DNA of 64,000 bases, from the NCBI GenBank assembly GCA_023267435.1, contig JAHFNH010000001.1, forward strand, positions 16,253-80,252, written 5' to 3'. A program made the position numbers and the translations under genes. Source of the stretch: Candidatus Nomurabacteria bacterium. GTDB taxonomy: Bacteria > Patescibacteriota > Minisyncoccia > Phycocordibacterales > UBA9973. Shown here one piece after another: positions 1 through 64,000 of this stretch (positions are counted from its first letter, which is position 1; every line of letters starts with the position of its first letter). The notes under the pieces are model-generated. The model ran no database searches. It saw only the letters and a list, made by a program, of their open reading frames with translations, and was not told the DNA's origin.

Positions 1-424
1 ACTCAAGAATAAAACTTAAACCGGGTAAACGATTTATCGGAAACACTTCAATCCCTATTGGGATAATGCCACCATATATATCGTAATTTTTCTGTCCCGA
101 GTTATAAGACGTTGTTCCATATTCAACTGAAATACCAGAATACACTTTTATAGCTCCAGCACTTTTCCAGGCGTACATAAATTTCAACTCATCAATTTTA
201 CTGTAAACAAATAATTCTGAAGATTTCGGAAAAGGAATTTTAAAATTGTCTTCAATTTTCATTCTTCCCTTTTTACCAAAACAATATGTTAAACCAATTT
301 CCTCTTTAAGTGGAAAACAAACTACACCCAATCTCCTATTAATAGGACTATCAGTTGAGTCCTGGCTTTTTGCGGGTATGACAGAAATTACTGCCAAAAT
401 GATTGTGAAAAAAATATTTTTCAT
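1..424 (-). CDS. secreted hypothetical protein, partial (5' end at 424, runs off window at position 1)
   Basis: Minus-strand ATG at 424..422 gives MKNIFFTIILAVISVIPAKSQ..., a classic signal peptide. The reading frame stays open to the window edge and conflicts with the weaker plus-strand ORF 246..452. Confidence 0.4.
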   Translation of the reverse strand, partial: MKNIFFTIILAVISVIPAKSQDSTDSPINRRLGVVCFPLKEEIGLTYCFGKKGRMKIEDNFKIPFPKSSELFVYSKIDELKFMYAWKSAGAIKVYSGISVEYGTTSYNSGQKNYDIYGGIIPIGIEVFPINRLPGLSFILE

Positions 425-540
425 ATTTTCTACGGTTTATAGCCTGTCTTAGCAAGCATGGTTTATATTCAATTTTCAATGTATATTTACAGTAAAAGTA
501 TACACTATTAAAGCTAAAAAGTCAATAGTAGTAAAAGTAC

Positions 541-570
541 AAAAAACCTCTATTAAATAGAGGTTTTTTG
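541..570 (-). terminator. rho-independent terminator downstream of the giant Gly-rich gene
   Basis: Stem CCTCTA/TAGAGG with A-run and T-run on either side (AAAAAACCTCTATTAAATAGAGGTTTTTT). Confidence 0.6.
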
Positions 571-584
571 ATTTTAAATATTAA

Positions 585-3500
585 TTATTGCCAAGAAATC
601 ACAACTCCACCATTACTTCCTTTTCCACCAGCGCCGCCATAAGTATTAGCTGTATCTTTTCTTTTTCCGCTTCCGCCTCCGCCACCACCGCCTCCGCCGC
701 CGCCACAAGTACCTCCGCCGCCATTACTACCATTATTTTTATCAGCACCACCATTACCACCATCTCCGCCCTTACCATTACAAGCTACAATACCTGGACC
801 CCAGGCATAAGCTGTAGAAAATGTACTTCCAGTACCACCTCCTGGTGTACCTCCACCACCTCCTGGATTAGGACTTATTCCACTTCCTCCTGCACCACCG
901 CCGCCAATATCAGATCCTCCATTTCCTCCACTGCCCCAACCATTACCCCAAGAAGGAATTGTGCCTGGACTTTGGTTTATTTGATAACTTAAAAAGTTAT
1001 CATGTGAAGCATTGCCACCACTTTTACCAGTGTCTGTAGCACCCGGAGCAGAAATTAATACAGTTGAACCAAGAGAAACAGAACTATTACCTCCAGGTGC
1101 ACCATCACCACCACCATGACTATCATTATTACCCGCACTTCCACCACCGCCTCCTGATCCAATTGCGACATTCAATATAGTTCCAAATTGAAGATTATTG
1201 GTACCACCAACATTGAAATCCTGTATTTGATATTTACCAAAACTACCACCGCCTCCGCCAGCACCTCCGTAATTAAAAGTATCAGAAAATCCACCACCGC
1301 CTCCGCCAGCACCTCCGCCCCAAGTTTCAACAGTTAATTTTTTAACACCTAATGGAATTTTAAAAACACCACTTGTAGAAAAAGAACTGGAACCAGGCGT
1401 AATATGAAATAGATTTAAATAAGAACGATAATAAACAATAACCTTTCCGTTACTTCCATTTCCACCGTGACCACCAATACCCTTAAATACTTCTGTATTC
1501 CCAACCCAACTAATATGTGATTCACCAGAATCAAGACCACCACCGCCTCCGCCAGCACCTCCGCCACCGCAAGTACCATCACTTCCATTAAAACCATTAA
1601 CCTCATGAGTACCACCATTTCCGCCTTTACCACCACCCTTACCACTACAATATAATAAAATGCCAGGTCCATATGTATAATTACCAACTGAAAAAATACC
1701 TCCAGTACCACCTATACCACCCACAGACTCGGAATGACCCTGGCCTCCATTTCCAGAAACATTAATGAATGAACCGCCACCGCCACCAGCACCTCCTCCA
1801 GCGCCATAATTAAAATTTACACCATAAACACTATCTGAACCAGTTCCACCAGGTCCAACACCACAAGAGGTACCGCCAGAAGTACTTCCATTATACAAAA
1901 AATCTTCCCCGCCAGTGCCACCACAGGCATGACTAGCACTAACTAATTTTAGATTGCCAAATTTAATAAAACTTTCAACACCATTGTTTGCTCGATAAGC
2001 TAAACTATCTCCATCAGTTCCAACATGTCCAGAACCACCGCCACCAACTTGAACACTTAAAGTTGCACCTGGTGTTACATTGACTCCAGTTTGATATTTA
2101 TAATCTCCAGCTGCACCGCCACCGCCGCCGGAACCACTATGCGCATGATGGCTATCAGAGCCACCTTGGCTACCACCGCCGCCGCCGCCGGAACCACTCC
2201 ACATTTCTACATCAATTTTATTTACATCAGTTGGTACTGGAAAAACACTAGAACAAGATCCATCGGTAATATTACAATCATAAGTAAAAGAATTTCGTTG
2301 AGCAGGAGTGGTGTAAAAAGTTGCAACATTTCCAGCAAAATCTACTCCGGTATAAGCAAGAGAGTATGCAGCACCACTGACGAGTGGAGCTGGTGCTGGA
2401 GAAGCACAACCATTCACAGTATCAGTCACATCAATCTGATGACCACCAAATTTTTTAGCATTACCTACCAGATTACAAGTACGAGTTGATATTGGATCAG
2501 TTTCGCCGTCAGTTCTTGTTGTGATTACAACGGTACCACTAGCAATAGCTTCACTAAGAGTATATTTAACCAGACTAGGAGCCAACATTAAAGGCGCACT
2601 AGAAAATACTGGTGGAGTGATATCAACTGTCACAAGTCTAGGAACAGATAATGCTGATGAAACTCCTGAAGTACTAACTGCTTTCGCTGTAAAAATATGT
2701 AATCCTTCAGCTAAAACAACCGGTAGATTCCACTTATCAAGACTATCGGTAATACCAGAAACAAAAGGGGTAAGGCTTGTCACGATAGGCACAGTAATTG
2801 TTTTTGAATTTGTACCAGTATTATTTGAACAAGTTAGAGTGTAATCTCTAGTTTGATCGGTTGAAATAGAAGTAAGCAAACCTGGAACAATAATATTACT
2901 ATGATCATCAGCACTTGGACCAACAACAGGGACTGGACCATTCCAATCATTTGTTTGAGGTGATGAAGAAGCAGTACACTGAACAGCTCCTGTCGTATCC
3001 CAATCAAGTTCAGAAGGACAGCTTCTATAAATGGGACCGAGATCAAAAAAAGAAAAATTTATAGTAGGTGGTTCTGTGGGTTCATTAAAGGATTTATTAG
3101 TTGGTGAAGTAGAACCACCTTTTTGAGCAACAGTAGAATATTTTGGACTTACAGCACTTAAACCAAAAGAACCAACAGATTGCAGAGTATAAGAATAAGT
3201 GGAACCAGCTTTTAACCCAACAACATTAATAGATGTTCCTGTAACTCCTGAATAAGATTTAAATAAACTACCTGTACTATCGTACACATTAATTTTATAA
3301 CCTGTAGCTTTAGAAACAGGAGTCCAATTTAATGTAACAGATCCAACATAAGATCTAGATGCACTAAGCGTAGTTACATGTTTTTGAGTTAAAGATCTAA
3401 AACTATTAATTGAATTAGGATCAGCACAAGGAGTATATCCGTCAAATATGGTAGCTGCACTTCCAGCACCCACCCCCCCAGTACCAAAGAGATTTATATG

Positions 3501-3671
3501 TGTTTTGTTTGTAAAATTATTTACAGGTGGAATGGTATTAATAAAATATTTCGTTGTCGGCGCCGCTATAAACCCTGTAATAGTGGAAGGATTTGCTGCA
3601 GCAAAAGTAGAATTAATAATAGTTAAAAAGACAAAACTAACAATAAACGCAAACGAAAATATTTTTTTCAT
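585..3671 (-). CDS. giant secreted surface protein: signal peptide + fibronectin-III-like + Ig-like modules + C-terminal glycine-rich repeats (Gly_rich/PF12810-like)
   Basis: Likely start is MKKIFSFAFIVSFVFLTIINSTFAAA (signal peptide) at 3671; the upstream MAEDFLLYRG extension would run into the rpsR terminator hairpin. Fn3-like SVTLNWTPVSKATGYKINVYDSTG. At least three repeats of the form V(E)xWsGsGGGGGG...Y.YQtGvNVtpGatLsVqVGGGGsG. Confidence 0.7.
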   Translation of the reverse strand: MKKIFSFAFIVSFVFLTIINSTFAAANPSTITGFIAAPTTKYFINTIPPVNNFTNKTHINLFGTGGVGAGSAATIFDGYTPCADPNSINSFRSLTQKHVTTLSASRSYVGSVTLNWTPVSKATGYKINVYDSTGSLFKSYSGVTGTSINVVGLKAGSTYSYTLQSVGSFGLSAVSPKYSTVAQKGGSTSPTNKSFNEPTEPPTINFSFFDLGPIYRSCPSELDWDTTGAVQCTASSSPQTNDWNGPVPVVGPSADDHSNIIVPGLLTSISTDQTRDYTLTCSNNTGTNSKTITVPIVTSLTPFVSGITDSLDKWNLPVVLAEGLHIFTAKAVSTSGVSSALSVPRLVTVDITPPVFSSAPLMLAPSLVKYTLSEAIASGTVVITTRTDGETDPISTRTCNLVGNAKKFGGHQIDVTDTVNGCASPAPAPLVSGAAYSLAYTGVDFAGNVATFYTTPAQRNSFTYDCNITDGSCSSVFPVPTDVNKIDVEMWSGSGGGGGGSQGGSDSHHAHSGSGGGGGAAGDYKYQTGVNVTPGATLSVQVGGGGSGHVGTDGDSLAYRANNGVESFIKFGNLKLVSASHACGGTGGEDFLYNGSTSGGTSCGVGPGGTGSDSVYGVNFNYGAGGGAGGGGGSFINVSGNGGQGHSESVGGIGGTGGIFSVGNYTYGPGILLYCSGKGGGKGGNGGTHEVNGFNGSDGTCGGGGAGGGGGGLDSGESHISWVGNTEVFKGIGGHGGNGSNGKVIVYYRSYLNLFHITPGSSSFSTSGVFKIPLGVKKLTVETWGGGAGGGGGGFSDTFNYGGAGGGGGSFGKYQIQDFNVGGTNNLQFGTILNVAIGSGGGGGSAGNNDSHGGGDGAPGGNSSVSLGSTVLISAPGATDTGKSGGNASHDNFLSYQINQSPGTIPSWGNGWGSGGNGGSDIGGGGAGGSGISPNPGGGGGTPGGGTGSTFSTAYAWGPGIVACNGKGGDGGNGGADKNNGSNGGGGTCGGGGGGGGGGGSGKRKDTANTYGGAGGKGSNGGVVISWQ

Positions 3672-3695
3672 AATATAAATTATACCACGATATAA

Positions 3696-3730
3696 CAAAA
3701 AATCCTCTGCCAATGGCGGAGGATTTTTAT
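3696..3730 (-). terminator. terminator of the rpsF-ssb-rpsR operon
   Basis: Stem TCCTCTGCC/GGCGGAGGA with T-run on the minus strand, 14 nt downstream of the rpsR stop. Confidence 0.55.
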
Positions 3731-3743
3731 TGTTAAAAACTTA

Positions 3744-3944
3744 TTATTTAGCTACAAAAGGAAGCAATCCCATGAAACGAGCACGTTTAACGGCCATTGT
3801 CAGAGCGCGTTGATTCTTGGAAGTAACACCTGTGCGCTTGTGGCTCATTATTTTGCCGTTGGGATTTAGAAATTTCTTTAAGATTTCAATATCTTTATAG
3901 TCTATGTATTTTATATTGTTTGATGAAAAGTAATCTTGTTTCAT
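3744..3944 (-). CDS. rpsR: 30S ribosomal protein S18
   Basis: Motif [28 protein letters not shown]; sits in a conserved rpsF-ssb-rpsR arrangement. Confidence 0.85.
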
Positions 3945-4011
3945 ATGTGATTTAGCTTATACCAAGTATGATTTTGTTAAATCAAATCATTTCTTGGGCA
4001 ATTATTGGTAA

Positions 4012-4464
4012 TTAAAATGGAATGTCTTCAGGGTTTATATCTTCTTCTGGATATTCAATAGTATCGATCTCTTCTGGTCCAGGTCCGGCTGGGGCTTTAG
4101 AAGCTTCAGCGTTATTTGATCCTCCACTTGGAGCACCACCTCTTGGTCCAAATTGTGTTCTGTCAGCGACGATTTCAGTACGATATTTTTTTGTACCATC
4201 CTTATCATCCCAACTTCTTGTCTGCATTCTTCCTTCAACCAGCATGGAACTTCCCTTTTTCATATACTGCGCGACTGTCTCTGCTTGGCGTCCGAAGACT
4301 ACGACATTGTGATAATCAGCTGATTCTTGTTTAGCACCATTCTTGTCTTTCCAAACACGATTGGTAGCAAGTGAAAATGAACAAACTTTGATACCTGAAG
4401 GAAGCGATCTTAATTCTGGATCGCGAGTAAGATTTCCTATTACAATTGCTTTGTTTAAATACAT
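4012..4464 (-). CDS. ssb: single-stranded DNA-binding protein
   Basis: OB-fold N-terminus (LNKAIVIGNLTRDPELR), Gly/Pro-rich linker and acidic C-terminal tail ending DIPF. Confidence 0.85.
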   Translation of the reverse strand: MYLNKAIVIGNLTRDPELRSLPSGIKVCSFSLATNRVWKDKNGAKQESADYHNVVVFGRQAETVAQYMKKGSSMLVEGRMQTRSWDDKDGTKKYRTEIVADRTQFGPRGGAPSGGSNNAEASKAPAGPGPEEIDTIEYPEEDINPEDIPF

Positions 4465-4477
4465 AATATTTTTTAAA

Positions 4478-4987
4478 TTAAACTGTAACTAAAGCGTCGA
4501 TTTCTTTATCTATCTCTTCTTTGTTAATTGGCTGTTCAGTTTCATTTTCTCCTTCCTTCTTGGCTGAAAATGTCTTGCGTCGAGTTATGTCTCCACGAAC
4601 AAATCTCTTTGCAGCAACGGTATTTTCTTTTACTGTTTTCAAGATCAAAGATCGAACAATGTTTGTATCAAGCTCAATTTTTTTCTTAAGATCTAATACT
4701 TTTTCAGGATCCATTGAAAACTTAATCCAGCCGAAATATCCAGTATCAAATTTATGTCTGATGTTCTGAACAACTTTCACCATAGTATAAGCAAGAGGAA
4801 TCATTCTAGGCATTTCGTCTGAGACGATTTCACCGCCTAAAGAATTAACAAGCTCTTTTAAATTGCTATAAATAGCAGATATGTTTTCTTCAGGAATAGT
4901 AGACATCAAAATATAGCCAACTTCGTATATTCTGGCATCTGTTCCCTCATTTTCAGCTTTATTTTCCATTTCTTTCATGACCTCCAT
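4478..4987 (-). CDS. rpsF: 30S ribosomal protein S6 with N- and C-terminal extensions
   Basis: ARIYEVGYIL... matches the S6 N-terminal pattern (RHYEIVFMV); lies in the operon with ssb and rpsR. Confidence 0.65.
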   Translation of the reverse strand: MEVMKEMENKAENEGTDARIYEVGYILMSTIPEENISAIYSNLKELVNSLGGEIVSDEMPRMIPLAYTMVKVVQNIRHKFDTGYFGWIKFSMDPEKVLDLKKKIELDTNIVRSLILKTVKENTVAAKRFVRGDITRRKTFSAKKEGENETEQPINKEEIDKEIDALVTV

Positions 4988-5024
4988 ACTATCAAAAACA
5001 ATTTAAAAAGTAAACCCCACCAGA

Positions 5025-5807
5025 CTAAAGTCCGAAAATTCGCTTAGTATTTGCCATAATAACCTCTTCAACTTTTTCGACTGGTAAGTTTTTTATTTCA
5101 GCTATTTTTTTATAAACTTCTTCCACCATCCAAGGCTCGCAAGTCTTGCCTCGGTATGGCACAGGCGCAGCAAAAGGCGCATCCGTCTCGCACATGATCG
5201 ATTCCAAAGGTATAAATTTAATAACCTCATCGTAATCAGTTGTGAAAGTTATCGGCCCATCGAATGACATTGTAAAACCAAGATCTAGTGCGCGCCTCGC
5301 TATATTTATGTCACCGACGAAGAAATGAAAATTGCCAGACAATACTCCTTTGTAATTTTCTAAAATAGTTAGAGAATCTTCATAGGCATCTTGAGTTCCC
5401 TTCGAAGGACGCGCATGAATCATCAGTGGTTTTTTAGAATACAAGGCAAGTTCTATGTGACGCATAAAAAGTTCTTTTTGTTTTTGTTTAATCTCTTCCC
5501 TACTATCACGAAAATAATCGAGCCCACATTCTCCAATACACACAACTTCTTTATTTTCAGATAATTTTTTATATTTTTCTATATCAAAAATTTCTTTGTC
5601 ATTATCCGTCGGATGAAGACCCACTCCTGCCCAAATAAAATCACGTTGATTAGCAATCTCTATCGCCTTTAGGGATGTTTCATAATCAACTCCGATGACA
5701 ATAGTACCCACGCCTTTTTCCATCATTTTATAAATGATTTTTTCCTTATCTTCTTCGAGCGTCAACAATCCCAAATGCGAGTGTATGTCTATGTATTTTA
5801 AGTTCAT
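5025..5807 (-). CDS. tatD: TatD-family metal-dependent DNase/hydrolase
   Basis: IDIHSHLG N-terminal motif, HPTD, ETDAPF; length about 260 aa. Confidence 0.8.
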   Translation of the reverse strand: MNLKYIDIHSHLGLLTLEEDKEKIIYKMMEKGVGTIVIGVDYETSLKAIEIANQRDFIWAGVGLHPTDNDKEIFDIEKYKKLSENKEVVCIGECGLDYFRDSREEIKQKQKELFMRHIELALYSKKPLMIHARPSKGTQDAYEDSLTILENYKGVLSGNFHFFVGDINIARRALDLGFTMSFDGPITFTTDYDEVIKFIPLESIMCETDAPFAAPVPYRGKTCEPWMVEEVYKKIAEIKNLPVEKVEEVIMANTKRIFGL

Positions 5808-5808
5808 A

Positions 5809-6114
5809 TTATTTAGATTTTATTATTTTTTTCTTCACAGAATCAACGAACAACCTAAAAGCAGGACGGTTCTCTTTATCGTAAATAATTTTAACCCCAA
5901 GAATATGCCCTTTTGAGCAGGATAAATCTTTTTTTGAAACAGATACCTTTGGTTTAAAAATCCGGTCAAAATACATTCTTCTTAAATTCCCTGGTCCATC
6001 TTTTTGATAATCACAAATATGTTCATTGCATTTTGCACAACAAACACTAAGCATTCGAGAATACCCTCCTCTTGTTTTTTTAAATTTATCATTTTTAAAA
6101 ATATTTTTTGACAT
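5809..6114 (-). CDS. hypothetical small basic Cys-rich (zinc-ribbon-like) protein
   Basis: CCAKCNEHICDY...CSKGH cysteine cluster. Reads directly into tatD (coding ends adjacent at 5807/5809). Confidence 0.4.
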   Translation of the reverse strand: MSKNIFKNDKFKKTRGGYSRMLSVCCAKCNEHICDYQKDGPGNLRRMYFDRIFKPKVSVSKKDLSCSKGHILGVKIIYDKENRPAFRLFVDSVKKKIIKSK

Positions 6115-6116
6115 TT

Positions 6117-6476
6117 TTATTGTGTTTTTAATTCACTTAATATCTTAAGCAACACTCCATCCATATTAGTATTTATCTCTGCGTTTGTAAAACGCAAAAC
6201 TTTTATATCTAAGCCTTCGAAGTATTCACTTCTTATTTTATCGTACTCCATATTCTCTTTTTCAAAATGCTGTGAACCGTCAATTTCAATCACTATCTTT
6301 TTTAAAGGACAATAAAAGTCTGTAATATATCCACCAATACTATGTTGTCGACGAAATTTTACACCAAGTTGGGAATTTTTTAATTTATTCCATAATAAAA
6401 TTTCTTGCGGAGTAGCATTATTTATTAATTCTTTTCGTCGATAAAATAACTTTTTTATATTATGTATAGTATCCAT
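6117..6476 (-). CDS. DUF559 endonuclease-domain protein (Vsr-like fold), copy 1
   Basis: TPQEILLWNKLK...GVKFRRQHSIGGYITDFYCP...IVIEIDGSQH...VLRF, the DUF559 signature. Confidence 0.8.
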   Translation of the reverse strand: MDTIHNIKKLFYRRKELINNATPQEILLWNKLKNSQLGVKFRRQHSIGGYITDFYCPLKKIVIEIDGSQHFEKENMEYDKIRSEYFEGLDIKVLRFTNAEINTNMDGVLLKILSELKTQ

Positions 6477-6488
6477 TGCATTTTTGCA

Positions 6489-6512
6489 CCCCCTCCTTAA
6501 TAAAGGAGGGGG
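6489..6512. repeat. GC-rich palindrome CCCCCTCCTT-AATAA-AAGGAGGGGG (DUF559-associated hairpin family)
   Basis: Perfect 10-bp inverted repeat immediately 5' of DUF559 copy 1. Confidence 0.6.
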
Positions 6513-6565
6513 CTGGGGATGGTAATTCTGAATTTAATAAAATCACCACCCCGCCCTTTGGGCAC

Positions 6566-6586
6566 CCCTCCTCCACAAGGAGGGGA
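6566..6586. repeat. GC-rich palindrome CCCCTCC-n7-GGAGGGG (same family)
   Basis: 7-bp perfect stem; second hairpin in the same intergenic region. Confidence 0.55.
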
Positions 6587-6591
6587 AAATT

Positions 6592-8040
6592 CTAATCCTT
6601 CCTCAGGAATAAAGGAGTTTCTGGCATTTTGTTTGCAAAGATTGATTCTTGAATTTTTTTCGCAGTTTCAGGCAAGAATGATTCGAGTAATTTTGAAACA
6701 TGTAAAAGTTCTAAGACTAATTCTTTTATCATCTCTATTCCTTTTTCTTTGTCTTCTTTGATAACTTTAAACGGCTGTTCTTTTTGAATCTTCTCATCCA
6801 TACCTGAAACAAAAACCCAAATATGATCCATTGCTAATTTTAAATTAAAGTCTGCGATAGCATCTTCAAAAACTTTACTTGGTTTTATTTTAAAATCTTC
6901 AAAAATAACTGGACTAGTTAGATTTGTCTCTGCTAATTTCATAATGCGGGAAGTTAAATTTCCAATACCATTCGCCAGTCCAGCATTATATGTTTCCTTG
7001 AAACGCTCCATGGTAAATGGACTATCTTCAAAAGAAGAGACTTCACGCAATAAGAAATAACGGAGTGCGTCTGTGCCATATTCGTCGACAACATCTTTGG
7101 GATTAACAACATTACCTAAACTTTTAGACATTTTTAATCCACCTTCGGCTGTTACAAAACCATTGATAATTATTTGGTGAGAATTAGGCAATTCTGCCGC
7201 CATCAGCATCGCTTGCCACATCGCAGACTGGAAACGCAAATTGTCTTTACCACAATATTGCGTCGGTGTTCCATTAACCCAATATTTTTCAAAATTTTCT
7301 TTATTCTCCGGCCAGCCTAGAGTAGAAATATAATTTACCAAAGCATCAAACCAAACATACATAACATGATCAGGGTCGTTGGGTACTTCTATTCCCCAAG
7401 ACATTTTTGCTTTCAAGCGTGAAATAGAAAAATCTTGCAATCCCCTTTCGACGAAAGCTTTTATTTCATTGAAACGAAAATCTGGAACGACAAAATTCGG
7501 ATGAGATATATAAAATTCCATCAACTTATCGGCAAAGGCGCTGTATTTGAAAAAGTAATTTTCTTCGTGAATTATTTCAAGAGGTTTTCCTGGATGCAAT
7601 GGACACTCGCCATTTACTAGCTCAGAATCGCTTTTTGTCTCTTCACAACCGACGCAATATTTCGATTCATAATCTTTTTTATAAATAAATCCATTATCAT
7701 AAACACGTTTCCAAAATTCCTGTGCAGCTTTTATGTGATGCTCGTCTGTTGTCCTGACAAAATGAATATCTTCATCCATTCCAAAAATTCTTACTGATTC
7801 TTTAAAATGCAAAAAACTTTCATCTACGAATTCTTTAGTGGTCTTCCCTAGAGATTTAGCTTTTTCGTAGATTTTCATACCATGTTCGTCTGTACCAGTA
7901 TTAAAAAACACATCGAAACCTTCGAGTTTTTTAAAACGAGCGACAACATCAGCACGCACGAATTCAAGCGCATGGCCCATATGAAGATCGGCATTTACGT
8001 AAGGTAGAGTCGTTGTTATGTAAAAACTATTTTGCTTCAT
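6592..8040 (-). CDS. metG: methionyl-tRNA synthetase (short form, no C-terminal tRNA-binding domain)
   Basis: HIGH-type motif HMGH (TTTLPYVNADLHMGHA), KMSKS (KMSKSLGN), MetRS zinc-knuckle region. Start moved to the internal MKQNSFYITT to avoid overlap with the upstream gene. Confidence 0.85.
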   Translation of the reverse strand: MKQNSFYITTTLPYVNADLHMGHALEFVRADVVARFKKLEGFDVFFNTGTDEHGMKIYEKAKSLGKTTKEFVDESFLHFKESVRIFGMDEDIHFVRTTDEHHIKAAQEFWKRVYDNGFIYKKDYESKYCVGCEETKSDSELVNGECPLHPGKPLEIIHEENYFFKYSAFADKLMEFYISHPNFVVPDFRFNEIKAFVERGLQDFSISRLKAKMSWGIEVPNDPDHVMYVWFDALVNYISTLGWPENKENFEKYWVNGTPTQYCGKDNLRFQSAMWQAMLMAAELPNSHQIIINGFVTAEGGLKMSKSLGNVVNPKDVVDEYGTDALRYFLLREVSSFEDSPFTMERFKETYNAGLANGIGNLTSRIMKLAETNLTSPVIFEDFKIKPSKVFEDAIADFNLKLAMDHIWVFVSGMDEKIQKEQPFKVIKEDKEKGIEMIKELVLELLHVSKLLESFLPETAKKIQESIFANKMPETPLFLRKD

Positions 8041-9106
8041 TGCCTGTTCGAGCGAAGATTTTATCTTTCTCAATATCATTTACAAATTCCATTAAAGAAA
8101 CAGCCGTCGGAATAGCTAGAATTAATCCCCAGAAACCAGCCAACTCATAGCCAATCAATATTGCCAGAATAACAACCAAAGGAGAAAGTCCCACCACTTT
8201 TTTAACAATAAGAGGATAAAGCAAATAAATTTCAAACTGGTGAATTATAAGATATGCTCCCAAGACCATCAAAGAACTGGAAACTCCGCCGGAAAGATAA
8301 GCGAAGGAAATTGCCGGCACCATGGCAACGATCAAACCATAAGGAACAAGTTCCATAACTCCCGTCAGAATGGCTAAAAGCAGAGCATATTGAATTCCCA
8401 AGAGAGAAAGAACTAAATATGTCAGTACAGCAATCAGAACTCCTAGAAGCATCTGACCTTTAACCCATAATGCAATTTTATGATGTGCGCGATTCCATAA
8501 ATCTACAGCGTAATCTTCGTGCTTTTGCGGTATCACAATGCGCAAAAAACTCTCGATACCCTTTTCTTGAATAGAAAGATAAAAAGAAATAACAATAATC
8601 ATGCCGACATTGAAGAAACTTCCGAAAGCTGAAGAAAGTGTTTGAAAGAAACCGCCGGAAAGATTTGAAATGAAAGCTCTGGAAGTATCAAGTAGTGTCG
8701 AAAGAGAAAAATTATTGGAAAGATTTGCCACGATATCCCTGGCTCCAGAGAAAGCGTTATTTTGGAAATAATTCAAGAAACCAGAATCTGGAATGTAGGC
8801 AGAAAGGAAAGTTGAAAAATTATAAATTTCGGTAATGAGTAGTGGAGTGAATAAATAAAAGAGCGTAGCTAAAAATAATATTGAAAAGAAATAAATCAAC
8901 ACCACTCCAAAAACTCGCCCAATACCTATCCTCTTCATTTTACCAGCAGCTGATCCGGCAAATGACGCGATGACGATCGAAGTAAGAATGATCAGCACCA
9001 AATCACGCAAAAAGTAAATTAGAAAAAAACCTAAACCAACTAAAACTGCACGGATCATCGTGTCAGTCGATATTGAAATCGATGTTATTTTATTTTTTTC
9101 ATTCAT
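8027..9106 (-). CDS. AI-2E family transporter-like polytopic membrane protein
   Basis: About 8 predicted TM helices; pattern resembles UPF0118/PerM. Confidence 0.45.
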   Translation of the reverse strand: MNEKNKITSISISTDTMIRAVLVGLGFFLIYFLRDLVLIILTSIVIASFAGSAAGKMKRIGIGRVFGVVLIYFFSILFLATLFYLFTPLLITEIYNFSTFLSAYIPDSGFLNYFQNNAFSGARDIVANLSNNFSLSTLLDTSRAFISNLSGGFFQTLSSAFGSFFNVGMIIVISFYLSIQEKGIESFLRIVIPQKHEDYAVDLWNRAHHKIALWVKGQMLLGVLIAVLTYLVLSLLGIQYALLLAILTGVMELVPYGLIVAMVPAISFAYLSGGVSSSLMVLGAYLIIHQFEIYLLYPLIVKKVVGLSPLVVILAILIGYELAGFWGLILAIPTAVSLMEFVNDIEKDKIFARTGNEAK

Positions 9107-9135
9107 AACAATATAATAACACAGAAGAAAAAACT

Positions 9136-10404
9136 TTAAAACTTGAGAATTTTAGAAAATTTAGCCTTTTCTTTAAAAGGACCAATCAAAGCCAAATTTA
9201 ATATTTCGTTCTTAAAAATTTTATTCGCCAAGTCTTTAATCTGAATAGCTGTAACTTTCCTGATTTCGTTAGCTTTTTCTTCTGCTAAATGAATTTCCCT
9301 CTTTAAGAGCTCTTGTCCGCCGTAAAAGTTCGCAATATCGTCACTAGACTCTAAAGAAAGCTTCATATTACCGATCAAACATTCTTTTACTTTACCGAGT
9401 TCATCTTCAGAAACTAAATCATTTTTCAATTTTCGGCATTCTTCTAAAACAGCTTCGATAACTTCATTGATTCTTTTATTGTCTACCCCAGCGGAAACTT
9501 GAAAAACTCCGTGATCAGTATAAACATCATTATATGCACGAACGTAATATCCGACACCCATTTCTTCACGTAATTTCTGAAAAAGCCTGGAACTCATTCC
9601 CCCACCCAGCACGCCTCCTAAGACAGAAAGCACTGGATTCTTTTTGTTAAATAAATCGAAAGAGCGCACACCTAAAACAAAATGTGTTTGATCTGTTTTT
9701 TTAAATTTCACTAAGACTTCCGGCTTCTTTTGAGCTTCTTTCACTTTTAATTTTTTAGATTTCTTTCCGCGTGGAATATTTCCGAAAACTTTTTCAACTT
9801 CTTTCATCACATCTTTTTCGGTCACCTGTCCTGCGACTACCAATAATGTCGCTTCCGGTAAATAATGTGCTTTTTTGTAATTCACAAAATCATCACGCTT
9901 CATTTTCAAAATATTTTTCTTTTCTCCCGCAATATTCCAACCCGCTGGTTGGTTACCATAAAGTAATTCCATAAATAAATCCTGCACGTGCCTGTTGGGC
10001 ATATCTTCGTACATATTTATTTCTTCGATAATCACACCTTTTTCTTTTTGCATTTCTGCTTCAGGAAAAGTAGAATTCAAATAAATATCAGAAACTACGT
10101 CAAAAATCTGCTTGAAGTGACGTGCGTCAGACTTCGCATAATAACCTGTATATTCTTGGCCAGTAAAAGCGTTGTATTGAGAACCGAGTGCATCTAATTC
10201 CTTGGAAATATCAATCGCCTTGGGTCTTTTCACTGTTCCCTTGAAACACATATGTTCTAAGAAATGCGAAATACCATTTATCTTTTTTGTTTCGTATTTT
10301 GAACCAGCTTCCACTAATACCAAAACCGTAGCCGTAGGATTATCCTTCATCGGCACAATAATAACTCTGAGTCCGTTATGTAAAACTTTTTTTGTGAATT
10401 TCAT
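9136..10404 (-). CDS. M16-family (pitrilysin/insulinase-like) zinc peptidase
   Basis: Inverted zinc motif HxxEH in GISHFLEHMCFKGT; length 422 aa. Confidence 0.8.
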   Translation of the reverse strand: MKFTKKVLHNGLRVIIVPMKDNPTATVLVLVEAGSKYETKKINGISHFLEHMCFKGTVKRPKAIDISKELDALGSQYNAFTGQEYTGYYAKSDARHFKQIFDVVSDIYLNSTFPEAEMQKEKGVIIEEINMYEDMPNRHVQDLFMELLYGNQPAGWNIAGEKKNILKMKRDDFVNYKKAHYLPEATLLVVAGQVTEKDVMKEVEKVFGNIPRGKKSKKLKVKEAQKKPEVLVKFKKTDQTHFVLGVRSFDLFNKKNPVLSVLGGVLGGGMSSRLFQKLREEMGVGYYVRAYNDVYTDHGVFQVSAGVDNKRINEVIEAVLEECRKLKNDLVSEDELGKVKECLIGNMKLSLESSDDIANFYGGQELLKREIHLAEEKANEIRKVTAIQIKDLANKIFKNEILNLALIGPFKEKAKFSKILKF

Positions 10405-10440
10405 AAAATAATCTTAACACATATTAACACCCCACCCCAA

Positions 10441-10464
10441 CCCTCCCCTTGGCTAATGGGAGGG
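10441..10464. repeat. GC-rich palindrome CCCTCCC-n10-GGGAGGG (DUF559-associated)
   Basis: Immediately 3' of DUF559 copy 2. Confidence 0.5.
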
Positions 10465-10812
10465 AGAGTCTAATTCACTACTAATTTTCTGTAATACTCC
10501 ATCTATATTTGCATTTACTTCATTGTTCCAAAAACGAAGAGTTTTTATTTCCAACCCAAGAAGATAGTTATCTCTTTCTTGATCGTACTCTTTATTATCT
10601 AAATGTTGAGAACCATCTAGTTCAACTGCTATTTTCTTATCAGGACAATAAAAATCTAAAATATATGGACCAATAGAATGTTGGCGTTTAAATTTAAAAC
10701 CGAGTTGATTTCTTCTTAACCTAGCCCAAAGTAGTACTTCTTGTGGAGTTTGATTTTTCCTCAATTCAATCCGGCGTTCTTTTAAAATTGGATGATTATG
10801 AGTAATAGTCAT
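10453..10812 (-). CDS. DUF559 endonuclease-domain protein, copy 2
   Basis: TPQEVLLWARLRRNQLGFKFKRQHSIGPYILDFYCPDKKIAVELDGSQH; paralog of 6117..6476 with the same length (119 aa). Confidence 0.8.
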   Translation of the reverse strand: MTITHNHPILKERRIELRKNQTPQEVLLWARLRRNQLGFKFKRQHSIGPYILDFYCPDKKIAVELDGSQHLDNKEYDQERDNYLLGLEIKTLRFWNNEVNANIDGVLQKISSELDSPSH

Positions 10813-10833
10813 TTTAACTTTGTATTGTATTCC

Positions 10834-10857
10834 TCCTCCCCTTCGCCAAGGGGAGGA
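10834..10857. repeat. GC-rich palindrome TCCTCCCCTT-CGCC-AAGGGGAGGA (DUF559-associated)
   Basis: Perfect 10-bp stem immediately 5' of DUF559 copy 2. Confidence 0.6.
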
Positions 10858-10874
10858 TTGAGGTGGGGTGCTAA

Positions 10875-11543
10875 CTATTTCTTCTTAGCCTTTACAATAA
10901 AAAATCCAGGATATTTACCACCATTTATCTGCTCAGCCGCAGGGTCCCATACTTCTTTATAATCTATCATTTCAAATTTACTGAAGAAATCTAAATTAAA
11001 GTATTCATTCATCGTATGAGTAGGCTCCTTTAATTCAACAGTGCCCTCTAAAATCAAACAATCAACAATGACTTGTTTGAAATAGTCACTAGCGAGTTTT
11101 TTTCTTTCAATAAATTGTCTAAATGGATGAGTTACAAGATAAACAAGTAAACCACCAGGTTTCAAAACGCGAAACATTTCATTAAAAATTTGTTTCATGT
11201 CTGGAGATGTCATGATTGCATATTTTGTAAAAACAGCATCAAATGAATTATTTTCAAATGGAATATTTTCGGCAAAACCTTGAATAAATTCAACAGATGG
11301 ATACTTTGTTTTTGCTATGTCGATAAGCGACTGTGACGCATCTAAACCAACAACAGTTGCTCCAATAGTTCTATAATATTCTGCGTCAATGCCATCACCG
11401 CATGCCAAATCTAACACTTTTTGGTTAGTTAAATCAGTTCCGGTCATACTTCTCATTTCAAACCTGTTTATTTGATTTTTCTCCTCTTGGTTTACTGAAA
11501 AATCTTGAGCGAATTCATCATATTGTGTACGTATATCATTCAT
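10875..11543 (-). CDS. class I SAM-dependent methyltransferase
   Basis: Motif I VLDLACGDGIDAEY; motif post-I VVGLDAS; LKPGG. Confidence 0.75.
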   Translation of the reverse strand: MNDIRTQYDEFAQDFSVNQEEKNQINRFEMRSMTGTDLTNQKVLDLACGDGIDAEYYRTIGATVVGLDASQSLIDIAKTKYPSVEFIQGFAENIPFENNSFDAVFTKYAIMTSPDMKQIFNEMFRVLKPGGLLVYLVTHPFRQFIERKKLASDYFKQVIVDCLILEGTVELKEPTHTMNEYFNLDFFSKFEMIDYKEVWDPAAEQINGGKYPGFFIVKAKKK

Positions 11544-11550
11544 ATAATTT

Positions 11551-12867
11551 TTATACTAATCTATTTTTAATATAATCTTTTAGAGCTTCTACTTTTACTC
11601 TCTCTTGAGCACCTGTATCACGATCACGAACCGTTACTTCATTATCTGTTAAGGTTTCAAAATCAACTACAATACAAAATGGAGTACCTATCTCGTCTTG
11701 TCGGCGGTAACGCTTTCCAATGTTTCCATTGTCGTCCCATGCGACACGTCCAAACTCTGCTTTCAGTGGTGCGAAAACTTTTGTATTGGCATATTCCACA
11801 AGCTCTGGTTTATTTTTCAGTAATGGAGATACTGCACAAATAACCGGTGCCATGGAAGGCTTGAATTTCAAATATGAACGCACTTCCCCGTCCTTTTCAT
11901 CTTCTGCATAAGCAGAAGTAAGTAAAGCTAGAACTGCGCGATCCAGACCGAAAGATGGTTCGATAACATGAGGAATTATTTTCTTGGAATTTTCTTCGTC
12001 TATATAATCCAGCTTGTGAGTTTTCAAATCAAAATCAGAACGATAAGCCAGACCAAAAAGTTCTTTCTGTCCGAAAGGATATTCAAATTCGAAATCAACT
12101 GTACGAGAAGAATAATGCGCTCTATCTTCAGCTGCGATTTCAATATCATGAACTTTAGTCATGTCTATACCGATTTCTTCTATCCATTCAAACATTTCAT
12201 CTTTGAAAAATTCAAAATATCTTTCCCAATCTTCGGGGCGTACGAAATATTCTATTTCCATCTGCTCGAATTCTCTCTGGCGGAAAATAAAATCACGCGG
12301 AGTGATTTCGTTTCTGAAAGCCTTACCGATCTGAGCCATACCGAAAGGAAGCTTTGGGTGAAAAGCATCTACAGTATTTTTGAAATTTACGAATACACCT
12401 TGAGCTGTCTCAGGACGAAGATAAGAGATAGAAGAAGAATCTTCTGAAGCACCCACCTTGGTCTGAAACATCATATTGAACTGTCTGGCTTCACTTAACT
12501 TACCTCCACAATCTGCACACTTAACCTTATCTTCTATTTGATCTGCACGAAATCTTTTGTGACATTTATCGCACTCCACCATCGGATCTGCAAAATGTTC
12601 TGCGTGACCTGTCGCCTGCCAGACTTCCTGACGCATTAATATTGCCGCATCAATACCGTACATATCTCTGCGAGAATCCACAAATTTTTTCCACCAAGAA
12701 GCTTTTACATTATTTTTTAAAGCCAAACCGAAGTGTCCCCAGTCCCAAGTACCAGCGAGTCCCCCATATATTTCCGAACCAGGAAAAATAAAACCTCGTC
12801 TCTTACAAAGTGAAACTATCTTTTCCATTAATTCAGATCCTTCTTTCTTTTCGTTTTCTTTAGACAT
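11551..12867 (-). CDS. glyQS: glycyl-tRNA synthetase (dimeric class II GlyQS type)
   Basis: RRGFIFPGSEIYGGLAGTWDWGHFG N-terminus, zinc-knuckle C..C..C insertion and class II motifs; 438 aa. Confidence 0.85.
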   Translation of the reverse strand: MSKENEKKEGSELMEKIVSLCKRRGFIFPGSEIYGGLAGTWDWGHFGLALKNNVKASWWKKFVDSRRDMYGIDAAILMRQEVWQATGHAEHFADPMVECDKCHKRFRADQIEDKVKCADCGGKLSEARQFNMMFQTKVGASEDSSSISYLRPETAQGVFVNFKNTVDAFHPKLPFGMAQIGKAFRNEITPRDFIFRQREFEQMEIEYFVRPEDWERYFEFFKDEMFEWIEEIGIDMTKVHDIEIAAEDRAHYSSRTVDFEFEYPFGQKELFGLAYRSDFDLKTHKLDYIDEENSKKIIPHVIEPSFGLDRAVLALLTSAYAEDEKDGEVRSYLKFKPSMAPVICAVSPLLKNKPELVEYANTKVFAPLKAEFGRVAWDDNGNIGKRYRRQDEIGTPFCIVVDFETLTDNEVTVRDRDTGAQERVKVEALKDYIKNRLV

Positions 12868-12892
12868 ATTTTAAAAATTATTTATTAAAAAA

Positions 12893-14821
12893 TTACTGCG
12901 TTACCCTCTCCGAGCCAGCTGGGAAAGATGGATCGCTTGAAAGTCGAGTATTAAGAGAAGCCTTATTGACTCTCACATCCACATTAGCAAAATCATCGTG
13001 TCCGGTCAAAACTGCATCATTAATAATCGTCGGTGTCGTGTTCACTTGTGAAAGTGATGGTAGAAATGCAATCTGGAAAGAAACTTCTCTGTCGGTGCTG
13101 GTAATGCCGGTACCTTTTGGAATCCCGCCGACATTCCAAACAATTTCCTTGGAAGAAGGATTGTAAGTCAAATCTTCAGTCGAAGGAGAAATTGGTCCGA
13201 CAAATTTTACCCACGGAGGAAGCGATGAAGTAACTTGTGCTTTGGAAGCGTTATTAGATGTATTAGAAAGAGCCCAGACTACTGTGTAAGTCGTTTCTTG
13301 TTCCACTTTCGGAGGCAATGGTCCAGTGTTTGCGAATGCGCCGGAATAATATAAAGCTTTTGTGGAAAGGCCGACATCGGAAATAACTCTAATAATTTTA
13401 GATTCTGAATTTGTTAGCTCCTGCAAAGCATTACCTTCGAGGGGCTGTTTGCCACTAATGGAAACATCAATATTCACAGTCGGATCAGTAACCATACCAC
13501 CACTGCCTGAAAATAGAGGCAAGGAAGCAAGAGAAAATGAGACAGTTCCAGAATCACTTGGATTAATCTCGGCAAAAGTATTGTCAGAATTTTTATCCCA
13601 AATAATAGAATTCAGAGAAGAATTATAAAATCCATGTTGGCTGTCGATCGTATTTCGATTTACCGCATTGCCGGAAATTTTCGCGGTGATTACTAGGTCG
13701 TTTATTTTTGTCGGCAAATTATTTATCCAATGTATTTCTCCCTGGATCGGAGTTTTAGAATCTGTCGCATATTCCCTCTGGTAAACGCCATTCACATAAA
13801 GCTGCGCCGCGATAAATGGTTTTTTAATCGTAATAGTTTGAGCTAAAGAATTGAAAACAACTCCGATCATCGTCTTGTCTTTTTCACTCTGTGATCCGCT
13901 CAAAATATGAAAAGTTTTATCTTCTCCGTCAAACACATCCACCATTTTACCGGTTATTGAAATATTGCTCTGTGCGCCAGGAGCCAGATCACCCAAGCTC
14001 CAGACATTATTGCCGAGCGATGGCGCCGGCTTGGATGTCTCAAACTGGAAACCTACTGGGTAGTCAATCTTGAGCATCATATTGGAAGCTATTTTAGTGG
14101 CATTCAATGTCGCCTTCACATTCAAAGTAACTTCTTGATTTGGACTTGCCTCCGTCGGAGCATCGACAGAAAGATTGATCGGAGCAGAACTGATAGTGAC
14201 TTGAAAATCTGTTGCTTTTACGAAAATAGCATTGGACCCTTCCACTCGATATTCCAAAGAAATTTTTACCGGCTGGATGCTATTCTGTTCTCCAAAAAGA
14301 GTTATTTTTACATTTTCCATATGCACAGTGCCGGCTGGAATAGTTCCTAAAGATACACGAACATGATCTGTATCACCTGTTACACCGCTGGTACTCTTGG
14401 GATATTCCACAACCAGATCCGCCAATTCAAGAGCCGCATTATTTTTATTTGTAATTTCAACTTGAAGAGGAAGCTCTTCCCCGCCAGCCGTAAAAGTATT
14501 GCCCAATACAGCAATATCAATATTGTTATTAGAAACAGTATTGCCTCCATTAAAGTAAGTAAAAAAAGCAAAGCCTAAAGCCAAAACAAAAAAACCTATC
14601 GAAAAAATAAAAAATTTCTTAAACATTGATGTTTTCATATAAAATTTTTCCATAGAATCAGATTCGCCCACTGCCTCCTTTTTCCAAGAATCCGGAATAT
14701 CTTTTTTCTGCCGATACATAAAACCATCGTGACGATCTATTCTGGACTGAAAACTCTTGCTGAAAAGTTTCGTTTTTAAATCTTCTAATCTATTTAGTTT
14801 TTCTTTGTCATTTAAAGCCAT
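12893..14821 (-). CDS. hypothetical single-pass membrane protein with large beta-rich extracytoplasmic domain
   Basis: Cytoplasmic N-terminus, one TM (FFIFSIGFFVLALGFAFFTYF), then about 540 aa of S/T/N-rich beta-like sequence. Confidence 0.55.
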   Translation of the reverse strand: MALNDKEKLNRLEDLKTKLFSKSFQSRIDRHDGFMYRQKKDIPDSWKKEAVGESDSMEKFYMKTSMFKKFFIFSIGFFVLALGFAFFTYFNGGNTVSNNNIDIAVLGNTFTAGGEELPLQVEITNKNNAALELADLVVEYPKSTSGVTGDTDHVRVSLGTIPAGTVHMENVKITLFGEQNSIQPVKISLEYRVEGSNAIFVKATDFQVTISSAPINLSVDAPTEASPNQEVTLNVKATLNATKIASNMMLKIDYPVGFQFETSKPAPSLGNNVWSLGDLAPGAQSNISITGKMVDVFDGEDKTFHILSGSQSEKDKTMIGVVFNSLAQTITIKKPFIAAQLYVNGVYQREYATDSKTPIQGEIHWINNLPTKINDLVITAKISGNAVNRNTIDSQHGFYNSSLNSIIWDKNSDNTFAEINPSDSGTVSFSLASLPLFSGSGGMVTDPTVNIDVSISGKQPLEGNALQELTNSESKIIRVISDVGLSTKALYYSGAFANTGPLPPKVEQETTYTVVWALSNTSNNASKAQVTSSLPPWVKFVGPISPSTEDLTYNPSSKEIVWNVGGIPKGTGITSTDREVSFQIAFLPSLSQVNTTPTIINDAVLTGHDDFANVDVRVNKASLNTRLSSDPSFPAGSERVTQ

Positions 14822-14841
14822 TACGAAATTATATCACACTT

Positions 14842-15423
14842 TTAAAGGTGTGTTTCCTTTAGTGCTTTATTTATTTCGGATAAAATATGAGTTCGATTTT
14901 TGGAAACTTCAAACATCAACTCGTCTTCAAACGGAGATTTGACCAGAGTTTTTAAATCTTCGCCTCCGCCGATATAACCCAAATTATCCAGAATGCGCAA
15001 AACAATCACCATCTCAATATTGCGCAATTCTTCCATTGTCTCAGTTTTTTCTAAAATAAAAAATCCTTTCAATAAATCTGCGAACAATTCCGGGTTGGAA
15101 TCTTCCCCTGCCAGTAAGCGTTTTAGCAGTTTAGAAATCTTTTCCATTATTTCTAAAGTCTCCGGTCTTTTCGATAGACTTTCAAGCTCGTTTGTTTTAG
15201 ATGCACTCGTGATGCGCCAAAAATCTTTTCCACGCACGAAATCAACTTTCACATAAGAAAAATCTTGCAGGACAAAACGAAGCTTCGAAGATATTTTTCG
15301 AACTCCCTGCGCTGAAGCATGGATCATTCCCAAGTCACGAGTAAAAACAGAATAATATTTCCCCGCTTCTCCGAAATTCCTACTCCCTAAAATTATTCCT
15401 TCTGTATGATAAATGTGGTGCAT
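14842..15423 (-). CDS. recO: DNA repair protein RecO-like (short)
   Basis: N-terminal OB pattern EGIILGSRNFGEAGKYYSVFTRDLGMIHASAQGVRK. Confidence 0.55.
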   Translation of the reverse strand: MHHIYHTEGIILGSRNFGEAGKYYSVFTRDLGMIHASAQGVRKISSKLRFVLQDFSYVKVDFVRGKDFWRITSASKTNELESLSKRPETLEIMEKISKLLKRLLAGEDSNPELFADLLKGFFILEKTETMEELRNIEMVIVLRILDNLGYIGGGEDLKTLVKSPFEDELMFEVSKNRTHILSEINKALKETHL

Positions 15424-15432
15424 TAAAATTAT

Positions 15433-15762
15433 TTATTTTGAAATATCTTCTAGAGCATGAATATCAAAAGCAACTTCTTCATATGGATGTACTTTTTTCA
15501 TTGCTTCTATAACTTTAGATAAAATTTCTCTTGAAACAACAACTTCTATTCTTTCTTCTATCACTTCCTCAAGTTTGCCAACTTCACCTATTGCTGGATT
15601 TGCTCCTTCTACGGGTAAAAATCTCCCTATTCCTTTAGAAGAGAAACTACAAAAATTATAATTTCCAATTACACCCGCTCCAGCTTCACCCATTGCCTGC
15701 CTAACTTTTTCAGTATGATTTTCCGGAACAAATACTACCAGTTTTACATTTTTTGATTGCAT
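15433..15762 (-). CDS. small PII/CutA-like fold protein (Nif3 C-terminal-like), function unknown
   Basis: KLVVFVPENHTEKVRQAMGEAGAG...HPYEEVAFDI resembles CutA/Nif3 C-terminal modules. Confidence 0.35.
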   Translation of the reverse strand: MQSKNVKLVVFVPENHTEKVRQAMGEAGAGVIGNYNFCSFSSKGIGRFLPVEGANPAIGEVGKLEEVIEERIEVVVSREILSKVIEAMKKVHPYEEVAFDIHALEDISK

Positions 15763-15767
15763 ACCTT

Positions 15768-16382
15768 TTATTTTAACACACTATTTATAGCACTTTCTAA
15801 ATCTATAGGATTATCAATAATTAAAGCTGGATTGCCTTTTTCTAAAGTTTCTTTTTCGTGTAATCCCCAAGTTACAGCAATTGATTTTATTTTACATTCG
15901 TTCGCTTCTAATATATCACCTAAGGTATCTGTAATAAAAACACAATCATTCGAAGAAATAGAATGATCATTAAGTAGTTTATTTAATTTCACAACTTTAC
16001 TGACATGAAAATCAAAACCTAAAATTTCATCAAAGTATTTATCTATCCCTTCCCTTTTTAAATGATCAGTAATGGCTAAGGTGTATCCAGAGGTAACAAT
16101 AGATAGAGAATTATCTTTTGCTAATTTGATAACCAACTCTTTTAGAATCGGAGGTATATTTATATCGCATATTTTTTCGCCATAAAGAGTGTGGAAATCT
16201 GGATGAGGAGAAAATTTCTTATTTTTTATTCCAGAACGCAAAGCTGTATAAAAATTACCATGGGACATTTCTTTAAAATCCTGCCAGGAATGATCTGGAT
16301 TGTTTGCCTTGTTAAGTTCGTAACACATTAAAAGTGTATCAATTAATACCCCATCAAAATCAAAAATAACAAGTTTTTTCAT
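15768..16382 (-). CDS. HAD-superfamily hydrolase/phosphatase
   Basis: Motif I LVIFDFDGVLIDT. Confidence 0.75.
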   Translation of the reverse strand: MKKLVIFDFDGVLIDTLLMCYELNKANNPDHSWQDFKEMSHGNFYTALRSGIKNKKFSPHPDFHTLYGEKICDINIPPILKELVIKLAKDNSLSIVTSGYTLAITDHLKREGIDKYFDEILGFDFHVSKVVKLNKLLNDHSISSNDCVFITDTLGDILEANECKIKSIAVTWGLHEKETLEKGNPALIIDNPIDLESAINSVLK

Positions 16383-16383
16383 T

Positions 16384-19300
16384 TTATTTTTGAATCTTTA
16401 TCTTAAAGGCAAGTACGTCAACTTTTATTTCTTCGCCTTCATTAGTTACAAATTCTATTTTTGAAGCAAGGACTGTCTTTTTAAGATCAACTTCAAATTT
16501 TTCTATGAGTTTCTTTCCTTCTTCACTCGTTTCAATTGAAAGAGAAATCACATCCGATGGAGTAAGCCCAGACTTTTTGCGCATATCCTGCACACCACGT
16601 ACGAATTCACGATAATCCCCCTCTTCTTTTAATTCTGGAGTGATATTTATATCGAGAGATACTTCTGTTTCTAAACCACTATTCTCAACTATTTCTTTCA
16701 CATTCAATTCGTCTTTAATAACTTCAGAATATGGGGCACCGAGCTTATATTCTTTCACTTCAATTTTTGCCAACGGCTGACGCACTTTCATTCCTGCTTT
16801 CTGACGTGCTTCCAGTCCGAGTGAAACAACCTTTCGGATTTCCGCCATATTTGCAATAACATCGAAATTTATTTCATTCGCAACTGGCCAATGAGACAAA
16901 TGCACAGATTCTTCATCATGCTCATTTTTTAATTTCAACCAGATATCATCTGCTGAAAATGGTGCAAATGGCGCCATTAATTTCGCAATATTTTTTAATA
17001 CAAAATACAAAGTTTGTTTCGCATCGGCATCCCCTTCTTTTATTCTGTCTCTAGATCTTCGAACATACCAAGTCGAAAGGTCATCAATAAAATCTTTTAT
17101 TGCACGGACAGATTCTAGAAGTTTATAATTATCCATTTTTTCAGTCACAAGTGTAGTCAATTCATCCAAGCGTGCCAAAATCCATTGATCGAGAATATTG
17201 CCAGATTTTAAGTCTTTCACATCTTGTTCCAAATAAGTATCTCGGTAAAGCTCATAAAAAGCTAAAACATTATAAAGCAAACCAAAAACCTGACGATGAG
17301 TTTCATTCACAGTTCTTTCGTCAAAATTCTTTGATTCGCCTGGCTGATTTACTGAATACATCCAAAGACGCAAAGTATCCACGCCATATTTATCCATCGC
17401 AGTCCAAGGATCAACGACGTTACCGATAGACTTCGACATTTTTTTTCCTTCCTTATCTAAAATATGTCCTAGACAAATAACATTCTTGTAAGGTGTTCCT
17501 CTTCCCATAAGCACTCCCACTGCGAGCAAAGTATAAAACCATCCGCGAGTCTGGTCAATCGCTTCAGAAATAAAGTCCGCCGGATAACCTGCCCCTTCTA
17601 CCCATTCTTTATTTTCAAATGGATAATGGTCCTGAGCGAAAGGCATCGCACCAGAATCAAACCAAACATCCATCACTTCTTTTACTCTCTTCATTTCTCC
17701 TCCGCAAACTTGCCCCGCCTTGGCGTGGGTGCAAACAAGTTTTACATCATCAATAAATGGTCGGTGTAAATCAAGCTCGTAGTTTTCATTGTGTGGAAGC
17801 GGTACGAAACTAAGTTCCCGCACTTCAGCATTAGTAAAATGTTTAAAGCTTCCAAAAACTCCTTTTTCAATTTCTTCCGAATGACGGAAAGATCCACCGG
17901 TCATACTAATAGATTCATCTCCAGAATATCCACACGCTCCGGCAAAAAGCATCCATAATGGTGAGCCATGACTCAGTATTAAAATATTTTTATTTTTATA
18001 CTTTTCTTCGAGTTCATAAACAAAACTCATCATTCTATTTTTTACATCAAGCAATGATTCACCTTTATGTTTTGCAGAGAAAAATCTTTCATTAGCATCT
18101 TTAAATATATTTTTGTATTCATTCCAATTCTTTCCTTCAAAATCTCCTGCGTCTATTTCTGACAATCTTTTATCAAAAATTATTTGTTCATCTTTATAAC
18201 CCAATTTGTCTTTCAATATTTCTATAGTTTCGCGAGTACGCATGAAAGGTGAAACGAAAACTAAATCAATTTTTTCATCTTTCAATGATTCTACAGCTTG
18301 AAGTGCTTGCGCTTTACCTTGTTCCGTTAAATGATCTATATCTTCTACTCGTGAACAAACAACTCCGTGCAAATTATCTTTCACATTGCTCTCAGACTGT
18401 CCATGTCGCATGACAAAATATTTGTTACCAGATTTTATTACTTTTTGTTTTAAATCATCAATACTACCGACAATATGTCGATCGGTACATAAATCACACA
18501 CCCAAATAGGCAAAGGTGTTCCCCAGTATCGCTCGCGAGATATCGCCCAATCTTTCACCTCACGAAGCCATTCTCCGAATCTGCCTTCTCTGATATAAGC
18601 CGGTTCCCAATTTATTTTTTCATTCTCTTTCATTAAATCTTCTCGAAGAGAGGACATGTTGATATACCAAGAATCTCGTGCGAAATAAATCAATGGGGTT
18701 TGACAGCGCCAACAATGCGGATAATTGTGTTCGTATTTTTCTTTTTTCAAAAGCAGTCCACGGTGTGCCAAATCTTTGATTATTTCTACAGCTGTTTCTT
18801 CGTCTTTTACAAACTTACCTGCGAGAAAACCGGCAAATTTCAAAAAATTACCGTCTTCTCCGACCAGGTGGAATTTTGGCAAACCAATTTTGGTACCCAA
18901 TTCAAAATCATCTGCTCCATACATCACTGCTGTATGTACTACTCCTGTACCATCCACGGTCGTCACAAAATCGGCTGGATAAATTTTAAATGCATTACCC
19001 AACTTTTCTTTTTCCGCGCCAGAAATATTATCTTTCAAAAATGGATAAAGGGGTTCGTACTCCAAACCGAGTAAATCTTTGCCTTTCATTTTTGAAACTA
19101 TTTCATATTCCCCCACCAGCACATCTAAACGCGCTTCCGCTAAAATTAGAAATTCTTCTCCTTGCTTTACTTTCACGTAATTAATATCTTCCCCTACTGC
19201 TAAACCAACGTTACCCGGTAAAGTCCAAGGAGTTGTCGTCCAAGCTAAGACAAAAGTATTTTCTTCTCCGATTATTTTAAATTTCACAAAAACAGATAAT

Positions 19301-19914
19301 TCTTTTATATCTTTATAACCTTGCGCCAATTCATGCGAAGAAAGAGCTGTTCCGCAACGAGGACACCAAGGCAAAACTTTGTAATCCTTGTATAAAAGTT
19401 TTTTATCATCGACTGTTTTAACAACATTCCAAACTGACTCCATAAAATGTTTATCATAAGTAACATATGGATTCTCTTTATCGATCCAGTATCCTGTACG
19501 GTCAGTAAATTGTTCCCACACATCTATGTGCTTCCAAACACTTTCTTTACACTTCTTATTAAATGCTTCTATGCCGTAAACTTCAATTTCTTTTTTAGAT
19601 TTTAAGCCAAGTTCCTTTTCAACTTTTAACTCAACAGGCAAACCGTGAGTGTCCCATCCTCCTTTGCGTCGCACATGATAACCACGCATTGTTTTATATC
19701 GAGGCAAAGCATCTTTAAAACACCTTGGTTCAAGATGGTGAATACCGGGCATACCGTTCGCAGTTGGCGGGCCATCATAAAAAACGAACTCACCGCTCGG
19801 TGCTGGTTTTTTTAAAGATTTATTAAAAATATCTTTTTCTTTCCAAAATTCTAAAACTCGCTCTTCACGGAGCGCAGACTCACTTTTATTACTTATTTCT
19901 TTGTTTTCAGCCAT
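16384..19914 (-). CDS. ileS: isoleucyl-tRNA synthetase (type 2, Thermus/eukaryote-like) carrying an inserted histidine-phosphatase (PGAM-like) domain
   Basis: PPTANGMPGIHH (HIGH region, noncanonical), CP1 editing region, WAISRERYWGTPLPIW, KMSKSIGN. Between the two Cys pairs of the zinc knuckle (VCDLCTDRH ... ELDLHRPFIDDVKLVCTHAKAGQVCGG) lies an insertion of about 200 aa with RHGQSESN, SPFMRTRETIE and LILSHG motifs. Confidence 0.85.
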   Translation of the reverse strand: MAENKEISNKSESALREERVLEFWKEKDIFNKSLKKPAPSGEFVFYDGPPTANGMPGIHHLEPRCFKDALPRYKTMRGYHVRRKGGWDTHGLPVELKVEKELGLKSKKEIEVYGIEAFNKKCKESVWKHIDVWEQFTDRTGYWIDKENPYVTYDKHFMESVWNVVKTVDDKKLLYKDYKVLPWCPRCGTALSSHELAQGYKDIKELSVFVKFKIIGEENTFVLAWTTTPWTLPGNVGLAVGEDINYVKVKQGEEFLILAEARLDVLVGEYEIVSKMKGKDLLGLEYEPLYPFLKDNISGAEKEKLGNAFKIYPADFVTTVDGTGVVHTAVMYGADDFELGTKIGLPKFHLVGEDGNFLKFAGFLAGKFVKDEETAVEIIKDLAHRGLLLKKEKYEHNYPHCWRCQTPLIYFARDSWYINMSSLREDLMKENEKINWEPAYIREGRFGEWLREVKDWAISRERYWGTPLPIWVCDLCTDRHIVGSIDDLKQKVIKSGNKYFVMRHGQSESNVKDNLHGVVCSRVEDIDHLTEQGKAQALQAVESLKDEKIDLVFVSPFMRTRETIEILKDKLGYKDEQIIFDKRLSEIDAGDFEGKNWNEYKNIFKDANERFFSAKHKGESLLDVKNRMMSFVYELEEKYKNKNILILSHGSPLWMLFAGACGYSGDESISMTGGSFRHSEEIEKGVFGSFKHFTNAEVRELSFVPLPHNENYELDLHRPFIDDVKLVCTHAKAGQVCGGEMKRVKEVMDVWFDSGAMPFAQDHYPFENKEWVEGAGYPADFISEAIDQTRGWFYTLLAVGVLMGRGTPYKNVICLGHILDKEGKKMSKSIGNVVDPWTAMDKYGVDTLRLWMYSVNQPGESKNFDERTVNETHRQVFGLLYNVLAFYELYRDTYLEQDVKDLKSGNILDQWILARLDELTTLVTEKMDNYKLLESVRAIKDFIDDLSTWYVRRSRDRIKEGDADAKQTLYFVLKNIAKLMAPFAPFSADDIWLKLKNEHDEESVHLSHWPVANEINFDVIANMAEIRKVVSLGLEARQKAGMKVRQPLAKIEVKEYKLGAPYSEVIKDELNVKEIVENSGLETEVSLDINITPELKEEGDYREFVRGVQDMRKKSGLTPSDVISLSIETSEEGKKLIEKFEVDLKKTVLASKIEFVTNEGEEIKVDVLAFKIKIQK

Positions 19915-20029
19915 AGTTAGCTGATTTTAGCATAAAATATCCTAGATTTCATCCCACCTTTAAAAAATTAAAATAAAAAAAATGCGCTGGATTTTTCAAC
20001 CCAACGCACTCATTACTAACCAACTAAAC

Positions 20030-20704
20030 TTAAACATTTTGTTTCCATTTTTTACGCAAATCCCGTGCACGAACAGTGATGCCTTTTTTAGGACGTACTA
20101 CATTCTGATAATACTCTGTTCTGTTTTTAAGAGCATCGAAATGCTGCCTTAAACGGTCGGGAATTTTTCCCAAATAAAAAGGTATGGTGACTTTTTTATT
20201 TATCGGTGAAACCCAAACAGTTTCAACATCAGTTTGCTTAATGTTAAAAAGTAAATTGGTACCTTCAATAAATGGACGATCTTCCAACCTATTTATCAAA
20301 AAAGCAACTTCATTAACAATGTTTTTAATGAACGAATTCATATTTGTACGATAGAATTTTCGTATGTAAACTCTTTCAGTAATACCTTTGTTTATTACCA
20401 CCCAGCCACATCCACCGATTGAGGTGAAACCACCATTCAATCCTAAATTTGGATTGAATGAAGTATGCACTCTTATACAATAGTCTTGAAACCATTTTTG
20501 ATAGCTGAGCTGATCCTTTGTTTGTTTTATTCTTGCAACATCAGGCGGTTTACGATCAAACCTTTTAGCTTCTTTAGTTAAAATTTGTTCTGTTATTAAT
20601 TCAAGACCCAGTTTTAACAGATCCCGATTTAAAACAATAAATCTGCGATGATTCATTCCTTCCGGTTCCAGACATTGCTGGGATTTTAGTTTTCCTTTTT
20701 TCAT
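20030..20704 (-). CDS. hypothetical basic protein
   Basis: 224-aa ORF with K/R-rich termini. Confidence 0.5.
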   Translation of the reverse strand: MKKGKLKSQQCLEPEGMNHRRFIVLNRDLLKLGLELITEQILTKEAKRFDRKPPDVARIKQTKDQLSYQKWFQDYCIRVHTSFNPNLGLNGGFTSIGGCGWVVINKGITERVYIRKFYRTNMNSFIKNIVNEVAFLINRLEDRPFIEGTNLLFNIKQTDVETVWVSPINKKVTIPFYLGKIPDRLRQHFDALKNRTEYYQNVVRPKKGITVRARDLRKKWKQNV

Positions 20705-20824
20705 TTTCTATATTATTTTTTGAGGTTCATATCTTAAATCTTTATACCAAAAAACACTCTCTTTGTCAAAGGGTGTTTTTAAATAATATTTTTACTATTC
20801 GGAAAGACTTTTCTTGTAAAAAAG

Positions 20825-20850
20825 AAAGCCCTTCCAAAAGGAAGGGCTTT
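20825..20850 (-). terminator. rho-independent terminator
   Basis: GCCCTTCC-AAAA-GGAAGGGC perfect 8-bp stem with flanking T-run, downstream of the 20875..21348 gene. Confidence 0.65.
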
Positions 20851-20874
20851 TAATTTTAATTACAGTAAATTATT

Positions 20875-21348
20875 TTAATAATTACCGTCTCTGCAACTAC
20901 TCTCAGAAAGTTCAATACTTAGGAAATAACAAGTTAATTCGTTTCCTTTCTTGCGAATTGAATACGTAAGTTTCTTTTTTAACGTATTAATCGTTTCTTC
21001 TACATAGACTTTACAATGATGTGATTTTGACAACTGGGCAAGAAATTTATCAATAACTTCTCTATCTGTTTGTCCTACAAATGACTTTAATTTTCCATAC
21101 ATGTCATCTTTGTTTTCAAAGAACTTCAAATTACCAGAGTGTCGAGCATTCAACACATAACTTGTTTGATTTGTTGAAAGACAAAGAAAATTATAGTCAA
21201 ACACTTTTGTTTTCCAGCCATCACTAAATCCAGTGTCACCATTGTGTTTAAAAAGCCCTTGTATCCTCTGTAATGTTTTAAGAGGACTCAAATTGTCTGT
21301 CAGAGTTACTGACTCTGACTTTTTCGTTGATGAAAATGATACAGACAT
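20875..21348 (-). CDS. hypothetical protein
   Basis: 157-aa ORF with its own terminator. Confidence 0.5.
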   Translation of the reverse strand: MSVSFSSTKKSESVTLTDNLSPLKTLQRIQGLFKHNGDTGFSDGWKTKVFDYNFLCLSTNQTSYVLNARHSGNLKFFENKDDMYGKLKSFVGQTDREVIDKFLAQLSKSHHCKVYVEETINTLKKKLTYSIRKKGNELTCYFLSIELSESSCRDGNY

Positions 21349-21445
21349 ACTGTTTTCGTTTTTAATTGTTTATATACAAATTTTATTTTCTACTCTATCC
21401 TACCGTAAGATTCTCAACTTGTCAATATAATTAAGTAATATCTAT

Positions 21446-23134
21446 TTACATTCTCTCCGGAGCTTGGATACCTAAAAGATGCAAACCATTTTTTATTATG
21501 ATTTGTGTTGCGCGAGCTATAGCTAAACGATGTTCTGAAACTTCCTTATTTTTTTCATCAATTATTTGATTGTCACCGTAAAAAGAATTAAAACCATGAG
21601 CAACTTCAATAACATAAGTCACAATATATTGCGGAGCGTATTCTGTAATTGCACGCTCGACTATTTCAGGAAAACGATATAACATTTTTTCAATATCCAA
21701 AATATCTTGAGCATGATAGTTTGGAGACATTCCTAATCCTGACCCTTTTTCAATCAAGCTTTGAATACGGGCATGGGTGTATTGTAAGTATGGGCCAGAA
21801 TCCCCTTCAAAAGACAAAGATGTATCTGGATCAAAATTAATATTCTGACCTGGCTTCGTGCGAAGAATTGTAAACTTTATTGCACCAATAGCTACAGCTT
21901 CAGCATTTTCACGTATATCAGCTACACGATCTTTTGTTCTTTCAGAAACTTCACCTAAAACAAGATCAATCATCTCAGTCGCAAGGGGCACGCCACCTAA
22001 TCGAGACGACATCTTTTGTCCCTTGTAACTCATACGTCCATGAGGGACATGAATACTGTTTTTTACCCACTCAGGATTTATTTTTTCTGCAGCATCGAGC
22101 ACAATATTGAAATGTGGAATTTGTTCGGTGTCAGTAATAAAAATAGAAATATTCGGATTCACACGCTCGAATTTTAATTTCAATAATCCTAAATCTTTAG
22201 CTTCATAAGTCGGATTACCTTGGCTATTTATAAAGACAGCTGTGTTTAAATTCTTTTTAGCTTCATCTGGAATATAAACAACAGCACCTTCGCTCTCAGT
22301 GAAAACTGCTGGAGTATTTTTCCCTACAATTTCCTTCCCTGCTATACCCGCCTCACTCTCGTATATATATGAATCAAAATGAGAACCAAGTCTCTTTGTA
22401 ATTGATTCAAAGTATTCAATATTGAATTTCTTACATACTTCATAAACCTTCAATTCTGGAGAACCTTTGCCAACATATAGATTATCCGCAATTTCTTTCA
22501 CGCGTTCATGAATTGATTCATCATCTGTAAATCTTTTTGTACCTTCCACATAAGCGTCACCTAATACTGCAATATCATTCGGGGTAAAATCTGCACCGTA
22601 TTTTTCCAAAATAATAAAAACTGCTTTGGCTACACCGAGAGAAATATCTGAAGGAAAAGACATTGTTTTCACTTCTGCACCGGAGAACTTCATAATTTGG
22701 ACCATTGATTCCCCTATTGTATTGTTCATCATATGCCCAATATGAAAAGGCTTGAATAAATTTGGAGAAGAATGTTCCACTAAAACTTTTTTTCCTTTTA
22801 GTGATTCTACTTTCCCAAAATTATCTTTTGTATTTAAAATTTCTTTAGTTGAATCTGCAAAAAATTCCGGTGCTAAATAAAAATTTATAAATCCCGCACC
22901 CGCAACATCAATTTTATTTATTTTACTGTCAAGGTTCAACCTTGACAGTTGGTCAACAATTTTCTGAGCCAATTCTTTCGGATTGGTTTTTTCTCTTTTA
23001 GAGAGAACCATAGCAACATTTGTGGAATAATCCCCCATCTTCAAATCTGCTGGATGTTCCACAGTAAAATCAACCTCTTCTATATTGAGATTTTTTAACG
23101 CTTCTATAATTAAATTTTTTATTTTATATTCCAT
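21446..23134 (-). CDS. argS: arginyl-tRNA synthetase
   Basis: HSSPNLFKPFHIGHMMN (HIGH), DALR anticodon-binding C-terminus ending ...APERM. Confidence 0.85.
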   Translation of the reverse strand: MEYKIKNLIIEALKNLNIEEVDFTVEHPADLKMGDYSTNVAMVLSKREKTNPKELAQKIVDQLSRLNLDSKINKIDVAGAGFINFYLAPEFFADSTKEILNTKDNFGKVESLKGKKVLVEHSSPNLFKPFHIGHMMNNTIGESMVQIMKFSGAEVKTMSFPSDISLGVAKAVFIILEKYGADFTPNDIAVLGDAYVEGTKRFTDDESIHERVKEIADNLYVGKGSPELKVYEVCKKFNIEYFESITKRLGSHFDSYIYESEAGIAGKEIVGKNTPAVFTESEGAVVYIPDEAKKNLNTAVFINSQGNPTYEAKDLGLLKLKFERVNPNISIFITDTEQIPHFNIVLDAAEKINPEWVKNSIHVPHGRMSYKGQKMSSRLGGVPLATEMIDLVLGEVSERTKDRVADIRENAEAVAIGAIKFTILRTKPGQNINFDPDTSLSFEGDSGPYLQYTHARIQSLIEKGSGLGMSPNYHAQDILDIEKMLYRFPEIVERAITEYAPQYIVTYVIEVAHGFNSFYGDNQIIDEKNKEVSEHRLAIARATQIIIKNGLHLLGIQAPERM

Positions 23135-23556
23135 TACTTTTTTCCTGTTGATCCAAACCTCCCTTCTCCACGAACCGATTCACTCAATATATCAGTTTCC
23201 TCTAATTCTGCAATGATTACAGGATAAATTATCAGCTGGCTAACTTTATCTCCTACTTCAACAGTATAAGGTTTATCTGATAAATTTACTAAATGAGTAT
23301 TGTATTCTCCACGATAACCAGCATCGTAAACCCCTCCCATAGTATGAAGTCCCAATTTTGAAATACTACCTTTGTCTTTAACAATACCCGCATAACCTTC
23401 TTCAAATTCCGTTGCAAATCCGTGCCAAAATATATGGTGTCCCATTGAGGGAATAGTCACAGCTTCCATTGAAAACAAATCCATCCCCACATCTCCTGGA
23501 TGGGCATAGCTTGGTAACTTTACATTTTCTTTTAATTTTTTAATTTTTAATTGCAT
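23134..23556 (-). CDS. dut: dUTP diphosphatase
   Basis: Motifs AHPGDVGMDL and RGEGRFGSTG. Confidence 0.85.
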   Translation of the reverse strand: MQLKIKKLKENVKLPSYAHPGDVGMDLFSMEAVTIPSMGHHIFWHGFATEFEEGYAGIVKDKGSISKLGLHTMGGVYDAGYRGEYNTHLVNLSDKPYTVEVGDKVSQLIIYPVIIAELEETDILSESVRGEGRFGSTGKK

Positions 23557-23559
23557 GAA

Positions 23560-24252
23560 TTATTTCTTAATTACTTTTTTAACTTCTAAATAAACATCTT
23601 TATGAATATCTTCTCTAGTGCGCATATTATTGCCTTTTACACAAGATATTTTTACAAAATTATTTAATTCTTTAATAAGTTTCAAGGCGCTCTTACGAGA
23701 ATTTTCCAAGAAAACAGGATCATTCTCGTGAACATCACCCTTACGTCTTAAATATTGGCGAACATTTTTTGCATCACGTTCTATCATTAACTTTTGAGTA
23801 ATTTTTATCGGAACTTCTAAATAAAGAACAATGTCTGGACGTGGAATACCAAAAACTTTATATTCCATATCATCAAGCCAACGTAAAAAATCTTTTCTTT
23901 TTTTTGCGTCTGTTATTTTTCCACCTTGATGTATTTGATTAGCTGAAACATAACGATTTGCAATTACAACATTTCCTGATTTAAGCCATTTAGAAATCTG
24001 CTCGGAGGACTCCCATCTATCGGCGGCATACAAAACTGAAGCTATTTTAGGGTGAACTTTAACAAAGTTAAAATATTGTTCTCGTAAACAATGACCAATA
24101 AATTGACCGAAGAAGTTTTTGTAATACTCTGGAAAATCAACAGTTTTAACTTTAAAACCTTCCTTCACAAGACGCGCTCTCAAGAGTTCAACCTGTGTTG
24201 CCTTTCCGCTTCCATCTGTACCATCTATTACTATTAGTTTTCCTTTTTTCAT
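23560..24252 (-). CDS. tmk: thymidylate kinase
   Basis: P-loop IVIDGTDGSGKATQ. Confidence 0.8.
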   Translation of the reverse strand: MKKGKLIVIDGTDGSGKATQVELLRARLVKEGFKVKTVDFPEYYKNFFGQFIGHCLREQYFNFVKVHPKIASVLYAADRWESSEQISKWLKSGNVVIANRYVSANQIHQGGKITDAKKRKDFLRWLDDMEYKVFGIPRPDIVLYLEVPIKITQKLMIERDAKNVRQYLRRKGDVHENDPVFLENSRKSALKLIKELNNFVKISCVKGNNMRTREDIHKDVYLEVKKVIKK

Positions 24253-24253
24253 A

Positions 24254-25453
24254 TTATTTTTTAGCTCTTAAAATCTTATCCATTTTTTGTGCAATTTTAA
24301 TCATGTCTTTTTCTTTTTTACCACGAGTGGTTTCTGCGCAAGTGCCAAGTCGAATACCAGAAGGATCCATCACACTGCGTGTATCTCCTGGAATAGTGTT
24401 CATATTTACAATAATCCCTGCTTTTTCAAGCTTAATACTTGCCTCCTTACCGGAAACACCAGATCCATTCATAAAGGTATCCATAAGTATTAGGTGTGAA
24501 TCTGTGCCACCAGAAATAATATGCCATCCTAATATTTTTAATTCGTTCGCTAGTGTCTTAGCATTCTTTACTACTTGCTTCGCATATTTTTTGAAATCAG
24601 GTTTCATTGCTTCGCCTAACGCAATAGCAACACCTGCAATATTGTTTTCATGTGGTCCACCAAAAAGTCCTGGGATAACCATCTTGTCTAATTTTTTATC
24701 AAACTCTCGTGCATCTTTTTTTACAAAAAGAATTGCTTGTCTTGGTCCACGCAGAGACTTGTGAGTGGTAGTCATCACACTATCTGCATAAGGAAACGGT
24801 GTTGGATAAACTCCTCCAGCCACGAGTCCTGCAAAGTGTGACATGTCGACATGTAGTAACGCTCCCTTCCGTCCGTCAGGGTAAACCACAGCATCGGCAA
24901 TTTCTCTAAACTTTTTAAAATCAACAACTCTAGGGTATGCGGTAAAACCAGCTACGATAATATCTGGCTTTTCTTGAACTGCAAGATTTTTTAATTTATC
25001 GTAATCAATAACTTCAGTCGCACCATCGAGTTCAAATTGAATTGGTTTCCAAAGTTTACCAGTCATAGATAATGGGTGTCCGTGTGTAAGGTGTCCACCA
25101 GAAGTTAATTTCATTCCCATTATTTTTCCACCGATTGGAACCAGGGCAGAATACAAAGCAAAGTTTGCTGGAGAACCGGAAAGAAGCTGAACATTTGCAT
25201 GCCATTCTGTGTCTTTTAATTTAAAAAGTTTTAAAGCTCGTTCAATGCAAAGAGTTTCTACTTTGTCGATAATCTGATTGCCACCATAGTATCTCCTGCC
25301 TGGATAACCTTCGGCATATTTATTTGTAAGTTCCGAACCGAGCGCTTGTAAAACATCTTTTGAAACGTAGTTCTCAGATGCGATTAAGTTAGTAACACTC
25401 TTCTGCCTTTTGGCTTCTAGTTTGATAAGCTTCTCAATTTGTTTATCTTTCAT
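24254..25453 (-). CDS. glyA: serine hydroxymethyltransferase
   Basis: LIASENYVSKDVLQALGS, PLP-lysine region TTTHKSLRGPR. Confidence 0.9.
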   Translation of the reverse strand: MKDKQIEKLIKLEAKRQKSVTNLIASENYVSKDVLQALGSELTNKYAEGYPGRRYYGGNQIIDKVETLCIERALKLFKLKDTEWHANVQLLSGSPANFALYSALVPIGGKIMGMKLTSGGHLTHGHPLSMTGKLWKPIQFELDGATEVIDYDKLKNLAVQEKPDIIVAGFTAYPRVVDFKKFREIADAVVYPDGRKGALLHVDMSHFAGLVAGGVYPTPFPYADSVMTTTHKSLRGPRQAILFVKKDAREFDKKLDKMVIPGLFGGPHENNIAGVAIALGEAMKPDFKKYAKQVVKNAKTLANELKILGWHIISGGTDSHLILMDTFMNGSGVSGKEASIKLEKAGIIVNMNTIPGDTRSVMDPSGIRLGTCAETTRGKKEKDMIKIAQKMDKILRAKK

Positions 25454-25483
25454 TCCCCAATTTTACCACCAAAACCAGCCTTA

Positions 25484-26344
25484 TCAAAACCCGAAATTAA
25501 GCTTGTCACCATTGGATTTTACAACAATAGTGCCAAGCAAGTCCGTCCTAAAAATCTTGGCACCTATCTGCTTTAATATATCTAAAGTTTCTGGATGTGG
25601 ATGACCGTAAGTATTACCTTTGCCATCTGAGATGAGTGCGTATGTTGGCGAAACGGCTTGCACGAATTCTAAAGAACTAGAACCACGAGAACCATGATGC
25701 CCGACTTTCAAAATATCACTCTGTAATTCGCTTGAAGAAAAATCTCCTAATATTATTTTTTCGGTTAATTTTGTCGCATCGCCTGTCAGCATTACCGAAG
25801 TCTTGCCATAAGATAATCGTGCCACTACTGAGCCATCGTTCGTCTTCCAACTCGACACATCACGATCAGGAAATAAAATATCGAGCACTGCTCCCTCGCC
25901 CAGATCGAGACGCATTCCTTTTTTTACTAAAAGATTTGGGATATTTTTATTTTGTATTTGTGTTTCTAAATCTTTAAAAGTTTTTGAATTGCTCACTGTA
26001 CCGGAACTAAAAACTTCACCCACTTGATAATTTTTCAAGACATCTAAAAACCCTCCAATATGATCTGCATCAGGATTTGTAATAATTACCGCATCTATTT
26101 TTTTATCAAAAGGATTCATCACACGAGAAAGTGGACTGAGTATTTTTCGAGCTGGGCCACCGTCCACCAAGATTTGCGTGCCAGTCGGTGACTCTATAAA
26201 AAGTGCATCCCCTTGTCCAACATCCAGCATCGCAAAAGTCAGCTGACGATGTTCGTTTTGCCAAATAAGCTGAAAGATAAAAATATTCACTAAAATAAGA
26301 GCTAAAACACACAAAGGTAAGTAATATTTTTTGTTATTCTCCAT
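25484..26344 (-). CDS. ComEC/Rec2-type metallo-beta-lactamase domain protein (C-terminal part of ComEC as a separate gene) with N-terminal TM anchor
   Basis: LDVGQGDALFIESP, HxDxDHIGG (NPDADHIGG), KVGHHGSRGSS, NTYGHPH. Confidence 0.8.
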   Translation of the reverse strand: MENNKKYYLPLCVLALILVNIFIFQLIWQNEHRQLTFAMLDVGQGDALFIESPTGTQILVDGGPARKILSPLSRVMNPFDKKIDAVIITNPDADHIGGFLDVLKNYQVGEVFSSGTVSNSKTFKDLETQIQNKNIPNLLVKKGMRLDLGEGAVLDILFPDRDVSSWKTNDGSVVARLSYGKTSVMLTGDATKLTEKIILGDFSSSELQSDILKVGHHGSRGSSSLEFVQAVSPTYALISDGKGNTYGHPHPETLDILKQIGAKIFRTDLLGTIVVKSNGDKLNFGF

Positions 26345-26345
26345 C

Positions 26346-26354
26346 GTGCTATAA
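26346..26354 (+). promoter_or_regulatory. candidate extended -10 (TGcTATAAT) for the SOD gene
   Basis: cgTGcTATAATttt lies about 50 nt upstream of the probable start at 26404. Confidence 0.35.
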
Positions 26355-26379
26355 TTTTAACATATCAATTAATAAATTC

Positions 26380-27009
26380 GTGGTGACACGAAACAGAAAA
26401 ATTATGAAAAAATTTGAAGAAATGAAATTCAATATTGGAGAATTAAAAGGAATATCGGCCAAGAATGTCGAAGAGCATTTGAAGCTTTATGCTGGTTATG
26501 TAAAAAACACAAATGGAGTTATCGAAAAAATAAGCTACTTGAGTGAAGGAATGTTTAAAAATGGAGAAGACAACGCTTATCTAATAGCTGAACTCTTCCG
26601 TCGTTTTTCTTTCGAATACAATGGTATGAGAAACCACGAAGTGTATTTCAATTCCCTATCTGGTGGAGCAAAAGCATTGAATCCTGAAAGTGAACTAGCA
26701 AAAAAAATAAACGAAGACTGCATGTCTCTAGAGATATTTCTTATGGGATTTAAGAACTTAGCACTGACTCGTGGTGTCGGCTGGGCAGTACTTTGGTATG
26801 ATAAAAAGGACAATAGACTCCTTGCTTCATGGGTAGATGAACAACATCTTGGTCAATTAAATGGTTGTGAAATGATTTTAGCTATCGATATGTGGGAACA
26901 TGCTTTCGTGTATGACTACCCCACTTCTGAAAAGAAAAAGTATGTAGAAGCATTTTTTGAGAATCTAAACTGGGAAAATGTTGAAAACAATTTCATAAAA
27001 GCCAAGTAA
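26380..27009 (+). CDS. Fe/Mn-family superoxide dismutase
   Basis: Aligns to FeSOD: ISAKNVEEHLKLYAGYV (His26-equivalent), NHEVYFNSL (His73), GVGWAVLW, DMWEHAFVYDY (Asp/His ligands). Probable true start is MKKFEEM at 26404. Confidence 0.75.
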   Translation: MVTRNRKIMKKFEEMKFNIGELKGISAKNVEEHLKLYAGYVKNTNGVIEKISYLSEGMFKNGEDNAYLIAELFRRFSFEYNGMRNHEVYFNSLSGGAKALNPESELAKKINEDCMSLEIFLMGFKNLALTRGVGWAVLWYDKKDNRLLASWVDEQHLGQLNGCEMILAIDMWEHAFVYDYPTSEKKKYVEAFFENLNWENVENNFIKAK

Positions 27010-27029
27010 GAAAAGTATTTTAGAAAAAA

Positions 27030-27088
27030 CCATAATATAAAAGTTTTCGCCTGCGGGTACTGGCTGCGTCTTACCCGCCAGAAAATTT
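27030..27088. terminator. bidirectional composite terminator between convergent SOD and comEC genes
   Basis: Outer stem CCATAATAT/ATATTATGG encloses inner stem GCGGGTA/TACCCGC, with A-run and T-run flanks. Confidence 0.55.
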
Positions 27089-27094
27089 TTGATA

Positions 27095-28585
27095 TTATGG
27101 TTTTTTAGTTTCTGTAAAAAATTCTTTTATATTATCACCAAAAATAAAGTAAATAAAATATAAATAAATACCAATAGTTAAAACCAAAGGAAAATTTGGT
27201 ATAGTAAATGCTGCGAAATTTAAGTGTGAAAGGAAACCAATCATAAACAATTCATAGTGTAAAAATAAATATGAAACATATCCAAACGGAATAGAAAGTA
27301 CTGGTAAAATAAGACCAACAAAGCCAGTGATAAAACCGAGCATCATAGTAAATGGTATAAAAGGAAGAATTAAAACATTTGCTGGCAGAGCTACGAGCGA
27401 CAGATTACCCATCTTGTAAAGAATAAAAGGAAAGACAAAAATATACGCTGCGCAAGTCACGGTAATAATATCCCGCAAACCGAAACGATCTGTAATCCAT
27501 TGAAAATGTTTCTCTATTTTAGGCGCTAGGAATATCACTGCTACAGTCGCAATAAATGAAAGTTGGAAAGATACATCAAAGACCAAAAGAAAAGGATTGA
27601 TTAAAACCATTAAAACACCCGCCATGATAAGGGCGCGCGCGACATCATAGTTTCTCCCTGTCGCGCGCGCTACAAGTGCTAGGGTTGCCATTATCCCCGC
27701 TCGCAAAGCCGTCGAGCTTCCACCAGTCATCAACACGAATAAAAGAATAGAAAATATACCCACACCGATACCTAAATTTCTAGGCAGAAAACCAAAGAGT
27801 TTCATAATCCATTCAGCAACAATAGTCACATTATAACCAGACAAAGCTACGATATGTATCGTGCCAGTATCTACGAAACTCTGTCGGAGTGCCTGATCAA
27901 AAGAAGACTTCTCCCCTAGTATCAATCCACCCATCAATAAATTCTCCGGGTCCGGTATTGCATAAGATAATTTTTCTAAAAACTTTTCTTTAACTGCAAA
28001 TAGTGTGCTTTTTATTTTACTGCCATTCCCAGATGAGACCACTTCTATTTTCGGGTATTTAACTACAAATAAAATACCGTCTTTGCGCAGATAATTTATA
28101 TAATCAAATTCCTTGCCTTGGTCAGTCACAAAGTTTTCTGGTTTTTCTAAGACTCCGGAGAAATTTATCTCATCACCGTATTTAAAACTATCATCCAGCC
28201 CAGTCGATAATAAAACATCTGTCTTCTCTCCTCTAGACGCAACTTCGACGGTCAAGCTCTGACTATTTTCTTTTTGAGTAACTTCGTCTATTATCAATCC
28301 ACTTAGAGAAACTTTTTGACCGACACTACTTGCCAAAATCGCTTCTGATTTTAAAGAAGCTTGATCAGCCATATGGAATCTAATAATTCCAAATGAAAAA
28401 ACTAAAATAAAAATTGAAGCCAATATCCCCCACTTACTCTTTGAGATAAAAAAGTGAAATAAAAAAATAGCCAAAGAAATGACTATAAGCAAAACAGCAC
28501 TATAAAAATTTATCGAAATAAGAGAACGGAGAAAAACTCCGAAAGTAAAACCAAAACAAATAGTTAGAAAAACCCTCTTCTGCAT
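27095..28585 (-). CDS. comEC: ComEC/Rec2 N-terminal portion (DUF4131 OB domain + competence channel domain), no MBL domain
   Basis: N-terminal TMs plus OB region (VSLSGLIIDEVTQKENSQSLTVEV), competence domain TGTIHIVALSGYNVTIVA, about 10 TM helices. Confidence 0.75.
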   Translation of the reverse strand: MQKRVFLTICFGFTFGVFLRSLISINFYSAVLLIVISLAIFLFHFFISKSKWGILASIFILVFSFGIIRFHMADQASLKSEAILASSVGQKVSLSGLIIDEVTQKENSQSLTVEVASRGEKTDVLLSTGLDDSFKYGDEINFSGVLEKPENFVTDQGKEFDYINYLRKDGILFVVKYPKIEVVSSGNGSKIKSTLFAVKEKFLEKLSYAIPDPENLLMGGLILGEKSSFDQALRQSFVDTGTIHIVALSGYNVTIVAEWIMKLFGFLPRNLGIGVGIFSILLFVLMTGGSSTALRAGIMATLALVARATGRNYDVARALIMAGVLMVLINPFLLVFDVSFQLSFIATVAVIFLAPKIEKHFQWITDRFGLRDIITVTCAAYIFVFPFILYKMGNLSLVALPANVLILPFIPFTMMLGFITGFVGLILPVLSIPFGYVSYLFLHYELFMIGFLSHLNFAAFTIPNFPLVLTIGIYLYFIYFIFGDNIKEFFTETKKP

Positions 28586-28654
28586 TTAAATATTATAGCA
28601 AATAAAAAAGCCTCTCAATAAAAGAGAAGCTTTTTGTGTTTTTAATACTTTTTA

Positions 28655-29080
28655 TTAACCACCCATATGATTAACTATTTTTTTAACTGCATAACTTATA
28701 ACAACAGCATCTTTATTATCAAAACCTCTCTTTCTTGAAAGTACTGTAATATCTAAACAATAGCCCTGTGAAACTTTTTCTGAGAGAAGCATCTTAATTA
28801 ACAAATTTTTTGTATAAGCACAATAAATATTGTACCCACCGCCAATTTTCAGTTTAAGAAGTTTTTCTGAATAAACAGTTGTGGTGTCACTGTTATTTCC
28901 TATTTCCAACACAACACTGGTAACCAGTGATACTGGGTAAACAGTCGTTATCGATGTAGTATCCCAAACATCACCTGATCCATTTCCATTTACTATTTGG
29001 GTAGATGGAGTTATTTCATTATTACAACTTAAAAAAGTTACAATAATAAATATAATTAAAATTATGGCTAATTTTTTCAT
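28655..29080 (-). CDS. hypothetical secreted/lipoprotein-like small protein
   Basis: Signal peptide MKKLAIILIIFIIVTFLSC. Confidence 0.5.
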   Translation of the reverse strand: MKKLAIILIIFIIVTFLSCNNEITPSTQIVNGNGSGDVWDTTSITTVYPVSLVTSVVLEIGNNSDTTTVYSEKLLKLKIGGGYNIYCAYTKNLLIKMLLSEKVSQGYCLDITVLSRKRGFDNKDAVVISYAVKKIVNHMGG

Positions 29081-29269
29081 TTGTCTATTTATTTAATTGT
29101 TAGTAATTTATTTATTAAGTTCTCTCAATCCCCTTAAAGAAACTAAGAGAACTCAATAAAAGCTGACAACTAAATAAAATATCAAAGAGCCGTAACTAGT
29201 AAGAGTATAGCATATTTAATTAGAAAGTCAAGGGGTTAAAAAGCTTTACTAAATAATCCTTAAATAACA

Positions 29270-29297
29270 AAAAATCTCCCAACTTGGGAGATTTTTT
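29270..29297 (-). terminator. terminator directly after rplB (S10 cluster ends here)
   Basis: ATCTCCCAA-CTTGGGAGAT with T-run. Confidence 0.65.
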
Positions 29298-29307
29298 AGT
29301 AAAAATT

Positions 29308-30156
29308 TTATTGACTCTTTCTTGATTTTCCAGTCTTTCGGCGGGAAACGATGAAGACGTTTGAGTATTTCTTTGGAGTTCTTGTCTTTCTTCCTCCAGT
29401 AACTTTACCCCACATAGTCTTTGGTCTCTTTGTACCGCGACCTTGTCTTCCTTCTCCTCCTCCGTATGGGTGATCCACAGGGTTCATGGCTGTACCTCTG
29501 ACTGTAGGACGGATACCTTTCCAGCGACTTCGTCCTGCTTTACCGTAGTTTTCTAAGTGGTGTTCATCGTTTGAAACAGAACCGATAGATGCCCAACATT
29601 CTTCTTTAACTTTTCTAATTTCAGAAGATGGCATCTTTAAGTTGGTGTAACCGTCGGCGTTCGCAACAACTTGAGCAAATACTCCGGCTGATCTTGAAAT
29701 CTTCGCACCACCTTTTGTTTTTATTTCAACATTGTAAACGAATGTTCCAACTGGAATATTTTTCAAAGGCAATCTGTTTCCTGTGGCAAGTTCTGCTTTT
29801 TCGGAAACGATAAATGAATCACCTACTTTAACAGACTTTGGAAGAACAACATATCTCTTCTCTCCGTCTTTATAGACAGCGATACCGATAAAAGCTGATC
29901 TGTTTGGATCGTATTCTACAGAAGTTATTTTTGCAGGAATATCTTTCTTGTCGTATAAGAAATCAACATCTCTGAATAAACGCTTATGTCCGGCGCCCTT
30001 ATGACGAGTGGTGATGCGTCCCTGGCTGTTTCTACCGACAGATCGGCGAAAACCGTGAGTTAAAGATTTTGTTGGTTCAGATTTAGTCAAAACGCCACGG
30101 TAAGTAACGTTGGACATCATTCTTCTGGATTTGGTTGTAGGTTTGTATGTTTTCAT
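29308..30156 (-). CDS. rplB: 50S ribosomal protein L2
   Basis: GRNSQGRITTRHKGAGHKR; C-terminal basic tail. Confidence 0.9.
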   Translation of the reverse strand: MKTYKPTTKSRRMMSNVTYRGVLTKSEPTKSLTHGFRRSVGRNSQGRITTRHKGAGHKRLFRDVDFLYDKKDIPAKITSVEYDPNRSAFIGIAVYKDGEKRYVVLPKSVKVGDSFIVSEKAELATGNRLPLKNIPVGTFVYNVEIKTKGGAKISRSAGVFAQVVANADGYTNLKMPSSEIRKVKEECWASIGSVSNDEHHLENYGKAGRSRWKGIRPTVRGTAMNPVDHPYGGGEGRQGRGTKRPKTMWGKVTGGRKTRTPKKYSNVFIVSRRKTGKSRKSQ

Positions 30157-30162
30157 GGTTTA

Positions 30163-30435
30163 TTAAATAAGTTCTATCTTATCACCCTTTTTCAAATAAA
30201 CAATAGCTTTCTTACCTCCTTGTTTTACACCAGCCTTTCCTTTGGACATGATTTGTTTAGCTGGAATATTTACTATGTTTACTTTTACTGGCTTAACTTT
30301 GTAAAGGGAAAAAATGGCTTTCTTGATTTCGGTCTTATTGGCAGATGCTGTAACATCAAAAGTGTAAACATTTTGCTCGAAGGCAAGTGATGCTTTTTCA
30401 GTAACTCTTGGTTTTTTAATTAATTTCATTGTCAT
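30163..30435 (-). CDS. rplW: 50S ribosomal protein L23
   Basis: Size and position; KPRVTEKA pattern. Confidence 0.8.
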   Translation of the reverse strand: MTMKLIKKPRVTEKASLAFEQNVYTFDVTASANKTEIKKAIFSLYKVKPVKVNIVNIPAKQIMSKGKAGVKQGGKKAIVYLKKGDKIELI

Positions 30436-30447
30436 ATAATTTAAAAA

Positions 30448-31107
30448 TTATCCGCGTGATTCCAAGAATTTAACACTCTCTTCTGGATTTTCTATTAAAA
30501 GGTATTGGTGATTTAATACGTCAAATGGATTTAAGTTTTTAACGAAGACTATTTCAAGCTGAGGTAAATTTCTGAAACTCTTTTCTGTTTTTTCACTGCG
30601 TCCAAATAAAGCTGTTAAAACTTTTGGCTTCTTGGAAGTTGCCAAAGTCTTAATACCAGAACCTTTTGCTAAGTTCTTCATTACATCTACAGCATCCTTT
30701 GTTTTAATACCTGAAGTTGCAAGAGAATCAACAAAAATTATTTCTCCATCTTTAAATTTTCTGGAAAGCACTGAGAAAAGGGCTTGAGCACGCATACTCT
30801 TTGTAATCTTTCTCTTGTAGTTCTTGTCTGAAAGTGGACCGTGTGTGACACCTCCACCAACCCAGATAGGAGAACGAGAAGATCCATGACGAGCACGTCC
30901 TGTTCCTTTTTGTTTCCAAGGCTTCTTTCCTCCTCCACTCACCTCTCCGCGATCTTTCGTGTCAGCTGTACCAGCACGCTTGTTTGAGCGCATACTTTGA
31001 ACAACTTGGTGAACCAAGTCAGAACGCCATTTCGCAGCGAAAACTTTCTCAGGAAGAGTTATCTTTCCGTCAGCTGTGCCTTTTTGGTTGTATATTTTTG
31101 CTTCCAT
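30448..31107 (-). CDS. rplD: 50S ribosomal protein L4
   Basis: Position between rplC and rplW; GTGRARHGS motif. Confidence 0.85.
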   Translation of the reverse strand: MEAKIYNQKGTADGKITLPEKVFAAKWRSDLVHQVVQSMRSNKRAGTADTKDRGEVSGGGKKPWKQKGTGRARHGSSRSPIWVGGGVTHGPLSDKNYKRKITKSMRAQALFSVLSRKFKDGEIIFVDSLATSGIKTKDAVDVMKNLAKGSGIKTLATSKKPKVLTALFGRSEKTEKSFRNLPQLEIVFVKNLNPFDVLNHQYLLIENPEESVKFLESRG

Positions 31108-31115
31108 ATAAATTA

Positions 31116-31730
31116 TTATCTTGAAACTATTTCAATTAATGTTCCACGCTTTCCTGGTATTGCACCCTTGATAAGCATTGTATTGTTATCTTGATCAACA
31201 TACACAACTTTTAAGTTCTTGTAGGTTATACGATCAGATCCCATTCTGCCTGCCATTCTCATTCCTTTTGGAACGTGTGTACGTAGACCTCCTCCGATTG
31301 ATCCTGGCTCTCTTTCAGAATGTTTCTGACCGTGTGAACGAGGACCTCCGTGGAAACCGTGACGCTTCACAACTCCTTGGAAACCTTTACCTTTTGAAAC
31401 TCCTGAAACTTGTAGTTTGTCTCCTGGGGCAAAAGCTGAAACATTAATAACATCACCTTCTTTAGCATTATTTGTATCAGTAGGTTTTAATCTGAATTCT
31501 TTCAAAGTTCTGTAAAGAACTCCTTTCATCTGACCTAAGCGAGGCTTATTTACGCGATGTGCTTTCTGAGTACCGAAACCAACCTGAACAGCATTATAAC
31601 CATCCTTGGCTTTCTCGAAAACTCGAGTTACAGTCACAGGGCCGGCTGAAATAATCGTCACTGGGATGACTGTTCCGTCTTCGGAGAAATACTCCGTCAT
31701 ATTTTCTTTTGTTCCAAGAATAAATTTCAT
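31116..31730 (-). CDS. rplC: 50S ribosomal protein L3
   Basis: VSGVSKGKGFQGVVKRHGFHGGP. Confidence 0.9.
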   Translation of the reverse strand: MKFILGTKENMTEYFSEDGTVIPVTIISAGPVTVTRVFEKAKDGYNAVQVGFGTQKAHRVNKPRLGQMKGVLYRTLKEFRLKPTDTNNAKEGDVINVSAFAPGDKLQVSGVSKGKGFQGVVKRHGFHGGPRSHGQKHSEREPGSIGGGLRTHVPKGMRMAGRMGSDRITYKNLKVVYVDQDNNTMLIKGAIPGKRGTLIEIVSR

Positions 31731-31746
31731 AAATTTTAAATTACTT

Positions 31747-32172
31747 CTATAACATCTTCACATCAATATCAACTCCGGAAGGAAGTGATAAGTTTGTAAG
31801 AGCTTCGATTGTTTTTGCTCCGGGGTTCAATATATCGATCACTCTTTTGTGCACTCTCATTTCAAATTGTTCTCGTGTGTTTTTGTAAACGAAAGATGCA
31901 CGGTTCACTGTATATTTCTTTATTTCAGTTGGAAGAGGTACTGGTCCGACAATAGTCGCATCATAACGCATAGCGGTATCCATGATCTGTTTTACTGACG
32001 CATCCAAGATCTTGCTCTCGTAAGCACGAACTCTGATGCGAAGTATTACCTTGCCGTCTTCTTTCTTTTCTTTAGCTTTAGGAGCTGCTTTCACAGCTTT
32101 TGCCTTTACTGTCTTTGTTGTGACAGTCTTTGCAGCCTTAGGTTTTTTTATTTTTGTTTCTGCTGTTGGCAT
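31747..32172 (-). CDS. rpsJ: 30S ribosomal protein S10 with a Lys/Ala-rich N-terminal extension of about 40 aa
   Basis: KILRIRVRAYESKILDASVKQIMDTA... S10 core preceded by PKAAKTVTTKTVKAKAVKAAPKAKEKK. Confidence 0.85.
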   Translation of the reverse strand: MPTAETKIKKPKAAKTVTTKTVKAKAVKAAPKAKEKKEDGKVILRIRVRAYESKILDASVKQIMDTAMRYDATIVGPVPLPTEIKKYTVNRASFVYKNTREQFEMRVHKRVIDILNPGAKTIEALTNLSLPSGVDIDVKML

Positions 32173-32190
32173 GAACTAATCCTGTTTTAA

Positions 32191-33387
32191 TTAAGCAATA
32201 ATTTTTGTAACAACTCCGGCGCCGACAGTCTTGCCTCCTTCACGGATAGCAAATCTCTGTGACTCTTCGAGTGCGACCGGGGTAACCAATTTAACTGTAA
32301 GTTTTACTGTATCTCCAGGCATAACCATTTCTGTTCCTTCTTCCAAAGTAACATCTCCTGTTACGTCTGTTGTACGGATGTAGAATTGAGGCTTATAACC
32401 TTTGAAGAAAGGAGTGTGACGTCCGCCTTCTTCTTTCTTCAAAACGTATATTTCACAAGTGAAATTGTCATGAGGAGTAACTGTTCCTGGTTTTGAAAGA
32501 ACCTGTCCGCGTGTAATATCTTCCTTTTTCAGACCGCGTAGAAGAATACCAGCATTGTCTCCAGCCATACCTTCTTGCAAGTTCTTGTTGAACATTTCAA
32601 TACCGGTAACTGTTGACTTCATAGTTGGTCTAATACCGACGATTTCGATATCTTCACCAACTTTGATAATACCTCTTTCGATTTTACCAGTAACAACTGT
32701 TCCACGGCCTTCGATTGAGAAGATATCTTCTACAGGCATAAGGAAAGGTTTTGCTGTATCTCTTTCAGGAACTGGGATGTATGTATCAAGAGCGTTTGTA
32801 AGTTCAAGAATTTTTTGTGCCCAAGGATCATCAATAGATGTAGCTTCAAGACCCTTAAGAGCTGATCCACGAATAACTGGAGCGTTTGCACCATCAAAGC
32901 CTTGCTTTGTTAGAAGTTCACGGATTTCTTCTTCAACCATGTCGATCATATCTTTATCATCAACCATATCGCACTTGTTTAAGAAAACAATAATCTTTGG
33001 AACACCAACTTGTTTTGCAAGCAAAACGTGTTCGCGTGTCTGAGGCATAGCACCGTCAGTAGCGGCAACCACAAGGATAGCACCGTCCATTTGAGCGGCA
33101 CCAGTAATCATGTTCTTGATATAGTCGGCGTGTCCTGGAGCATCGATGTGCGCGTAGTGACGTGCATCAGTCGCATACTCGTTGTGAGAAATGTTAATGG
33201 TGATTCCACGAGCCTTTTCTTCTGGGGCGTTGTCGATCTGACTAACATCACGAAGACGCACTGTTTTACCAGCTAAGTTAAGGACGTTTAATATTGCCGC
33301 GGTTAAAGTAGTCTTACCGTGGTCAACGTGACCGATAGTACCTACGTTTACGTGTGGCTTATCTCTTTTAAATTCTTCTGCTGCCAT
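32191..33387 (-). CDS. tuf: elongation factor Tu
   Basis: [26 protein letters not shown]. Confidence 0.95.
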
Positions 33388-33474
33388 ATAATTTTGTTTA
33401 TTACTAATTAAGACTTAACATACGAGAACCAGTTGCTAAGGCCTAACTACTAAATTAAATTAAACTAATAATTC

Positions 33475-33505
33475 AGCCTCTATGGCTGATTCGCCGATGA
33501 GGCGA
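33475..33505. repeat. GC-rich double-hairpin REP-like element, copy 1 (AGCC-TCTAT-GGCT + TCGCC-GATGA-GGCGA)
   Basis: Same two-hairpin architecture and loop sequences (TCTAC/TCTAT and GATGA) as the copies at 38179, 62274 and 63456. Confidence 0.55.
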
Positions 33506-33661
33506 AAATTAAATTGTTTATATCACAATCAGCAATATAAAAACTGCCAAAAGTGCAGTTACGTCTCATACTATCAAATTCAAAAATAAAGTCAAATCTG
33601 GAAAATATACAATAAAAAATCCCCAATCGTTATGATACGATTAGGGACATTTTAATAATAC

Positions 33662-34645
33662 TTAGTAAAAGAAACCTGAATTCCTTTTGGATTTGCTTAT
33701 CAAAGTACCGGGCAAATCTGGCTTCCAGAAATTTTTCACGCGAAGCGGTATCTCTTTATCTTTCAACTCTTTGAGAGTTTTCGGATGAACAAGACCATAA
33801 GCAGTACCATTCGGCTCAATCATTTCCTGAAAATGATCATAAGAAAGAGTTTTGAAAAACTTTGCATCCTTTCCAGCTTTTTTAGGATTTTCAAGTCCCA
33901 CACCCGGAACGTCTTTCCATAAAACAACTTCTGTGACTTCTTCTGCTTTTAATATTCCTGAATCAACAAGCAAAGAAGCGATGAGAGCTGCACTGTAATC
34001 ACTTCCCTCACGGCCAAGAGTCGTATAACCTTCAAAATAAAATTCTGGTTTTCTGTCTAAGCGAGCACCTGCAATAAATCCTTGAGTTATAACTGGTATT
34101 TCTTTTCTTAAACAATAAATCAAACCGCAATCAAAGAGAGTTTTCATAGATTCTTCCTTAGAGACAATGGCGTTACCAAAATCTAAATTGGTCCTGATAA
34201 AATTTTTAGCCGGTATGAGTTTGTTTGAATAATCATTATCAGCCAGAAAAGCGCTAACTATCCGAGATGAAATGATTTCACCTTGAGCCATAAGCTGATC
34301 ACGAACCATTTCAAAAGAATTACATTTATTGATTCCCACAAATGATTCAGTCAGATATTTCATAATCTCCTCAAATTTAAATGGAACATCTGGTCTTTTT
34401 TTGAAAAGTTCCTTAATTATTGGTTCATTATATTTTCTAACCAATTCAAGAGACTGCTCAAAAAGATCTGTGCGATTTTCAATAATACCGCGTGCAACAT
34501 TTTCAAGTGCATTTGTTGTTTTACCTATTGCTGAAACGACAACAATATTTGGTTTTTCTTTTTTTACAATTTTTCCGCATTGCCGAAGAGAAGGAACATC
34601 TTTCAAGGAAGCTCCTCCAAATTTATGAATTTTTATTTCTAACAT
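33662..34645 (-). CDS. aspartate kinase-like amino-acid-kinase catalytic domain, lacking ACT regulatory domains
   Basis: IHKFGGASL, IVVVSAIGKTTN, TTLGREGSDYSAALIASLL...LVHPKTL...GTLI align to the aspartokinase catalytic core; the protein ends about 15 aa after GTLI. Confidence 0.6.
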   Translation of the reverse strand: MLEIKIHKFGGASLKDVPSLRQCGKIVKKEKPNIVVVSAIGKTTNALENVARGIIENRTDLFEQSLELVRKYNEPIIKELFKKRPDVPFKFEEIMKYLTESFVGINKCNSFEMVRDQLMAQGEIISSRIVSAFLADNDYSNKLIPAKNFIRTNLDFGNAIVSKEESMKTLFDCGLIYCLRKEIPVITQGFIAGARLDRKPEFYFEGYTTLGREGSDYSAALIASLLVDSGILKAEEVTEVVLWKDVPGVGLENPKKAGKDAKFFKTLSYDHFQEMIEPNGTAYGLVHPKTLKELKDKEIPLRVKNFWKPDLPGTLISKSKRNSGFFY

Positions 34646-34818
34646 AGCTTGTTGTTTAAAGGGTTAGTATTCTGTTTTCTTAGATCTATTTTTTCTTAAC
34701 CTTACTTAAAATTTACAAACTTGTCAAACAATAACTTGCTTTTAAGGCACCTGAATAGTAAGGTAAAGAAAGAAAACAACTAGAAATCCGGTGTGTTCCG
34801 GTAAAAATAAATAGCACT

Positions 34819-35931
34819 TTGAAAATGAAACAACAATTAGCAGAATTCAAGGACATTGTGCCTATGATTCATCTCTTTTCAGGAATACTGAAAGGAACCA
34901 ATATTCTCTTTGATTTTGGTAATTCGCTCAAACTTTTGAAATATGAGGGAAATTCTCTCGAGGTGATGGAACCGAATACTTTCTCATACAGCAGACATGT
35001 TACCTTAATGACTTTTCCAAAAAGTTTTTTTGATAACAAAAAAACAAATGAGGAAAAATCTTTGCCAGCCAAACAAGAAAAAAACTTATTAAAGAAACTT
35101 CAAGCGAATATTTTAGGAACTCATATGCTTGATTTTAATTTGGATGAAGAATTTGGCATCTGGCTTCCTTCGTCATATGGCAAGGATCTATTTTTGACTA
35201 TTGCAGGAAAATATAAAGACGGCGTAGAAAAAATGGATAACCTTCCCATAATCACAATAGATCCAAGCCTTGTCGAAAAAAGATTGAAAGAAGTGACTCG
35301 TCCGGATTATTATGAAAATGTCATAGTTCCCTTTTTGGAAAATAAAAGTACAAAATTTAAAATACCTAAAGAGGAACAACCTTGGCATAATAAATTTTTT
35401 CAGACAAAGAAAGATTATGTCAGGCGAAGAATAACTGAATTGCCGAATGAATTAAAACATGGAGATTTTTTGTATGTCGGGTGTAAAGAAGAAGTATTTC
35501 TTCAGGGCTTTGTGGAAATGAACAATGAATATACGAATCGAAAAGATAACTGGTATTGCGGTGTAAGCACAAAACCAATTCTTTATTTTTCTAATAATTA
35601 TTTAGAGTTTATTTCTAAACATGATGCCGAAATGCCAAAGCATGAAGGTGAAGGTTCTGTAAATGTCGCGAATTATCGCACCTATGACATACCAGAGATG
35701 GGAGGTAAACGTTTTATCTTCCCACAAATAGGCAGAAACACTGATTGCAAAAATGGATTGTTTACAGGATATCCTGAATTAATTACAGGAAATCTGGACG
35801 AAGCCTTGAAACATTTTGCCAAAACGGATTTTGCTGAATTTTCTGATGTGGTAGAAAGGTATGCGAAAAATATGTCGTTCATACATCCATCATTGGAATA
35901 TGTAAAAAATGGAAGCAGGTATTTTTGCTAA
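34819..35931 (+). CDS. hypothetical protein (only sizeable plus-strand gene inside the str cluster)
   Basis: 370-aa ORF followed by a strong terminator. Confidence 0.5.
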   Translation: MKMKQQLAEFKDIVPMIHLFSGILKGTNILFDFGNSLKLLKYEGNSLEVMEPNTFSYSRHVTLMTFPKSFFDNKKTNEEKSLPAKQEKNLLKKLQANILGTHMLDFNLDEEFGIWLPSSYGKDLFLTIAGKYKDGVEKMDNLPIITIDPSLVEKRLKEVTRPDYYENVIVPFLENKSTKFKIPKEEQPWHNKFFQTKKDYVRRRITELPNELKHGDFLYVGCKEEVFLQGFVEMNNEYTNRKDNWYCGVSTKPILYFSNNYLEFISKHDAEMPKHEGEGSVNVANYRTYDIPEMGGKRFIFPQIGRNTDCKNGLFTGYPELITGNLDEALKHFAKTDFAEFSDVVERYAKNMSFIHPSLEYVKNGSRYFC

Positions 35932-35945
35932 ACACAAAAAAGCAA

Positions 35946-35973
35946 ATCGCCCTCGAGTAAACTCGAGGGCGAT
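35946..35973. terminator. bidirectional terminator (convergent with the fusA end)
   Basis: Perfect 12-bp stem ATCGCCCTCGAG-TAAA-CTCGAGGGCGAT with T-run. Confidence 0.75.
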
Positions 35974-35998
35974 TTTTTATTTTTAATAAATTTTTATT

Positions 35999-38146
35999 TT
36001 ATTTTCTTGCTGCGATGATTGTGTCTGCTACGTTTTGAGGCACAATATCGTATCTCAAGAATTCCATTGTGAATGACGCACGTCCTTCTGTCATAGATCT
36101 CAAGCCGGTCATGTAACCGAACATTTCAGAAAGAGGAACGACAGCTTTGATGACTTTACTCATACCACGCTCTTCCATACCTTCGATAAGTCCGCGCTTG
36201 GATGAAAGGTTTCCTGTGACGTCTCCCATGAATTTATCTGGAGTCACAACTTCAACTTTCATCATCGGCTCAAGGATAACTGGGTTAGCTCTTCGGCAAG
36301 CATCTTGCACAGCCATCGAAGCGGCGATTTTGAAAGCCATTTCGTTGGAGTCCACTTCGTGGTAAGAACCGTCCCAAAGTTCGACGGAAACATTTACCAT
36401 TTTAAATCCTGCCAAGATACCGCGATCCAAACCTTCTTTAAATCCTTTTTCACAGGCAGGAATATATTCTTGTGGAATAACTCCTCCTTTGATTGTGTTG
36501 ATGAATTCGAAACCAGGCGCTCTCTTTGTGTTCTTTGGTAGATCTTCCACTTCTTCTTTGGTCATAGCAACCATAGGCTTTACTTTGATCTTTACGTGAC
36601 CGTAGTTTCCACGTCCTCCGGATTGCTTGATGTATTTACCTTCAGCGTCAGCATTACCATTGATTGTCTCACGGTAGGCTACTTGAGGCTTACCAACATT
36701 GGCTTCCACCGTAAACTCTCTTTTCATACGATCAACAATAATTTCCAAGTGCAATTCTCCCATTCCAGCAATAATAGTCTCTCCTGTTTCTTGGTCGGTG
36801 GTCACACGGAAAGTAGGATCTTCTTGAGCCAAACGATTCAAAGCCATACCCATTTTTTCTTGGTCCGCTTTTGTCTTTGGTTCAATTCTTAGAGAGATAA
36901 CTGGTTCTGGGAAAACGATACGGTTCAACTCGATTGGATTTGCTTCATCACAAAGAGTATCAGAAGTGATAGTGTCTTTCAATCCGACAGCCGCTGCGAT
37001 TTCTCCAGCATAAACTTTCTTTACTTCTTCACGATCATTCGCATGCATACGCAAGATACGTCCGATTCTTTCTTTATTTCTGGTACGAGGATTATAAACA
37101 TAACTTCCGGCTTCAAGAGAACCTGAGTAAACACGGAAGAAAATAATTTGTCCGACGAATGGATCTGTCGCAACTTTGAAAGCCAAAGCTGAGAAAGGTT
37201 CTGTATCAGAAGCGTGACGAACTGCGGGTTCATCATTGTCTGGATTGATACCAGGGATAGGAGGAATATCTGTCGGAGCTGGAAGATAATCAACCACAGC
37301 ATCGAGCACAAGCTGAACACCTTTGTTTTTTAACGCAGAACCTGCGAAGACTGGGAAAACATTGTTGGCAATAACTGCCTTGCGAAGTGTCTTCTTAAGG
37401 ACATCCATACTAGGCTTCATTCCTTCAAGATATTCAGACATAAGGACATCGTCTTGTTCAACAATCTTCTCAACTAATTCTGCGTGATATTTTTCTGCAT
37501 CCGCTTTGTATTCTTCAGGAATGTCCTTTTCGATAACTTTGTTTCCCATGTCACCTTCGAAGTAATAAGCCTTCATACGTAGAAGATCCACGACACCTTC
37601 ATGCTTTTCTTCTAGTCCAATAGGAATCTGCATACGAACAGCTTTCTTTGTAAGTCTGTCTAAAATAGTTGCATAGGAGTGTTCAAAAGATGCACCAGTT
37701 CTGTCTAATTTGTTAATGAAACAAATACGAGGAACATTGGCTTCATCGGCATAGCGCCAGTTTGTTTCGGACTGAGGTTCTACTCCGGCCACGCCGTCGA
37801 AGACCACAACTGCACCGTCGAGCACGCGGAGAGAACGCTTCACTTCCACAGTGAAGTCGATGTGCCCAGGAGTATCAATAATATTGAAACGATGTTTCTT
37901 TGTTTTATCTGTCAGAGCGTAAGTAGGTGTCCAAAAACAAGTAACAGCGGCAGAAGTAATAGTGATACCTCTCTCTCTTTCTTGTTCCATCCAGTCTGTG
38001 GTGGTTTCCCCTTCGTGCACTTCACCTATTTTGTGTGATACGCCTGTATAAAAAAGCACGCGTTCAGTGGTGGTAGTCTTACCAGCATCGATGTGTGCAA
38101 TAATTCCAAAATTTCTTACTTTTTCTAACGGATAATCTCTTTCCAT
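35999..38146 (-). CDS. fusA: elongation factor G
   Basis: [13 protein letters not shown], 715 aa. Confidence 0.95.
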
Positions 38147-38178
38147 ATATATTGATTGTTAATAAATGATTGATAATA

Positions 38179-38210
38179 TCGCCTCATCGGCGATCCGCCG
38201 TAGAGGCGGA
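38179..38210. repeat. GC-rich double-hairpin REP-like element, copy 2 (TCGCC-TCATC-GGCGA + TCCGCC-GTAGA-GGCGGA)
   Basis: Reverse orientation of the consensus, upstream of fusA. Confidence 0.6.
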
Positions 38211-38336
38211 AAAATAAAAAAGGCATAGGCCTTCGTTACGAACAATATACGACATTTGCCCCAAATTTGCAAACCTCGTCGTAAACTTACGACAGGGTAA
38301 ATAAAAAAACCTCAACATATGTAAATGCAAAGGTTT

Positions 38337-38567
38337 TTAATAATACGATTCATTTCTTGAGTCCTTAAATAATTTAACAAAATAATCCTTGTTATCAGTA
38401 AAAGTATTATCTTCGTAACCCATTCCCGTTTCTACAAAAAAAGATTCTAAAATAACAAAATAATCTTCTGCCATAGAACCACCGAAGTTTTCAATATAAT
38501 ACTTACAATATCTCAAGAAAATACCTTCTACGTGATTATCACCTGGAATCAATCTAAATTTTTCCAT
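38337..38567 (-). CDS. hypothetical small protein (island gene 6)
   Basis: 76-aa ORF preceded by a cassette-type intergenic module. Confidence 0.4.
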   Translation of the reverse strand: MEKFRLIPGDNHVEGIFLRYCKYYIENFGGSMAEDYFVILESFFVETGMGYEDNTFTDNKDYFVKLFKDSRNESYY

Positions 38568-38624
38568 GTCCTTAAATTTAAGTTTATAAATATCTATTTA
38601 ATCTTAAATTACCATTTAAGGATA

Positions 38625-38695
38625 ATTAGTCAATGCTAAACAAAAAAGCGCCCTTACGATAATCTGTAAGGACACTTCGCTTTAAAACCATGGCG
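38625..38695 (-). repeat. cassette boundary module copy E (TTGACTAAT box + CCTTAC/GTAAGG terminator hairpin + CTTCGCTTAAAACCATGG box)
   Basis: Near-identical to 40214..40284. Confidence 0.6.
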
Positions 38696-38714
38696 TAGGT
38701 TTATCAGCATAAAT

Positions 38715-38927
38715 TTAATACTCGTATTCATAAAAAGAAAGGAAAATGAAAATTAACATAAATACTCCAATTAAACTTAAACCTGAAAGGATACTATTTT
38801 TAAAACAAAGAAAAATTCCTGCAATAAGTACAGAATACATAAATATCGCAATAATCTTTACCTTTGTTTGTCTTTCCAAATTCTTAATTTTTAAGAAAGG
38901 AAAAAGTAATATTTTAGATATTTTCAT
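38715..38927 (-). CDS. hypothetical small membrane protein, 2 TM (island gene 5)
   Basis: Two hydrophobic helices. Confidence 0.4.
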   Translation of the reverse strand: MKISKILLFPFLKIKNLERQTKVKIIAIFMYSVLIAGIFLCFKNSILSGLSLIGVFMLIFIFLSFYEYEY

Positions 38928-38931
38928 TGTC

Positions 38932-39618
38932 TTAAGTTTTTAGTAATGTAAATTGTGATCTGTATGATTCAAAAACTTCATAGGATTTCAAATAATCCAA
39001 GAAATAATTTATCATTTTAATTCTGTGATTTAATCTTTTGTAAGCTTTCAATTTTAGCGCGGAACGACAGTATGAAAGTTCTTGCTGAAGATAATTTTCA
39101 AATTTCTCAATTAAATCTTTACGCTTTTTAATTTCGGGACGTATTCCATTATAAAACAAAAAAGAATGCGCTAAATCAAATTTTATTTTTGAAATTCTTA
39201 ATTCCATCTCACAAGAAAAGTAAGCGACTTTTAGTTGAAAATTGGTACTACTTCTTGCAGAATATTCATCAATACCAAATGGGTCGAAATGAAAACCTGT
39301 TTTTGATTTGGTTTCATTCACAATACATTCCGTTTGTCTGTTTATTTTTTGTTTTCGTGTTTTTTTAAGATCTTCAATACACTGTTTTACATCTTTAATT
39401 GTATTCTCTATTTCTTCCATTTTTGCAATTGTTTCCGGCAAATAAAATTCATTCTTATTGATTTCAATAAAATCGATTAATTTACCTTTTTCTATTTCTG
39501 CAAGAATAAGTAAATCGATAAGCTTTTTAGATCTAAAAAAATACTCTAGTAAAAAGAGTAAGATATAAACGAACACTATAAATGCAGTAATTTTTATAAC
39601 TAAATAAAATATTTCCAT
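38932..39618 (-). CDS. hypothetical membrane-anchored coiled-coil protein (island gene 4)
   Basis: N-terminal TM (ITAFIVFVYILLFLL), K/E-rich helical remainder. Confidence 0.45.
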   Translation of the reverse strand: MEIFYLVIKITAFIVFVYILLFLLEYFFRSKKLIDLLILAEIEKGKLIDFIEINKNEFYLPETIAKMEEIENTIKDVKQCIEDLKKTRKQKINRQTECIVNETKSKTGFHFDPFGIDEYSARSSTNFQLKVAYFSCEMELRISKIKFDLAHSFLFYNGIRPEIKKRKDLIEKFENYLQQELSYCRSALKLKAYKRLNHRIKMINYFLDYLKSYEVFESYRSQFTLLKT

Positions 39619-39700
39619 TTTTCTTTGATTTTCAAGGAACGACTGGTTTGACTCCGTTCAAAATCACATTACCATTTTTAGACTTTTAGTCAAATAAAAA

Positions 39701-39723
39701 AGAGCTGAATATTTATCAGCTCT
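39701..39723 (-). terminator. terminator of island gene 3
   Basis: AGAGCTGA-ATATTTA-TCAGCTCT, 8-bp stem with T-run. Confidence 0.6.
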
Positions 39724-39730
39724 TTTACTC

Positions 39731-40150
39731 TTAGTGTACATCAAAAAATGATTCCTTTATTTTAGTAACAACACATTTACTTTTTCCTTCACCACAATCT
39801 TGTCCTGAATATGTACCGAACCAAATACCACCTTCTTTTTTATCAAAAACATACTCAATCACAGGACGACCAGTATAAGGCATTCCTTTAATTAAGTATT
39901 GTTTAGTAAAACTTAATTCGCTATCACTTAATCTAAAGTTAGTAATTTTTGATTCACCCCATTTATCGTTCATACTGCCACAAAAACCTTTTTCATTATC
40001 TTTTGATGAACCAACGATTCCATGAAACATTGCAAATATCATTGCATCTTTAATCGTTGCAACGATTCCGATACTTTGGTCATATGCTGTACCAAAAATT
40101 TTACCTTGCTGAAAAATAATTCCTTGCAAGGCATAGAGATTTCTTTCCAT
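39731..40150 (-). CDS. hypothetical protein (island gene 3)
   Basis: 139-aa ORF with conserved upstream module copy C. Confidence 0.5.
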   Translation of the reverse strand: MERNLYALQGIIFQQGKIFGTAYDQSIGIVATIKDAMIFAMFHGIVGSSKDNEKGFCGSMNDKWGESKITNFRLSDSELSFTKQYLIKGMPYTGRPVIEYVFDKKEGGIWFGTYSGQDCGEGKSKCVVTKIKESFFDVH

Positions 40151-40157
40151 ATTGTTT

Positions 40158-40284
40158 TTTGTTTTAAAAGAAGTTAATACTATATATTTACCCTCACACT
40201 ACCACTTTATGAAATTTAATCAATGCTAAATAAAAAAACGCCCTTACGATAACCTGTAAGGACGCTTCGCTTAAAACCATGGAC
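40158..40284 (-). repeat. cassette boundary module copy C (conserved leader + TTGATTAAAT box + terminator hairpin + CTTCGCTTAAAACCATGG)
   Basis: GTTTTAAAAGAAGTT...CCCTCACACTACCACTTT then ATTTAATCAATGCTAAATAAAAAAAC then GCCCTTACGATAACCTGTAAGGAC. Confidence 0.6.
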
Positions 40285-40313
40285 TGATTTTATAGCATAA
40301 AAATTTATTATTA

Positions 40314-41300
40314 CTACAACAAAGCTCCAAGTAATTCAACTTTTTTCTTTGGATTTAATCTTCCAACCGATTGACTGCCTTTTTGTATTTTTTCAAATAC
40401 AGATTCGTTTGATTTCTTGTCACTAAAAATCTTCCATTCTTCCGGCAAATAAAGACTTTTTATTGAAAAATTATTTTTATGAAGTTGAACAATTCGTTCC
40501 TTGCCTATTTTAGGAATTAGAATTTCTTGAGTCTTACCGTTAAACAGCCTAAGGAAACTAATCAGGTGCTCATCCTTTAGGATGCCTATATGTTCTGCAA
40601 TACAATTAAATACATCTTCATTAAAAGTATAATCCTTACAATACTCATCCTGAAAAATATTTTCTAATCCGTCACCTTCAAAAAGAGACTTCTGATACAA
40701 CCAAAGTATTTTCTTTAAATACTCATTCGAGACTAAATTAAGTGCCGGAAAAAATACTCTTGGATGAACTGAAGAAAATAGATGCATGGCCTCAAAAGGA
40801 AATTCCTTTTCTTTTTTGTATAAAAAAATATCCTTTTCTCTTGCCGAAGCCGGAGCTTTGACATTTAAACAGCTACCAAATAAAAAGTTGATAATTTCTA
40901 ATACCCGTTTCGGGGAAGCTACAGAAAAGTAACGCGATAAGTTATAACCATGACCATAATGATTTTGATCATTTTTCCATCTACCCCAAGCACCACCTAT
41001 ATCAACAGAATTTTTTGCAGCGATTCTGATTAAAAGATGCGGTGGTAAAATATCAAGTAATTCTTTTTTGATTCCTTCTCCAAGATCGAAATTAATACTC
41101 CATATACTAGAAAAATCGACAGTATCAGCATCGTATTTTACAAATTCCAGAAATTTTTCCGGTGTAAGCTTATTTAACACTTTAAGATAACGCTCACTAT
41201 CAAGATCCATAAGCTCTTGATGTAATGTTTTAATTGGGAGCTTTAACACAGAACCAATGAGTTCATTGATTACCTGTTCTTTCTTTGTTTGTTTTTTCAT
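40314..41300 (-). CDS. hypothetical protein (island gene 2)
   Basis: 328-aa ORF with conserved upstream module copy B. Confidence 0.5.
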   Translation of the reverse strand: MKKQTKKEQVINELIGSVLKLPIKTLHQELMDLDSERYLKVLNKLTPEKFLEFVKYDADTVDFSSIWSINFDLGEGIKKELLDILPPHLLIRIAAKNSVDIGGAWGRWKNDQNHYGHGYNLSRYFSVASPKRVLEIINFLFGSCLNVKAPASAREKDIFLYKKEKEFPFEAMHLFSSVHPRVFFPALNLVSNEYLKKILWLYQKSLFEGDGLENIFQDEYCKDYTFNEDVFNCIAEHIGILKDEHLISFLRLFNGKTQEILIPKIGKERIVQLHKNNFSIKSLYLPEEWKIFSDKKSNESVFEKIQKGSQSVGRLNPKKKVELLGALL

Positions 41301-41309
41301 ATCTATATT

Positions 41310-41420
41310 TAGTTTTAAAAGAAGTTTATATTTCGTTTATTTACCTTCACACTACCATTTTAAAATACTTTGTCAAAGTTACTTCAAACAAATAAAAAAG
41401 CCCTCACAATTTGTGAGGAC
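41310..41420 (-). repeat. cassette boundary module copy B
   Basis: TAGTTTTAAAAGAAGTTTATATTTCGTTTATTTACCTTCACACTACCATTTT, then TTTGTCAAAG box, A-run and hairpin CCTCACA-ATTT-GTGAGG. Confidence 0.6.
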
Positions 41421-41440
41421 TTAAAACAACTTTTGCTTTT

Positions 41441-42367
41441 TTATTTTAATGTATCATTTAATGTTTGAGAAAAATTAAATGAAACAACCATCTTCCCATC
41501 TTCAACCTCCACCTCCGAAAATACACTGGAAGAAAAATCAACCTTAAATTTTCCTTTGACTTCTTCCCAATTATCAGTGTTTAATATCTTCCAATAAGCA
41601 TCTTCACTTGAGTTGTGTTTAACCGAACAAGCAAGATATTTATCTGTACATTTTACACTCATAATAATTTCACCTTTTTCAGACAAAGAAAGGTATGATT
41701 TCGTTTCAAGATTATAGACGAAAAAATGACGATTAAAATCCGATCCGTATCTAAGTACTACATACTTTGGAGCGACAAAAAAGAAAACATTGGTTTCTTT
41801 TGCGGATCCTTCTTTTTGGAGTTTCACAGGAAGTGGAATAGTTAAAAAAGAATTTTCTGCAATAAAGTAAACCATCTTGTCAGGAGCACGGTATCCATGA
41901 TCAGGAGAAAGGAAAAGTACTTTTTCCCCGTTAAATATTTCTGTCTTTTCACATTTTTTAAAGAACCCTACACCATTCGCCTCTAGGATATGGTTTGGCA
42001 CAAAACGATCCTCGTTAAATAAGTAGGTTGCATAATGGTCATGTGAGCTTCCTTCTACTGAAAGCTGAATAAAATCTTCAGTAAGTGAAAAAATCTTTCC
42101 TTCATAAAAATCAAAGGAATTTTTACACTTTAACCATTTACCTTCTCCGCGAAGATAAACACAGAAAATATCCTTAACGGTAGTGCATTGCACAATTTTT
42201 TCAAAAACTTTTATTTCTTTAAATCCCTGAGGACTGCCATAAGGACCTTCAATAATAGGTTTTGATTCTTCAATCGAAAAATAAAGCAATTCATTAGAAT
42301 CTTTAAATAAAAGAATTCCTTGTTCCTCTTTTGAGAAAGCCAAGGTTAATACAGTTGTTGTTTCCAT
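41441..42367 (-). CDS. hypothetical beta-rich protein (island gene 1)
   Basis: 308-aa ORF with conserved upstream module copy A. Confidence 0.5.
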   Translation of the reverse strand: METTTVLTLAFSKEEQGILLFKDSNELLYFSIEESKPIIEGPYGSPQGFKEIKVFEKIVQCTTVKDIFCVYLRGEGKWLKCKNSFDFYEGKIFSLTEDFIQLSVEGSSHDHYATYLFNEDRFVPNHILEANGVGFFKKCEKTEIFNGEKVLFLSPDHGYRAPDKMVYFIAENSFLTIPLPVKLQKEGSAKETNVFFFVAPKYVVLRYGSDFNRHFFVYNLETKSYLSLSEKGEIIMSVKCTDKYLACSVKHNSSEDAYWKILNTDNWEEVKGKFKVDFSSSVFSEVEVEDGKMVVSFNFSQTLNDTLK

Positions 42368-42374
42368 TTTTATT

Positions 42375-42469
42375 TAGTTTTAAAAGAAGTTTATATTCCG
42401 TTTATTTATCTTCACACTACCACTTTCAGATATTTAGTCAACAAAAACAAAATCCACCGATGAGGCGGA
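42375..42469 (-). repeat. cassette boundary module copy A (conserved leader + TTTAGTCAA box + half-REP hairpin TCCACC-GATGA-GGCGGA)
   Basis: TAGTTTTAAAAGAAGTTTATATTCCGTTTATTTATCTTCACACTACCACTTT is about 90% identical to copy B. Confidence 0.6.
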
Positions 42470-42490
42470 TTAGAGTTTGTATTTTTAGTA

Positions 42491-42961
42491 TTACCAAGCG
42501 AAGTGAGCGAAGGCTTTGTTGGCTTCTGCCATTTTGTGTGTGTCTTCTCTCTTCTTGATGGCAGCACCTTCGTTCTTTGAAGCTGCGATTAATTCATCAG
42601 CAAGTTTCAAATGCATTGGCTGGCCTTTTTTGGAACGAGCAGCGTCACGAATCCATCTCATAGCTAATGCAAGACGACGTTCAGGGCGAACTTCACGAGG
42701 AACCTGATAGTTTGCGCCTCCGATTCTCTTTGAACGAACTTCAGTCAATGGACCAGCGTTCTTCATTGCAAGATCGAAAATTTCCAAAGGATTAGGATTG
42801 CCTGTCTTTTCTTTTATAACATCAAAAGCTTTGTACATAACTTTTCTAGCAGTCTCTTTCTTTCCAGACCACATGGTGTAGTTAATAAACTTCTCAAGCT
42901 TTTGAGAGTTATAAACGAAATCAGGTCCTACGATATTTCTATTTTTTACTTTTCTTCGCAT
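42491..42961 (-). CDS. rpsG: 30S ribosomal protein S7
   Basis: S7 family pattern; follows rpsL. Confidence 0.9.
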   Translation of the reverse strand: MRRKVKNRNIVGPDFVYNSQKLEKFINYTMWSGKKETARKVMYKAFDVIKEKTGNPNPLEIFDLAMKNAGPLTEVRSKRIGGANYQVPREVRPERRLALAMRWIRDAARSKKGQPMHLKLADELIAASKNEGAAIKKREDTHKMAEANKAFAHFAW

Positions 42962-42995
42962 TTTAAAATTTTTTAATTTATTATTTTATAACTTC

Positions 42996-43421
42996 CTATT
43001 TCTTTCCGTCTTTCTTAGGTCTCTTGTTTCCGTACAGGGAACGTCCTTGTCTTCTCTTCTCAACTCCTTGAGTATCGAGAACACCGCGAACAATGTGATA
43101 TCTTACTCCGATCAAGTCTTTCACACGTCCTCCGCGCAACATAACCACTGAGTGTTCTTGTAGATTGTGTCCTTCTCCTGGAATATAAGCTGTGACTTCC
43201 ATACCATTAGTCAAACGTACGCGAGCAATCTTTCGGAGCGCTGAGTTAGGCTTCTTTGGAGTAGTGGTAGTAACTTTCGTGCAAACTCCTCTTTTGAAAG
43301 GAGCTGGGAAATATACCGGCTTGTTTTTTAAGACATTGAATCCGCGAGCCAAGGCAACCGTCTTGGATTTTCGGCGAGTTATGATTCTACTTTTTTTAAC
43401 TAATTGATTTATTGTTGGCAT
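42996..43421 (-). CDS. rpsL: 30S ribosomal protein S12
   Basis: [12 protein letters not shown]... N-terminus (internal Met of the longer ORF), PNSALRK motif. Confidence 0.9.
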
Positions 43422-43511
43422 ATTGTTGATTTTAAAAGAATAAAGTGAACATAGTCGCTCCATTCCTTAGTTTTCTAAATCTACTACAAGCTTTGAAAAA
43501 TTGCAAATTTC

Positions 43512-45980
43512 TTATATGTTAAATACTCTGTTTAATACTCCATGAATGATTTTGAAGTAATTTGATGTGTAAACGACGGAGTATGACGCATCATCATTTT
43601 TCTTCTCAATTTTCACATAATATGTGCCGTTTGGAACAAGCATGTAATATCTTCCCATTTCATCGGTCACCTTGTGTGCGATTTCCACATTGGTATCGAC
43701 AGAAAATACGCGAATGAAGGCAAATGACAACGGGGATCCATCTTTATCAAAGAGGCGTCCTTTGGCTTTCAATTTGAAGCTTGTTCTGCGCAAGATAAAC
43801 ATAGCGACATACAAGCCGAGCACAACCATATTGTATTTTTCAGGAGAAATGATGAACGCACCGATAGCCACAGTAAATCCGAAACCGAAGAAGAAGTTCG
43901 AAACACGAGCGATCATCAATTCTTTCTTGGAATAGAACTGGAAGAGTTTCTTTTTATTCTTAGCAAATTCATTCCAATCAAAACCGATAGGATCCAACGG
44001 AATATTTTTCACAATCACTTCCCCTTCAGTGATGTTCATATAATCTCCGAAATAAAGATCCTGATAAAATTCATCACGGAAATGTTTTGAAAGAACATCG
44101 GATGGGAAAAGATAGTTTGTCTTTCTTGGCACGACTTTATAAACTCCCGGCTTGACCAAGAATCCATATCGTCCATCGATATCAGTAATAGAAGAATCAA
44201 CTTCCACGCCTTCAAGGTTGCGCAGAGAAACATAAACCGGATCGAGTGGCTGCTTGGTAATGCTGTCGTAGACAGTTCCCCATTTGTTTACTCTCTTTCT
44301 CAATCCAAAAGCCGTCAAGAACAGAGACCAGAGACGGAAAGGAATAAGTATTAATTCTGGGAAAGCTAATGGGTTCAAGAAGAGCGCTGTCGCCAAGGAA
44401 AGTATCGAACCGACGATCACCGAGATAGTAGCTGCGATCTTAAGTCCGAGATTTAAATTTTGCACAAGTGCTGGCGGGAAGAAATTAAGAACTGGAGGTG
44501 GCAATAAACTCTGATTACATCCGGGTGCATTTGGATTTGTAGCACAATCAATCTGAGTGCTTAAAACTTGTATACAGCCTGGAAGGTTTGGGTTGGTCGT
44601 ACAGTTTACAGTGATACAACTCGGATCAGTTGGATTAGTCTCACAAAAAGGTTTCATGACACAAAGCGGGTCATTTATAGAATAGTGTATATCAAAAGGA
44701 CAAAGAGCTATAGGATTACAGATAGGATTATTTGAATTGTATGTTGGCAATCCTTGAGTACACTGACAAACAGCTGTGGTTGGATCAGTCGTACAAGAAT
44801 CATTACTCTCATCGTTTAATGATTGATCGTACACTCCGTTCGTCCAACAGCCCGGATCGTTTCGATCAACCAAGCCGTCACCGTTATTTCCATTTGAACC
44901 GTTGTCTGCTCCACCTGGAGGTGGTGGAGGAATATCTACTCCGTTGGAACCGTTGTCTATGCCGTCATTACATTGAGTCGCTGTAGCTGCACAAGGTAAG
45001 TTGCCGACATTCACAGTAATATCTTTTTCATTAGTTACAAGTCCGATTGAACCAGTAGCTTTAGCTTTAATAGAAATGGTTTGGTCTGCACTACAAGATA
45101 CTGTCTGGTACCAGGGTATTTCATAATTTCCAGTCGTTGCGTTATAAGTTCCTGAAACCCAAGCTCCATTATCAACTGAAAATTCCACAGTATCGGCTGT
45201 GCCTGATGTTACTTTGGCTTGTATTGTTAAATTAGCTAATGGCACAGGTGGAACATCGGGAGGAGTGTAGATAGCATCAGCTGATACGAAACTGTCACTA
45301 TCATGTAGATTAACAAAATCAACAACCAAGTTATTGGTTACTGGAATACACTCACTAGGATTTAAAGGATTCACCATATAACCCACAGGTGGTGCATTTG
45401 TAAATGGACTGCCTTGCATACCCTGGGCTGTTAAATTAGGACATAGATCAACTGGAGTAGGAGAAAGAACGGGACCACCACCACTAACAACAGTAGGACG
45501 CCAGCTAGTTTTAACACACTGTCCGGCTACTTTTCCAGGAGCAGAACAATCAAATTTTATCCAACCGTCATTTTGACTCCAAACATTACCATTGAATTCG
45601 CCTGTAGTCGTATCGATCGAAACACCGCCATTCGTCGGAGCAAAATTTATCCAACCAGCATTTTGACTCCAAGCATAGCCAGACAAAATTCCGTTTATAG
45701 TGTTAGACACACCGCCATTAGTTGGATTTAAATTTATCCAACCGACAACATCTCCCCAAGCATATCCGGTAATACTAGAATCTGTTATTTGAACATTACA
45801 ATTGGTACAGTTAAAATTTATTGTTCCGTTATTGGTATCTATAAATTTTGCAGTGTTATAAGTGGCATCAATGCTGCCATTATTAGCCTGCACATGAAAA
45901 GCGAAAAGAGTAAAAACCAAAATTGGTATTAAAAAATATGTTTTTCGCAAAAATTTATTCATAGTTTTAATTGATATCAT
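43512..45980 (-). CDS. large surface protein: signal peptide, GYAW(G/S)xxxGWI(N/K)F repeats, Cys-rich Pro/Asn module, several TM helices interspersed with carboxypeptidase-regulatory-like beta domains
   Basis: Signal peptide LIPILVFTLFAFHVQA. Three tandem repeats (GYAWGDVVGWINLNPTNGGVS / GYAWSQNAGWINFAPTNGGVS / GNVWSQNDGWIKFDC). Cys-rich CQCTQGLPTYNSNNPICNPIALCPFD...; TM segments near residues 500-560 and 690-730; GRYGFLVKPGVYKVV and GRYYMLVPNGTYYVKI motifs. Confidence 0.6.
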   Translation of the reverse strand: MISIKTMNKFLRKTYFLIPILVFTLFAFHVQANNGSIDATYNTAKFIDTNNGTINFNCTNCNVQITDSSITGYAWGDVVGWINLNPTNGGVSNTINGILSGYAWSQNAGWINFAPTNGGVSIDTTTGEFNGNVWSQNDGWIKFDCSAPGKVAGQCVKTSWRPTVVSGGGPVLSPTPVDLCPNLTAQGMQGSPFTNAPPVGYMVNPLNPSECIPVTNNLVVDFVNLHDSDSFVSADAIYTPPDVPPVPLANLTIQAKVTSGTADTVEFSVDNGAWVSGTYNATTGNYEIPWYQTVSCSADQTISIKAKATGSIGLVTNEKDITVNVGNLPCAATATQCNDGIDNGSNGVDIPPPPPGGADNGSNGNNGDGLVDRNDPGCWTNGVYDQSLNDESNDSCTTDPTTAVCQCTQGLPTYNSNNPICNPIALCPFDIHYSINDPLCVMKPFCETNPTDPSCITVNCTTNPNLPGCIQVLSTQIDCATNPNAPGCNQSLLPPPVLNFFPPALVQNLNLGLKIAATISVIVGSILSLATALFLNPLAFPELILIPFRLWSLFLTAFGLRKRVNKWGTVYDSITKQPLDPVYVSLRNLEGVEVDSSITDIDGRYGFLVKPGVYKVVPRKTNYLFPSDVLSKHFRDEFYQDLYFGDYMNITEGEVIVKNIPLDPIGFDWNEFAKNKKKLFQFYSKKELMIARVSNFFFGFGFTVAIGAFIISPEKYNMVVLGLYVAMFILRRTSFKLKAKGRLFDKDGSPLSFAFIRVFSVDTNVEIAHKVTDEMGRYYMLVPNGTYYVKIEKKNDDASYSVVYTSNYFKIIHGVLNRVFNI

Positions 45981-46025
45981 TTTTATTTAAAAGTTTATCG
46001 TTCGCTCATTATATCACAAATAATA

Positions 46026-46643
46026 CTAAATGGGAAGACCTGTAATAATATGGTACAAAAAGGCCATGACTGGGAATAAATAATTGGAGAGAAAAACAAC
46101 AAAGATAATTAGAAAAACTAGGGAGTATTGTTCCAAAGCTCTAACTATAAAATAAAAAGATTCAGGTAAAATTTCAAAAAGTATTTTCGAACCATCGAGA
46201 GGTGGTATCGGCACAAGATTGAAGATCGCCAATGCTAAGTTTATCACAACTATCGAAGAAATAATAAAATTAAATCCGGCTGGAACATTAAAACCAACAG
46301 AGAAACGTAGTATGAGACCGAATAAAATCGCAATACAAATATTTGCGATTATGCCGGCACTGGCGACTGCTATCGTTCCCCATTTTCTATCTGTTAGATT
46401 ATCAGGATTGTATGGCACAGGCTTCGCCCAACCTACAACAAACCCAGATGAAAAATATAAAACTGCTGGCAAGATGATAGATCCGAATAAATCTAAATGT
46501 TTTAGAGGATTTAGAGTAAGACGACCGGCATTTCGCGCTGTTCTGTCACCAAAATATTCCGCCATAAAGCCATGTGAAATCTCGTGAATCACTACTGACA
46601 TGATAAGTATAGCTACATAAAAAACGGCATCGGTTGCTTGCAT
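46026..46643 (-). CDS. M50-family (site-2 protease-like) zinc metalloprotease, short form
   Basis: HEISHG zinc motif in TM1, NLALAIFNLVPIPPLDGS second motif. Confidence 0.75.
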   Translation of the reverse strand: MQATDAVFYVAILIMSVVIHEISHGFMAEYFGDRTARNAGRLTLNPLKHLDLFGSIILPAVLYFSSGFVVGWAKPVPYNPDNLTDRKWGTIAVASAGIIANICIAILFGLILRFSVGFNVPAGFNFIISSIVVINLALAIFNLVPIPPLDGSKILFEILPESFYFIVRALEQYSLVFLIIFVVFLSNYLFPVMAFLYHIITGLPI

Positions 46644-46675
46644 ATTTGTATAACTAATGATACCATAAAAAAACT

Positions 46676-46927
46676 ATGGCGAAAATATGTGCAATAACTA
46701 AAAAGGGTTCAATTATCGGAGGCGGATACTCAAATCGTACTCGTGCCACCAAATTCAACCCAACAGGCAAGAAAAGAAAGTACCCAAATCTTCAAAAGAA
46801 GAAAGTCTTTGTGCCTGAATTAAATAAATCTGTTATCATCGAAGTTTCCACTAAAGGAATGCGTACAATGAAGAAAAACGGTGTCTACCCTACATTACTA
46901 AAAGCAGGACTCGTAAAAGCAAGATAA
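46676..46927 (+). CDS. rpmB: 50S ribosomal protein L28
   Basis: MAKICAITKKGSIIGG...STKGMRTMKKNG L28 pattern. Confidence 0.8.
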   Translation: MAKICAITKKGSIIGGGYSNRTRATKFNPTGKKRKYPNLQKKKVFVPELNKSVIIEVSTKGMRTMKKNGVYPTLLKAGLVKAR

Positions 46928-46941
46928 ATTATAAATCAAAA

Positions 46942-46968
46942 ATAGCCCGCGACCTAGGTCGCGGGCTA
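46942..46968 (+). terminator. rpmB terminator
   Basis: TAGCCCGCGACC-TAG-GTCGCGGGCTA perfect stem followed by a T-run. Confidence 0.75.
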
Positions 46969-46981
46969 TTTTATTGTGAAA

Positions 46982-47060
46982 TCTTGTTATATTTTTTCTG
47001 CATGAAGGGGTCCCGCCCAGTACTCTGGATGGGCGTAGTGCGAAAAAATATGACAAGATG
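46982..47060. other. 79-nt structured element: 17-bp AT-rich inverted repeat enclosing a GC-rich core (complex terminator of the DEAD-box gene or a small structured RNA)
   Basis: ATCTTGTTATATTTTTT ... AAAAAATATGACAAGAT flank CTGCATGAAGGGGTCCCGCCCAGTACTCTGGATGGGCGTAGTGCG. Confidence 0.4.
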
Positions 47061-47068
47061 AAACTAAT

Positions 47069-48586
47069 TTAGAACGGAACGAAAGTCAAAGCTGTTCCCT
47101 TTTTGCCAGCACGGCCGGTTCGACCGATACGGTGCACATAAGTATCATAAGTCTGAGGGATATCGTAGTTGATGACATGAGTTACATCCGGAATATCCAG
47201 ACCTCTCGCTGCGACATCTGTCGCAATAAGAATAGTTATGAAATCTTTTTTGAATAAATCTAAAGTGCGGATTCGTTCACGACTTCTTTTGTCGCCATGA
47301 ATAGCTCCGACCTTGAATCCTAAATGAGTAAGCTCTTTTGTTAGAGTATCCACACTGTGTTTCATTTCACGGAAAATCAACACCTTGTCTGTTCCCTCTT
47401 GTTTTAAAACTTCATGCAATCTGTCGAGTCTTTCTTCTTTTGTTTTAGTACGGATAACATCTTGTTCGATATTTTTAGCTGTCTCACCAGAGACAACAGA
47501 AATAAATACAGGATCTTTCAAAAACTCAGTTGTAAGTTTTTTAATTTCAGGAGAAAGTGTCGCTGAAAAGAAAAGAGTTTGTCTTTCCTTTGGAGCTTTC
47601 GCAAGAATAAAAGTCATATCATCTTTGAATCCCATATCCAGCATTCTGTCGGCCTCATCGAGAACCACAGCGTGACATGCTGAAAGATCTACAACCTTTC
47701 GGTCGATAAGATCACGGATTCTGCCGGGAGTACCGATAATGAACGAAACTCCTCTGCGAATTTCTGAAATCTGACGCATGATTGGAAGACCTCCGACGCA
47801 AGCGACAGAAAAAATTCCTAAACCAAAAGCCATATCTTTAAAGTCAGCATCGATCTGCATTGCGAGCTCTCGTGTGGGAGCCATAATCAAAACGGTTTCT
47901 TTGACACCTGATTTTTTCTTTTTAGAAATATTTTCAATAAGAGGCAACAAGAATGCTGCGGTCTTACCGGTACCAGTGTTTGCCATTCCAAAAACATCCT
48001 TCCCTTCCATAACAGTCGGAATAGATTGATCTTGAATTGGACGAGGATTAGCAAATCCTTTTTTAGCAATATTTTTGTGAAGTTGTTCGTTGAAAGGAAA
48101 ATCAGCAAAAGTATGTTTGGCAACATAAGGTTTCTCTTCTACGTGCTGAGCTTTTTTCACGAAACGTGAATAATCTATACGCTCAGAAAAACCTCTTTTT
48201 TTACTTCCTCCTGATCGGTGTCCACCTCCTTTTCTAAAAGGACGAGAACCACTGTTAAATTTACCGCCACCAAAAGATGGACGAGCGGAACCTCCGAAAC
48301 TAGGTCTAGCACTATGAGATGAACTTCCTCCGCTTGTGCGAGCTGATCCAAAACTAGGCTTACTAGAAAAGCTACGTGGAGCTGAACTAGCCGGTCTAGC
48401 ACCGAAAGTCTTTTTGGCTCCCACCACAAAGTGAGAACCTCCTGCAGGTTTGGCAGATCTAGAGAAACTAGAAGTGTGACCAGCAGGTTTCCCGCCCCCG
48501 AATTGGCGGACAGGCTTCGCGCCGAAGCGTGAAGTAGGGCGTGCACCAGCCGAAGCCGGACGCGCGAAACTGCGTTTGTTAATCAT
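47069..48586 (-). CDS. DEAD-box ATP-dependent RNA helicase with an N-terminal Arg/Gly/Ser-rich low-complexity region of about 150 aa
   Basis: Q-motif region, AQTGTGKT-like GTGKTAAF, PTRELA, DEAD (VLDEADRMLDMGF), SAT, HRIGRTGRAG. RGG/SF-rich N-terminus. Start taken at the internal MINKRSFARP. Confidence 0.85.
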   Translation of the reverse strand: MINKRSFARPASAGARPTSRFGAKPVRQFGGGKPAGHTSSFSRSAKPAGGSHFVVGAKKTFGARPASSAPRSFSSKPSFGSARTSGGSSSHSARPSFGGSARPSFGGGKFNSGSRPFRKGGGHRSGGSKKRGFSERIDYSRFVKKAQHVEEKPYVAKHTFADFPFNEQLHKNIAKKGFANPRPIQDQSIPTVMEGKDVFGMANTGTGKTAAFLLPLIENISKKKKSGVKETVLIMAPTRELAMQIDADFKDMAFGLGIFSVACVGGLPIMRQISEIRRGVSFIIGTPGRIRDLIDRKVVDLSACHAVVLDEADRMLDMGFKDDMTFILAKAPKERQTLFFSATLSPEIKKLTTEFLKDPVFISVVSGETAKNIEQDVIRTKTKEERLDRLHEVLKQEGTDKVLIFREMKHSVDTLTKELTHLGFKVGAIHGDKRSRERIRTLDLFKKDFITILIATDVAARGLDIPDVTHVINYDIPQTYDTYVHRIGRTGRAGKKGTALTFVPF

Positions 48587-48751
48587 ATATTTTTTTGTGT
48601 CATGGATTTCAATCTCCAGACACAAAAGTCATAGATGATTTCCACAATCGTCAGTCTCGTTATTAATAGAGGGCTCGTTGGCCCAAGTGAGATTGATAAG
48701 TTAAGAATAGCATTTATATAAAACATTGTCAAATATAAAAAATAAAAGGGC

Positions 48752-48778
48752 CTTTGTGTTATACACAAAGGCCCTAAA
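48752..48778 (-). terminator. terminator after the dCMP deaminase gene
   Basis: GGGCCTTTGTGT-TATA-CACAAAGGCCC perfect 12-bp stem. Confidence 0.7.
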
Positions 48779-48796
48779 ACTTTACCCTTAAAAGAA

Positions 48797-49273
48797 TTAT
48801 TTATCTTTTTCTTCTAAATAAACATTTCTTATTCCTGATTTTATCATCGCATCCCAACAGGGTTTACAACACCACCAATGACCCCATAAATATAAATCAC
48901 ACCCAGAAACATTGATTTTAGATTTCTTAGCTTTAGCCATAGCAAAACTTTCAGCGTGGTATTTATGTGAAGCACATCCTGGACAAAGCCAATACTTCTC
49001 TCCAGATGGGATTCTAAAAAATTTCCTGATACACCATCTTGGATGAGTTTCCAAAAGAAATTTATTTTTAATTGCTGATTGATTGGCTGCACTAACCACA
49101 ACATTGCCATTATTATCAACCACAACAGCTCCTGTTGAAGTTTTTTTGTCTGTGGATTGTGTTTGAGCTACTTCTTTTGCGATGAGCATGTATTTATTAT
49201 CTGCTGGAACATGTAAAATAGTTCTACCTTCAGGTAGGTAAGGATATTTAATGTTTTTTTCTGTATTTTGCAT
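48797..49273 (-). CDS. dCMP/cytidine deaminase family zinc enzyme
   Basis: HAE (YHAESFAM) and PCxxC (CKPCWDAM) zinc-binding motifs. Confidence 0.7.
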   Translation of the reverse strand: MQNTEKNIKYPYLPEGRTILHVPADNKYMLIAKEVAQTQSTDKKTSTGAVVVDNNGNVVVSAANQSAIKNKFLLETHPRWCIRKFFRIPSGEKYWLCPGCASHKYHAESFAMAKAKKSKINVSGCDLYLWGHWWCCKPCWDAMIKSGIRNVYLEEKDK

Positions 49274-49302
49274 AACGTTCTAATTTTTGTATACTTTATC
49301 AC

Positions 49303-50136
49303 ATGACAACCTTCGACGCAATTTATCAAAATTTAATAAAAAAAATAGTAGAAGAAGGTATGGAAGAACTAAACAAGAGAACTGGCCATAAAACAAAAAC
49401 TTTAGTCGGTCTTACTTTTCAAATTGATCTAGAAAAAGAAGGATTCCCTATCTTAACTCTCAGAAAAAACCCAATCAAATCCCCTATTGCTGAACAAATC
49501 TGGTTTATTACAGGTGAGAGAAATACAGAATTTTTAAGAAAATATACAAAAATGTGGGACGAATTTATTGAAGAAGATGGAACAATTACTTCTGCTTATG
49601 GATATCGTTGGCGACATCATTTTGTAAGAGACCAACTTGGAAAATTAATTGAACTCTTACAAAATGATCCCAGTTCACGACATGGAGTCGTGGTAACTTG
49701 GGACCCAAAGGATGATGGTTACGGAGGGACACCAAAGAAAAATATTCCTTGTCCTTTTACTTTTACAGTAAATATTGTTGGAGAACGACTACATCTTCAC
49801 AATATAATTCGTTCAAACGACATGATGCTTGGCTGTCCATTTGATACTTTTGGATTTAGTTTATTACTATGTACTCTTGCCCAAAAATTGGGCGTAAAAC
49901 CTGGAATTTATACTCATACAATTTCAAACGCGCATATTTATGATACACACTATGCTGGTGCAGAAGAGTTAATAAAAAGAACAAATACTCATGAAAATAT
50001 CTTCCCAGTATTACCTTTAAATATTTACGATAGAGCAGAAAAAAAAGATGACACTCTAGTAGATGAAATCTACCAATCTTTTGCTCCATTTTTCAAACCA
50101 GGAGAATCAATATCTGGACTTGATATAATTAAATAA
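49303..50136 (+). CDS. thyA: thymidylate synthase (ThyA type), with PCP in place of the usual PCH
   Basis: RTGHKT, FPILTLRK, DPSSRH, IPCPFTFTV (catalytic Cys), IRSNDMMLGCPFDTFGFSLL. Confidence 0.85.
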   Translation: MTTFDAIYQNLIKKIVEEGMEELNKRTGHKTKTLVGLTFQIDLEKEGFPILTLRKNPIKSPIAEQIWFITGERNTEFLRKYTKMWDEFIEEDGTITSAYGYRWRHHFVRDQLGKLIELLQNDPSSRHGVVVTWDPKDDGYGGTPKKNIPCPFTFTVNIVGERLHLHNIIRSNDMMLGCPFDTFGFSLLLCTLAQKLGVKPGIYTHTISNAHIYDTHYAGAEELIKRTNTHENIFPVLPLNIYDRAEKKDDTLVDEIYQSFAPFFKPGESISGLDIIK

Positions 50137-50139
50137 TTT

Positions 50140-50634
50140 ATGATTATTTCTCTCATCGCGGCTATTGGTAAAAATAATGAACTCGGCAAAAATAATACTT
50201 TGCTTTGGCATTTACCAGCCGATATGAAACATTTTAAAGAAATTACATCTCTGCACACAGTCATCATGGGACGCAAAACTTTTGAAAGTATAGGTAAACC
50301 ACTTCCCAATCGCCGAAATATCGTAATAACTCGTGATAAAAATTATCAAGCTGATGGTGTCGAAATTACACATTCATTTGAAGAAGCTTTGAGTTTGGTA
50401 AAAAATAAAGATGAGGAAGTTTTTATTGTTGGGGGTGCAGAAATATATAAGCAAGCATTAGAATTTGCCAATAAACTTTATATCACCCATATTGAAGCAA
50501 AAGATAAAAATGCTGATGTATTTTTCCCAGAAATTATCCCGATAGTCTTTGGTGAAGTTTCTCGCGAAGAACACGCGCCTGACGAAAAAAACCTACTACC
50601 ATATTCATTCGTAAAATACGAAAGAATATTTTAA
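50140..50634 (+). CDS. folA: dihydrofolate reductase
   Basis: IISLIAAIGKNNELGKNNTLLWHLPADMKHFKEIT...VIMGRKTFESIG. Confidence 0.85.
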   Translation: MIISLIAAIGKNNELGKNNTLLWHLPADMKHFKEITSLHTVIMGRKTFESIGKPLPNRRNIVITRDKNYQADGVEITHSFEEALSLVKNKDEEVFIVGGAEIYKQALEFANKLYITHIEAKDKNADVFFPEIIPIVFGEVSREEHAPDEKNLLPYSFVKYERIF

Positions 50635-50693
50635 ATAAAAAAAATCCCCCGAAAGATTCGAGGGAAATTAATAAAATACTTACATAAAAGTTA

Positions 50694-51233
50694 CTAACGA
50701 TCTTCGTACAGATGTGGATTCTTATGCTTAATAAGAGCAAAGATTGCACTTTGTAAATACGTGCTGGTTCGATCAACCAAATCTGCTGTAAGAAACCCAA
50801 TGATACTGCCTTGTTGTTTCGAATTTGAAACACCAAACAATTCATCAACCGCAGGACCAAGCTCCATACCTTTTCTGATATTATCAGCAATGGATGTCGG
50901 TATTTCAAACGAAGCCGCTTTAGCACGTCCGACAACTCCGTCTTTTGATGCAATCACAATGTGACTGGTCTCAAACATATGGACAACATTATCAATAATG
51001 CCACTCTCTTGTGAAACCCAAAAATCTGCATCTGGATATTTTTCTTTACAATCATCAATTCGATTAAGAGCTCCACGAAGCGTCTCCTCATCGCTCTTTG
51101 GCTGATCGGAAACGTTTGACAAGGCACGGTAACTAACAAACTCAAATTTTTCATCTGGAAAAACTTGTTCAAAGGCTTGCTGTGCCACTTTTATTTTTAC
51201 TGGGTTCTGAGAACCGACGATAACTTTTTTCAT
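50694..51233 (-). CDS. YjjX-family inosine/xanthosine triphosphatase (non-canonical purine NTPase)
   Basis: VIVGSQNPVKIKVAQQAF...DEETLRGALNRID...PDADFWVSQESGI parallels E. coli YjjX. Confidence 0.55.
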   Translation of the reverse strand: MKKVIVGSQNPVKIKVAQQAFEQVFPDEKFEFVSYRALSNVSDQPKSDEETLRGALNRIDDCKEKYPDADFWVSQESGIIDNVVHMFETSHIVIASKDGVVGRAKAASFEIPTSIADNIRKGMELGPAVDELFGVSNSKQQGSIIGFLTADLVDRTSTYLQSAIFALIKHKNPHLYEDR

Positions 51234-51543
51234 TTTTTACGTTTTTTGTTAAGGAAACCTATCTTATATTATTCTTGAAATAATGACAGGACAAACTATT
51301 TCTGTAACCACTATATAAGATATTTCTTAAAAGTCAACAAAGTAAGTAATATTTACTATTCAGTATCTTTCTACACCTCCCTTTTTCATAACTTAAATAT
51401 ACTCTGAAATAATTAAAAATGAAAGGGAAGTAGTTTTTAAAAAGCATTGCGCAGGCTGACGAGCCGAGTATAGCAAATTTTCAGCAGAAAATTATGTGCG
51501 GTTTTTAAAAGCTACTTCGCTGGAATATTAACTTAAAAAACAA

Positions 51544-51570
51544 AGAGCCCCCGACTTGGTCGGGGGCTCT
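51544..51570 (-). terminator. terminator immediately after rplK (no rplA follows)
   Basis: AGAGCCCCCGAC-TTG-GTCGGGGGCTCT with T-run. Confidence 0.75.
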
Positions 51571-51582
51571 TTTAAAGTTTAA

Positions 51583-52008
51583 TTATTTTGTAACTTCGAT
51601 ACCGGCAGATCGGGCGGAACCTTCCACAATGCGAATAGCTCCTTCCATATCTTTAGCATTCAAGTCGGTCATTTTCTTTTCAGCGATTTCTTGAGCTTGA
51701 GCTTTGGTAATTTTTCCAGCTTTTGTGGTTTTGTTTTTACCAGAACCTTTCTCTACTCCGGCTGCTTTAAAGATAAGACCTGAAACTGGGGGGGTTTTGA
51801 TAAAGAAATCGTAAGTACGATCTTCGTAAACATGAACCACAACTCCAACCTTGTCTCCTGCCATCTTTTGAGTCGCAGCATTAAACTTGGTAACAAAATC
51901 ACCTATGTTAATACCAGCCTGTCCCAATGCGGGTCCTAAAGGAGGCGCTGGGGTAGCTTTTGCGGCCTGAATTTGTAGTTTTATTTTTTTGGTTATTTTC
52001 TTTGCCAT
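51583..52008 (-). CDS. rplK: 50S ribosomal protein L11
   Basis: PAPPLGPALGQAGINIGDFVTKFN. Confidence 0.9.
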   Translation of the reverse strand: MAKKITKKIKLQIQAAKATPAPPLGPALGQAGINIGDFVTKFNAATQKMAGDKVGVVVHVYEDRTYDFFIKTPPVSGLIFKAAGVEKGSGKNKTTKAGKITKAQAQEIAEKKMTDLNAKDMEGAIRIVEGSARSAGIEVTK

Positions 52009-52026
52009 ATAATTTACTAGATTAGC

Positions 52027-52572
52027 TTAAATCTTCTTAACTTGCAAGAAGTCGAGTTCGACTGGGGTCTCTCTTCCGAACATTGAAACAAGTACCTTTA
52101 CCTTTCCGCGTTCCTGGTCGGTAGAGTTTACTTTGCCTTCAAGGTCTTTAAACGGACCATCGGATATCAAAACTGTCTCTCCGATAGCAAGATCAATGTT
52201 ATGTTTCGCAGTACCTGTATCCATTTTCTTAAATAAATAATCAACTTCATCTTGTTTGAGAGGCACTGGGTTAACTCCTGCTCCGACGAATCCTGTAACG
52301 CGAGGAGTATTTCGGACAACATACCAAGAATCATCTGTTACGATCATATCAACCAAGACATAACCTGGGTAGATCTTTTCTTCTACTTCTGTTCTCTTTC
52401 CTGCTTTTATTTTTATTTTCTTTTCTGATGGAACAATGACGTTAAAAATTTTGTCGTGCATTCCTAGGGAATCGATACGCTGTTTCAAATTGCGAAGAAC
52501 CGCATTTTCATATCCGGCATAAGTATGGATCGCATACCAATTTCTAGCTCCTTGTGTTTCTTGTTTTGCCAT
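52027..52572 (-). CDS. nusG: transcription termination/antitermination factor NusG
   Basis: NGN domain (WYAIHTYAGYENAV) plus KOW (GETVLISDGPFKDLEGKV). Confidence 0.85.
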   Translation of the reverse strand: MAKQETQGARNWYAIHTYAGYENAVLRNLKQRIDSLGMHDKIFNVIVPSEKKIKIKAGKRTEVEEKIYPGYVLVDMIVTDDSWYVVRNTPRVTGFVGAGVNPVPLKQDEVDYLFKKMDTGTAKHNIDLAIGETVLISDGPFKDLEGKVNSTDQERGKVKVLVSMFGRETPVELDFLQVKKI

Positions 52573-52576
52573 AAAT

Positions 52577-52774
52577 TTAGAAAGAAATTATTTTTACCAA
52601 ACCGCTTGAGAAAAGGAAGTCAAAAATACCTAAAAAGTAGGCTAATACTACGGACAATAAGAGGACAATCAAAGTATAAAAAAGAGTCTGGCTTCTGGTT
52701 GGCCAATTAACATGCTTCAACTCTGTTTTTGTTTCCTTTAAATATTCAGTGAATTTTGACATATGATTTTGCAA
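52577..52774 (-). CDS. secE: preprotein translocase subunit SecE
   Basis: 65 aa, single C-terminal TM, ELKHVNWPTR motif; precedes nusG. Confidence 0.75.
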   Translation of the reverse strand: MQNHMSKFTEYLKETKTELKHVNWPTRSQTLFYTLIVLLLSVVLAYFLGIFDFLFSSGLVKIISF

Positions 52775-52818
52775 ATCACGTCGCGTAAGTCCTTTTGATG
52801 CGACGCTATTCCTTTTTA

Positions 52819-52837
52819 TTTTTAAAAAAGCCCCCTT
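52819..52837. terminator. bidirectional terminator upstream of secE and downstream of the SIMPL gene
   Basis: AGCCC-CCTTTCA-AGGGCT with A-run and T-run flanks. Confidence 0.55.
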
Positions 52838-52882
52838 TCAAGGGCTTTTTTAATATTACTCTTTTCAGTCTAAATAGTCAAA

Positions 52883-53686
52883 TTATCTTATTTCATAAGT
52901 GATTGAAACATCAGAACTGATTTTGTTCTCACCTTTTGGAATTTCTGCCGGAGCTGGAGCTACAGCGCTCTCAGCCATCATGCCAGCCTTGGCATACATC
53001 ATCGGTATCGGGCTATTGTTGGACTCACTGAAAGAAGTTATTTTACCCAAACGAATACCTAAGTCTTTAGCTAAACTTTGTGCTTTTAGTTTTGCATCGT
53101 CTATCGCTATTTTTCTAGCTTCAACTTTCAAACCATCTTCATTGTCTATCGCAAAATTTGGTCCATTTAAATTAGAAACGCCAAGCGCCCCGATACCTTG
53201 GATTATTTTGCCAGCATCATCTGTGTTTCTTATTTTAACGGTAATACTCTCACTGGCTGTGTATCCGACAATGACATTGTTGCCAGTTGGTGGAGGACAG
53301 TTTACTTGAGCACAAGGTATTTGCTTTCCATATCTGTATTCGTATTTCGGATAGAAAGATGAATTGGTTGTTTTAATATCTTTGTCAGCAATATTATTTG
53401 ATCTCAAAAAAGAAAGAGAATCTTTCTCGATCTGTGCTACGCCATCTTGCGCTTCTTTGACAGTCTTCGCGTCTTTTGAAATTGTAAAATCAATATTGGC
53501 AATATCTGGCACAGCAGAAACTTCTCCATGACCAGAGAAAGTTATAATATCTTTAGGTTGATCGTTATATCTGCCAAAAGACCTATTTTCAAAACATGCT
53601 TGGACAACGAAAGCGACTAAAAAAGCAATTAAAGCAATTTTCAAACCGCGATATAATTTTACTTTTTTTTCTGGTGATAATTCCAT
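52883..53686 (-). CDS. SIMPL/DUF541-domain periplasmic protein
   Basis: N-terminal TM; ITFSGHGEVSAVPDIANIDFTI pattern typical of SIMPL. Confidence 0.5.
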   Translation of the reverse strand: MELSPEKKVKLYRGLKIALIAFLVAFVVQACFENRSFGRYNDQPKDIITFSGHGEVSAVPDIANIDFTISKDAKTVKEAQDGVAQIEKDSLSFLRSNNIADKDIKTTNSSFYPKYEYRYGKQIPCAQVNCPPPTGNNVIVGYTASESITVKIRNTDDAGKIIQGIGALGVSNLNGPNFAIDNEDGLKVEARKIAIDDAKLKAQSLAKDLGIRLGKITSFSESNNSPIPMMYAKAGMMAESAVAPAPAEIPKGENKISSDVSITYEIR

Positions 53687-53714
53687 ATTTTAATTCCCGC
53701 CGTAGCGAAATAAA

Positions 53715-54227
53715 TTATTTTTTAATTCCAATAAGTTCGACAGTGAAAGTTAATTTTGCATTTGGAGGAATTACTCCGCCAGCACCAGCTGCACCATAAG
53801 CGTATTCAGGATTAATTTCCAATTTTCTCTGCTCGCCTGTTTTCATTCCATCTACTCCAATATCCCAGCCCTTAATAACTTGTCCTGCACCGAGTGTGAA
53901 AATAAATGGTTGAACATGGTTAAACTTTGGATCAATATTTGAATCAAAAGCAGTGCCATCTTCAAGTGTTCCTGTGTAATTCATAGCGACAGTATCGCCA
54001 GCTTTCGCTGCATCGCCTGTGCCTTCTCTTAAGACTGTAATTTTTACTCCATCAACTTGCTGTGTGTTATCCATATTTGTATTTGTATTTGTATTTTGCT
54101 CTTGTCCAACTTGTGGAGCTGGCTCAGGAGTGTTCTTTTTATTAATAGTAATGTAAACCAAAACTGCAATCACAACCGCAAAGATTATGATTGAAACCAT
54201 CATACTTGTTTTTTTGTCTTTTAACAT
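53715..54227 (-). CDS. FKBP-type peptidyl-prolyl cis-trans isomerase, membrane-anchored
   Basis: VAMNYTGTLEDGTAFDSN, GAGQVIKGWDIGVDGMKTGE, PPNAKLTFTVELIGI. Confidence 0.85.
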   Translation of the reverse strand: MLKDKKTSMMVSIIIFAVVIAVLVYITINKKNTPEPAPQVGQEQNTNTNTNMDNTQQVDGVKITVLREGTGDAAKAGDTVAMNYTGTLEDGTAFDSNIDPKFNHVQPFIFTLGAGQVIKGWDIGVDGMKTGEQRKLEINPEYAYGAAGAGGVIPPNAKLTFTVELIGIKK

Positions 54228-54289
54228 AAATTAAAAAATAATTAACTTTTAATAACCTCAATTATACACCTAGTCAGCATATAAACAAA

Positions 54290-55333
54290 TTAGATGAGAT
54301 TTACCTCTGGTGTCAGCTTTAAACCGAATTTTTGTTCAACCGATTCAATGATTTTATCAGCTAAATCTAAAATTTCTTCGCCTTTCGCTCCGCCATAATT
54401 CACTAAAACAAGCGCTTGTTTATCATGTACGCCGACATTGCCGAGTCTTTTTCCTTTCCAACCAGACTGTTCAATGAGCCAGCCAGTTGGGATTTTTATC
54501 AATTCTCCTTCTGCCTCACCGGCAGACGAGTCTTTAAACACTGGCATGTCTGAGTATATTTCCAGTAAGCTCTGTGCTTTTTCTTTATCGACATAAACAT
54601 TCTTAAAAAAACTTCCAGCATTACCTAAAATTTTTGGGTCAGGTAGTTTGCTTTTGCGAATTGCTGAGACGGCATCGCTGACATCTTTGGAACTTTTTAT
54701 TTCGATATTGTTTTCTTTTAAATAACTCTCGAGTGCTTTGTAGTCTGCATTCAATTTTGGAATTTTGCTCAATTTCAAAGTTATTGCAGTAATAAAATAT
54801 TTACCTTTTAATTTATTTTTAAAAACACTTTCCCTGTAACCGAACTCACATTCTTCTTTTGTAAAAACTTTTTTCTCACCAGACCCTATTTCAATAGCTT
54901 CTAAACTTTCTAAAACATCTTTCAACTCCACTCCGTATGCTCCCATATTTTGTATCGGTGCTGCGCCAGCCGTGCCAGGAATCAACGACATATTTTCAAT
55001 ACCCCAAAATCCGTGATTTACAGAAAACAAAACCACATCATGCCAGACTTCCCCACCCATAGCTTTAATCAAAACTGTTTCTGAATTTTCATCCTGAACT
55101 TGCTGAAGGACAATTCCTTTTAATTTATCTAAAACAACCAAACCATTAAAATCTTTGGTAAAAAGAACATTACTGCCGGCACCTAAAATAAATCTTTCAT
55201 TTTCCTTAAATTCCGGAGACAAAAAAAGTTCCTGCAAATCCGCTTCACTAGTAACCTCGACAAAAAGCTTCGCTTTAGCCCTTATTCCAAAAGTATTTAA
55301 ATTAGTTAAATCATAATCCCGTAAAATTTCCAT
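54290..55333 (-). CDS. murB: UDP-N-acetylenolpyruvoylglucosamine reductase
   Basis: FAD-binding N-terminus (FILGAGSNVLF); MurB C-terminal domain. Confidence 0.75.
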   Translation of the reverse strand: MEILRDYDLTNLNTFGIRAKAKLFVEVTSEADLQELFLSPEFKENERFILGAGSNVLFTKDFNGLVVLDKLKGIVLQQVQDENSETVLIKAMGGEVWHDVVLFSVNHGFWGIENMSLIPGTAGAAPIQNMGAYGVELKDVLESLEAIEIGSGEKKVFTKEECEFGYRESVFKNKLKGKYFITAITLKLSKIPKLNADYKALESYLKENNIEIKSSKDVSDAVSAIRKSKLPDPKILGNAGSFFKNVYVDKEKAQSLLEIYSDMPVFKDSSAGEAEGELIKIPTGWLIEQSGWKGKRLGNVGVHDKQALVLVNYGGAKGEEILDLADKIIESVEQKFGLKLTPEVNLI

Positions 55334-55380
55334 ATATTAAAACTATACTCCTTAATGAGTAATGTGCGCAAATATTAAAA

Positions 55381-56985
55381 TTATTCGATTAATCCAAGCT
55401 TTTCTAGTCTCGCCGAGATTGCCCCCCTTTTTCTGCCGAATTCTTTTGCTAAGTCTTTAATTGGTGTTTTCTTTTCAAAAAGTTCAAACAATTTTTCATC
55501 TTCTTCTGTTGTCCAAGATTTGTATGCGTTGGGTGATTCTGCAGAATCACGTCGCGCAGTGTCCTTTGAAGCGCGACGCTTTTTTGTGTTTATAGTTCCA
55601 CTATTTTTTCTAGATTCTTTTACTATCTTACCACCCGAAGCAGTAACAAAATTACTGTGCATTTTTAAAAGTTTGTCTTTAGAAATTTCAGCAAAAAGTT
55701 TTTCCGCATCTTTTGATTGTTCATGAAACATCGCATCCTTCTCCAGAATTTCTGGATGCACCTGAAAAGCTCTAGCATTAAACCCGATAATATGAAGTCC
55801 GGAAAGTCTACGTACGCGAGATAATGCGACATAACCTTGTCCATACTCAAACACATCCGACAAATCCATAATTGCCGAATCCATACTCATCCCCTGACTT
55901 TTATGAACAGTAATAGCCCAAGCGAGGCGAAGCGGTATCTGAATTATCTTCGCTTTTATTTTTCCATTTTCTTCGACACTCCATTCCATCGGCTCGACGA
56001 TAATTCTTTTTCCATTTCGAGTTTGAACAATAGGACTTCTGGAACCTTTTTGAAATTCTACGACAGTGCCGAGAGTTCCATTTACAAATCCTTCTTTTGG
56101 ATTATTTTTAGTGAACATAACTTCCGCGCCAATTTTCAAATATAAATTTTCTGGTGACAAGCATCCTTTTTTCAAAATAGCGACAAGTGCATCTGGTCCG
56201 ACTGAATCCATAATAAATTCTTCTGTATCACTTTCTATTTTTGAAAGGGTTACGGTGTTTACCGAATCCACATCGACATTGTGCGAATAAAGTTTCGGTG
56301 CTTTTTCTGGCAGATTTGCTCTGTCCACTTTTCGTTCTTCTAACTGTTCAAAATGTTCTTGATCAAAAGTGTTACTGCGAATAGCCGAAAGAATAGAAAG
56401 AAAGACTTCATCGTCTTGTCGGTATTGTTCAGTCAGATAACAAACTATCGGCCGAGCCTTCTCCCAGGCAGGACAATCACAAGCAAAAATGGGTTCTGGT
56501 CCATCGTCCATCAGAGATGCTTGAAGTTTTTGTTCTGTTTCTCTTTTTATAATCGGTGGCAACTGAAAAAAATCCCCAACGAATATTACTTGGAGCCCGC
56601 CAAATGCTTCGTGAGTATTGTTCACTTCTCGACAAACTGCATCCACCATCGAAAGTGTCGTCGATGAAAGCATTGAGATCTCATCGATCACAAGAACTTT
56701 CGCACGACGAATTCTTTTTGAAACATATTCATTGCTGGCAATTTTATCTAAGTCGTATTTATCTAATTTATTTTTTATTCCGATTCCACTCCAAGAATGT
56801 ATTGTCATACCGCCGATATGCGTCGCTGCGATACCAGTCGAAGCAGTAATAGCGACTTCCACATCGGAGTCGCGCAAATAATTTACATATTCATTAATAG
56901 TATGAGTTTTACCGGCACCAGGTTCGCCTGTGAGAAATACATTTGCTCCTGTCTTTAAAATATCTAGAGCTTCTTTTTGAGTCAT
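55381..56985 (-). CDS. Pif1/RecD-family SF1 DNA helicase with C-terminal HTH-like tail
   Basis: Walker A GEPGAGKTH, VLVIDEISML, QLPPI motif; C-terminal WTTEEDEKLFELF...KRGAISARLEKLGL. Confidence 0.7.
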   Translation of the reverse strand: MTQKEALDILKTGANVFLTGEPGAGKTHTINEYVNYLRDSDVEVAITASTGIAATHIGGMTIHSWSGIGIKNKLDKYDLDKIASNEYVSKRIRRAKVLVIDEISMLSSTTLSMVDAVCREVNNTHEAFGGLQVIFVGDFFQLPPIIKRETEQKLQASLMDDGPEPIFACDCPAWEKARPIVCYLTEQYRQDDEVFLSILSAIRSNTFDQEHFEQLEERKVDRANLPEKAPKLYSHNVDVDSVNTVTLSKIESDTEEFIMDSVGPDALVAILKKGCLSPENLYLKIGAEVMFTKNNPKEGFVNGTLGTVVEFQKGSRSPIVQTRNGKRIIVEPMEWSVEENGKIKAKIIQIPLRLAWAITVHKSQGMSMDSAIMDLSDVFEYGQGYVALSRVRRLSGLHIIGFNARAFQVHPEILEKDAMFHEQSKDAEKLFAEISKDKLLKMHSNFVTASGGKIVKESRKNSGTINTKKRRASKDTARRDSAESPNAYKSWTTEEDEKLFELFEKKTPIKDLAKEFGRKRGAISARLEKLGLIE

Positions 56986-56987
56986 TG

Positions 56988-57059
56988 GGCGCCCGGAGGG
57001 AGTTGAACCCTCGATACCGGTTCCACAAACCGGAGTTTTACCGTTAAACTACGGGCACC
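56988..57059 (-). tRNA. tRNA-His (GTG), with 5' G(-1) and discriminator C
   Basis: Cloverleaf GGTGCCCGTAG...CCGGT-TTGTGGA-ACCGG...GAGGG-TTCAACT-CCCTC-CGGGCGC-C; abuts the helicase start codon. Confidence 0.8.
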
Positions 57060-57146
57060 ATGTGTATATCTCCTACTTCTAAGAGACGCTGACCATTATG
57101 GCAGAACAAGGCCAATTTTTCAACTTTAGAATTTTATTCTAGTGTT

Positions 57147-57231
57147 GTGCACGAGGGGAGATTTGAACTCCCATGCCCTTGCGAGCGCTACCACCTCAAG
57201 GTAGTGCGTCTACCAGTTTCGCCACCCGTGC
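57147..57231 (-). tRNA. tRNA-Leu (GAG), type II with long variable arm
   Basis: GCACGGG...CTACC-TTGAGGT-GGTAG, long variable arm, GGGAG-TTCAAAT-CTCCC-CTCGTGC-A. Confidence 0.8.
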
Positions 57232-57252
57232 ATTTCTAGACTCTAACAAAAA

Positions 57253-57275
57253 AATCCACTTTTGTGAAATGGATT
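57253..57275 (-). terminator. rplS terminator
   Basis: AATCCA-n11-TGGATT with T-run. Confidence 0.5.
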
Positions 57276-57290
57276 TTTTGTTTAAATATT

Positions 57291-57725
57291 TTATTCGATG
57301 ACTCCGGCGGCTTTGTCTTCTTCTTCAGTTTTACTGTCTGCATCTAGAGTGACTGAACGCATTTTTCTTCGAACATCCTTCACCGCCTTAGTTCGGATGT
57401 AATAAAGTTTTGATCTGCGGGCTCGAGCTTTTTTAACAACTTCAATCTTATCAACCATCGGAGAATAAATCGGAAAGATTCTTTCTACGCCGACACCTGA
57501 TGCAACCTTTCTAACTGTAAATGTTGCTCCAGCTTCTGCACCGTGCTTTCTTGCAAGTACGATTCCTTCAAAAGCCTGTAAGCGGAATTTTCCTGTTTCG
57601 CCTTTCTTAGCGGCTTTTTCTTCAGGAATTTTGGACCAAACACGAACTGTATCACCAGCATTGAAATCAAGCTTCTTTCGCGCTTCGATATCGACTGGAC
57701 TAAATTTGATTTTTGTTACTGCCAT
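57291..57725 (-). CDS. rplS: 50S ribosomal protein L19 with C-terminal extension
   Basis: FNAGDTVRVWSKI...RLQAFEGIVLARKHGAEAGATFTVRKVASGVGVERIFPIYSP. Confidence 0.85.
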   Translation of the reverse strand: MAVTKIKFSPVDIEARKKLDFNAGDTVRVWSKIPEEKAAKKGETGKFRLQAFEGIVLARKHGAEAGATFTVRKVASGVGVERIFPIYSPMVDKIEVVKKARARRSKLYYIRTKAVKDVRRKMRSVTLDADSKTEEEDKAAGVIE

Positions 57726-57847
57726 AATTCATACAATCTAACACAAACACTTTGTTTTTGCAATTATTTCGGTTTGAAAGCATTTTTAGGCCTAAAATAA
57801 AAAAATACCCCCTAATAATATAGGAGGTATTCAATCTTTTTGACAAA

Positions 57848-58348
57848 TTAAGTAATATTACAAATAGCACCAAAGCTATGAAAACCACTATGACGAACGA
57901 CATGATCAAGCTTCCTCTTTGGACCATCTGAGGAAAGAATTGGCACACGAAACTCCTGATGCATATCTTTAAAAACTGAACCCAAAGAAATAATGTTAGT
58001 ATGTTTTTGAAGTTCCGGATCTTTTATTCCCAAAGCCAAAAGTTCTTCGATTGTGATTGGACGACAATCACCTCTCTTCATCCTGATCATTACTTCGGTG
58101 AATGGAATTAATTTACTAAAAGTAAAAACTTCAATGATCGAAATTCGTTTGGTTTTATTTACTATTGGAAAATTATTCTCATTAATTTCACTATTAATTA
58201 AATCATAACCTCCCAAACGAATAAGTTGTTCTATGGTTTTAGTACCATCAATTTCTACTTCAAAAGAGTGGTGACCTGTTTCAGGATGTCCCATCTCAAC
58301 TGTTCCAGGAATTCTAATCCCTGGATGTCTATTACTAATTTCTGTCAT
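57848..58348 (-). CDS. hypothetical protein
   Basis: 166-aa ORF. Confidence 0.45.
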   Translation of the reverse strand: MTEISNRHPGIRIPGTVEMGHPETGHHSFEVEIDGTKTIEQLIRLGGYDLINSEINENNFPIVNKTKRISIIEVFTFSKLIPFTEVMIRMKRGDCRPITIEELLALGIKDPELQKHTNIISLGSVFKDMHQEFRVPILSSDGPKRKLDHVVRHSGFHSFGAICNIT

Positions 58349-58470
58349 AACTTTATGATTTATTTGTTTAAAGAACTATTTGAGCCAATCAAACCACTGT
58401 GTGGTATCCAAGGCGGCTTTACCTTTGGGATATAATTTATAAATCTTTTGAGATAAAAAGTCAACAATAT

Positions 58471-59223
58471 TTACACTGAAAACTTTTTAAAATCTTCTGG
58501 AAGGGGTGCTTCTATTTTTATTTTTTTACCTTCTAAATTTTCAAATTCAATAGACTTGGCATGCAAGGCTAAACGAGAAATGCCTAGAGGGCAAGGTTTG
58601 CCCGGATCATAAAGTGAATCACAGGCAACAGGGTGATTTAAATATTTCATATGCACGCGGATCTGATGCGTGCGTCCAGTCTTGGGACGTACTTCCAAAT
58701 AACTAAATTTATTTCCATTTTTATCTTCAAATTTTTTCAGGACAGTATATTCAGTAATAGCTTCACGTAGTTCTCCTCGCGCACCTCGTCCAGCCAAACG
58801 ACGACGAAAATCACTAGGGCTTCGTCCGATTGGTTTATTGATCACTCCTTTATCTTCTTTAAAGAATCCAGAAACGATAGCGTGATAAGTTTTCTTTATT
58901 TCCCTGTCTTGGAATTGTTTTTTTAAAAATTCATGAGCTTTTTGATTTTTCACCAAAAGTAAAACACCGGAAGTATCTTTGTCTAAACGATGCACTATGC
59001 CAGGACGTTTTATTTCACTCTCTTCAGAAACAATCGGTTCACCGACATTTTCCATTTCCGGATAATTTTCCAAAATCCAATGGGTCAAATCTTTTTCCTT
59101 GCTCTTTCCATCCGCATGCACCGAAATACCCGACGGTTTGTCTATGGCTAAAATATTTTTATCTTCGTAGAGAACTTTGGGTAAAAGTTTACTGTTTTTG
59201 TTTGTTGATATTTTTTGTAACAT
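58471..59223 (-). CDS. RluA-family pseudouridine synthase
   Basis: HRLDKDTSGVLLLVKN catalytic Asp motif. Confidence 0.8.
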   Translation of the reverse strand: MLQKISTNKNSKLLPKVLYEDKNILAIDKPSGISVHADGKSKEKDLTHWILENYPEMENVGEPIVSEESEIKRPGIVHRLDKDTSGVLLLVKNQKAHEFLKKQFQDREIKKTYHAIVSGFFKEDKGVINKPIGRSPSDFRRRLAGRGARGELREAITEYTVLKKFEDKNGNKFSYLEVRPKTGRTHQIRVHMKYLNHPVACDSLYDPGKPCPLGISRLALHAKSIEFENLEGKKIKIEAPLPEDFKKFSV

Positions 59224-60238
59224 CTAATATTTTCACATGAACAGCATCAGAGAAAAACGCCTTTTCGTTTTCAAAAGTAAATACATTTTTCTCTTCACCC
59301 GCCTTGCGCACAAGTCCAAGTATTTCAGAATGCATGTCAAAAAGACGCGAAGCTAGACGTTGTTCTAAATTAAAATCTTCTTTTTTTGTTTCATCCGTAG
59401 CTTCGTTTGTCATGTGTCTATAATATACAGACTTTTTAGAATAACGATCTTTAAATGCTGAAAGTTGAGCTTCTGCTTGAATGAGTAATTTATCCTGAAT
59501 AGGATTATTTTCTAAAACATTGAAATTTTTCTGAGCAATTTCTTTAATCAAAACATTAATAGACTCGTTGTCACAACCTAAAATAACTTTCGGAAGCAAA
59601 AGTCCATTTTTTTCTCGAATATCATCATAGACATATTTTAATTTAGGAATATTATTGTTGTCTAAATCTTTTTTCAAAGCGTGAATTTTTGTATTAATTC
59701 CCTCTATGTCTGAGGTAAATGTGGCATCAAATTCAAGTCCCAACAATTTATATTGAGTAACAAAATCTAGTGTATTAAATTTTACTCCGCCATCAATAAA
59801 ATTAAGTTCATCGTCAATATCTGATGCCAAGAAAGATTCTGCTTCTTTGCCAAAATATTCAAATTTAGATATACCGACAACAATGAGACGTTCTAGGAAG
59901 TCTGCTTTGAGTTTCGTTATTTTTTGCTCAAGTGTCGCCTCTCCGTATTTTTTTCTTTTATTGGCTAAAAGCTCATACTCTTGATCAATTTCCTGTTTTG
60001 AATATCCTGGCTCTTTAGATGTAAAATCATACGGATTTAAACGTGTAAATTTATATTCATTTTCAAGATTTTTTAAAGCAGTAGAAACAAGCTCGAATTC
60101 CTTTTCAAGCTTTACTTTCACATTTTCGAAACTTATGGGTAGGTCTTCGTTCATATAGACCAATAATACATCTTTATTTAGAAAAATCAAAAACTTGAAA
60201 AATAAAGATTTTAGCGTATACTTGAAATTGTATTTCAT
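59189..60238 (-). CDS. hypothetical protein (start uncertain; alternative at the internal MNEDLPISF about 60154)
   Basis: 349-aa ORF overlapping the rluA-like gene start by 35 nt. Confidence 0.45.
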   Translation of the reverse strand: MKYNFKYTLKSLFFKFLIFLNKDVLLVYMNEDLPISFENVKVKLEKEFELVSTALKNLENEYKFTRLNPYDFTSKEPGYSKQEIDQEYELLANKRKKYGEATLEQKITKLKADFLERLIVVGISKFEYFGKEAESFLASDIDDELNFIDGGVKFNTLDFVTQYKLLGLEFDATFTSDIEGINTKIHALKKDLDNNNIPKLKYVYDDIREKNGLLLPKVILGCDNESINVLIKEIAQKNFNVLENNPIQDKLLIQAEAQLSAFKDRYSKKSVYYRHMTNEATDETKKEDFNLEQRLASRLFDMHSEILGLVRKAGEEKNVFTFENEKAFFSDAVHVKILDVTKNINKQKQ

Positions 60239-60316
60239 ACGCGGTTAGCTGTTTTGGTAGGTATCAAAAGTAGCCAACTAAAAGCATATTGTAAATATAT
60301 AGTTAAAAAAAATAAT

Positions 60317-60391
60317 GCGCGGTTAGCTCAGTTGGTAGAGCAACCCGTTTACACCGGGAAGGTCGTAGGTTCGAGTCCTACACCGCGCACA
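60317..60391 (+). tRNA. tRNA-Val (TAC)
   Basis: GCGCGGTTAGCTCAGTTGGTAGAGC...CCCG-TTTACAC-CGGG...GTAGG-TTCGAGT-CCTAC-ACCGCGC-A. Confidence 0.8.
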
Positions 60392-60408
60392 AAACGAGTA
60401 TTTAACAA

Positions 60409-60426
60409 AAGCACCCTACGGTGCTT
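60409..60426 (+). terminator. terminator after tRNA-Val
   Basis: AAGCACC-CTAC-GGTGCTT followed by TTGTTTGTTTTG. Confidence 0.7.
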
Positions 60427-60597
60427 TTGTTTGTTTTGTGCGAGCCGGAGTCATGTTTTTTCAGCAGAAAAAATAGACGAGGTGGGGTCGCGAAATTTCC
60501 GAGCGACGGCGAGGAAATATTTGTGATCACAAAACAACCTTAGAAAAATTATTCCTGACCACAAAATATCTTATCCACTAGTATTTGTGCGTGTTTT

Positions 60598-60607
60598 ATT
60601 GTTATAA
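60598..60607 (+). promoter_or_regulatory. candidate extended -10 (TGtTATAAT) for the receiver-domain gene
   Basis: ttattGTTATAATaaaaaatATG; two direct repeats of A(T/C)CACAAAA lie upstream (60531.., 60573..). Confidence 0.35.
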
Positions 60608-60615
60608 TAAAAAAT

Positions 60616-61005
60616 ATGGAAAAAAAGGTTCACATTCTTCTCGTTGACGATGATGAGATCATACGCAGATTTTTCGGCTCTAAACTCGCTGCTGCGGGCT
60701 ATGAAGTGATATATGGAGAAGATGGCAATGAAGGACGCGAAATGGCGCGACGTTTTCAGCCCGACCTTGTCTTGATGGATATCAACATGCCAGTGATGGA
60801 TGGCATCAAAGCTTCCAGTATGATGAAAGACGAAAAAGAAACTTCTAACATTCCGATTATTTTCCTTAGCAACGAGGACTTATCAATTGAAGAAGAGAAA
60901 GTAATAAAAGAGCTGGGTGTGTCAGGATGCATCCAAAAAGGAGTTGAACCTGAAGAACTTATCGATTATGTTAAAAAAGCTCTCGCGAACCTTGCTGAAA
61001 AATAA
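60616..61005 (+). CDS. stand-alone response-regulator receiver (CheY-like) domain protein
   Basis: LLVDDDE acidic pocket, phospho-acceptor D in LVLMDINMP, conserved K in IQKG. Confidence 0.8.
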   Translation: MEKKVHILLVDDDEIIRRFFGSKLAAAGYEVIYGEDGNEGREMARRFQPDLVLMDINMPVMDGIKASSMMKDEKETSNIPIIFLSNEDLSIEEEKVIKELGVSGCIQKGVEPEELIDYVKKALANLAEK

Positions 61006-61043
61006 TTTTGAAAATAGATTTTAATTTGCTAGTATGATGCCAT

Positions 61044-61115
61044 GCCCTCGTAGTTCAATGGATAGAACAAGGCTCTTCTAAGGCCTTGATGTAGGTTCGA
61101 TTCCTACCGAGGGCA
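61044..61115 (+). tRNA. tRNA-Arg (TCT)
   Basis: GCCCTCG-TA-GTTC-AATGGATA-GAAC...AGGCT-CTTCTAA-GGCCT...GTAGG-TTCGATT-CCTAC-CGAGGGC-A. Confidence 0.8.
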
Positions 61116-61128
61116 CAAAATTAAAAAT

Positions 61129-61146
61129 CCAAGCATTATTGCTTGG
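61129..61146 (+). terminator. terminator after tRNA-Arg
   Basis: CCAAGCA-TTAT-TGCTTGG followed by TTTTTT. Confidence 0.7.
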
Positions 61147-61268
61147 TTTTTTAATTTCGATAACCTTGGGAATCGAACCGAAGGCGCACATTTTTAATAA
61201 GCAAAGCGCATATAAAAATGTAGCGTCTCGACCAGAGGGAGAGGCGATTACGTTCCAAAAATAATTTT

Positions 61269-62201
61269 TTATTTAACCCCCTCCAACGCAAGCCCTAATG
61301 GAGCAGTAAACAATAGTGATTGTTCGAAATTCATCTCTGGAATATTTTTTTCTATGTCTAAAATATTAACCCAAACATTTGCGACTTCGACTTTGTGTTT
61401 TAAGCTGCCAGACAAATAATCAGCGAGTGCTGTTAGGTCCATGCCTCCACCGCATAAAAATATTTTTTCAACTGACGGGCGAACTTTTCCATCTTCATCT
61501 TTATGCGTATGCCAATACAAAAAGTGTTTTGATATTTCCTCGCGCAAAACGTGGATATTGTCAGAAAACATTTCTCCACTGGCATTCAATGTGGAATCAA
61601 GTATTACAATGCCATTAGAAACAATAGAAATTCCCGTATGTGTGGCGCCTAGATTGACGATCATATGAGTTTCGAAATCTACCTTTTTAATGACGCTCTG
61701 AGCTGTCGCCTGCGCCTTGGTCTCAAAAGACGAAATCGAAATATTAGAGTTTTCAAAAGCAGAAAGATAACTCTCAATTATATTTTTAGCTATGACAATG
61801 ACCTGCACTTCCCAACTCTGGTTGTCTTCATTTAATATTTTATAATCAAAAACAACTGCTTGATCTGACATCGGAATATTGTATTCTAAGGAAAGTTCTA
61901 TTCCCTTTCTGATGTTTTTCAACCCAGCTTTTTCCAACCTAATTTTAAAAATAAATATTTTTTCTTCCGGCAGAGAAACATGCACAGACTTTATTCCTTC
62001 TTCTTTTTTTAAGACAGACAATATTTCTTCAAAAAGTTCCGGCTCCATTATTTCTCCCGCCTCGATGATGCCCGGCGCGATCCGGCGCGATCCATATCGT
62101 CCAGTTTTGATACTATCTTTTACATGGACAAGCTCCGCAAATTTCAATGATTCATCTGAAATTTCCAAACCGAAAGAAGATGCCTTGCTGAAACTCGGCA
62201 T
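61269..62201 (-). CDS. pilM: PilM-like actin-fold type IV pilus assembly ATPase (orphan; no pilN/O/Q follow)
   Basis: FGLEISDESLKFAELV (N-terminal phosphate-1-like), NLGATHTGISIV, FLCGGGMDLTALADYL. Start placed at the internal MPSFSKASSF so the REP element 62274..62305 stays intergenic. Confidence 0.6.
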   Translation of the reverse strand: MPSFSKASSFGLEISDESLKFAELVHVKDSIKTGRYGSRRIAPGIIEAGEIMEPELFEEILSVLKKEEGIKSVHVSLPEEKIFIFKIRLEKAGLKNIRKGIELSLEYNIPMSDQAVVFDYKILNEDNQSWEVQVIVIAKNIIESYLSAFENSNISISSFETKAQATAQSVIKKVDFETHMIVNLGATHTGISIVSNGIVILDSTLNASGEMFSDNIHVLREEISKHFLYWHTHKDEDGKVRPSVEKIFLCGGGMDLTALADYLSGSLKHKVEVANVWVNILDIEKNIPEMNFEQSLLFTAPLGLALEGVK

Positions 62202-62273
62202 TAAAGAAGATCCTTTGCATAAGTTCTTAAACATAAAGACATTATAGCAACAAACAAGTGATATGAACAAATT

Positions 62274-62305
62274 CCGCCTCATCAGCGGATGCGCCGTAGA
62301 GGCGC
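62274..62305. repeat. GC-rich double-hairpin REP-like element, copy 4 (CCGCCTCATCAGCGG + ATGCGCCGTAGAGGCGC)
   Basis: 32-nt near-perfect inverted copy of the element at 63456..63487. Confidence 0.65.
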
Positions 62306-62306
62306 A

Positions 62307-62636
62307 TTATTTTGCTCGTGTACCAGCAGGAATTTCATCATTTGGTTCCAGTAAAGAAAATTTTCCGTCTTCAGTCGAGACAGCTACGATCATCCCATTA
62401 CTTTCAAATCCGCGAATCATTCGTGGTTCTAGGTTCGCAACAAACATACATTTCTTTCCAACAAGTACAGAACAATCTGGAAAATAAAGAGATATACCAG
62501 AAACAATTTGTCTTGGATGTTCTTCACCTAAATCTACTGAAAGTTTCAACAACTTATCAGTATCAGGGATTTTTTCGGCGGACAAAATCTTACCCACAGC
62601 CATTTCAACTTTTTTAAAATCTTCAAAAGAAATCAT
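62307..62636 (-). CDS. stand-alone tRNA-binding domain protein (CsaA/Trbp111/MetRS-C-terminal-like)
   Basis: FKKVEMAVGKILSAEKIPDTDKLLKLSVDLGEE..RQIVSGI...GKKCMFVANLEPRMIRGFESNGMIVA. Confidence 0.7.
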   Translation of the reverse strand: MISFEDFKKVEMAVGKILSAEKIPDTDKLLKLSVDLGEEHPRQIVSGISLYFPDCSVLVGKKCMFVANLEPRMIRGFESNGMIVAVSTEDGKFSLLEPNDEIPAGTRAK

Positions 62637-62669
62637 TTTATTTTTTATTATTTATAATAATTTATTATC

Positions 62670-63116
62670 TTACTTTTCTGCTTGTTTATTTATTTTATCT
62701 AAATATCTCTGCAATATCAAAGCTGCTGCCGAAGCATCTATCCTGCCCGACTTTATCTGTTTCACTCGGCCGTGCGCCTGCGAGGGACTCAAGTCTTTTT
62801 TAGTATCTCCTGACTTGCGCGCCTCGACAGAAGTTAAAAATTCTTTTTGCTTATGAATAGGCAAATTAAACTTCTCGCCTAATTCTAAAATAAAGACATC
62901 AATGCGGGCTGAGAGTGCATTTAATTTTCCTGAAAAATCCACCGACTCGCCGACGACAATTTCTGAAATTTTTTCAGACTTAATAATCTCCCCTATTTTT
63001 TTAAATGTATTTGCGTCATTGGGCACTATCTCTTTCGGAAACGCTAAACTCATATTTTCGTCGGAAACAGCCACTCCGATTCTTTTTGTCCCATAATCAA
63101 TGCCTAGAAATCTCAT
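62670..63116 (-). CDS. ruvX: YqgF/RuvX putative pre-16S rRNA nuclease / Holliday-junction resolvase-like
   Basis: MRFLGIDYGTKRIGVAVSD N-terminus. Confidence 0.8.
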   Translation of the reverse strand: MRFLGIDYGTKRIGVAVSDENMSLAFPKEIVPNDANTFKKIGEIIKSEKISEIVVGESVDFSGKLNALSARIDVFILELGEKFNLPIHKQKEFLTSVEARKSGDTKKDLSPSQAHGRVKQIKSGRIDASAAALILQRYLDKINKQAEK

Positions 63117-63163
63117 ATAGAGACAGACTAGCATAAAAAAGAGTTTTTTGATATGATTCAGAC

Positions 63164-63400
63164 ATGCATTTTTTTATAATAAAAAACTTAATAGTAGCAG
63201 TATTAATGGTTTGGAGTCTTGTTTGGAAGTGTTATTCCGTATGGACCGCTGTAAAAGCTGGTCACAAAAAGTGGTTCGTAGCGCTTCTTTTGTTTAACAC
63301 ATTGGGTATTTTAGATATGATCTATATCTTCTATATCGCAAAAAAGAAGTGGTCTGAAGTAAAGGCAACTTTCCTAAGATTAATGTCATCAACTAAATAA
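63164..63400 (+). CDS. hypothetical small membrane protein, 2 TM
   Basis: Two hydrophobic segments, basic loop. Confidence 0.4.
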   Translation: MHFFIIKNLIVAVLMVWSLVWKCYSVWTAVKAGHKKWFVALLLFNTLGILDMIYIFYIAKKKWSEVKATFLRLMSSTK

Positions 63401-63455
63401 TAAAAACAAATCCACCGCTTAATACTGGTGGATTTGTTAATGGAGGTGTCGCATT

Positions 63456-63487
63456 GCGCCTCTACGGCGCATCCGCCGATGAGGCGG
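63456..63487. repeat. GC-rich double-hairpin REP-like element, copy 5 (consensus orientation GCGCC-TCTAC-GGCGC + CCGCC-GATGA-GGCGG)
   Basis: Both stems perfect; the cleanest copy in the window. Confidence 0.65.
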
Positions 63488-63511
63488 AAGTGTTAATTAA
63501 ATCAAACTTAT

Positions 63512-63772
63512 ATGTATTATTTTTATGTATTAAGGTTTCGTAAAAATAAAAAATTATATTATGGTTTTACAAACGATCTGCAACGTAGGATTAAAGAACA
63601 TAAATCGGGTGGATCAGAATTTACTTCAAAAAATGGTTTATTTGACTTAATTTTCTATGAAGCTTATATTAATGAGTATGATGCTAGAGATGCGGAAGCG
63701 TATTTCAAAACAAGTCATGGAAGAGAAGTGTTAAAAGGAAAGTTGAAAAATTATTTAGGAGGTGTCGCATAG
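63512..63772 (+). CDS. GIY-YIG nuclease-family small protein (YhbQ/UPF0213-like)
   Basis: YYFYVLRF...LYYGFTNDLQRRIKEHKSGG. The last 15 nt of the ORF overlap the 5' end of tRNA-Ser. Confidence 0.65.
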   Translation: MYYFYVLRFRKNKKLYYGFTNDLQRRIKEHKSGGSEFTSKNGLFDLIFYEAYINEYDARDAEAYFKTSHGREVLKGKLKNYLGGVA

Positions 63773-63844
63773 TGGTTTAGTGCACCTGTCTTGAAAACAG
63801 GAGTACCGCAAGGTACCGTGAGTTCGAATCTCACCACCTCCGCA
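63758..63844 (+). tRNA. tRNA-Ser (TGA), type II
   Basis: GGAGGTG...CCTGT-CTTGAAA-ACAGG, long variable arm GTACC-GCAA-GGTAC, GTGAG-TTCGAAT-CTCAC-CACCTCC-G. Confidence 0.8.
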
Positions 63845-63854
63845 AAACTTAAAA

Positions 63855-63873
63855 AACACTCTTAACGAGTGTT
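63855..63873 (+). terminator. terminator after tRNA-Ser
   Basis: AACACTC-TTAAC-GAGTGTT followed by TTTTATT. Confidence 0.65.
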
Positions 63874-63957
63874 TTTTATTTGAGTTGGGGGTATAATTAA
63901 ATCAAGCAACCGATCTGAGTTGTATTAATTTATAAAATAACGATCGGTATAAACTAT

Positions 63958-64000
63958 ATGGCGAAAGCAAAAAAAATAACGAAAGAGTCGAATGAAGTCG
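63958..64000 (+). CDS. start of an unidentified gene (MAKAKKITKESNEV...), runs off window
   Basis: ATG after a terminator and an AT-rich spacer. Confidence 0.25.
   Translation, partial: MAKAKKITKESNEV

Follow-up and report, generated by a model that had tools for sequence, protein, structure and literature searches.

The window, i.e., the whole 64-kb stretch of DNA that was analysed, carries four full copies of a double-hairpin (DH) element and one single-hairpin relative, and all five sites named in the original prediction are present. The copies, the genes between copies 4 and 5 and the nuclease cassette around copy 5 are arranged as follows.

33473-33506, + strand: DH copy 1, TCAGCC-TCTAT-GGCTGA / TTCGCC-GATGA-GGCGAA; solo; covariance model score 52.3 bits
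38178-38210, − strand: DH copy 2, TCCGCC-TCTAC-GGCGGA / (A)TCGCC-GATGA-GGCGA(T); solo; 58.9 bits
42451-42471, − strand: site 3, single hairpin, AATCCGCC-TCATC-GGTGGATT, then TTGTTTTTGT; 15.9 bits only
62273-62307, − strand: DH copy 4, ATGCGCC-TCTAC-GGCGCAT / TCCGCT-GATGA-GGCGGA; solo; 55.8 bits
62307-63400, no strand assigned: bracketed gene block, ordinary conserved genes and not cargo
62307-62636, − strand: tRNA_bind gene (Pfam)
62670-63134, − strand: ruvX (Pfam)
63164-63400, + strand: DUF5652 gene (Pfam)
63410-63433, + strand: hairpin terminator of DUF5652; the cassette follows directly
63442-63454, + strand: partial tRNA-Ser copy, positions 1-13 (GGAGGTGTCGCAT), 13/13 identical to 63758-63770
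63455-63488, + strand: DH copy 5, TGCGCC-TCTAC-GGCGCA / TCCGCC-GATGA-GGCGGA; resident in the cassette; 60 bits
63489-63494, + strand: partial tRNA copy, continued, AGTGTT vs AGTGGT (tRNA positions 14-19)
63512-63772, + strand: GIY-YIG nuclease gene, 86 aa (Pfam PF01541, E 5e-14)
63758-63843, + strand: intact tRNA-Ser(UGA), anchor and target of the cassette

A chance origin of the window copies is excluded. With at most one mismatch, GCCGATGAGGC has 7 matches against 0.25 expected, and GCCTCTACGGC has 4 against 0.22; neither count was reached in any of 100 shuffles. Under the covariance model the four full copies score 52-60 bits, with E-values of about 1e-12 to 1e-14; its search of the 64 kb returned no full DH copy beyond these four. 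As folded single-stranded DNA all copies have z-scores of -4.0 to -5.4, with copies 2 and 5 adopting a single long hairpin, not two short ones, as the minimum-energy fold. Copies 4 and 5 are inverted near-twins, as predicted, with one difference in 34-35 positions, and they do bracket the tRNA_bind, RuvX and DUF5652 genes. The best explanation is that copy 5 is the cassette copy and copy 4 a recent inverted copy of it, while copies 1 and 2 belong to other subfamilies and are older solo copies.

The terminator role of DH is minor. Termination at three or more positions had been proposed; this holds for site 3 and weakly for site 4, but not for sites 1, 2 and 5, where a separate canonical A-tract/hairpin/T-tract terminator adjoins the element. 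Copy 1 lies between tuf (32191..33387, −) and an amino-acid-kinase-family gene (33662..34645, −), is oriented against both, and is accompanied by the canonical terminator of the upstream gene at 33619-33648. Copy 2, of the 'main' subfamily (TCCGCC..GGCGGA / TCGCC..GGCGA), starts 8 nt past a canonical terminator (38219-38234), and 31 nt separate its end from the fusA start codon (38146); its 35-nt core recurs in L002, L004, L007, L010, L013, L018 and other loci with different immediate flanks. Copy 4 shares its first base with the end of the tRNA_bind stop codon (62307-62309), and pilM lies downstream of the copy. Copy 5 is unneeded as a terminator because the DUF5652 hairpin terminator lies directly upstream of the cassette. 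The site 3 hairpin looks like the intrinsic terminator of rpsG (42491..42961) and may be a half element; its stem contains an A.C mismatch when read on the + strand, which becomes a G.T wobble on the transcribed − strand.

The DH family is Patescibacteria (CPR)-wide. One exact-pattern search of GTDB species genomes found 45 loci. Thirty-seven of them belong to Patescibacteria-type low-GC MAGs, about 30 labelled Saccharibacteria, Paceibacterota, Nomurabacteria, Berkelbacteria, Wildermuthbacteria, Magasanikiibacteriota or 'Patescibacteria group' and the remainder only 'bacterium' or (n=2) 'Gammaproteobacteria'. The other eight lie in GC-rich genomes, within GC-rich, ORF-like flanks, and are likely chance matches. 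The pattern had no match in viral contigs. Identity with a known ncRNA, a possibility raised beforehand, received no support, as no Rfam family matched DH even at E up to 10. The element follows the grammar GCC-TCNNC-GGC + GCC-GNNGA-GGC, which is identical read from either strand. The loops had been described as conserved, but only their edges are (TC..C, G..GA); the central dinucleotides vary, and the apparent conservation of whole loops is an ascertainment effect. Pairing holds in 98.7% of cells, four pairs show double-sided changes (26 cells), the outer pairs co-vary, and the covariation score of 0.337 compares with 0.095 in shuffles (reached in 0/500) and at most 0.066 in slid controls. 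Variants carry one, two or three hairpins, some with internal partial duplications (L018 2828-2883, L057 1396-1454, L037 1974-1998). The main-subfamily sequence is near-identical in distant CPR classes. Copy number is low, at 4-5 per 64 kb here and a handful of exact matches per MAG, far below classical REPs. The REP-like character first suggested is borne out: the repeats are dispersed, GC-rich and hairpin-forming against an AT-rich genome, they occur in both orientations, and their stems co-vary.

DH copies occur in AT-rich spacers (often just beyond a terminator), at tRNA gene borders and, in other genomes, in frame within essential genes. Insertion favours A/T runs with fixed polarity: the flanks of 42 copies are T-rich in 26 and A-rich in 9. 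The tRNA-embedded copies are without A-run flanks (GCAT|DH|AGYG; GGTAG|DH|GAC), and no unambiguous target-site duplication was seen. Relative to transcription, 14 copies oppose both flanking genes and 5 are co-directional. Copies are gained and lost at the DNA level. Relatives L127-L132 (RuvX 83-88% identical; 35 kb) lack both the hairpin element and a GIY gene; tRNA-Ser(UGA) lies directly beside ruvX in L131, and an HNH-like ORF occupies the same spot in L127. In the comparison made for copy 4, no DH was detected in the spacers after tRNA_bind in L127-L132, not all strictly orthologous (extra genes in L127/L129), or anywhere in L023. The suggestion that the inverted pair mediates inversion or excision of 62307-63400 is unsupported: the RuvX/(DUF5652)/hairpin/GIY/tRNA-Ser order and orientation are constant in L009, L023 and L048/49, RuvX-tRNA_bind-PilM order is unchanged in the hairpin-free L127-L132, and block orientation is identical in all 8 related loci.

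In other genomes the family has also invaded coding sequence, a feature that the original prediction missed. RNase R (two genomes), TsaD, Dus and MurD carry copies in frame, with further cases in TrmD (a DH-like stretch) and at the N-terminus of UvrC, where the copy may lie upstream of the true start codon. Strand and frame are identical in 7/7 of the in-ORF copies, and A-runs flank all seven. The 36 nt (12 codons) encode, in at least TsaD, Dus and RNase R, the peptide KIASSAIRRRGG, K-I-A-S-S-A-I-R-R-R-G-G. A filled and empty pair was found for TsaD, with the element in L133 and only a lysine-codon A-run in the 82.6%-identical L134. Among the homologues parsed (n=105) the modal loop length is 32 aa; the peptide is present in two of them (P0246 and P0300) and in the query L031, three sequences altogether. 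PDB alignments of TsaD and Dus open gaps of 12-13 aa exactly at the insert; the TrmD and MurD 'inserts' align to native residues, and clean gaps are absent.

Copy 5 forms a discrete insertion that splits a partial 5' tRNA-Ser copy between positions 13 and 14 within a nuclease cassette, a setting that had been overlooked. The last 4 codons and the stop codon of the GIY-YIG gene lie inside the intact tRNA-Ser. Its 86-aa product is a catalytic domain only, of the bacterial Slx1-like / UPF0213 branch (best PDB matches 1zg2, 1ywl and an SLX1 homologue), and PMC1564403 treats that branch as mostly vertically inherited repair proteins rather than selfish ones. As suspected early on, one copy has a nuclease gene physically linked to it; the protein is of the Slx1-like GIY-YIG type, not RAYT/IS200. 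The source-given names of the 157 homologues listed are all Patescibacteria (CPR) lineages or generic 'bacterium'. In the reverse test, in which GIY homologues were picked by protein similarity alone and the closest 14 (L047-L060) examined, a hairpin element lies directly upstream of the start codon in 13/14 (a full double hairpin in 11, a single one in L058 and L059), and tRNA-Ser or tRNA-Gln follows within 100 nt in 12/14 (exceptions L052, L060). Presence of the cassette at tRNA-Ser, tRNA-Gln and tRNA-Gly genes is patchy. In Gln-type cassettes a second element (full DH in L057, L076, L077; single hairpin in L058, L059) abuts the 5' end of the mature tRNA. The 13-position partial tRNA copy matches the own genome's tRNA at 12-13/13 in 9/11 cassettes from other genomes, and in 8 cassettes the 6-nt continuation agrees with the resident tRNA at 5-6/6 positions, its third-base C/T tracking the tRNA; for L051 and L054 this includes a correction of the tRNA start by 1 nt. 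The GIY protein is 72-74% identical between genomes in which neighbouring genes are 40-62% identical. The cassette is able to stay stable over long periods, since RuvX / GIY / tRNA-Ser synteny is common to the distant genomes L009 and L023. Small GIY genes of a second class are bracketed by 14-bp inverted repeats that co-vary. A GIY gene is adjacent in 7/37 hairpin loci; the other 30 have none within 8 kb, and the MAGs with 4 hairpin matches (JBAZYS01, PFTZ01) have none in the loci examined.

We favour, with a probability of about 0.6, the reading that DH is a selfish insertion element of ~34-36 bp, like REPs, RPEs and mitochondrial GC clusters, that is CPR-wide, has a GIY cassette subfamily and would spread through nuclease action. 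Each copy is a 'palindrome-of-palindromes' from which either two hairpins of 5-7 bp or a single long one can be extruded. One subfamily is integral to a cassette that runs from the partial 5' tRNA copy split by hairpins through the GIY gene to the intact tRNA and whose patchy presence resembles that of free-standing homing-endonuclease genes. The GIY-YIG nuclease, minimal and of structure-specific type, may recognise or cut the extruded hairpins and, by analogy with RAYT for REPs, may drive or seed their spread; it is a possible mobiliser of DH. RNA effects of 5'-UTR or 3'-end hairpins would be secondary. Against this reading weigh the 30 hairpin loci lacking a nearby GIY gene, the 4-match MAGs with none in the loci examined, the mostly vertical inheritance ascribed to the Slx1-like branch, the low copy number, the lack of an unambiguous target-site duplication, the long-term stability of the cassette and the alignment of the TrmD and MurD 'inserts' to native residues.

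Of the competing readings, spread without a dedicated enzyme is the strongest, though we consider it unlikely. The element would be selfish or neutral palindromic DNA moved by microhomology-mediated template switching or gene conversion: a nascent strand would stall in an A/T run, switch to an A/T-flanked copy, copy the hairpins and return, and the GIY-YIG gene would be an unrelated homing-type gene carrying one copy by chance. Same-polarity A-runs on both flanks of in-ORF and many intergenic copies fit such a process, as do the missing clear target-site duplications, the variable hairpin number with internal duplications and the 30 loci lacking a nearby GIY gene. Hitch-hiking is hard to argue, however, when 13 of 14 GIY homologues in three tRNA contexts have the upstream hairpin; the tRNA-embedded copies lack A-run flanks, and the sequence is conserved over distant CPR classes.

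This near-identity of the main subfamily would also fit strong functional constraint, and DH might instead be a selected cis-acting RNA structure whose loops are read by a conserved CPR factor, serving as a terminator in a back-up or bidirectional role, as a 5'/3' stabiliser of mRNA or as a site for an RNase or RNA-binding protein. Stems co-vary, a UCNNC loop precedes a GNNGA loop on either strand, main-subfamily copies terminate in GGCGATTT(T), often after a terminator, sites 3 and (weakly) 4 look like terminators with G.U wobbles on the transcribed strand, and Gln-type copies abut mature tRNA. We regard this reading as improbable, given in-frame copies in at least four to five different essential genes, both orientations being common, separate canonical terminators beside copies 1, 2 and 5, complete absence from close relatives, freely varying central loop bases and the lack of an Rfam match. 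Most improbable is a binding site, on duplex DNA, of a dimeric or tetrameric protein (an operator, e.g., for GIY autoregulation, a nucleoid or recombination site with the pair 62273/63455 as a switch, or a DNA-uptake signal), to which the nested dyad symmetry (GCC-N5-GGC twice plus an overall dyad), the orientation-independent loop-edge bases and the copy always just upstream of the GIY start codon would be suited, but which is at odds with compensatory rather than fixed outer stems, copies within coding sequence, constant block orientation in 8/8 related loci, a density much too low for uptake and no match in viral contigs.

Among known systems, Rho-independent terminators share a GC-rich stem and, after some copies (site 3, main subfamily), a T-run, but those of this genome are longer A-tract/hairpin/T-tract structures, and most hairpin copies are wrongly oriented or without a proper U-tract. 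REP/BIME elements with RAYT (TnpA_REP) of Enterobacteria and Pseudomonas are, according to PMC3733652, likewise 20-40-bp GC-rich imperfect palindromes, extragenic and in both orientations, with stem covariation, a nuclease gene flanked by repeat copies and proposed secondary roles near terminators. DH differs in having no terminal GTAG/CGTC tag (its GTAG lies only within a loop), a GIY-YIG (Slx1-like) partner instead of a Y1 HUH transposase, tens rather than hundreds of copies, invasion of ORFs and a consensus common to class-level lineages instead of species-specific.

RPEs are palindromic repeats that lie between genes and in frame in unrelated housekeeping genes, where they add a fold-compatible conserved peptide (PMC10969869). 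DH resembles them in both settings, in the added peptide and in its reduced, host-dependent bacterial hosts; RPEs differ in their length of ~100-150 bp (DH 34-36 bp, 12 codons), Rickettsia-specific families and unrelated sequence. RPEs are not known to have a linked nuclease gene. Like DH, yeast GC clusters and Allomyces DHEs are short GC-rich (double-)hairpins in AT-rich compact genomes; they are mobile, prefer short target motifs and are not accounted for by simple cut-and-paste (PMC4478555, citing Paquin et al. 2000). Their hosts are organelles rather than bacteria, and the sequences are unrelated. Mitochondrial GC clusters and DHEs share with DH a location close to tRNA genes and to ORFs of mobile endonucleases (Neurospora PstI palindromes flank tRNA genes). 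The gene associated with DH is a minimal GIY-YIG gene of Slx1-like type that overlaps a tRNA gene.

Phage T4 SegB is also a GIY-YIG gene beside tRNA genes, patchy among relatives and with co-inherited flanks (PMC2330249). SegB-type enzymes have a DNA-binding domain, whereas the cassette protein is the bare catalytic domain of a branch placed outside the selfish HEase lineage (PMC1564403), and the SegB system has no counterpart to the split partial tRNA copy with its hairpin insert. Non-intron insertions in CPR rRNA genes come from the same radiation and have GIY-YIG ORFs in or beside stable-RNA genes, outside classical intron homing, but they sit in 16S/23S rRNA genes; the main text of that report has no occurrence of hairpins or palindromes and describes no tRNA association or dispersed copies (PMC11270868).

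A GC-rich double-hairpin element (DH) recurs across the window. Four full copies, 33–35 bp long and all intergenic, and one site with a single hairpin were located by site reading and a hairpin scan:

33473-33506, + strand, DH copy 1
38178-38210, - strand, DH copy 2
42451-42471, site 3, one hairpin only
62273-62307, - strand, DH copy 4
63455-63488, + strand, DH copy 5

The G+C content of the window is 36%, and the two half-motifs, with at most one mismatch, gave 7 and 4 matches against about 0.25 expected, counts reached in 0 of 100 shuffles, which bears out the five repeat sites of the original prediction. The inverted, near-identical pair it described around a three-gene block is also real: copies 4 and 5 are inverted relative to each other, differ at one base and enclose tRNA_bind, ruvX and a DUF5652 gene. 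Because these two are nearly identical and the stems of copies 1 and 2 are divergent, the pair suggests recent local copying. The inversion or excision of the 62307-63400 block that had been proposed finds no footing, as all related loci have the block in one orientation. As folded single strands, the copies all lie well below their shuffles in energy (z-scores -4.0 to -5.4), and the best fold of copies 2 and 5 is one long hairpin in which GCCTC pairs with GAGGC and CGGC with GCCG. The ends of the element read TT/TCC... and ...GGA/GA-TTT. Among the Rfam covariance models, the gathering score was reached by tRNAs only, and matches at E ≤10 around three copies were weak and spurious; a known RNA family, the alternative raised with the prediction, was thus rejected.

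The DH belongs to a family that extends across Patescibacteria (the Candidate Phyla Radiation, CPR). One genome per GTDB species was scanned once for the exact pattern GCCTCTAYGGC N4-8 GCYGATGAGGC (about one chance match expected under uniform composition); this returned 45 loci, so the window copies do not stand alone. Thirty-seven loci are in low-GC MAGs, about 30 of them labelled Saccharibacteria, Paceibacterota, Nomurabacteria, Berkelbacteria, Wildermuthbacteria, Magasanikiibacteriota or 'Patescibacteria group', and the rest just 'bacterium' or, in two cases, 'Gammaproteobacteria'. The remaining eight matches fall within ORF-like sequence of GC-rich genomes and are probably due to chance. 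Homologues of RuvX and of the GIY-YIG protein encoded beside copy 5 put the window among Paceibacterota/Nomurabacteria-like bacteria. Phage as a vector was rejected, as the exact pattern had no match in viral contigs.

Covariation supports the stems. Across 24 distinct copies, compensatory substitutions occur at the outer stem pairs; 98.7% of the cells in the stem alignment are paired, 26 cells carry double-sided changes, and the covariation score is 0.337, compared to 0.095 in shuffles and at most 0.066 with slid partners. The inner GCC/GGC pairs and the loops are uninformative here because the search pattern fixed them. A covariance model (R1) recovered further variants with different loops, single-hairpin copies and one triple-hairpin copy, and its matches outside the pattern have the loops TAGGA, GAAGC, TGTTC, GCTCT and others. 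Model matches and copies adjacent to GIY-YIG genes follow a general grammar, GCC-TC-NN-C-GGC then GCC-G-NN-GA-GGC, which is its own reverse complement, so that a pyrimidine-edged loop precedes a purine-edged loop on either strand. The fixed loop-edge bases are the same bases that pair in the alternative long hairpin. Of the conserved loops in the original prediction, the edges are therefore constant and the interiors vary outside the search pattern; a specific ligand for the loops was rejected on these grounds. We also dropped the idea that whole loops flip between orthologous copies, since the differences are confined to the central dinucleotides and hairpin 1 always carries TC..C. One hairpin in the window (54509-54529, - strand; GTCTGCC-GGTGA-GGCAGA) within ORF 54290..55333 weakly matches the second half of the model (12.5 bits, E 0.09), probably by chance.

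In other CPR genomes, the DH also lies inside protein genes. A crude ORF census placed 10 copies in ORFs, some of them artefacts of ORFs running through the stop-free DH (locus L002; window 62282), and copies were kept when a recognisable protein family flanks both sides (L numbers are DNA loci from other genomes or metagenomes):

RNase R: in-frame DH in L037 and L018 at one shared position, as a triple hairpin in L018
TsaD: in-frame DH in L031
Dus: in-frame DH in L035
MurD: in-frame DH in L020
UvrC N-terminus: in-frame DH in L013, possibly upstream of the true start codon
TrmD: diverged DH-like stretch (EIARAAIRRTGG) in L037

Without exception, these copies are read in one and the same frame on the strand that complements TCTAC-to-GATGA, encoding K/E-I-A-S-S-A-I-R-R-R-G-G; the peptide KIASSAIRRRGG occurs in RNase R, TsaD, Dus, MurD and the UvrC N-terminus, and nowhere within the window. 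Alignment to solved structures opens a gap exactly at the peptide, of 12 residues in TsaD and 13 in Dus, and the TrmD and MurD cases are ambiguous because the peptide aligns with native residues. The TsaD loop has 32 residues in 71 of 105 parsed homologues, and two of the 105 (proteins P0246 and P0300) carry the DH peptide besides the query L031. The same loop, between REH and TYGPG in homologues P0241-P0360, is an insertion hot spot in CPR, with TPTPLLxKERGLG in P0260, P0265, P0286 and P0293, the related PYPTSPLLRGKRKEG in P0297 and GRSAFGW in P0291 and P0301; such inserts may come from other small palindromic elements.

The orientation of the DH is set by A/T-run polarity, not by transcription, as indicated by flank polarity and by mixed orientation relative to genes. 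A comparison of the filled L133 with the empty L134 TsaD gene at the DNA level (82.6% identical) places the DH within a lysine-codon A-run, and A-runs on the coding strand flank 8/8 in-ORF copies (the seven listed and L133). On the TCTAC strand of 42 distinct copies, flanks are T-rich in 26 and A-rich in 9. Many intergenic copies, including copy 2 in the window, follow the T-tract of a terminator, and a crude census found 14 copies opposed to both neighbour genes and 5 co-directional.

Copy 5 is part of a cassette composed of a partial tRNA copy, the DH, a GIY-YIG gene and an intact tRNA. Positions 63442-63454 (GGAGGTGTCGCAT) repeat without a mismatch the initial 13 nt of tRNA-Ser(UGA) at 63758, and AGTGTT 3' of the DH compares with AGTGGT at tRNA positions 14-19. 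The ORF at 63512-63772 (+) encodes an 86-aa GIY-YIG domain (Pfam PF01541, E 5e-14; hereafter GIY), and its 3' end lies within the tRNA-Ser (overlap of 13 nt plus the stop codon). Because the gap between DH and ATG is too short to fit a promoter, transcription of GIY would begin 5' of the partial tRNA copy and presumably take in the tRNA. A tRNA-like or intron reading of copy 5 was rejected: ARAGORN calls the intact tRNA-Ser alone, and the piece before the DH has no 3' acceptor strand.

The cassette architecture was found again in L001, L009, L023, L024 and L040. As a reverse test, 80 metagenome loci were fetched by GIY protein similarity alone. A hairpin element lies directly 5' of the start codon in 13 of the 14 closest homologues, L047-L060 (11 full DH; single in L058 and L059), and is absent in L060; nine of the 14 have an ARAGORN-called tRNA-Ser or tRNA-Gln downstream. 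The contig stops inside tRNA 5' sequence or before any tRNA is visible in L049, L050 and L055, and L052 has no downstream tRNA. L067 shows an equivalent arrangement at tRNA-Gly, and one MAG carries cassettes at two tRNA-Ser isoacceptors. The Ser-type partial copy is identical to its own genome's tRNA at 12–13 of 13 positions in 9/11 cassettes, with 13-mers that vary between genomes, and the six bases 3' of the DH agree at 5–6 positions in eight cassettes (L051 and L054 counted after a 1-nt correction of the tRNA start). Since the match to the own genome's tRNA holds on either side, the DH is a discrete insertion; the partial tRNA copy around it and the intact gene evolve in concert. In Gln/Gly-type cassettes, the break follows ...GGTAG, in the D-loop, and a second hairpin element touches the mature tRNA 5' end (full DH in L057, L076 and L077; single in L058 and L059).

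In the PDB, the GIY protein is closest to the UPF0213 bacterial structures 1zg2 and 1ywl and to an SLX1 homologue; such proteins form a minimal, structure-specific Slx1-like branch outside the homing-endonuclease lineage (PMC1564403). The GIY gene of L040 (2650-2906) is split by a frameshift and likely a pseudogene; its DH and partial tRNA copy are intact. In L030 (5228-5400), a tRNA D-loop-like fragment (GCGTAGAAATTGGTAG) precedes a second hairpin copy 3' of a tRNA-Gln, and a strongly structured GC-rich stretch with a TTCGAATCC motif follows it; ARAGORN made no tRNA or tmRNA call in this stretch.

By sequence comparison, solo DH copies and the cassette are both gained and lost between genomes. 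Loci L127-L132 (35 kb; RuvX 83–88% identical) keep the ruvX-tRNA_bind-pilM synteny and have neither DH nor GIY gene, and in L131 ruvX directly adjoins tRNA-Ser(UGA), i.e., an empty site. The more distant L009, L023 and L048/49 have the cassette in the same synteny. GIY is 72–78% identical to the distant cassettes, compared to just 40–62% for RuvX, PilM and tRNA_bind in L009/L023. The tRNA-Ser D-arm reads TCGCATAGYGG in GIY-positive versus TGGCKGAGTGG in GIY-negative genomes (alleles GTCGCATAGTGG and GTGGCTGAGTGG, respectively). Free-standing homing-type genes show such a pattern, and the D-arm difference may hint, indirectly, at cleavage of the empty but not of the occupied allele. L046 is 100% identical to the window and uninformative. 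At the position of the GIY gene, L127 has a 159-aa HNH-like ORF (2795-3274, - strand; Pfam HNH 20.2 bits, slightly under the cut-off) directly 5' of tRNA-Ser(UGA) at 2681-2768, and the 5' side of tRNA-Ser seems to be a preferred location of small nuclease genes.

The REP-like nature originally proposed holds: the DH is a short (20–40 bp) imperfect palindrome, repeated and extragenic (window copies and 37 loci elsewhere), with stem covariation in 24 distinct copies. Unlike REPs, it additionally lies inside ORFs in other genomes and lacks the terminal GTAG or CGTC tetranucleotide that is conserved at one end of REP palindromes (PMC3733652); GTAG occurs solely in a loop, on the reverse strand. 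A Pfam scan of the ORFs flanking all copies found no RAYT/Y1_Tnp gene (RAYT, REP-associated transposase), and the sole nuclease gene adjoining a window copy is GIY. Like Rickettsia palindromic elements (RPEs; PMC10969869), the DH sits in-frame in unrelated protein genes of other genomes, adding a peptide, and a filled/empty DNA pair exists; however, it measures 34–36 bp in CPR hosts, whereas RPEs span ~100–150 bp in the Rickettsia lineage. The GIY ORF resembles a free-standing homing endonuclease in its fold type, its overlap with a conserved tRNA-Ser and its patchiness at a conserved site (present in the window, L009, L023 and L048/49; absent in L131 and L127), but belongs to the Slx1-like branch (PMC1564403). 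As for MITE features, the DH is palindromic over its full length, flanking A-runs could mask a target-site duplication, and no parent IS was found in this comparison. In Berkelbacteria (L017, L019, L026, L028, L032, L041), the direct repeat ATTTGAGAT is on both DH flanks, sometimes with several in tandem, and could be a target-site duplication or part of a longer lineage-specific composite element. GIY-YIG ORFs are known in non-intron insertions of CPR rRNA genes (PMC11270868). Literature on CPR palindromic repeats, UPF0213/YhbQ and Patescibacteria GIY-YIG, within incomplete coverage, does not describe the hairpin family or the tRNA-anchored cassettes. Together, REPs, Rickettsia RPEs and mitochondrial GC clusters/double-hairpin elements (PMC4478555) cover the observed behaviour; what is new is the host range in CPR, the length of 12 codons, the polarity of the A-runs and the association with a minimal Slx1-like GIY-YIG gene on tRNA genes.

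The DH fits a selfish palindromic insertion element. With a probability that we put at roughly one in four, the DH and the GIY protein form an undescribed two-component mobile system, a functional analogue of REP/RAYT that relies on a structure-specific GIY-YIG nuclease. Parked on tRNA genes, the GIY gene would persist by borrowing the tRNA promoter and restoring the tRNA, and the cognate 34–36-bp hairpin module would spread as copies into A/T runs throughout the genome, essential genes included, where the added 12-residue peptide would remodel core proteins across CPR. We infer that the nuclease may act on extruded hairpins, because of its adjacency to the DH, its structure-specific relatives, the Gln-type genes bracketed by hairpins on both sides and a second small GIY-YIG class with 14-bp inverted repeats. 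In this second class (40–50% identical to the window protein), the genes are bracketed by 14–15-bp inverted repeats, perfect in L074 (1480-1493/1746-1759) and L069 (1481-1494/1746-1759) and 93% complementary in L078 (1477-1491/1745-1759; ATCCCGTACGAAAT / ATTTCGTACGGGAT); the class was also found in L061, L066, L070, L072-L075, L079 and L080. The arms co-vary (L069: ATCACGTACGAAAT / ATTTCGTACGTGAT), and their pairing would place the whole gene in the loop of a long stem.

CPR genomes are tiny and thought to be poor in repetitive or selfish DNA except for rRNA insertions, a picture that the DH family would change, as a radiation-wide palindrome that either tolerates being inserted in essential genes (TsaD, Dus, RNase R; possibly MurD and TrmD) or exploits it. 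The family would add a second clear example of the RPE phenomenon in bacteria, supply lineage-specific protein loops and possibly offer a new mechanism for the spread of small palindromes. We know of no function for the widespread UPF0213/YhbQ-like family, to which the link with a tRNA-sited minimal Slx1-like GIY-YIG gene would give a testable role.

Two points count against the nuclease link: most hairpin loci have no GIY gene nearby, and enzyme-free spread by template switching between A-runs is plausible. Four observations make a function of the DH at the RNA level less likely: copies lie within ORFs, orientations are mixed, canonical terminators stand beside copies and close relatives lack the DH. 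This genome's canonical terminators, longer structures of the A-tract/hairpin/T-tract type, adjoin copies 1, 2 and 5; the terminator role predicted for at least three positions does not extend to these. By terminator features (a GC hairpin and U-tract at a co-oriented gene 3' end), a single site, site 3 after rpsG, resembles a functioning terminator; the resemblance is weak at site 4, which begins at the tRNA_bind stop codon. Two near-identical 34-nt terminator hairpins 1.6 kb apart (38645-38678 and 40235-40268, - strand; GAAG(C/T)GTCCTTACAG..TATCGTAAGGGCG) are a separate small repeat family or duplicated gene ends. Between 32191 and 42961, rpsG, fusA and tuf, all on the - strand, are split by unrelated genes and terminators, with no contiguous str operon, and each has a hairpin copy or half copy beside it.

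The DH can also mislead gene callers, as ORFs run through it and start codons are called in its hairpins. At 62282 in the window, an ATG lies within the GATGA loop, giving a pilM ORF of 337 aa compared to 321 aa annotated, and GIY homologues P0124-P0127 and others have calls of 102–128 aa. The stop-free, GC-rich DH lets ORF callers overextend and is a likely source of mis-annotated CPR starts.

What the first reader, a model, noticed from the sequence alone, without database searches (positions are those of the whole stretch)
38337..42490. 4.1-kb island of six uncharacterized genes wedged between rpsG and fusA in the str operon
rpsL-rpsG-fusA-tuf is one of the most conserved gene strings in bacteria. 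Here rpsG (3' end 42491) and fusA (start 38146) are separated by six co-oriented ORFs of 76, 70, 228, 139, 328 and 308 aa with no recognisable domains. Two are small membrane proteins, one is a TM-anchored coiled-coil, and three are soluble beta-rich proteins. Each has its own terminator hairpin. An island at this location would be co-transcribed or insulated from extremely highly expressed translation genes. The content (small membrane protein + soluble proteins, each individually terminated) looks like an accessory cassette array such as defence, toxin/immunity or niche factors, not like a ribosomal gene.
Basis: partly seen in the sequence, partly recalled or inferred. Interest (0 to 1): 0.75.

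Follow-up and report, generated by a model that had tools for sequence, protein, structure and literature searches.

The report
Swappable gene slot beside EF-G gene
In this tiny uncultured bacterium (Patescibacteria, Nomurabacteria-like), the boundary between ribosomal protein S7 and elongation factor G is a gene-swapping hot spot, here holding six real but function-unknown lineage-restricted genes, each cassette with its own strong promoter and terminator.

Summary
Six co-oriented ORFs (308, 328, 139, 228, 70, 76 aa) lie between rpsG and fusA, in DNA of 29.6% GC against 36.3% for the window. They match no Pfam, NCBIfam, PHROG or PADLOC model.

They are genes, not junk. dN/dS is about 0.2, codon usage is native and frame-specific, and homologues keep their length.

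They form five self-contained transcription units. Each has a near-identical strong promoter (TTGAC-N14-TGGTAGTGT) and an intrinsic terminator. rpsG has its own terminator and fusA its own promoter, so the island lies between operons rather than inside one.

Among 55 close relatives, 27 carry 0.4-5.3 kb of almost entirely different genes at this site and 25 carry none. The fusA-tuf junction varies too, while rpsL-rpsG and tuf-rpsJ never do. The few homologues of the 308 and 328 aa proteins whose neighbours could be read all sit at this same site, in other combinations. A profile of the shared 75-nt promoter/5'UTR module hits almost only this site across all held sequence.

I read it as a mobile-element-free flexible-genome hot spot. 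The function of the six proteins is unknown. Relatives' cassettes include toxin-antitoxin parts and nucleases, which hints at conflict functions without proving them.

The parts
42491..42961 (-). rpsG (ribosomal protein S7), left conserved flank
   Evidence: ORF; Pfam Ribosomal_S7 on the same contig; 97% identical to L086.
42451..42471 (-). Intrinsic terminator after rpsG (8-bp stem, T-run). The hairpin has the same sequence as the REP-like hairpin CCGCCTCATCGGTGG.
42365..42441 (-). Junction module 1: -35 TTGACT, extended -10 TGGTAGTGT, 5'UTR with AACTTCTTTTAAAAC, up to the ATG
   Evidence: nhmmer E 1.2e-16. Homology with L086 runs from rpsL through this module and stops about 12 nt into the ORF.
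41441..42367 (-). Cassette 1: 308-aa acidic, soluble, probably beta-rich protein of unknown function
   Evidence: One homologue, P0002 (60%), also directly after rpsG. dN/dS 0.185. The AF2 model is unusable (pLDDT 42.5).
41398..41422 (-). Terminator of cassette 1 (11-bp stem)
41298..41376 (-). Junction module 2 (88% identical to module 1 over 76 nt)
   Evidence: (D4).
40314..41300 (-). Cassette 2: 328-aa basic all-alpha solenoid protein from a small family of unknown function
   Evidence: Homologues in L086, L087 and L172 all lie between rpsG and fusA. dN/dS 0.18-0.21.
40235..40268 (-). Terminator of cassette 2 (13-bp stem), homologous to the terminator at 38645-38678
   Evidence: (D1, 81% over 103 nt).
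40148..40223 (-). Junction module 3
39731..40150 (-). Cassette 3: 139-aa soluble protein of unknown function
   Evidence: (one homologue, P0009, 55%).
39698..39726 (-). Terminator of cassette 3
39666..39693 (-). Promoter 4 (TTGACT-N14-TGGTAATGT), followed by a different 5'UTR
38932..39618 (-). Cassette 4a: 228-aa protein with an N-terminal TM anchor (residues 1-31) and a helical remainder
   Evidence: No homologue in any held locus. Singleton cluster.
38715..38927 (-). Cassette 4b: 70-aa two-TM ORF starting 4 nt after the stop of 4a (same unit); coding status least certain
   Evidence: The public gene call took the antisense 65-aa ORF, and the exact sequence is not in the protein collection.
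38645..38678 (-). Terminator of the 228/70 unit
38606..38633 (-). Promoter 5 (TTGACT-N14-TGGTAATTT)
38337..38567 (-). Cassette 5: 76-aa acidic soluble protein of unknown function
38302..38336 (-). Weak hairpin plus T-run after the 76-aa gene; the right edge of the variable DNA. Homology with L086 resumes at 38311.
38244..38272 (-). Dedicated fusA promoter (TTGCAA-N17-TATATT)
   Evidence: Present in 30 of 33 relatives with a gap above 700 bp and 0 of 17 with a gap of 40 bp or less.
38219..38234 (-). Terminator-like hairpin in the fusA leader; a candidate attenuator
   Evidence: Present at the same place in 5 of 6 relatives with different stem sequences.
35999..38146 (-). fusA (EF-G), right conserved flank

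Best explanation
The 4.1-kb block is the current filling of a flexible-genome hot spot at the rpsG|fusA boundary of a Nomurabacteria-like Patescibacterium.

In this lineage the classical str operon is cut into separate transcription units. rpsL-rpsG ends in a terminator, and fusA has its own promoter and leader. This leaves a permissive inter-operon gap bounded by two extremely conserved genes.

The gap holds five plug-in expression cassettes. Each has a strong sigma-70 promoter with an extended -10, an A/U-rich leader without a Shine-Dalgarno sequence, one or two ORFs, and an intrinsic terminator. The cassettes can therefore be expressed strongly without reading into fusA or being read from rpsG.

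I infer that content turns over by homologous recombination. One route uses the conserved flanks, probably after DNA uptake. The other uses the 75-100-nt terminator/promoter junction modules repeated between cassettes, which would allow deletion, duplication and reshuffling. No integrase or transposase is involved.

The six proteins are real, lineage-restricted accessory proteins:
- four appear cytoplasmic (an alpha-solenoid scaffold, a probably beta-rich protein, and two small soluble proteins);
- two form a membrane pair.
Their biochemical role is unknown. My best guess, at low confidence, is strain-specific conflict or interaction functions.

Shown: anatomy, variability, site specificity, purifying selection. 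Inferred: expression level, recombination mechanism, function.
For: Anatomy:
- Five promoters of the form TTGAC-N14-TGGTA[AG]T[GT]T are the only matches in the 64 kb, and each lies just upstream of a cassette. They belong to the same class as the tuf promoter.
- Strong hairpin/T-run terminators follow rpsG and four of the units.

Site variability among loci with at least 89% identical S7 N-terminal segments:
- rpsG-fusA gap of 400 bp or more in 27 of 55;
- fusA-tuf gap of 400 bp or more in 27 of 33;
- rpsL-rpsG 0 of 76 and tuf-rpsJ 0 of 30.

Content diversity:
- The 201 ORFs from the two gaps fall into 142 clusters with the window's query proteins, 118 of them singletons.
- Nearest neighbours by fusA share 0-1 families.
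- The gaps are low in GC, 0.26-0.38 in nearly all.

Population signal:
- 15 of 80 contigs stop within 40 bp of the rpsG end.
- Contig L081 consists of the island alone.

Site fidelity:
- Homologues of the 308- and 328-aa proteins always lie between rpsG and fusA, in different combinations.
- The junction-module profile hits only this gap across the window and about 170 held loci, apart from one marginal hit just after fusA in L034.
- Homology with the closest relative, L086, breaks at the first cassette's start codon and resumes just after the last cassette.

Permissive boundary: the dedicated fusA promoter is present in 30 of 33 large-gap relatives and 0 of 17 tight-gap relatives.

Real genes: dN/dS is 0.18-0.21, against 0.03-0.06 for the flanks, and codon usage is native.

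No mobile-element signature: there is no integrase among the Pfam hits, no phage or viral match, and no tRNA nearby.

Established framework: HGT hot spots without mobile elements, flanked by recombining core genes (PMC5635113). Patescibacteria genomic islands are enriched in translation genes and novel sequences (PMC12455944).
Against: - No expression data, so promoter strength and terminator efficiency rest on consensus matches only.
- Recombination at the flanks or at the modules was not demonstrated. The relatives compared are different species (fusA nucleotide identity 77-88%). Strain-level turnover is therefore inferred only from contig breaks.
- dS of the shared 328 cassette against L086 (1.06) is not far from that of the flanks (0.5-0.6). 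Vertical descent with rapid divergence and differential loss explains the shared cassettes as well as exchange does.
- Module similarity could partly reflect selection for a good promoter and leader rather than common descent.
- The functions of all six proteins remain unassigned.
Confidence: 0.7

Rival explanations
1. These are lineage-specific but vertically inherited genes that work with the translation apparatus, for example ribosome- or EF-G-associated factors. They would sit next to rpsG and fusA because of a functional link, evolve fast, and be lost in some species.
For: - Family members are found only at this site.
- The promoters are of the same strong class as the tuf promoter.
- Codon usage is native.
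- dS is of the same order as the flanks.
Against: - 25 of 55 close relatives have no insertion at all.
- Content differs almost completely between nearest neighbours.
- The 328 family has only 11 full-length clusters among 1.84 billion representatives.
- Cassettes in relatives are toxin-antitoxin parts, nucleases and phosphatases, not translation factors.
Confidence: 0.12
2. The block is a remnant of a mobile element: moron-like cassettes left by a prophage, or a degraded integrative element or integron-like array.
For: The promoter-ORF-terminator architecture resembles phage morons (my own knowledge). GC is low. GIY-YIG nucleases occur at the same site in four relatives.
Against: - No integrase, transposase, capsid or terminase gene in the island or in relatives' gaps.
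- No PHROG hit below E 0.004.
- No tblastn hit in 50,697 phage records for the 308- and 328-aa proteins.
- No hit in IMG/VR for four families, and no BFVD fold match.
- No flanking direct repeats other than the junction modules, and no tRNA nearby.
- Codon usage matches the host.
Confidence: 0.08
3. The block is a dedicated defence or toxin-immunity island, meaning the six proteins form one or more anti-phage or toxin-antitoxin systems.
For: - The same site in relatives holds HicA, Polbeta-NTase with NTase_sub_bind (MNT/HEPN type), NYN, DUF2283 and Cas2-like/PaaX_M proteins.
- Turnover is fast.
- The small acidic 76-aa protein and the membrane pair would fit antitoxin or abortive-infection designs (inference only).
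Against: - No PADLOC hit for any of the six.
- No nuclease, ATPase or toxin fold was recognised. The 328-aa protein is a non-enzymatic solenoid.
- Each gene has its own promoter and terminator, which is unusual for multi-gene defence operons.
- Most cassettes in relatives also lack any defence annotation.
Confidence: 0.3
4. The block is non-functional AT-rich spacer DNA whose ORFs are spurious.
For: It has the lowest GC of the window. It has no database annotation. All six proteins are singletons at 90% identity.
Against: - Open frames of 308 and 328 codons at 30% GC are expected with a probability near 1e-11.
- dN/dS is about 0.2, with conserved length at 50-63% identity.
- Codon usage is frame-specific.
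- Promoters and terminators are precisely placed.
Confidence: 0.02

Closest known systems
HGT hot spots / flexible genomic islets between core genes without mobile elements (Oliveira, Touchon, Cury & Rocha 2017, PMC5635113)
   Same: The variable DNA occupies a fixed interval between two core genes. Gene turnover is rapid and content is strain- or species-specific. No recognisable mobile element is present. The flanks are suited to homologous recombination.
   Different: The site lies inside what is normally the str operon, on both sides of fusA. The cassettes share a conserved promoter/5'UTR junction module. The organism is a reduced-genome Patescibacterium, and almost all of the content is ORFan.
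Phage 'morons' (autonomous promoter-ORF-terminator units in prophages)
   Same: Each cassette is a self-contained transcription unit bounded by a promoter and an intrinsic terminator. It is inserted between functionally linked genes and has lower GC.
   Different: There is no prophage context and no phage homologues. The cassettes are arrayed in tandem and share one promoter module.
Integron gene-cassette arrays
   Same: A tandem array of unrelated, mostly single-gene cassettes sits at one fixed site, separated by short related junction sequences, and most encode unknown functions.
   Different: There is no IntI integrase, no attI or attC sites, and no single common Pc promoter. Here every unit carries its own promoter, and the hairpins are terminators followed by T-runs.
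Defence islands
   Same: The locus is variable, and relatives carry toxin-antitoxin and nuclease genes at the same site.
   Different: None of the six proteins matches a known defence family. The genes are individually transcribed rather than organised as system operons.
Mycoplasma variable lipoprotein loci (vlp/vsa/vsp) with conserved 5' expression regions (my own knowledge)
   Same: Tandem genes carry highly similar upstream expression regions and divergent coding parts, in a small AT-rich genome.
   Different: The proteins here are unrelated to one another and lack lipoprotein signal peptides. There are no phase-variation tracts or site-specific invertase.

Membership tests
HGT hot spot / flexible genomic islet between core genes | The same interval between orthologous core genes holds different gene content in related genomes | tested here: met
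   The rpsG-fusA gap ranges from 4 to 5265 bp in 55 close relatives. 118 of 142 ORF clusters are singletons. Nearest neighbours share 0-1 families.
HGT hot spot / flexible genomic islet between core genes | Variation is concentrated at this interval compared with neighbouring intervals | tested here: met
   rpsL-rpsG 0 of 76 and tuf-rpsJ 0 of 30 gaps are 400 bp or more, against 27 of 55 and 27 of 33 for the two junctions flanking fusA.
HGT hot spot / flexible genomic islet between core genes | Evidence of horizontal origin or recombination at the flanks | tested here: inconclusive
   GC is low, but codon usage is native. dS of the shared cassette is comparable to the flanks. No recombination test was possible on these data.
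Integron cassette array | IntI tyrosine recombinase with an attI site next to the array | tested here: not met
   No recombinase domain in the island, in its flanks, or in 76 gap ORFs from relatives.
Integron cassette array | attC recombination sites between promoterless cassettes | tested here: not met
   The inter-cassette hairpins are GC stems followed by T-runs, that is terminators, and each is followed by a full promoter.
Prophage moron | Location inside a prophage or phage genome | tested here: not met
   The flanks are rpsG and fusA. There are no phage genes and no phage or viral homologues.
Prophage moron | An autonomous promoter-ORF-terminator unit | tested here: met
   (sequence consensus only, no expression data).
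Known anti-phage defence systems (PADLOC-DB v2) | At least one protein matches a defence-system HMM | tested here: not met
   No family at E of 1 or below for any of the six proteins.
Toxin-antitoxin module | An adjacent co-transcribed pair with a recognisable toxin fold or family | tested here: not met
   No toxin or antitoxin Pfam/NCBIfam hit. The only co-transcribed pair (228 + 70 aa) consists of membrane proteins without homologues.
MgtE_N / FliG-type armadillo-like helical domain (for the 328-aa protein) | Significant sequence or structure match to the domain | tested here: inconclusive
Canonical str operon (rpsL-rpsG-fusA-tuf co-transcribed) | rpsG and fusA adjacent, with no intervening terminator or promoter | tested here: not met
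   The terminator lies at 42451-42471 and the fusA promoter at 38244-38272. tuf is further separated from fusA by two more genes and has its own promoter at 33568-33595.

The most novel reading that the evidence does not exclude
The rpsG|fusA site of this Patescibacteria clade may be an integrase-free, integron-like expression array. In this reading a portable 75-100-nt terminator/promoter/5'UTR junction module serves as the expression signal. It also serves as the homology substrate that lets unrelated ORFs be captured, shuffled and lost. The array would keep a rotating set of highly expressed strain-specific proteins, for phage defence or for dealing with the host cell of an episymbiont, next to the translation genes.
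Probability: 0.2. Interest if true: 0.7.

Novelty: new variant of a known kind. Interest (0 to 1): 0.5.

Why it matters
Patescibacteria have tiny genomes, yet a large share of their genes is of unknown function and differs between strains. This locus gives a precise, easily found address where that variable fraction concentrates: the DNA between S7 and EF-G, and between EF-G and EF-Tu.

The flanks are universal marker genes, so the site can be retrieved from any metagenome or amplified with conserved primers. That makes strain-level accessory content trackable without cultivation.

The shared promoter/leader module offers a candidate strong expression signal for a phylum with almost no genetic tools.

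The locus also shows that the 'invariant' str operon has been split into separate units in this lineage. This matters for operon-based annotation. It may also explain why genomic-island predictors flag translation genes in these genomes (PMC12455944).

Tried and rejected
- **Domain searches.** Pfam, NCBIfam, PHROGs and PADLOC scans of all six proteins found nothing above threshold.
- **PDB sequence and profile searches.** The only sub-0.01 hits were the 328 family against R.HinP1I (E 0.0066) and the 139-aa pair against a two-component propeller repeat (E 0.002, 28 residues).
  - The first is rejected because the matched region is all-helical in the AF2 model, whereas the enzyme core is a beta-sheet.
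  - The second is rejected as a short beta-hairpin motif.
- **Structure of the 308-aa protein.** pLDDT was 42.5, so it was not used for fold search.
- **afdb50 fold search.** The library was unavailable.
- **Phage origin.** No hits in INPHARED, IMG/VR or BFVD.
- **Rfam scan of 31-46.5 kb.** Only sub-threshold chance matches.
- **HMMER profile of the 328 family against 1.84 billion representatives.** It found 11 full-length relatives, all without Pfam domains. One further hit, P0021, is a repetitive artefact.
- **Context of the 139-aa homologue P0009.** Its contigs are too short to be informative.
- **A 5'-terminal stem (GAAG/CUUC) in the shared leader.** I dropped this because those bases probably lie upstream of the transcription start.
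- **REP-like hairpins as island boundaries.** The copy in the fusA leader is absent from L086, and the motif is not conserved in relatives. It is therefore not the cause of the hot spot.
- **Literature.** I found no description of an rpsG-fusA hot spot in Patescibacteria.

Full report
**1. What is there**

On the minus strand the window reads rpsL (42996-43463), rpsG (42491-42961), six co-oriented ORFs, then fusA (35999-38146). The ORFs are:
- 308 aa (41441-42367)
- 328 aa (40314-41300)
- 139 aa (39731-40150)
- 228 aa (38932-39618)
- 70 aa (38715-38927)
- 76 aa (38337-38567)

The gene identities of the flanks come from precomputed Pfam hits on the same public contig. The block has 29.6% GC against 36.3% for the window and contains the three lowest-GC kilobases of the 64 kb. 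None of the six proteins reaches threshold in Pfam, PADLOC, PHROGs or NCBIfam. The organism is a Patescibacterium close to Candidatus Nomurabacteria: EF-G is 91% identical to GW2011_GWA2_40_9, and all the best hits are Paceibacteria-type MAGs.

**2. The ORFs are genes**

- Open frames of more than 300 codons at about 30% GC are not expected by chance (about 1e-11 by my calculation).
- All six co-oriented ORFs score best in frame 0 under a codon model trained on the window's housekeeping genes. The antisense 65-aa ORF that the public annotation called in place of the 70-aa ORF does not.
- Against their rare homologues, the 328- and 308-aa genes give dN/dS of 0.18-0.21. That is clearly purifying, but about four times more relaxed than fusA and rpsG (0.03-0.06).

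**3. Anatomy**

The island consists of five autonomous transcription units.
- *Promoters.* Five promoter-like sites of the form TTGAC-N14-TGGTA[AG]T[GT]T are the only matches in the whole window, and each lies 38-48 nt upstream of a cassette's ATG. They are canonical strong sigma-70 promoters with an extended -10, the same class that precedes tuf (33568-33595) and a few other housekeeping genes.
- *Shared leader.* Three of the five also share the leader ...TAAATA...AACTTCTTTTAAAAC.... Modules 1 and 2 are 88% identical over 76 nt.
- *Terminators.* Hairpin/T-run terminators follow rpsG (42451-42471) and four of the units. The terminator count in the region is about twice the shuffled expectation. 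The hairpin after the 76-aa gene is weak.
- *Shared unit.* The 228- and 70-aa genes are 4 nt apart and share one promoter and one terminator.
- *fusA.* It has its own promoter (38244-38272) and a leader containing a terminator-like hairpin (38219-38234).

The block is therefore insulated on both sides. It lies between transcription units, not inside one.

**4. Comparison with relatives**

*Species representatives.* In 80 GTDB species representatives, none of the six proteins has a tblastn hit. The rpsG-fusA gap ranges from 3 bp to 7.4 kb, and the fusA-tuf gap from 88 bp to 6.7 kb.

*Close metagenomic relatives.* A metagenome scan with the S7 N-terminus returned 80 loci at 89% identity or more. 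Gap sizes at four junctions were:

| Junction | Gaps of 400 bp or more | Note |
|---|---|---|
| rpsL-rpsG | 0 of 76 | |
| rpsG-fusA | 27 of 55 | 25 of 55 are 150 bp or less |
| fusA-tuf | 27 of 33 | |
| tuf-rpsJ | 0 of 30 | |

So exactly the two junctions flanking fusA are hot spots.

*Population signal.* Fifteen of the 80 contigs end within 40 bp of the rpsG stop. A second public contig of this strain, L081, consists of the island alone. This is the pattern assemblers produce where co-existing strains differ.

*Content.* The gaps are low in GC in nearly all relatives, and their content is extremely diverse.
- The 201 gap ORFs fall into 142 clusters together with the window's query proteins, 118 of them singletons.
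- Nearest neighbours by fusA share 0-1 families, and island-bearing and island-free loci are interleaved.
- Pfam on 76 rpsG-fusA gap ORFs from relatives finds GIY-YIG (4), PaaX_M/Cas2-like (4), HicA (2), Polbeta nucleotidyltransferase (2) with NTase_sub_bind, NYN, DUF2283, 2H phosphoesterase, PNP_UDP_1, His_Phos_1 and others. It finds no integrase or transposase, and most ORFs have no hit.

**5. Rarity and site fidelity of the cassettes**

In 5.8 billion clustered proteins, the 308-aa protein has one homologue (60%), the 328-aa protein four (50-63%), and the 139-aa protein one (55%). A full HMMER profile search of 1.84 billion representatives finds only 11 full-length members of the 328 family.

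Every 308- or 328-family homologue with readable context lies between rpsG and fusA, in a different combination each time:
- L082: S7 | 308 | 132 | EF-G
- L086, the closest relative (EF-G 96%, S7 97%): S7 | 331 | His_Phos_1 | 230 (multi-TM) | 64 | EF-G, with tuf adjacent
- L087: 335 | 228 (multi-TM) | EF-G
- L172: 89 | PaaX_M | 367 | EF-G

. The contigs carrying the 139-aa homologue are too short to show its neighbours.

DNA homology with L086 runs from rpsL through the first promoter module and stops about 12 nt into the first ORF. It resumes at 38311, just after the last cassette. The junction modules of the two genomes also cross-match at 73-88% over roughly 30-110 nt.

An nhmmer profile of the 77-nt module, searched over the window and about 170 loci, hits only rpsG-fusA gaps, including cassettes not used to build it. 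The exceptions are one short island fragment and one marginal hit just after fusA in L034.

**6. Why this site**

A conserved dedicated fusA promoter (TTGCAAAAAA...TATATATT) tracks gap size closely:

| rpsG-fusA gap | Relatives with the fusA promoter |
|---|---|
| 40 bp or less | 0 of 17 |
| 41-200 bp | 6 of 11 |
| 201-700 bp | 7 of 8 |
| more than 700 bp | 30 of 33 |

The hot spot therefore coincides with splitting of the str operon into separate units, which makes the junction permissive for insertions.

[quoted passage not shown] It also fits the report that genomic islands predicted in groundwater Patescibacteria are enriched in translation genes and carry novel sequences (PMC12455944). 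The recombination step itself is inferred, not shown.

**7. What the proteins are**

- *308 aa.* It could not be modelled (pLDDT 42.5), although the C-terminal half is predicted as beta-strands.
- *Others.* The 228-aa protein has one N-terminal TM anchor. The 70-aa ORF has two hydrophobic segments. The 76-aa protein is acidic and soluble. None has a signal peptide-like N-terminus apart from that anchor.
- *No external matches.* No phage, viral or PDB relative was found.

Function is therefore unassigned. The context at the same site in relatives (toxin-antitoxin parts, nucleases) makes conflict or strain-specific interaction functions the leading guess, which I put at about 0.3.

**8. Verdict**

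- The accessory-cassette interpretation is supported in its structural sense but not in its functional sense.
- The surprise value is reduced because the rpsG-fusA adjacency is routinely broken in this clade, and the site is an inter-operon boundary.
- What is new is the delineation of a two-sided hot spot around fusA in Patescibacteria, and of a conserved promoter/leader junction module shared by unrelated cassettes.
- I class it as a new variant of a known kind (an HGT hot spot) and give it an interest score of 0.5.

Noticed in passing
window 33473-33504, 38180-38208, 42454-42468 (half copy), 62292-62320, 63457-63487: A REP-like twin hairpin (CGCCTCATCGGCG followed by CGCCGTAGAGGCG or a variant) recurs in intergenic DNA in both orientations. 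The copy in the fusA leader is absent from the closest relative, L086, so it looks like a small mobile palindromic element.
   Followed up: partly
window 38219-38234 (fusA leader); L086, L087, L147, L162, L082 at the aligned position: A terminator-like GC hairpin plus T-run lies between the fusA promoter and the fusA start codon. Five of six relatives carry one at the same place with different stem sequences. This is a candidate attenuator or leader regulating EF-G. It gave no Rfam match.
   Followed up: partly
window 33388-35998: The fusA-tuf junction is a second hot spot. Here it holds an opposite-strand 370-aa ORFan (34819-35931) and a 327-aa aspartokinase-like AA_kinase protein lacking the C-terminal part of full-length enzymes (33662-34645). 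Ten relatives instead carry a recurrent gene set of about 345/363/206/264 aa there.
   Followed up: partly
L125:1636-2682: One metagenomic relative has two tandem rpsG copies with 100% identical proteins, separated by about 105 nt, before fusA. This is either a real duplication at the hot spot or an assembly artefact.
   Followed up: partly
window 43512-45980: The gene upstream of rpsL encodes an 822-aa multi-TM protein with CarboxypepD_reg domains. In relative L082 the same position holds a 1718-aa FG-GAP/DUF7933 protein whose C-terminal ~316 residues are 39% identical to it. This neighbour is also fast-evolving and probably a surface protein.
   Followed up: no
window 48704-48732 and downstream leader; about 25 relatives (e.g. 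L098:6899, L120:6019): The DEAD-box helicase gene has a strong extended -10 promoter. In relatives it also has a highly conserved leader (ATCATTCTC...TTGGGAGTGACCC) just before the ATG, a possible cis-regulatory RNA.
   Followed up: no
L004:14300, L096:13783, L098:17653 and about 12 other relatives: A gene of about 115 aa downstream of the S10 region has a conserved promoter followed by a hairpin plus T-run leader (AAGCTCGTTAGGAGCTTTTTGTTT). This looks like a ribosomal-protein-type attenuator.
   Followed up: no
L001:6329-10065: The closest GTDB relative has an array of about ten 60-100-aa ORFs between fusA and tuf. It has its own repeated terminator plus TTGACA...TAGGTT junction module, so it shares the cassette architecture but uses a different module sequence.
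   Followed up: partly

What the first reader, a model, noticed from the sequence alone, without database searches (positions are those of the whole stretch)
40158..42469. Each island gene is bracketed by copies of the same promoter-like leader and terminator module (cassette-like architecture)
The spacers upstream of genes 41441..42367, 40314..41300 and 39731..40150 each contain a conserved leader (coding-strand sense AAAGTGGTAGTGTGAAG(A/G)TAAATAAACG(G/A)AATATAAACTTCTTTTAAAACTA, ending 5-10 nt before the ATG; coordinates 42375..42426, 41310..41362, 40158..40208). A diverged copy precedes gene 38337..38567 (38575..38622). Every gene is followed by A-run + hairpin + box TTGACTAA(A/T)T (coding-strand sense ...hairpin-CTTTTTTGTTTAGCATTGACTAAAT). 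The hairpins differ (CCTTAC/GTAAGG twice, CCTCACA/TGTGAGG, AGAGCTGA/TCAGCTCT, half-REP CCGCC-GATGA-GGCGG). Two copies (38675..38695 and 40264..40284) additionally share CTTCGCTTAAAACCATGG. Unrelated coding sequences embedded in a repeated regulatory frame is what arises when cassettes are serially captured or duplicated and then diverge. The conserved 45-50-nt leader directly abutting three different start codons is also a candidate cis-regulatory RNA or protein-binding site.
Basis: seen in the sequence. Interest (0 to 1): 0.7.

Follow-up and report, generated by a model that had tools for sequence, protein, structure and literature searches.

The report
Repeated promoter-terminator cassettes in bacterial hotspot
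Between two core translation genes (rpsG and fusA) of an uncultured ultra-small bacterium (Paceibacterota) lies a fast-changing slot of unrelated orphan genes, each with its own copy of the same terminator, promoter and leader module; this layout was previously described only in T4-type phages, where it drives gene shuffling.

Summary
Three intergenic modules (upstream of genes A, B and C) are 78-88% identical over about 77 nt. That exceeds all 435 background pairs of upstream regions in the window. Two more (upstream of D and F) share only the promoter core. The 5' half of its "leader" is an extended -10 (TGG-TAGTGT). The rest is a roughly 40-nt unstructured, AU-rich leader with no Shine-Dalgarno motif. 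An intrinsic terminator precedes each module. The coding sequences are unrelated. In close relatives (S7 at least 92% identical) the rpsG-fusA interval holds 0 to 6 genes of differing content. In several of these relatives the inserted genes carry their own copies of the module. Module subtypes are paired with unrelated ORFs in different genomes, and one window module is a chimera of two others. The best reading is a chromosomal hotspot of autonomous expression cassettes whose repeated regulatory module also serves as recombination homology, like the PeSL elements of T4-type phages. A structured cis-regulatory RNA, an integron and a prophage are not supported. Promoter activity and the recombination mechanism are inferred, not shown.

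The parts
42491..42961 (-). rpsG (ribosomal protein S7), left core flank of the slot
   Evidence: Pfam Ribosomal_S7 in the contig's gene table. There are 7604 homologs at E<=1e-40, many 91-97% identical.
42451..42471 (-). Intrinsic terminator after rpsG; its hairpin is a copy of a REP-like palindrome
   Evidence: Terminator scan. The REP-like motif CGCCTCATCGGTG lies at 42455-42467.
42368..42441 (-). Module 1: -35 TTGACT (42436-42441), 16-nt spacer, TG (42421-42422), -10 TAGTGT (42414-42419), then a leader of about 40 nt reaching the ATG of gene A
   Evidence: 43.6 bits; family D4, 88% to module 2; E=2.5e-18.
41441..42367 (-). Gene A, 308 aa, orphan
   Evidence: No Pfam, PHROG or PADLOC hit. 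One homolog cluster, 60% identical, in the same slot of another Paceibacterota.
41398..41422 (-). Intrinsic terminator after A
41301..41376 (-). Module 2: promoter (-10 at 41349-41354) plus leader of gene B
   Evidence: 42.1 bits; E=1.2e-16.
40314..41300 (-). Gene B, 328 aa, small lineage-restricted family
   Evidence: 12 cluster representatives among 1.84 billion proteins. 63% identical to the first cassette gene of L055.
40235..40268 (-). Intrinsic terminator after B; related to the terminator after E
   Evidence: The 5' part of this spacer (stop codon to -35) is 87% identical to the E-F spacer.
40151..40223 (-). Module 3 (variant -35 TTGATT, -10 at 40196-40201) plus leader of gene C. The B-C spacer as a whole is a chimera: its terminator and -35 half resemble the E-F spacer, its -10 and leader half resemble modules 1 and 2.
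   Evidence: 40.0 bits; E=1.8e-15. 87% identical to the module of an unrelated 64-aa gene in L055.
39731..40150 (-). Gene C, 139 aa, predicted 8-stranded beta-barrel
39698..39726 (-). Intrinsic terminator after C
39619..39693 (-). Module 4: same promoter core (-10 TAATGT at 39666-39671) with a different leader (GAACGG...CGTTCC)
   Evidence: 34.6 bits; E=9e-4. Leader similarity to modules 1-3 is within background. The leader resembles that of an unrelated 93-aa gene in L062.
38715..39618 (-). Genes D (38932-39618, 228 aa, hydrophobic N-terminus suggesting a TM segment) and E (38715-38927, 70 aa, two hydrophobic stretches), one transcription unit
   Evidence: They are 4 nt apart with no module between them. 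No family hit passes its curated cutoff. Public gene callers annotate an antisense ORF in place of E.
38645..38678 (-). Intrinsic terminator after E
38568..38633 (-). Module 5: promoter core (-10 TAATTT at 38606-38611) with a diverged leader carrying an AAGGA just before the ATG
   Evidence: 33.2 bits; family D1; E=1.1e-3.
38337..38567 (-). Gene F, 76 aa, orphan
38147..38336 (-). Right boundary: weak hairpin after F; fusA's own promoter (TTGCAA-17-TATATT, 38244-38272); leader hairpin with T-run (38219-38234); a REP-like pair (38180-38208)
   Evidence: The same fusA promoter and leader are present in relatives with and without inserted genes.
35999..38146 (-). fusA (EF-G), right core flank
   Evidence: 88% nt identity to L055 and L056.

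Best explanation
The 4.3 kb between rpsG and fusA is a gene-turnover hotspot in a Paceibacterota (CPR) chromosome. It holds five autonomous expression cassettes. Each unit begins directly after the intrinsic terminator of the previous unit. It has a sigma-70-type promoter: -35 TTGACT, a 16-nt spacer, and an extended -10 TGG-TAGTGT. A roughly 40-nt unstructured, AU-rich leader without a Shine-Dalgarno motif then runs to the start codon of an orphan gene. The module has two roles. It insulates and expresses whatever ORF sits behind it. Its repeated copies also supply the short homology through which cassettes are duplicated, deleted, swapped and recombined, probably after DNA uptake and with rpsG and fusA as outer anchors. 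Functionally this is the arrangement described for PeSL (promoter-early stem-loop) elements in the hyperplastic regions of T4-type phages.

Shown here: the repeats and their statistics; the predicted terminators; promoter geometry identical to the window's other promoters; absence of RNA structure; variable slot content in close relatives; the same module subtype in front of unrelated ORFs; one chimeric module.

Inferred: promoter activity and transcription start; translation without a Shine-Dalgarno motif; recombination between modules as the shuffling mechanism.
For: Repeats well above background.

Terminators after each unit.

Promoter geometry. TTGAC-N14-TGnTAnnnT is shared with the tuf, tRNA and other promoters of the window. 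Only 5 of 63 genes have a Shine-Dalgarno-like motif.

Leader RNA. It is unstructured: RNAalifold predicts 0 pairs and MFE z-scores run from -0.6 to +0.6.

Slot occupancy in relatives with S7 at least 92% identical: none with a 9-nt gap (L063); none with a 126-nt spacer (L071); none with a 218-nt spacer that still has the rpsG terminator and fusA promoter (L056); 1 gene (L057, L065, L069); 2 (L002, L037); 3 (L062); 4 (L055 and the ERZ1426829 contig, partly seen as L060); 6 (window).. L055 and L056 encode identical S7 and are 93-97% identical in flanking genes, yet differ by a 4-gene island.

Cargo. Content is combinatorial. A is also found in L002, B in L055, C in L053, and the 132-aa gene in both L002 and L037. 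All other cargo is unrelated.

Module copies in other genomes. L055 has 4, L002 has 2 (90 nt, 91% identical), L037 has 2, L053/L040 has 2, L011 has an extra cassette, and L057, L062 and L070 have 1 each.

Reassortment. The window C module is 87% identical to the L055 64-aa gene module, with a 30-nt exact run, although the ORFs are unrelated. The spacer before window gene C is 87% identical to the E-F spacer in its 5' half, and 77-79% identical to modules 1 and 2 in its 3' half, against 54% to the E-F spacer there.

Conservation. Best module pairs between window and L055 are 83-87% identical. That is near core genes (fusA 88%, rpsG 90%) and above cargo B (72%) and the M50 peptidase gene (73%). 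Terminators are unalignable.

Substrate for recombination. Exact shared tracts of 27-51 nt exist between modules within a genome. ComEC is encoded in the window. Natural transformation with homologous recombination has been demonstrated in Patescibacteria (PMC10633639).
Against: No transcript data exist, so promoter, start site and terminators are consensus matches only. The simple promoter scan did not flag these promoters, because TAGTGT matches TATAAT at only 3 of 6 positions.

The source genome beyond the 64-kb window could not be read, so genome-wide module counts are unknown for it.

Homology tracts of 27-51 nt at 80-90% overall identity are near the lower limit for RecA-dependent exchange. 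No excision products or population-level junctions were examined.

Some relatives fill the slot with genes that have unrelated upstream regions (L060, L065). The hotspot therefore exists independently of this module.

Higher conservation of the leader than of the promoter spacer could reflect a sequence-specific leader function rather than recombination.
Confidence: 0.6

Rival explanations
1. The similarity is only convergence on generic signals. Every independently transcribed gene in this compact, AT-rich genome needs a terminator, a near-consensus promoter and an AU-rich leader without a Shine-Dalgarno motif. On this view the modules share neither ancestry nor any role in gene turnover.
For: The promoter geometry is the same as that of the window's other promoters. 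Motifs such as CTTTTAAA and TAAATA before the ATG also occur at rpsL and at the 822-aa gene. The leaders of modules 4 and 5 are no more similar to modules 1-3 than background.
Against: A/B/C similarity (77-89%) exceeds all 435 background pairs, whose maximum is 74%. Functionally neutral spacer bases are shared: both L037 copies have an identical 14-nt spacer. Exact runs of 27-51 nt occur. One module is chimeric. The sequence model finds no further copies in 258 kb outside accessory-gene starts.
Confidence: 0.12
2. The conserved leader is a sequence-specific regulatory site: an operator, an RNA-binding-protein site or a small-RNA target, or a dedicated translation enhancer. It would place the island genes in one regulon, and its conservation would reflect that function. 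This can coexist with the cassette model.
For: Within-genome module pairs differ at 9 of 30 promoter-spacer positions but at only 3 of 89 positions downstream of the -10 (Fisher p=2e-4). The leader type is conserved between window and L055 at the level of core genes. The distance from -35 to ATG is nearly constant, 69-83 nt.
Against: No conserved structure, no covariation and no Rfam family. Leader sequence differs strongly between lineages (window type vs L002 type) and among cassettes of the same island (modules 4 and 5). No candidate regulator was identified.
Confidence: 0.2
3. An integron-like or other site-specific cassette system: cassettes are inserted by a recombinase acting on the hairpins.
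For: Tandem array of unrelated small ORFs, each followed by a hairpin.
Against: No integrase, transposase or recombinase family is on record for any called gene in the contig gene tables, which reach 10 kb beyond the queried genes A and rpsG. The hairpins differ in sequence and are short GC stems with T-runs. Each cassette has its own promoter, whereas integron cassettes are typically promoterless. The conserved part is the promoter and leader, not the hairpin.
Confidence: 0.03
4. A decayed prophage or phage-derived early region inserted into the str operon.
For: The architecture resembles phage early or hyperplastic regions. Cargo is orphan genes and G+C is lower (0.28-0.32 against about 0.36).
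Against: No DNA match to 50,697 phage records. No significant PHROG hit; the only match is marginal, gene A at E=0.004. No relatives of A or B in IMG/VR contigs. No integrase or structural genes. The slot is occupied at the same position, with different content, in many lineages.
Confidence: 0.04

Closest known systems
PeSL (promoter-early stem-loop) regulatory cassettes of T4-type phages (Arbiol et al. 2010, PMC2839356; Comeau et al. 2014, PMC4122927)
   Same: A composite intergenic motif running from the upstream stop codon to the downstream start codon. It has a stem-loop terminator, an AT-rich tract and a strong sigma-70-like promoter. It is repeated many times and concentrated in hyperplastic regions in front of ORFans. 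Differences between close relatives are indels and replacements bounded by the motifs. One PeSL subclass has the stem-loop upstream of the -35, as here.
   Different: Here the host is a cellular chromosome (CPR bacterium), not a phage. The slot lies inside the str ribosomal gene cluster. The conserved part extends through a roughly 40-nt leader that lacks a Shine-Dalgarno motif, whereas PeSLs end in one. The stem-loops are not conserved between copies. No minicircles or promoter activity have been demonstrated.
Chromosomal integration hotspots flanked by core genes (Oliveira et al. 2017, PMC5635113)
   Same: A single interval between two conserved core genes concentrates accessory genes with rapid turnover among close relatives. 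No dedicated mobility gene is present, which suggests homologous recombination on the flanks (for the paper; for the data).
   Different: Such hotspots are not described as arrays of monocistronic units framed by one repeated promoter and leader module. This one splits a normally co-transcribed ribosomal operon.
Integron gene-cassette arrays
   Same: A tandem array of unrelated small ORFs whose content varies between relatives.
   Different: No integrase and no attC-type conserved sites. Each cassette carries its own promoter instead of depending on a common Pc.
Conserved 5' regions of mycoplasma variable surface-protein gene families (recalled from memory; not tested)
   Same: Near-identical promoter and 5'UTR blocks in front of tandem genes in a small, AT-rich genome, used as recombination substrates.
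   Different: Those genes are paralogs that share signal peptides, and they switch by site-specific inversion or slippage. Here the ORFs are unrelated from the start codon on.

Membership tests
PeSL regulatory cassette (T4-type phages) | Composite of a sigma-70-like promoter and an adjacent stem-loop terminator filling the intergenic space | tested here: met
   A terminator hairpin with T-run lies directly upstream of -35 TTGACT and the extended -10 TGG-TAGTGT. These are consensus matches only; function was not assayed.
PeSL regulatory cassette (T4-type phages) | Many copies concentrated in variable (hyperplastic) regions, upstream of ORFans | tested here: met
   5 copies in 4.3 kb and none elsewhere in 64 kb. 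Cargo has no Pfam, PHROG or PADLOC family. The slot is variable in relatives.
PeSL regulatory cassette (T4-type phages) | Resides in a T4-type phage genome and acts as an early promoter | tested here: not met
   The context is a bacterial chromosome between rpsG and fusA. No phage similarity. It is therefore an analogue, not a member.
PeSL regulatory cassette (T4-type phages) | Recombination between copies produces indels, replacements and minicircles | tested here: inconclusive
   A chimeric module, module-ORF reassortment, and a strain variant whose homology resumes at the module start all fit. No junction reads or circles were examined.
Integron | intI integrase and attI next to the array | tested here: not met
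   No integrase or recombinase family is on record for any called gene in the contig gene tables around the island.
Integron | Conserved attC recombination site at each cassette's 3' end; promoterless cassettes | tested here: not met
   The hairpins differ and look like intrinsic terminators. Each cassette has its own promoter.
Structured cis-regulatory leader RNA (riboswitch or ribosomal-protein leader type) | Conserved secondary structure with covariation, or a match to a curated family | tested here: not met
   Rfam: no match reaches a gathering score. With the permissive threshold there are two chance-level hits, one overlapping only the terminator after A, none on a module. RNAalifold predicts 0 pairs in 16 leaders. 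MFE is -0.8 to -9 kcal/mol with non-significant z-scores.
Sigma-70-type extended -10 promoter | -35 TTGACA-like hexamer, 16-18-nt spacer, TG one base upstream of a TAnnnT -10 | tested here: met
   All five island promoters fit TTGA(C/T)-N14-TGG-TA(G/A)T(G/T)T. The same geometry is found at tuf, tRNA and other promoters of the window. Activity was not tested.
Core-gene-flanked integration hotspot | The same interval between orthologous core genes holds different accessory genes in close relatives | tested here: met
   0 to 6 genes between rpsG and fusA in more than 12 configurations, including an empty site in a genome with identical S7.

The most novel reading that the evidence does not exclude
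Paceibacterota, and perhaps CPR bacteria more widely, possess an integrase-free gene-capture platform. A portable terminator-promoter-leader cassette would equip any incoming ORF for expression. Through recombination between its copies it would also actively generate cassette gain, loss and shuffling at safe-harbour slots inside the ribosomal gene cluster. That would make it a cellular counterpart of phage PeSL elements. The leader may additionally be read by a lineage-specific trans-acting factor, since it is conserved more than the promoter spacer within genomes but replaced between lineages.
Probability: 0.3. Interest if true: 0.8.

Novelty: new variant of a known kind. Interest (0 to 1): 0.58.

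Why it matters
Gene turnover in ultra-small, streamlined CPR genomes is poorly understood. Nothing on their promoters turned up in the paper searches run here. This locus gives three things.

1. A concrete, testable promoter-leader-terminator unit. It could serve as a genetic part for Patescibacteria, which have only recently become transformable.

2. A natural neutral insertion site between rpsG and fusA.

3. Evidence that the modular-shuffling logic known from T4-type phages may also operate in a cellular chromosome without any recombinase gene.

It also shows that the classic rpsL-rpsG-fusA-tuf operon is split into separately promoted units in this lineage.

Tried and rejected
- **Structured leader RNA.** Rfam at a permissive threshold, RNAalifold on 16 leaders and single-sequence folds gave nothing.
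- **Paralogous gene family.** All-against-all BLASTP of island proteins found no similarity.
- **Phage origin.** No match in the phage collection or in IMG/VR.
- **Integron or mobile element.** No recombinase nearby and no conserved junction site.
- **Leader derived from the rpsL leader.** The shared TTCTTTTAAAA is the T-run of rpsL's own leader hairpin and is not conserved as such in relatives.
- **Genome-wide count in the source genome.** The source genome is not among the GTDB representatives. Its large contig could not be fetched.
- **Strict promoter pattern in public collections.** It returned about the chance number of hits. The true copies came from only a handful of Paceibacteria contigs.
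Full report
**Context.** The window is a Candidatus Paceibacterota (CPR/Patescibacteria) contig. The closest named relatives of its proteins are annotated as Paceibacterota or Minisyncoccia. Nearly all genes are on the minus strand. The finding lies between rpsG (42491-42961) and fusA (35999-38146). The interval holds six ORFs:
- A, 41441-42367
- B, 40314-41300
- C, 39731-40150
- D, 38932-39618
- E, 38715-38927
- F, 38337-38567

. The island has lower G+C (0.28-0.32) than its surroundings (about 0.36).

**Observation check: the repeats.**
- AACTTCTTTTAAAAC occurs exactly three times in the window, all at the reported sites.
- AARTGGTARTGTGA occurs four times exactly and once with two mismatches, all in the island.
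- The repeat finder reports 76 nt at 88% (modules before A and B), 103 nt at 81% (the B-C and E-F spacers), and a 36-nt core in four copies.
- From the -35 to the ATG, A/B are 87% identical and A/C and B/C are 78-81% identical.
- 435 pairs of upstream regions of non-island genes average 58%, with a maximum of 71-74%.
- A weight matrix of the promoter core scores 33-44 bits at five island sites. Nothing else in 64 kb reaches 14 bits.

**Observation check: terminators and corrections.** Terminator-like hairpins with T-runs follow rpsG, A, B, C and E. Several details need correcting.
- A fifth copy precedes D.
- D and E are one unit.
- The copies before D and F share only the promoter core. Their leaders are within background similarity.
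- The terminators are not one repeated element. Only those after B and E are related.

**Anatomy.** The TTGACTAA box is a -35 hexamer placed directly after the terminator T-run.
- Sixteen bases downstream lies TAGTGT (TAATGT or TAATTT in modules 4 and 5). It is preceded by TGG, which makes an extended -10.
- The tuf, tRNA and other promoters of the window share this geometry, TTGAC-N14-TGnTAnnnT.
- The simple scan missed the island promoters because TAGTGT matches TATAAT at only three positions.
- About 40 nt remain as 5'UTR if transcription starts about 7 nt after the -10. That start site is inferred.
- The UTR is AU-rich and lacks a Shine-Dalgarno motif. This is the norm here: 5 of 63 genes have such a motif.
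- It has no conserved structure. RNAalifold predicts 0 pairs in 16 leaders, and single folds are no better than shuffles.
- It has no Rfam match.

**The slot is a hotspot.** Relatives with S7 at least 92% identical show the following rpsG-fusA arrangements.

| Locus | Content of the rpsG-fusA interval |
|---|---|
| L063 | no gene, 9-nt gap |
| L071 | no gene, 126-nt spacer |
| L056 | no gene, 218-nt spacer that still has the rpsG terminator and fusA promoter |
| L057, L065, L069 | 1 gene |
| L002, L037 | 2 genes |
| L062 | 3 genes |
| L055; ERZ1426829 contig (partly L060) | 4 genes |
| window | 6 genes |

. L055 and L056 encode identical S7. They are 93-97% identical in flanking genes, yet differ by a four-gene island.

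**Cargo is combinatorial.**
- A recurs in L002 (60% aa).
- B recurs as the first cassette of L055 (63% aa).
- C recurs in L053 (54% aa).
- A 132-aa gene is shared by L002 and L037 (82% aa).
- Everything else is unrelated.
- Cargo in relatives includes a histidine phosphatase, a PaaX/Cas2-like protein, a polyprenyl synthase and membrane proteins.
- B belongs to a family with only 12 cluster representatives among 1.84 billion proteins.

**The module travels with the slot, not with the ORFs.**
- L055 has four module copies of the window type. Its -10 is TAGTTT.
- L002 has two copies, 90 nt at 91% identity. They share the promoter core with the window but have a different leader.
- L037 and L053/L040 have two copies each. 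L011, a strain variant of L002, has an extra 68-aa cassette with its own copy. Its homology to L002 resumes at the module start.
- A sequence-only model built from eight copies was searched against 258 kb of held DNA. Beyond its training set it finds only copies in front of accessory genes. It finds nothing credible elsewhere in the window.
- In the GTDB representative of the L002 lineage, the strict promoter pattern occurs only twice, both in the island.

**Evidence for reassortment.**
- The module before window gene C is 87% identical to the one before an unrelated 64-aa gene in L055. The two share a 30-nt exact run.
- The first module after rpsG is positionally conserved between window and L055, although it precedes A in one and B' in the other.
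- The spacer before C is a chimera. Its 5' half, from stop codon to -35, is 87% identical to the E-F spacer. Its 3' half is 77-79% identical to modules 1 and 2, but only 54% to the E-F spacer.
- Homology between B and B' covers promoter, leader and ORF, and collapses in the terminator.

**Constraint on the module.**
- Between window and L055, the best module pairs are 83-87% identical.
- That compares with fusA 88% and rpsG 90%. It is higher than B (72%) and the M50 peptidase gene (73%).
- Within genomes, paired modules differ at 9 of 30 spacer positions but at only 3 of 89 positions downstream of the -10 (p=2e-4).
- The transcribed leader is therefore under sequence constraint, or is homogenised, beyond what a generic AU-rich leader needs. 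I cannot separate these two possibilities.

**Mechanism.** My best reading has two parts.
- Each unit is an insulated monocistronic expression cassette.
- The repeated module doubles as recombination homology. Exact tracts of 27-51 nt occur within genomes.

The split of the str operon, with a terminator after rpsG and a separate fusA promoter, is present even at the empty L056 site. This creates a safe harbour. ComEC is encoded in the window. Natural transformation with homologous recombination has been shown in Saccharibacteria (PMC10633639). Genomic islands are reported to be common in Patescibacteria (PMC12455944). Promoter activity, the start site and module-mediated exchange remain inferences.

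**Comparison with known systems.** The closest known system is the PeSL of T4-type phages. PeSLs are repeated composite terminator-promoter motifs that span stop codon to start codon. They are concentrated before ORFans in hyperplastic regions and mediate modular shuffling (PMC2839356 and PMC4122927). This case works like a PeSL array but is not a member, for four reasons.
- It sits in a bacterial chromosome.
- The conserved part includes a leader without a Shine-Dalgarno motif.
- The stem-loops are not conserved.
- There is no phage similarity.

It also fits the definition of a core-gene-flanked integration hotspot (PMC5635113). Integron membership fails: there is no integrase, no attC-like site, and each cassette has its own promoter. 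My paper searches found no description of such modules in Patescibacteria. The library is incomplete.

**Limits.**
- There are no expression data.
- The rest of the source genome could not be read.
- The functions of A-F are unknown. The model of C is a generic beta-barrel and the model of A is unusable.
- The recombination model rests on comparative patterns from a modest number of contigs.

Noticed in passing
window 33492-33504, 38180-38208, 42455-42467, 62275-62304, 63457-63486: A REP-like palindrome, CGCCTC(AT/TA)CGGCG, occurs 8 times against 0.03 expected. Copies often form inverted pairs 16 nt apart. One copy forms the rpsG terminator.
   Followed up: partly
window 38219-38272 (fusA) and about 43430-43500 (rpsL); L055, L056, L057, L002, L063, L065, L069-L071: rpsL and fusA share a distinct promoter, TTTGCAA-N17-TAnnnT. 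In fusA, and in the rpsL leaders of most relatives, it is followed by a short GC hairpin and T-run; the window's own rpsL hairpin looks degenerate. The element is conserved across relatives and looks like an attenuator for translation genes.
   Followed up: partly
window about 33390-33600 (upstream of tuf); L055 14124-14351; L056 10838-11060; L057 13831-14066: tuf has a long conserved leader of about 200 nt. It contains a hairpin, AACTGCACTTTTGGCAGTTTTT, and a strongly conserved block...GCCTTAGCAACTGGTTCTCGTATGTTAAGT.... There is no Rfam match.
   Followed up: no
window 33388-35998 and 43464-46025; the same intervals in L002, L055-L057, L062, L069, L071: The fusA-tuf and M50 peptidase-rpsL intervals also vary between close relatives. 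Examples are a 368-aa ORF plus an amino-acid kinase here, 692+86 aa in L057, and large surface-type proteins of 822-1718 aa before rpsL. None of these carries the island module.
   Followed up: partly
window 16384-19914 (-): The 1176-aa class I tRNA synthetase (isoleucyl type) carries an inserted histidine-phosphatase (His_Phos_1) domain at residues 500-666.
   Followed up: no
L069 7679-7951; L070 7555-7809: Small GIY-YIG genes (84-90 aa) occupy the rpsG-fusA interval in two relatives that encode identical S7. In L069 the gene sits inside the fusA leader, downstream of the fusA promoter. This resembles a free-standing homing endonuclease, which could stimulate recombination at this slot.
   Followed up: no
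L016 200-1760 (-): A more distant Paceibacteria genome has three consecutive genes: an XRE-type HTH, an inositol-monophosphatase-like gene, and one more. Each is preceded by a terminator and a lineage-specific repeated module. That module has the same promoter core plus an extra conserved box, CCCTTTATAGTGAGTTTTGGA, upstream of the -35.
   Followed up: partly
window 38715-38943: Public gene calls annotate a 65-aa ORF on the plus strand (38746-38943). The promoter and terminator layout and the hydrophobic profile favour the 70-aa minus-strand gene E (38715-38927), which starts 4 nt after D.
   Followed up: partly
whole window: Only 5 of 63 genes have a Shine-Dalgarno-like motif. Start codons are preceded by A/T-rich tracts, often TAAATA-like.
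   Followed up: partly
L001 (= window 38185-42590); L007, L009-L011, L022: Several independent metagenome assemblies break within a few hundred bases of the island borders. This is consistent with strain heterogeneity at this slot.
   Followed up: no
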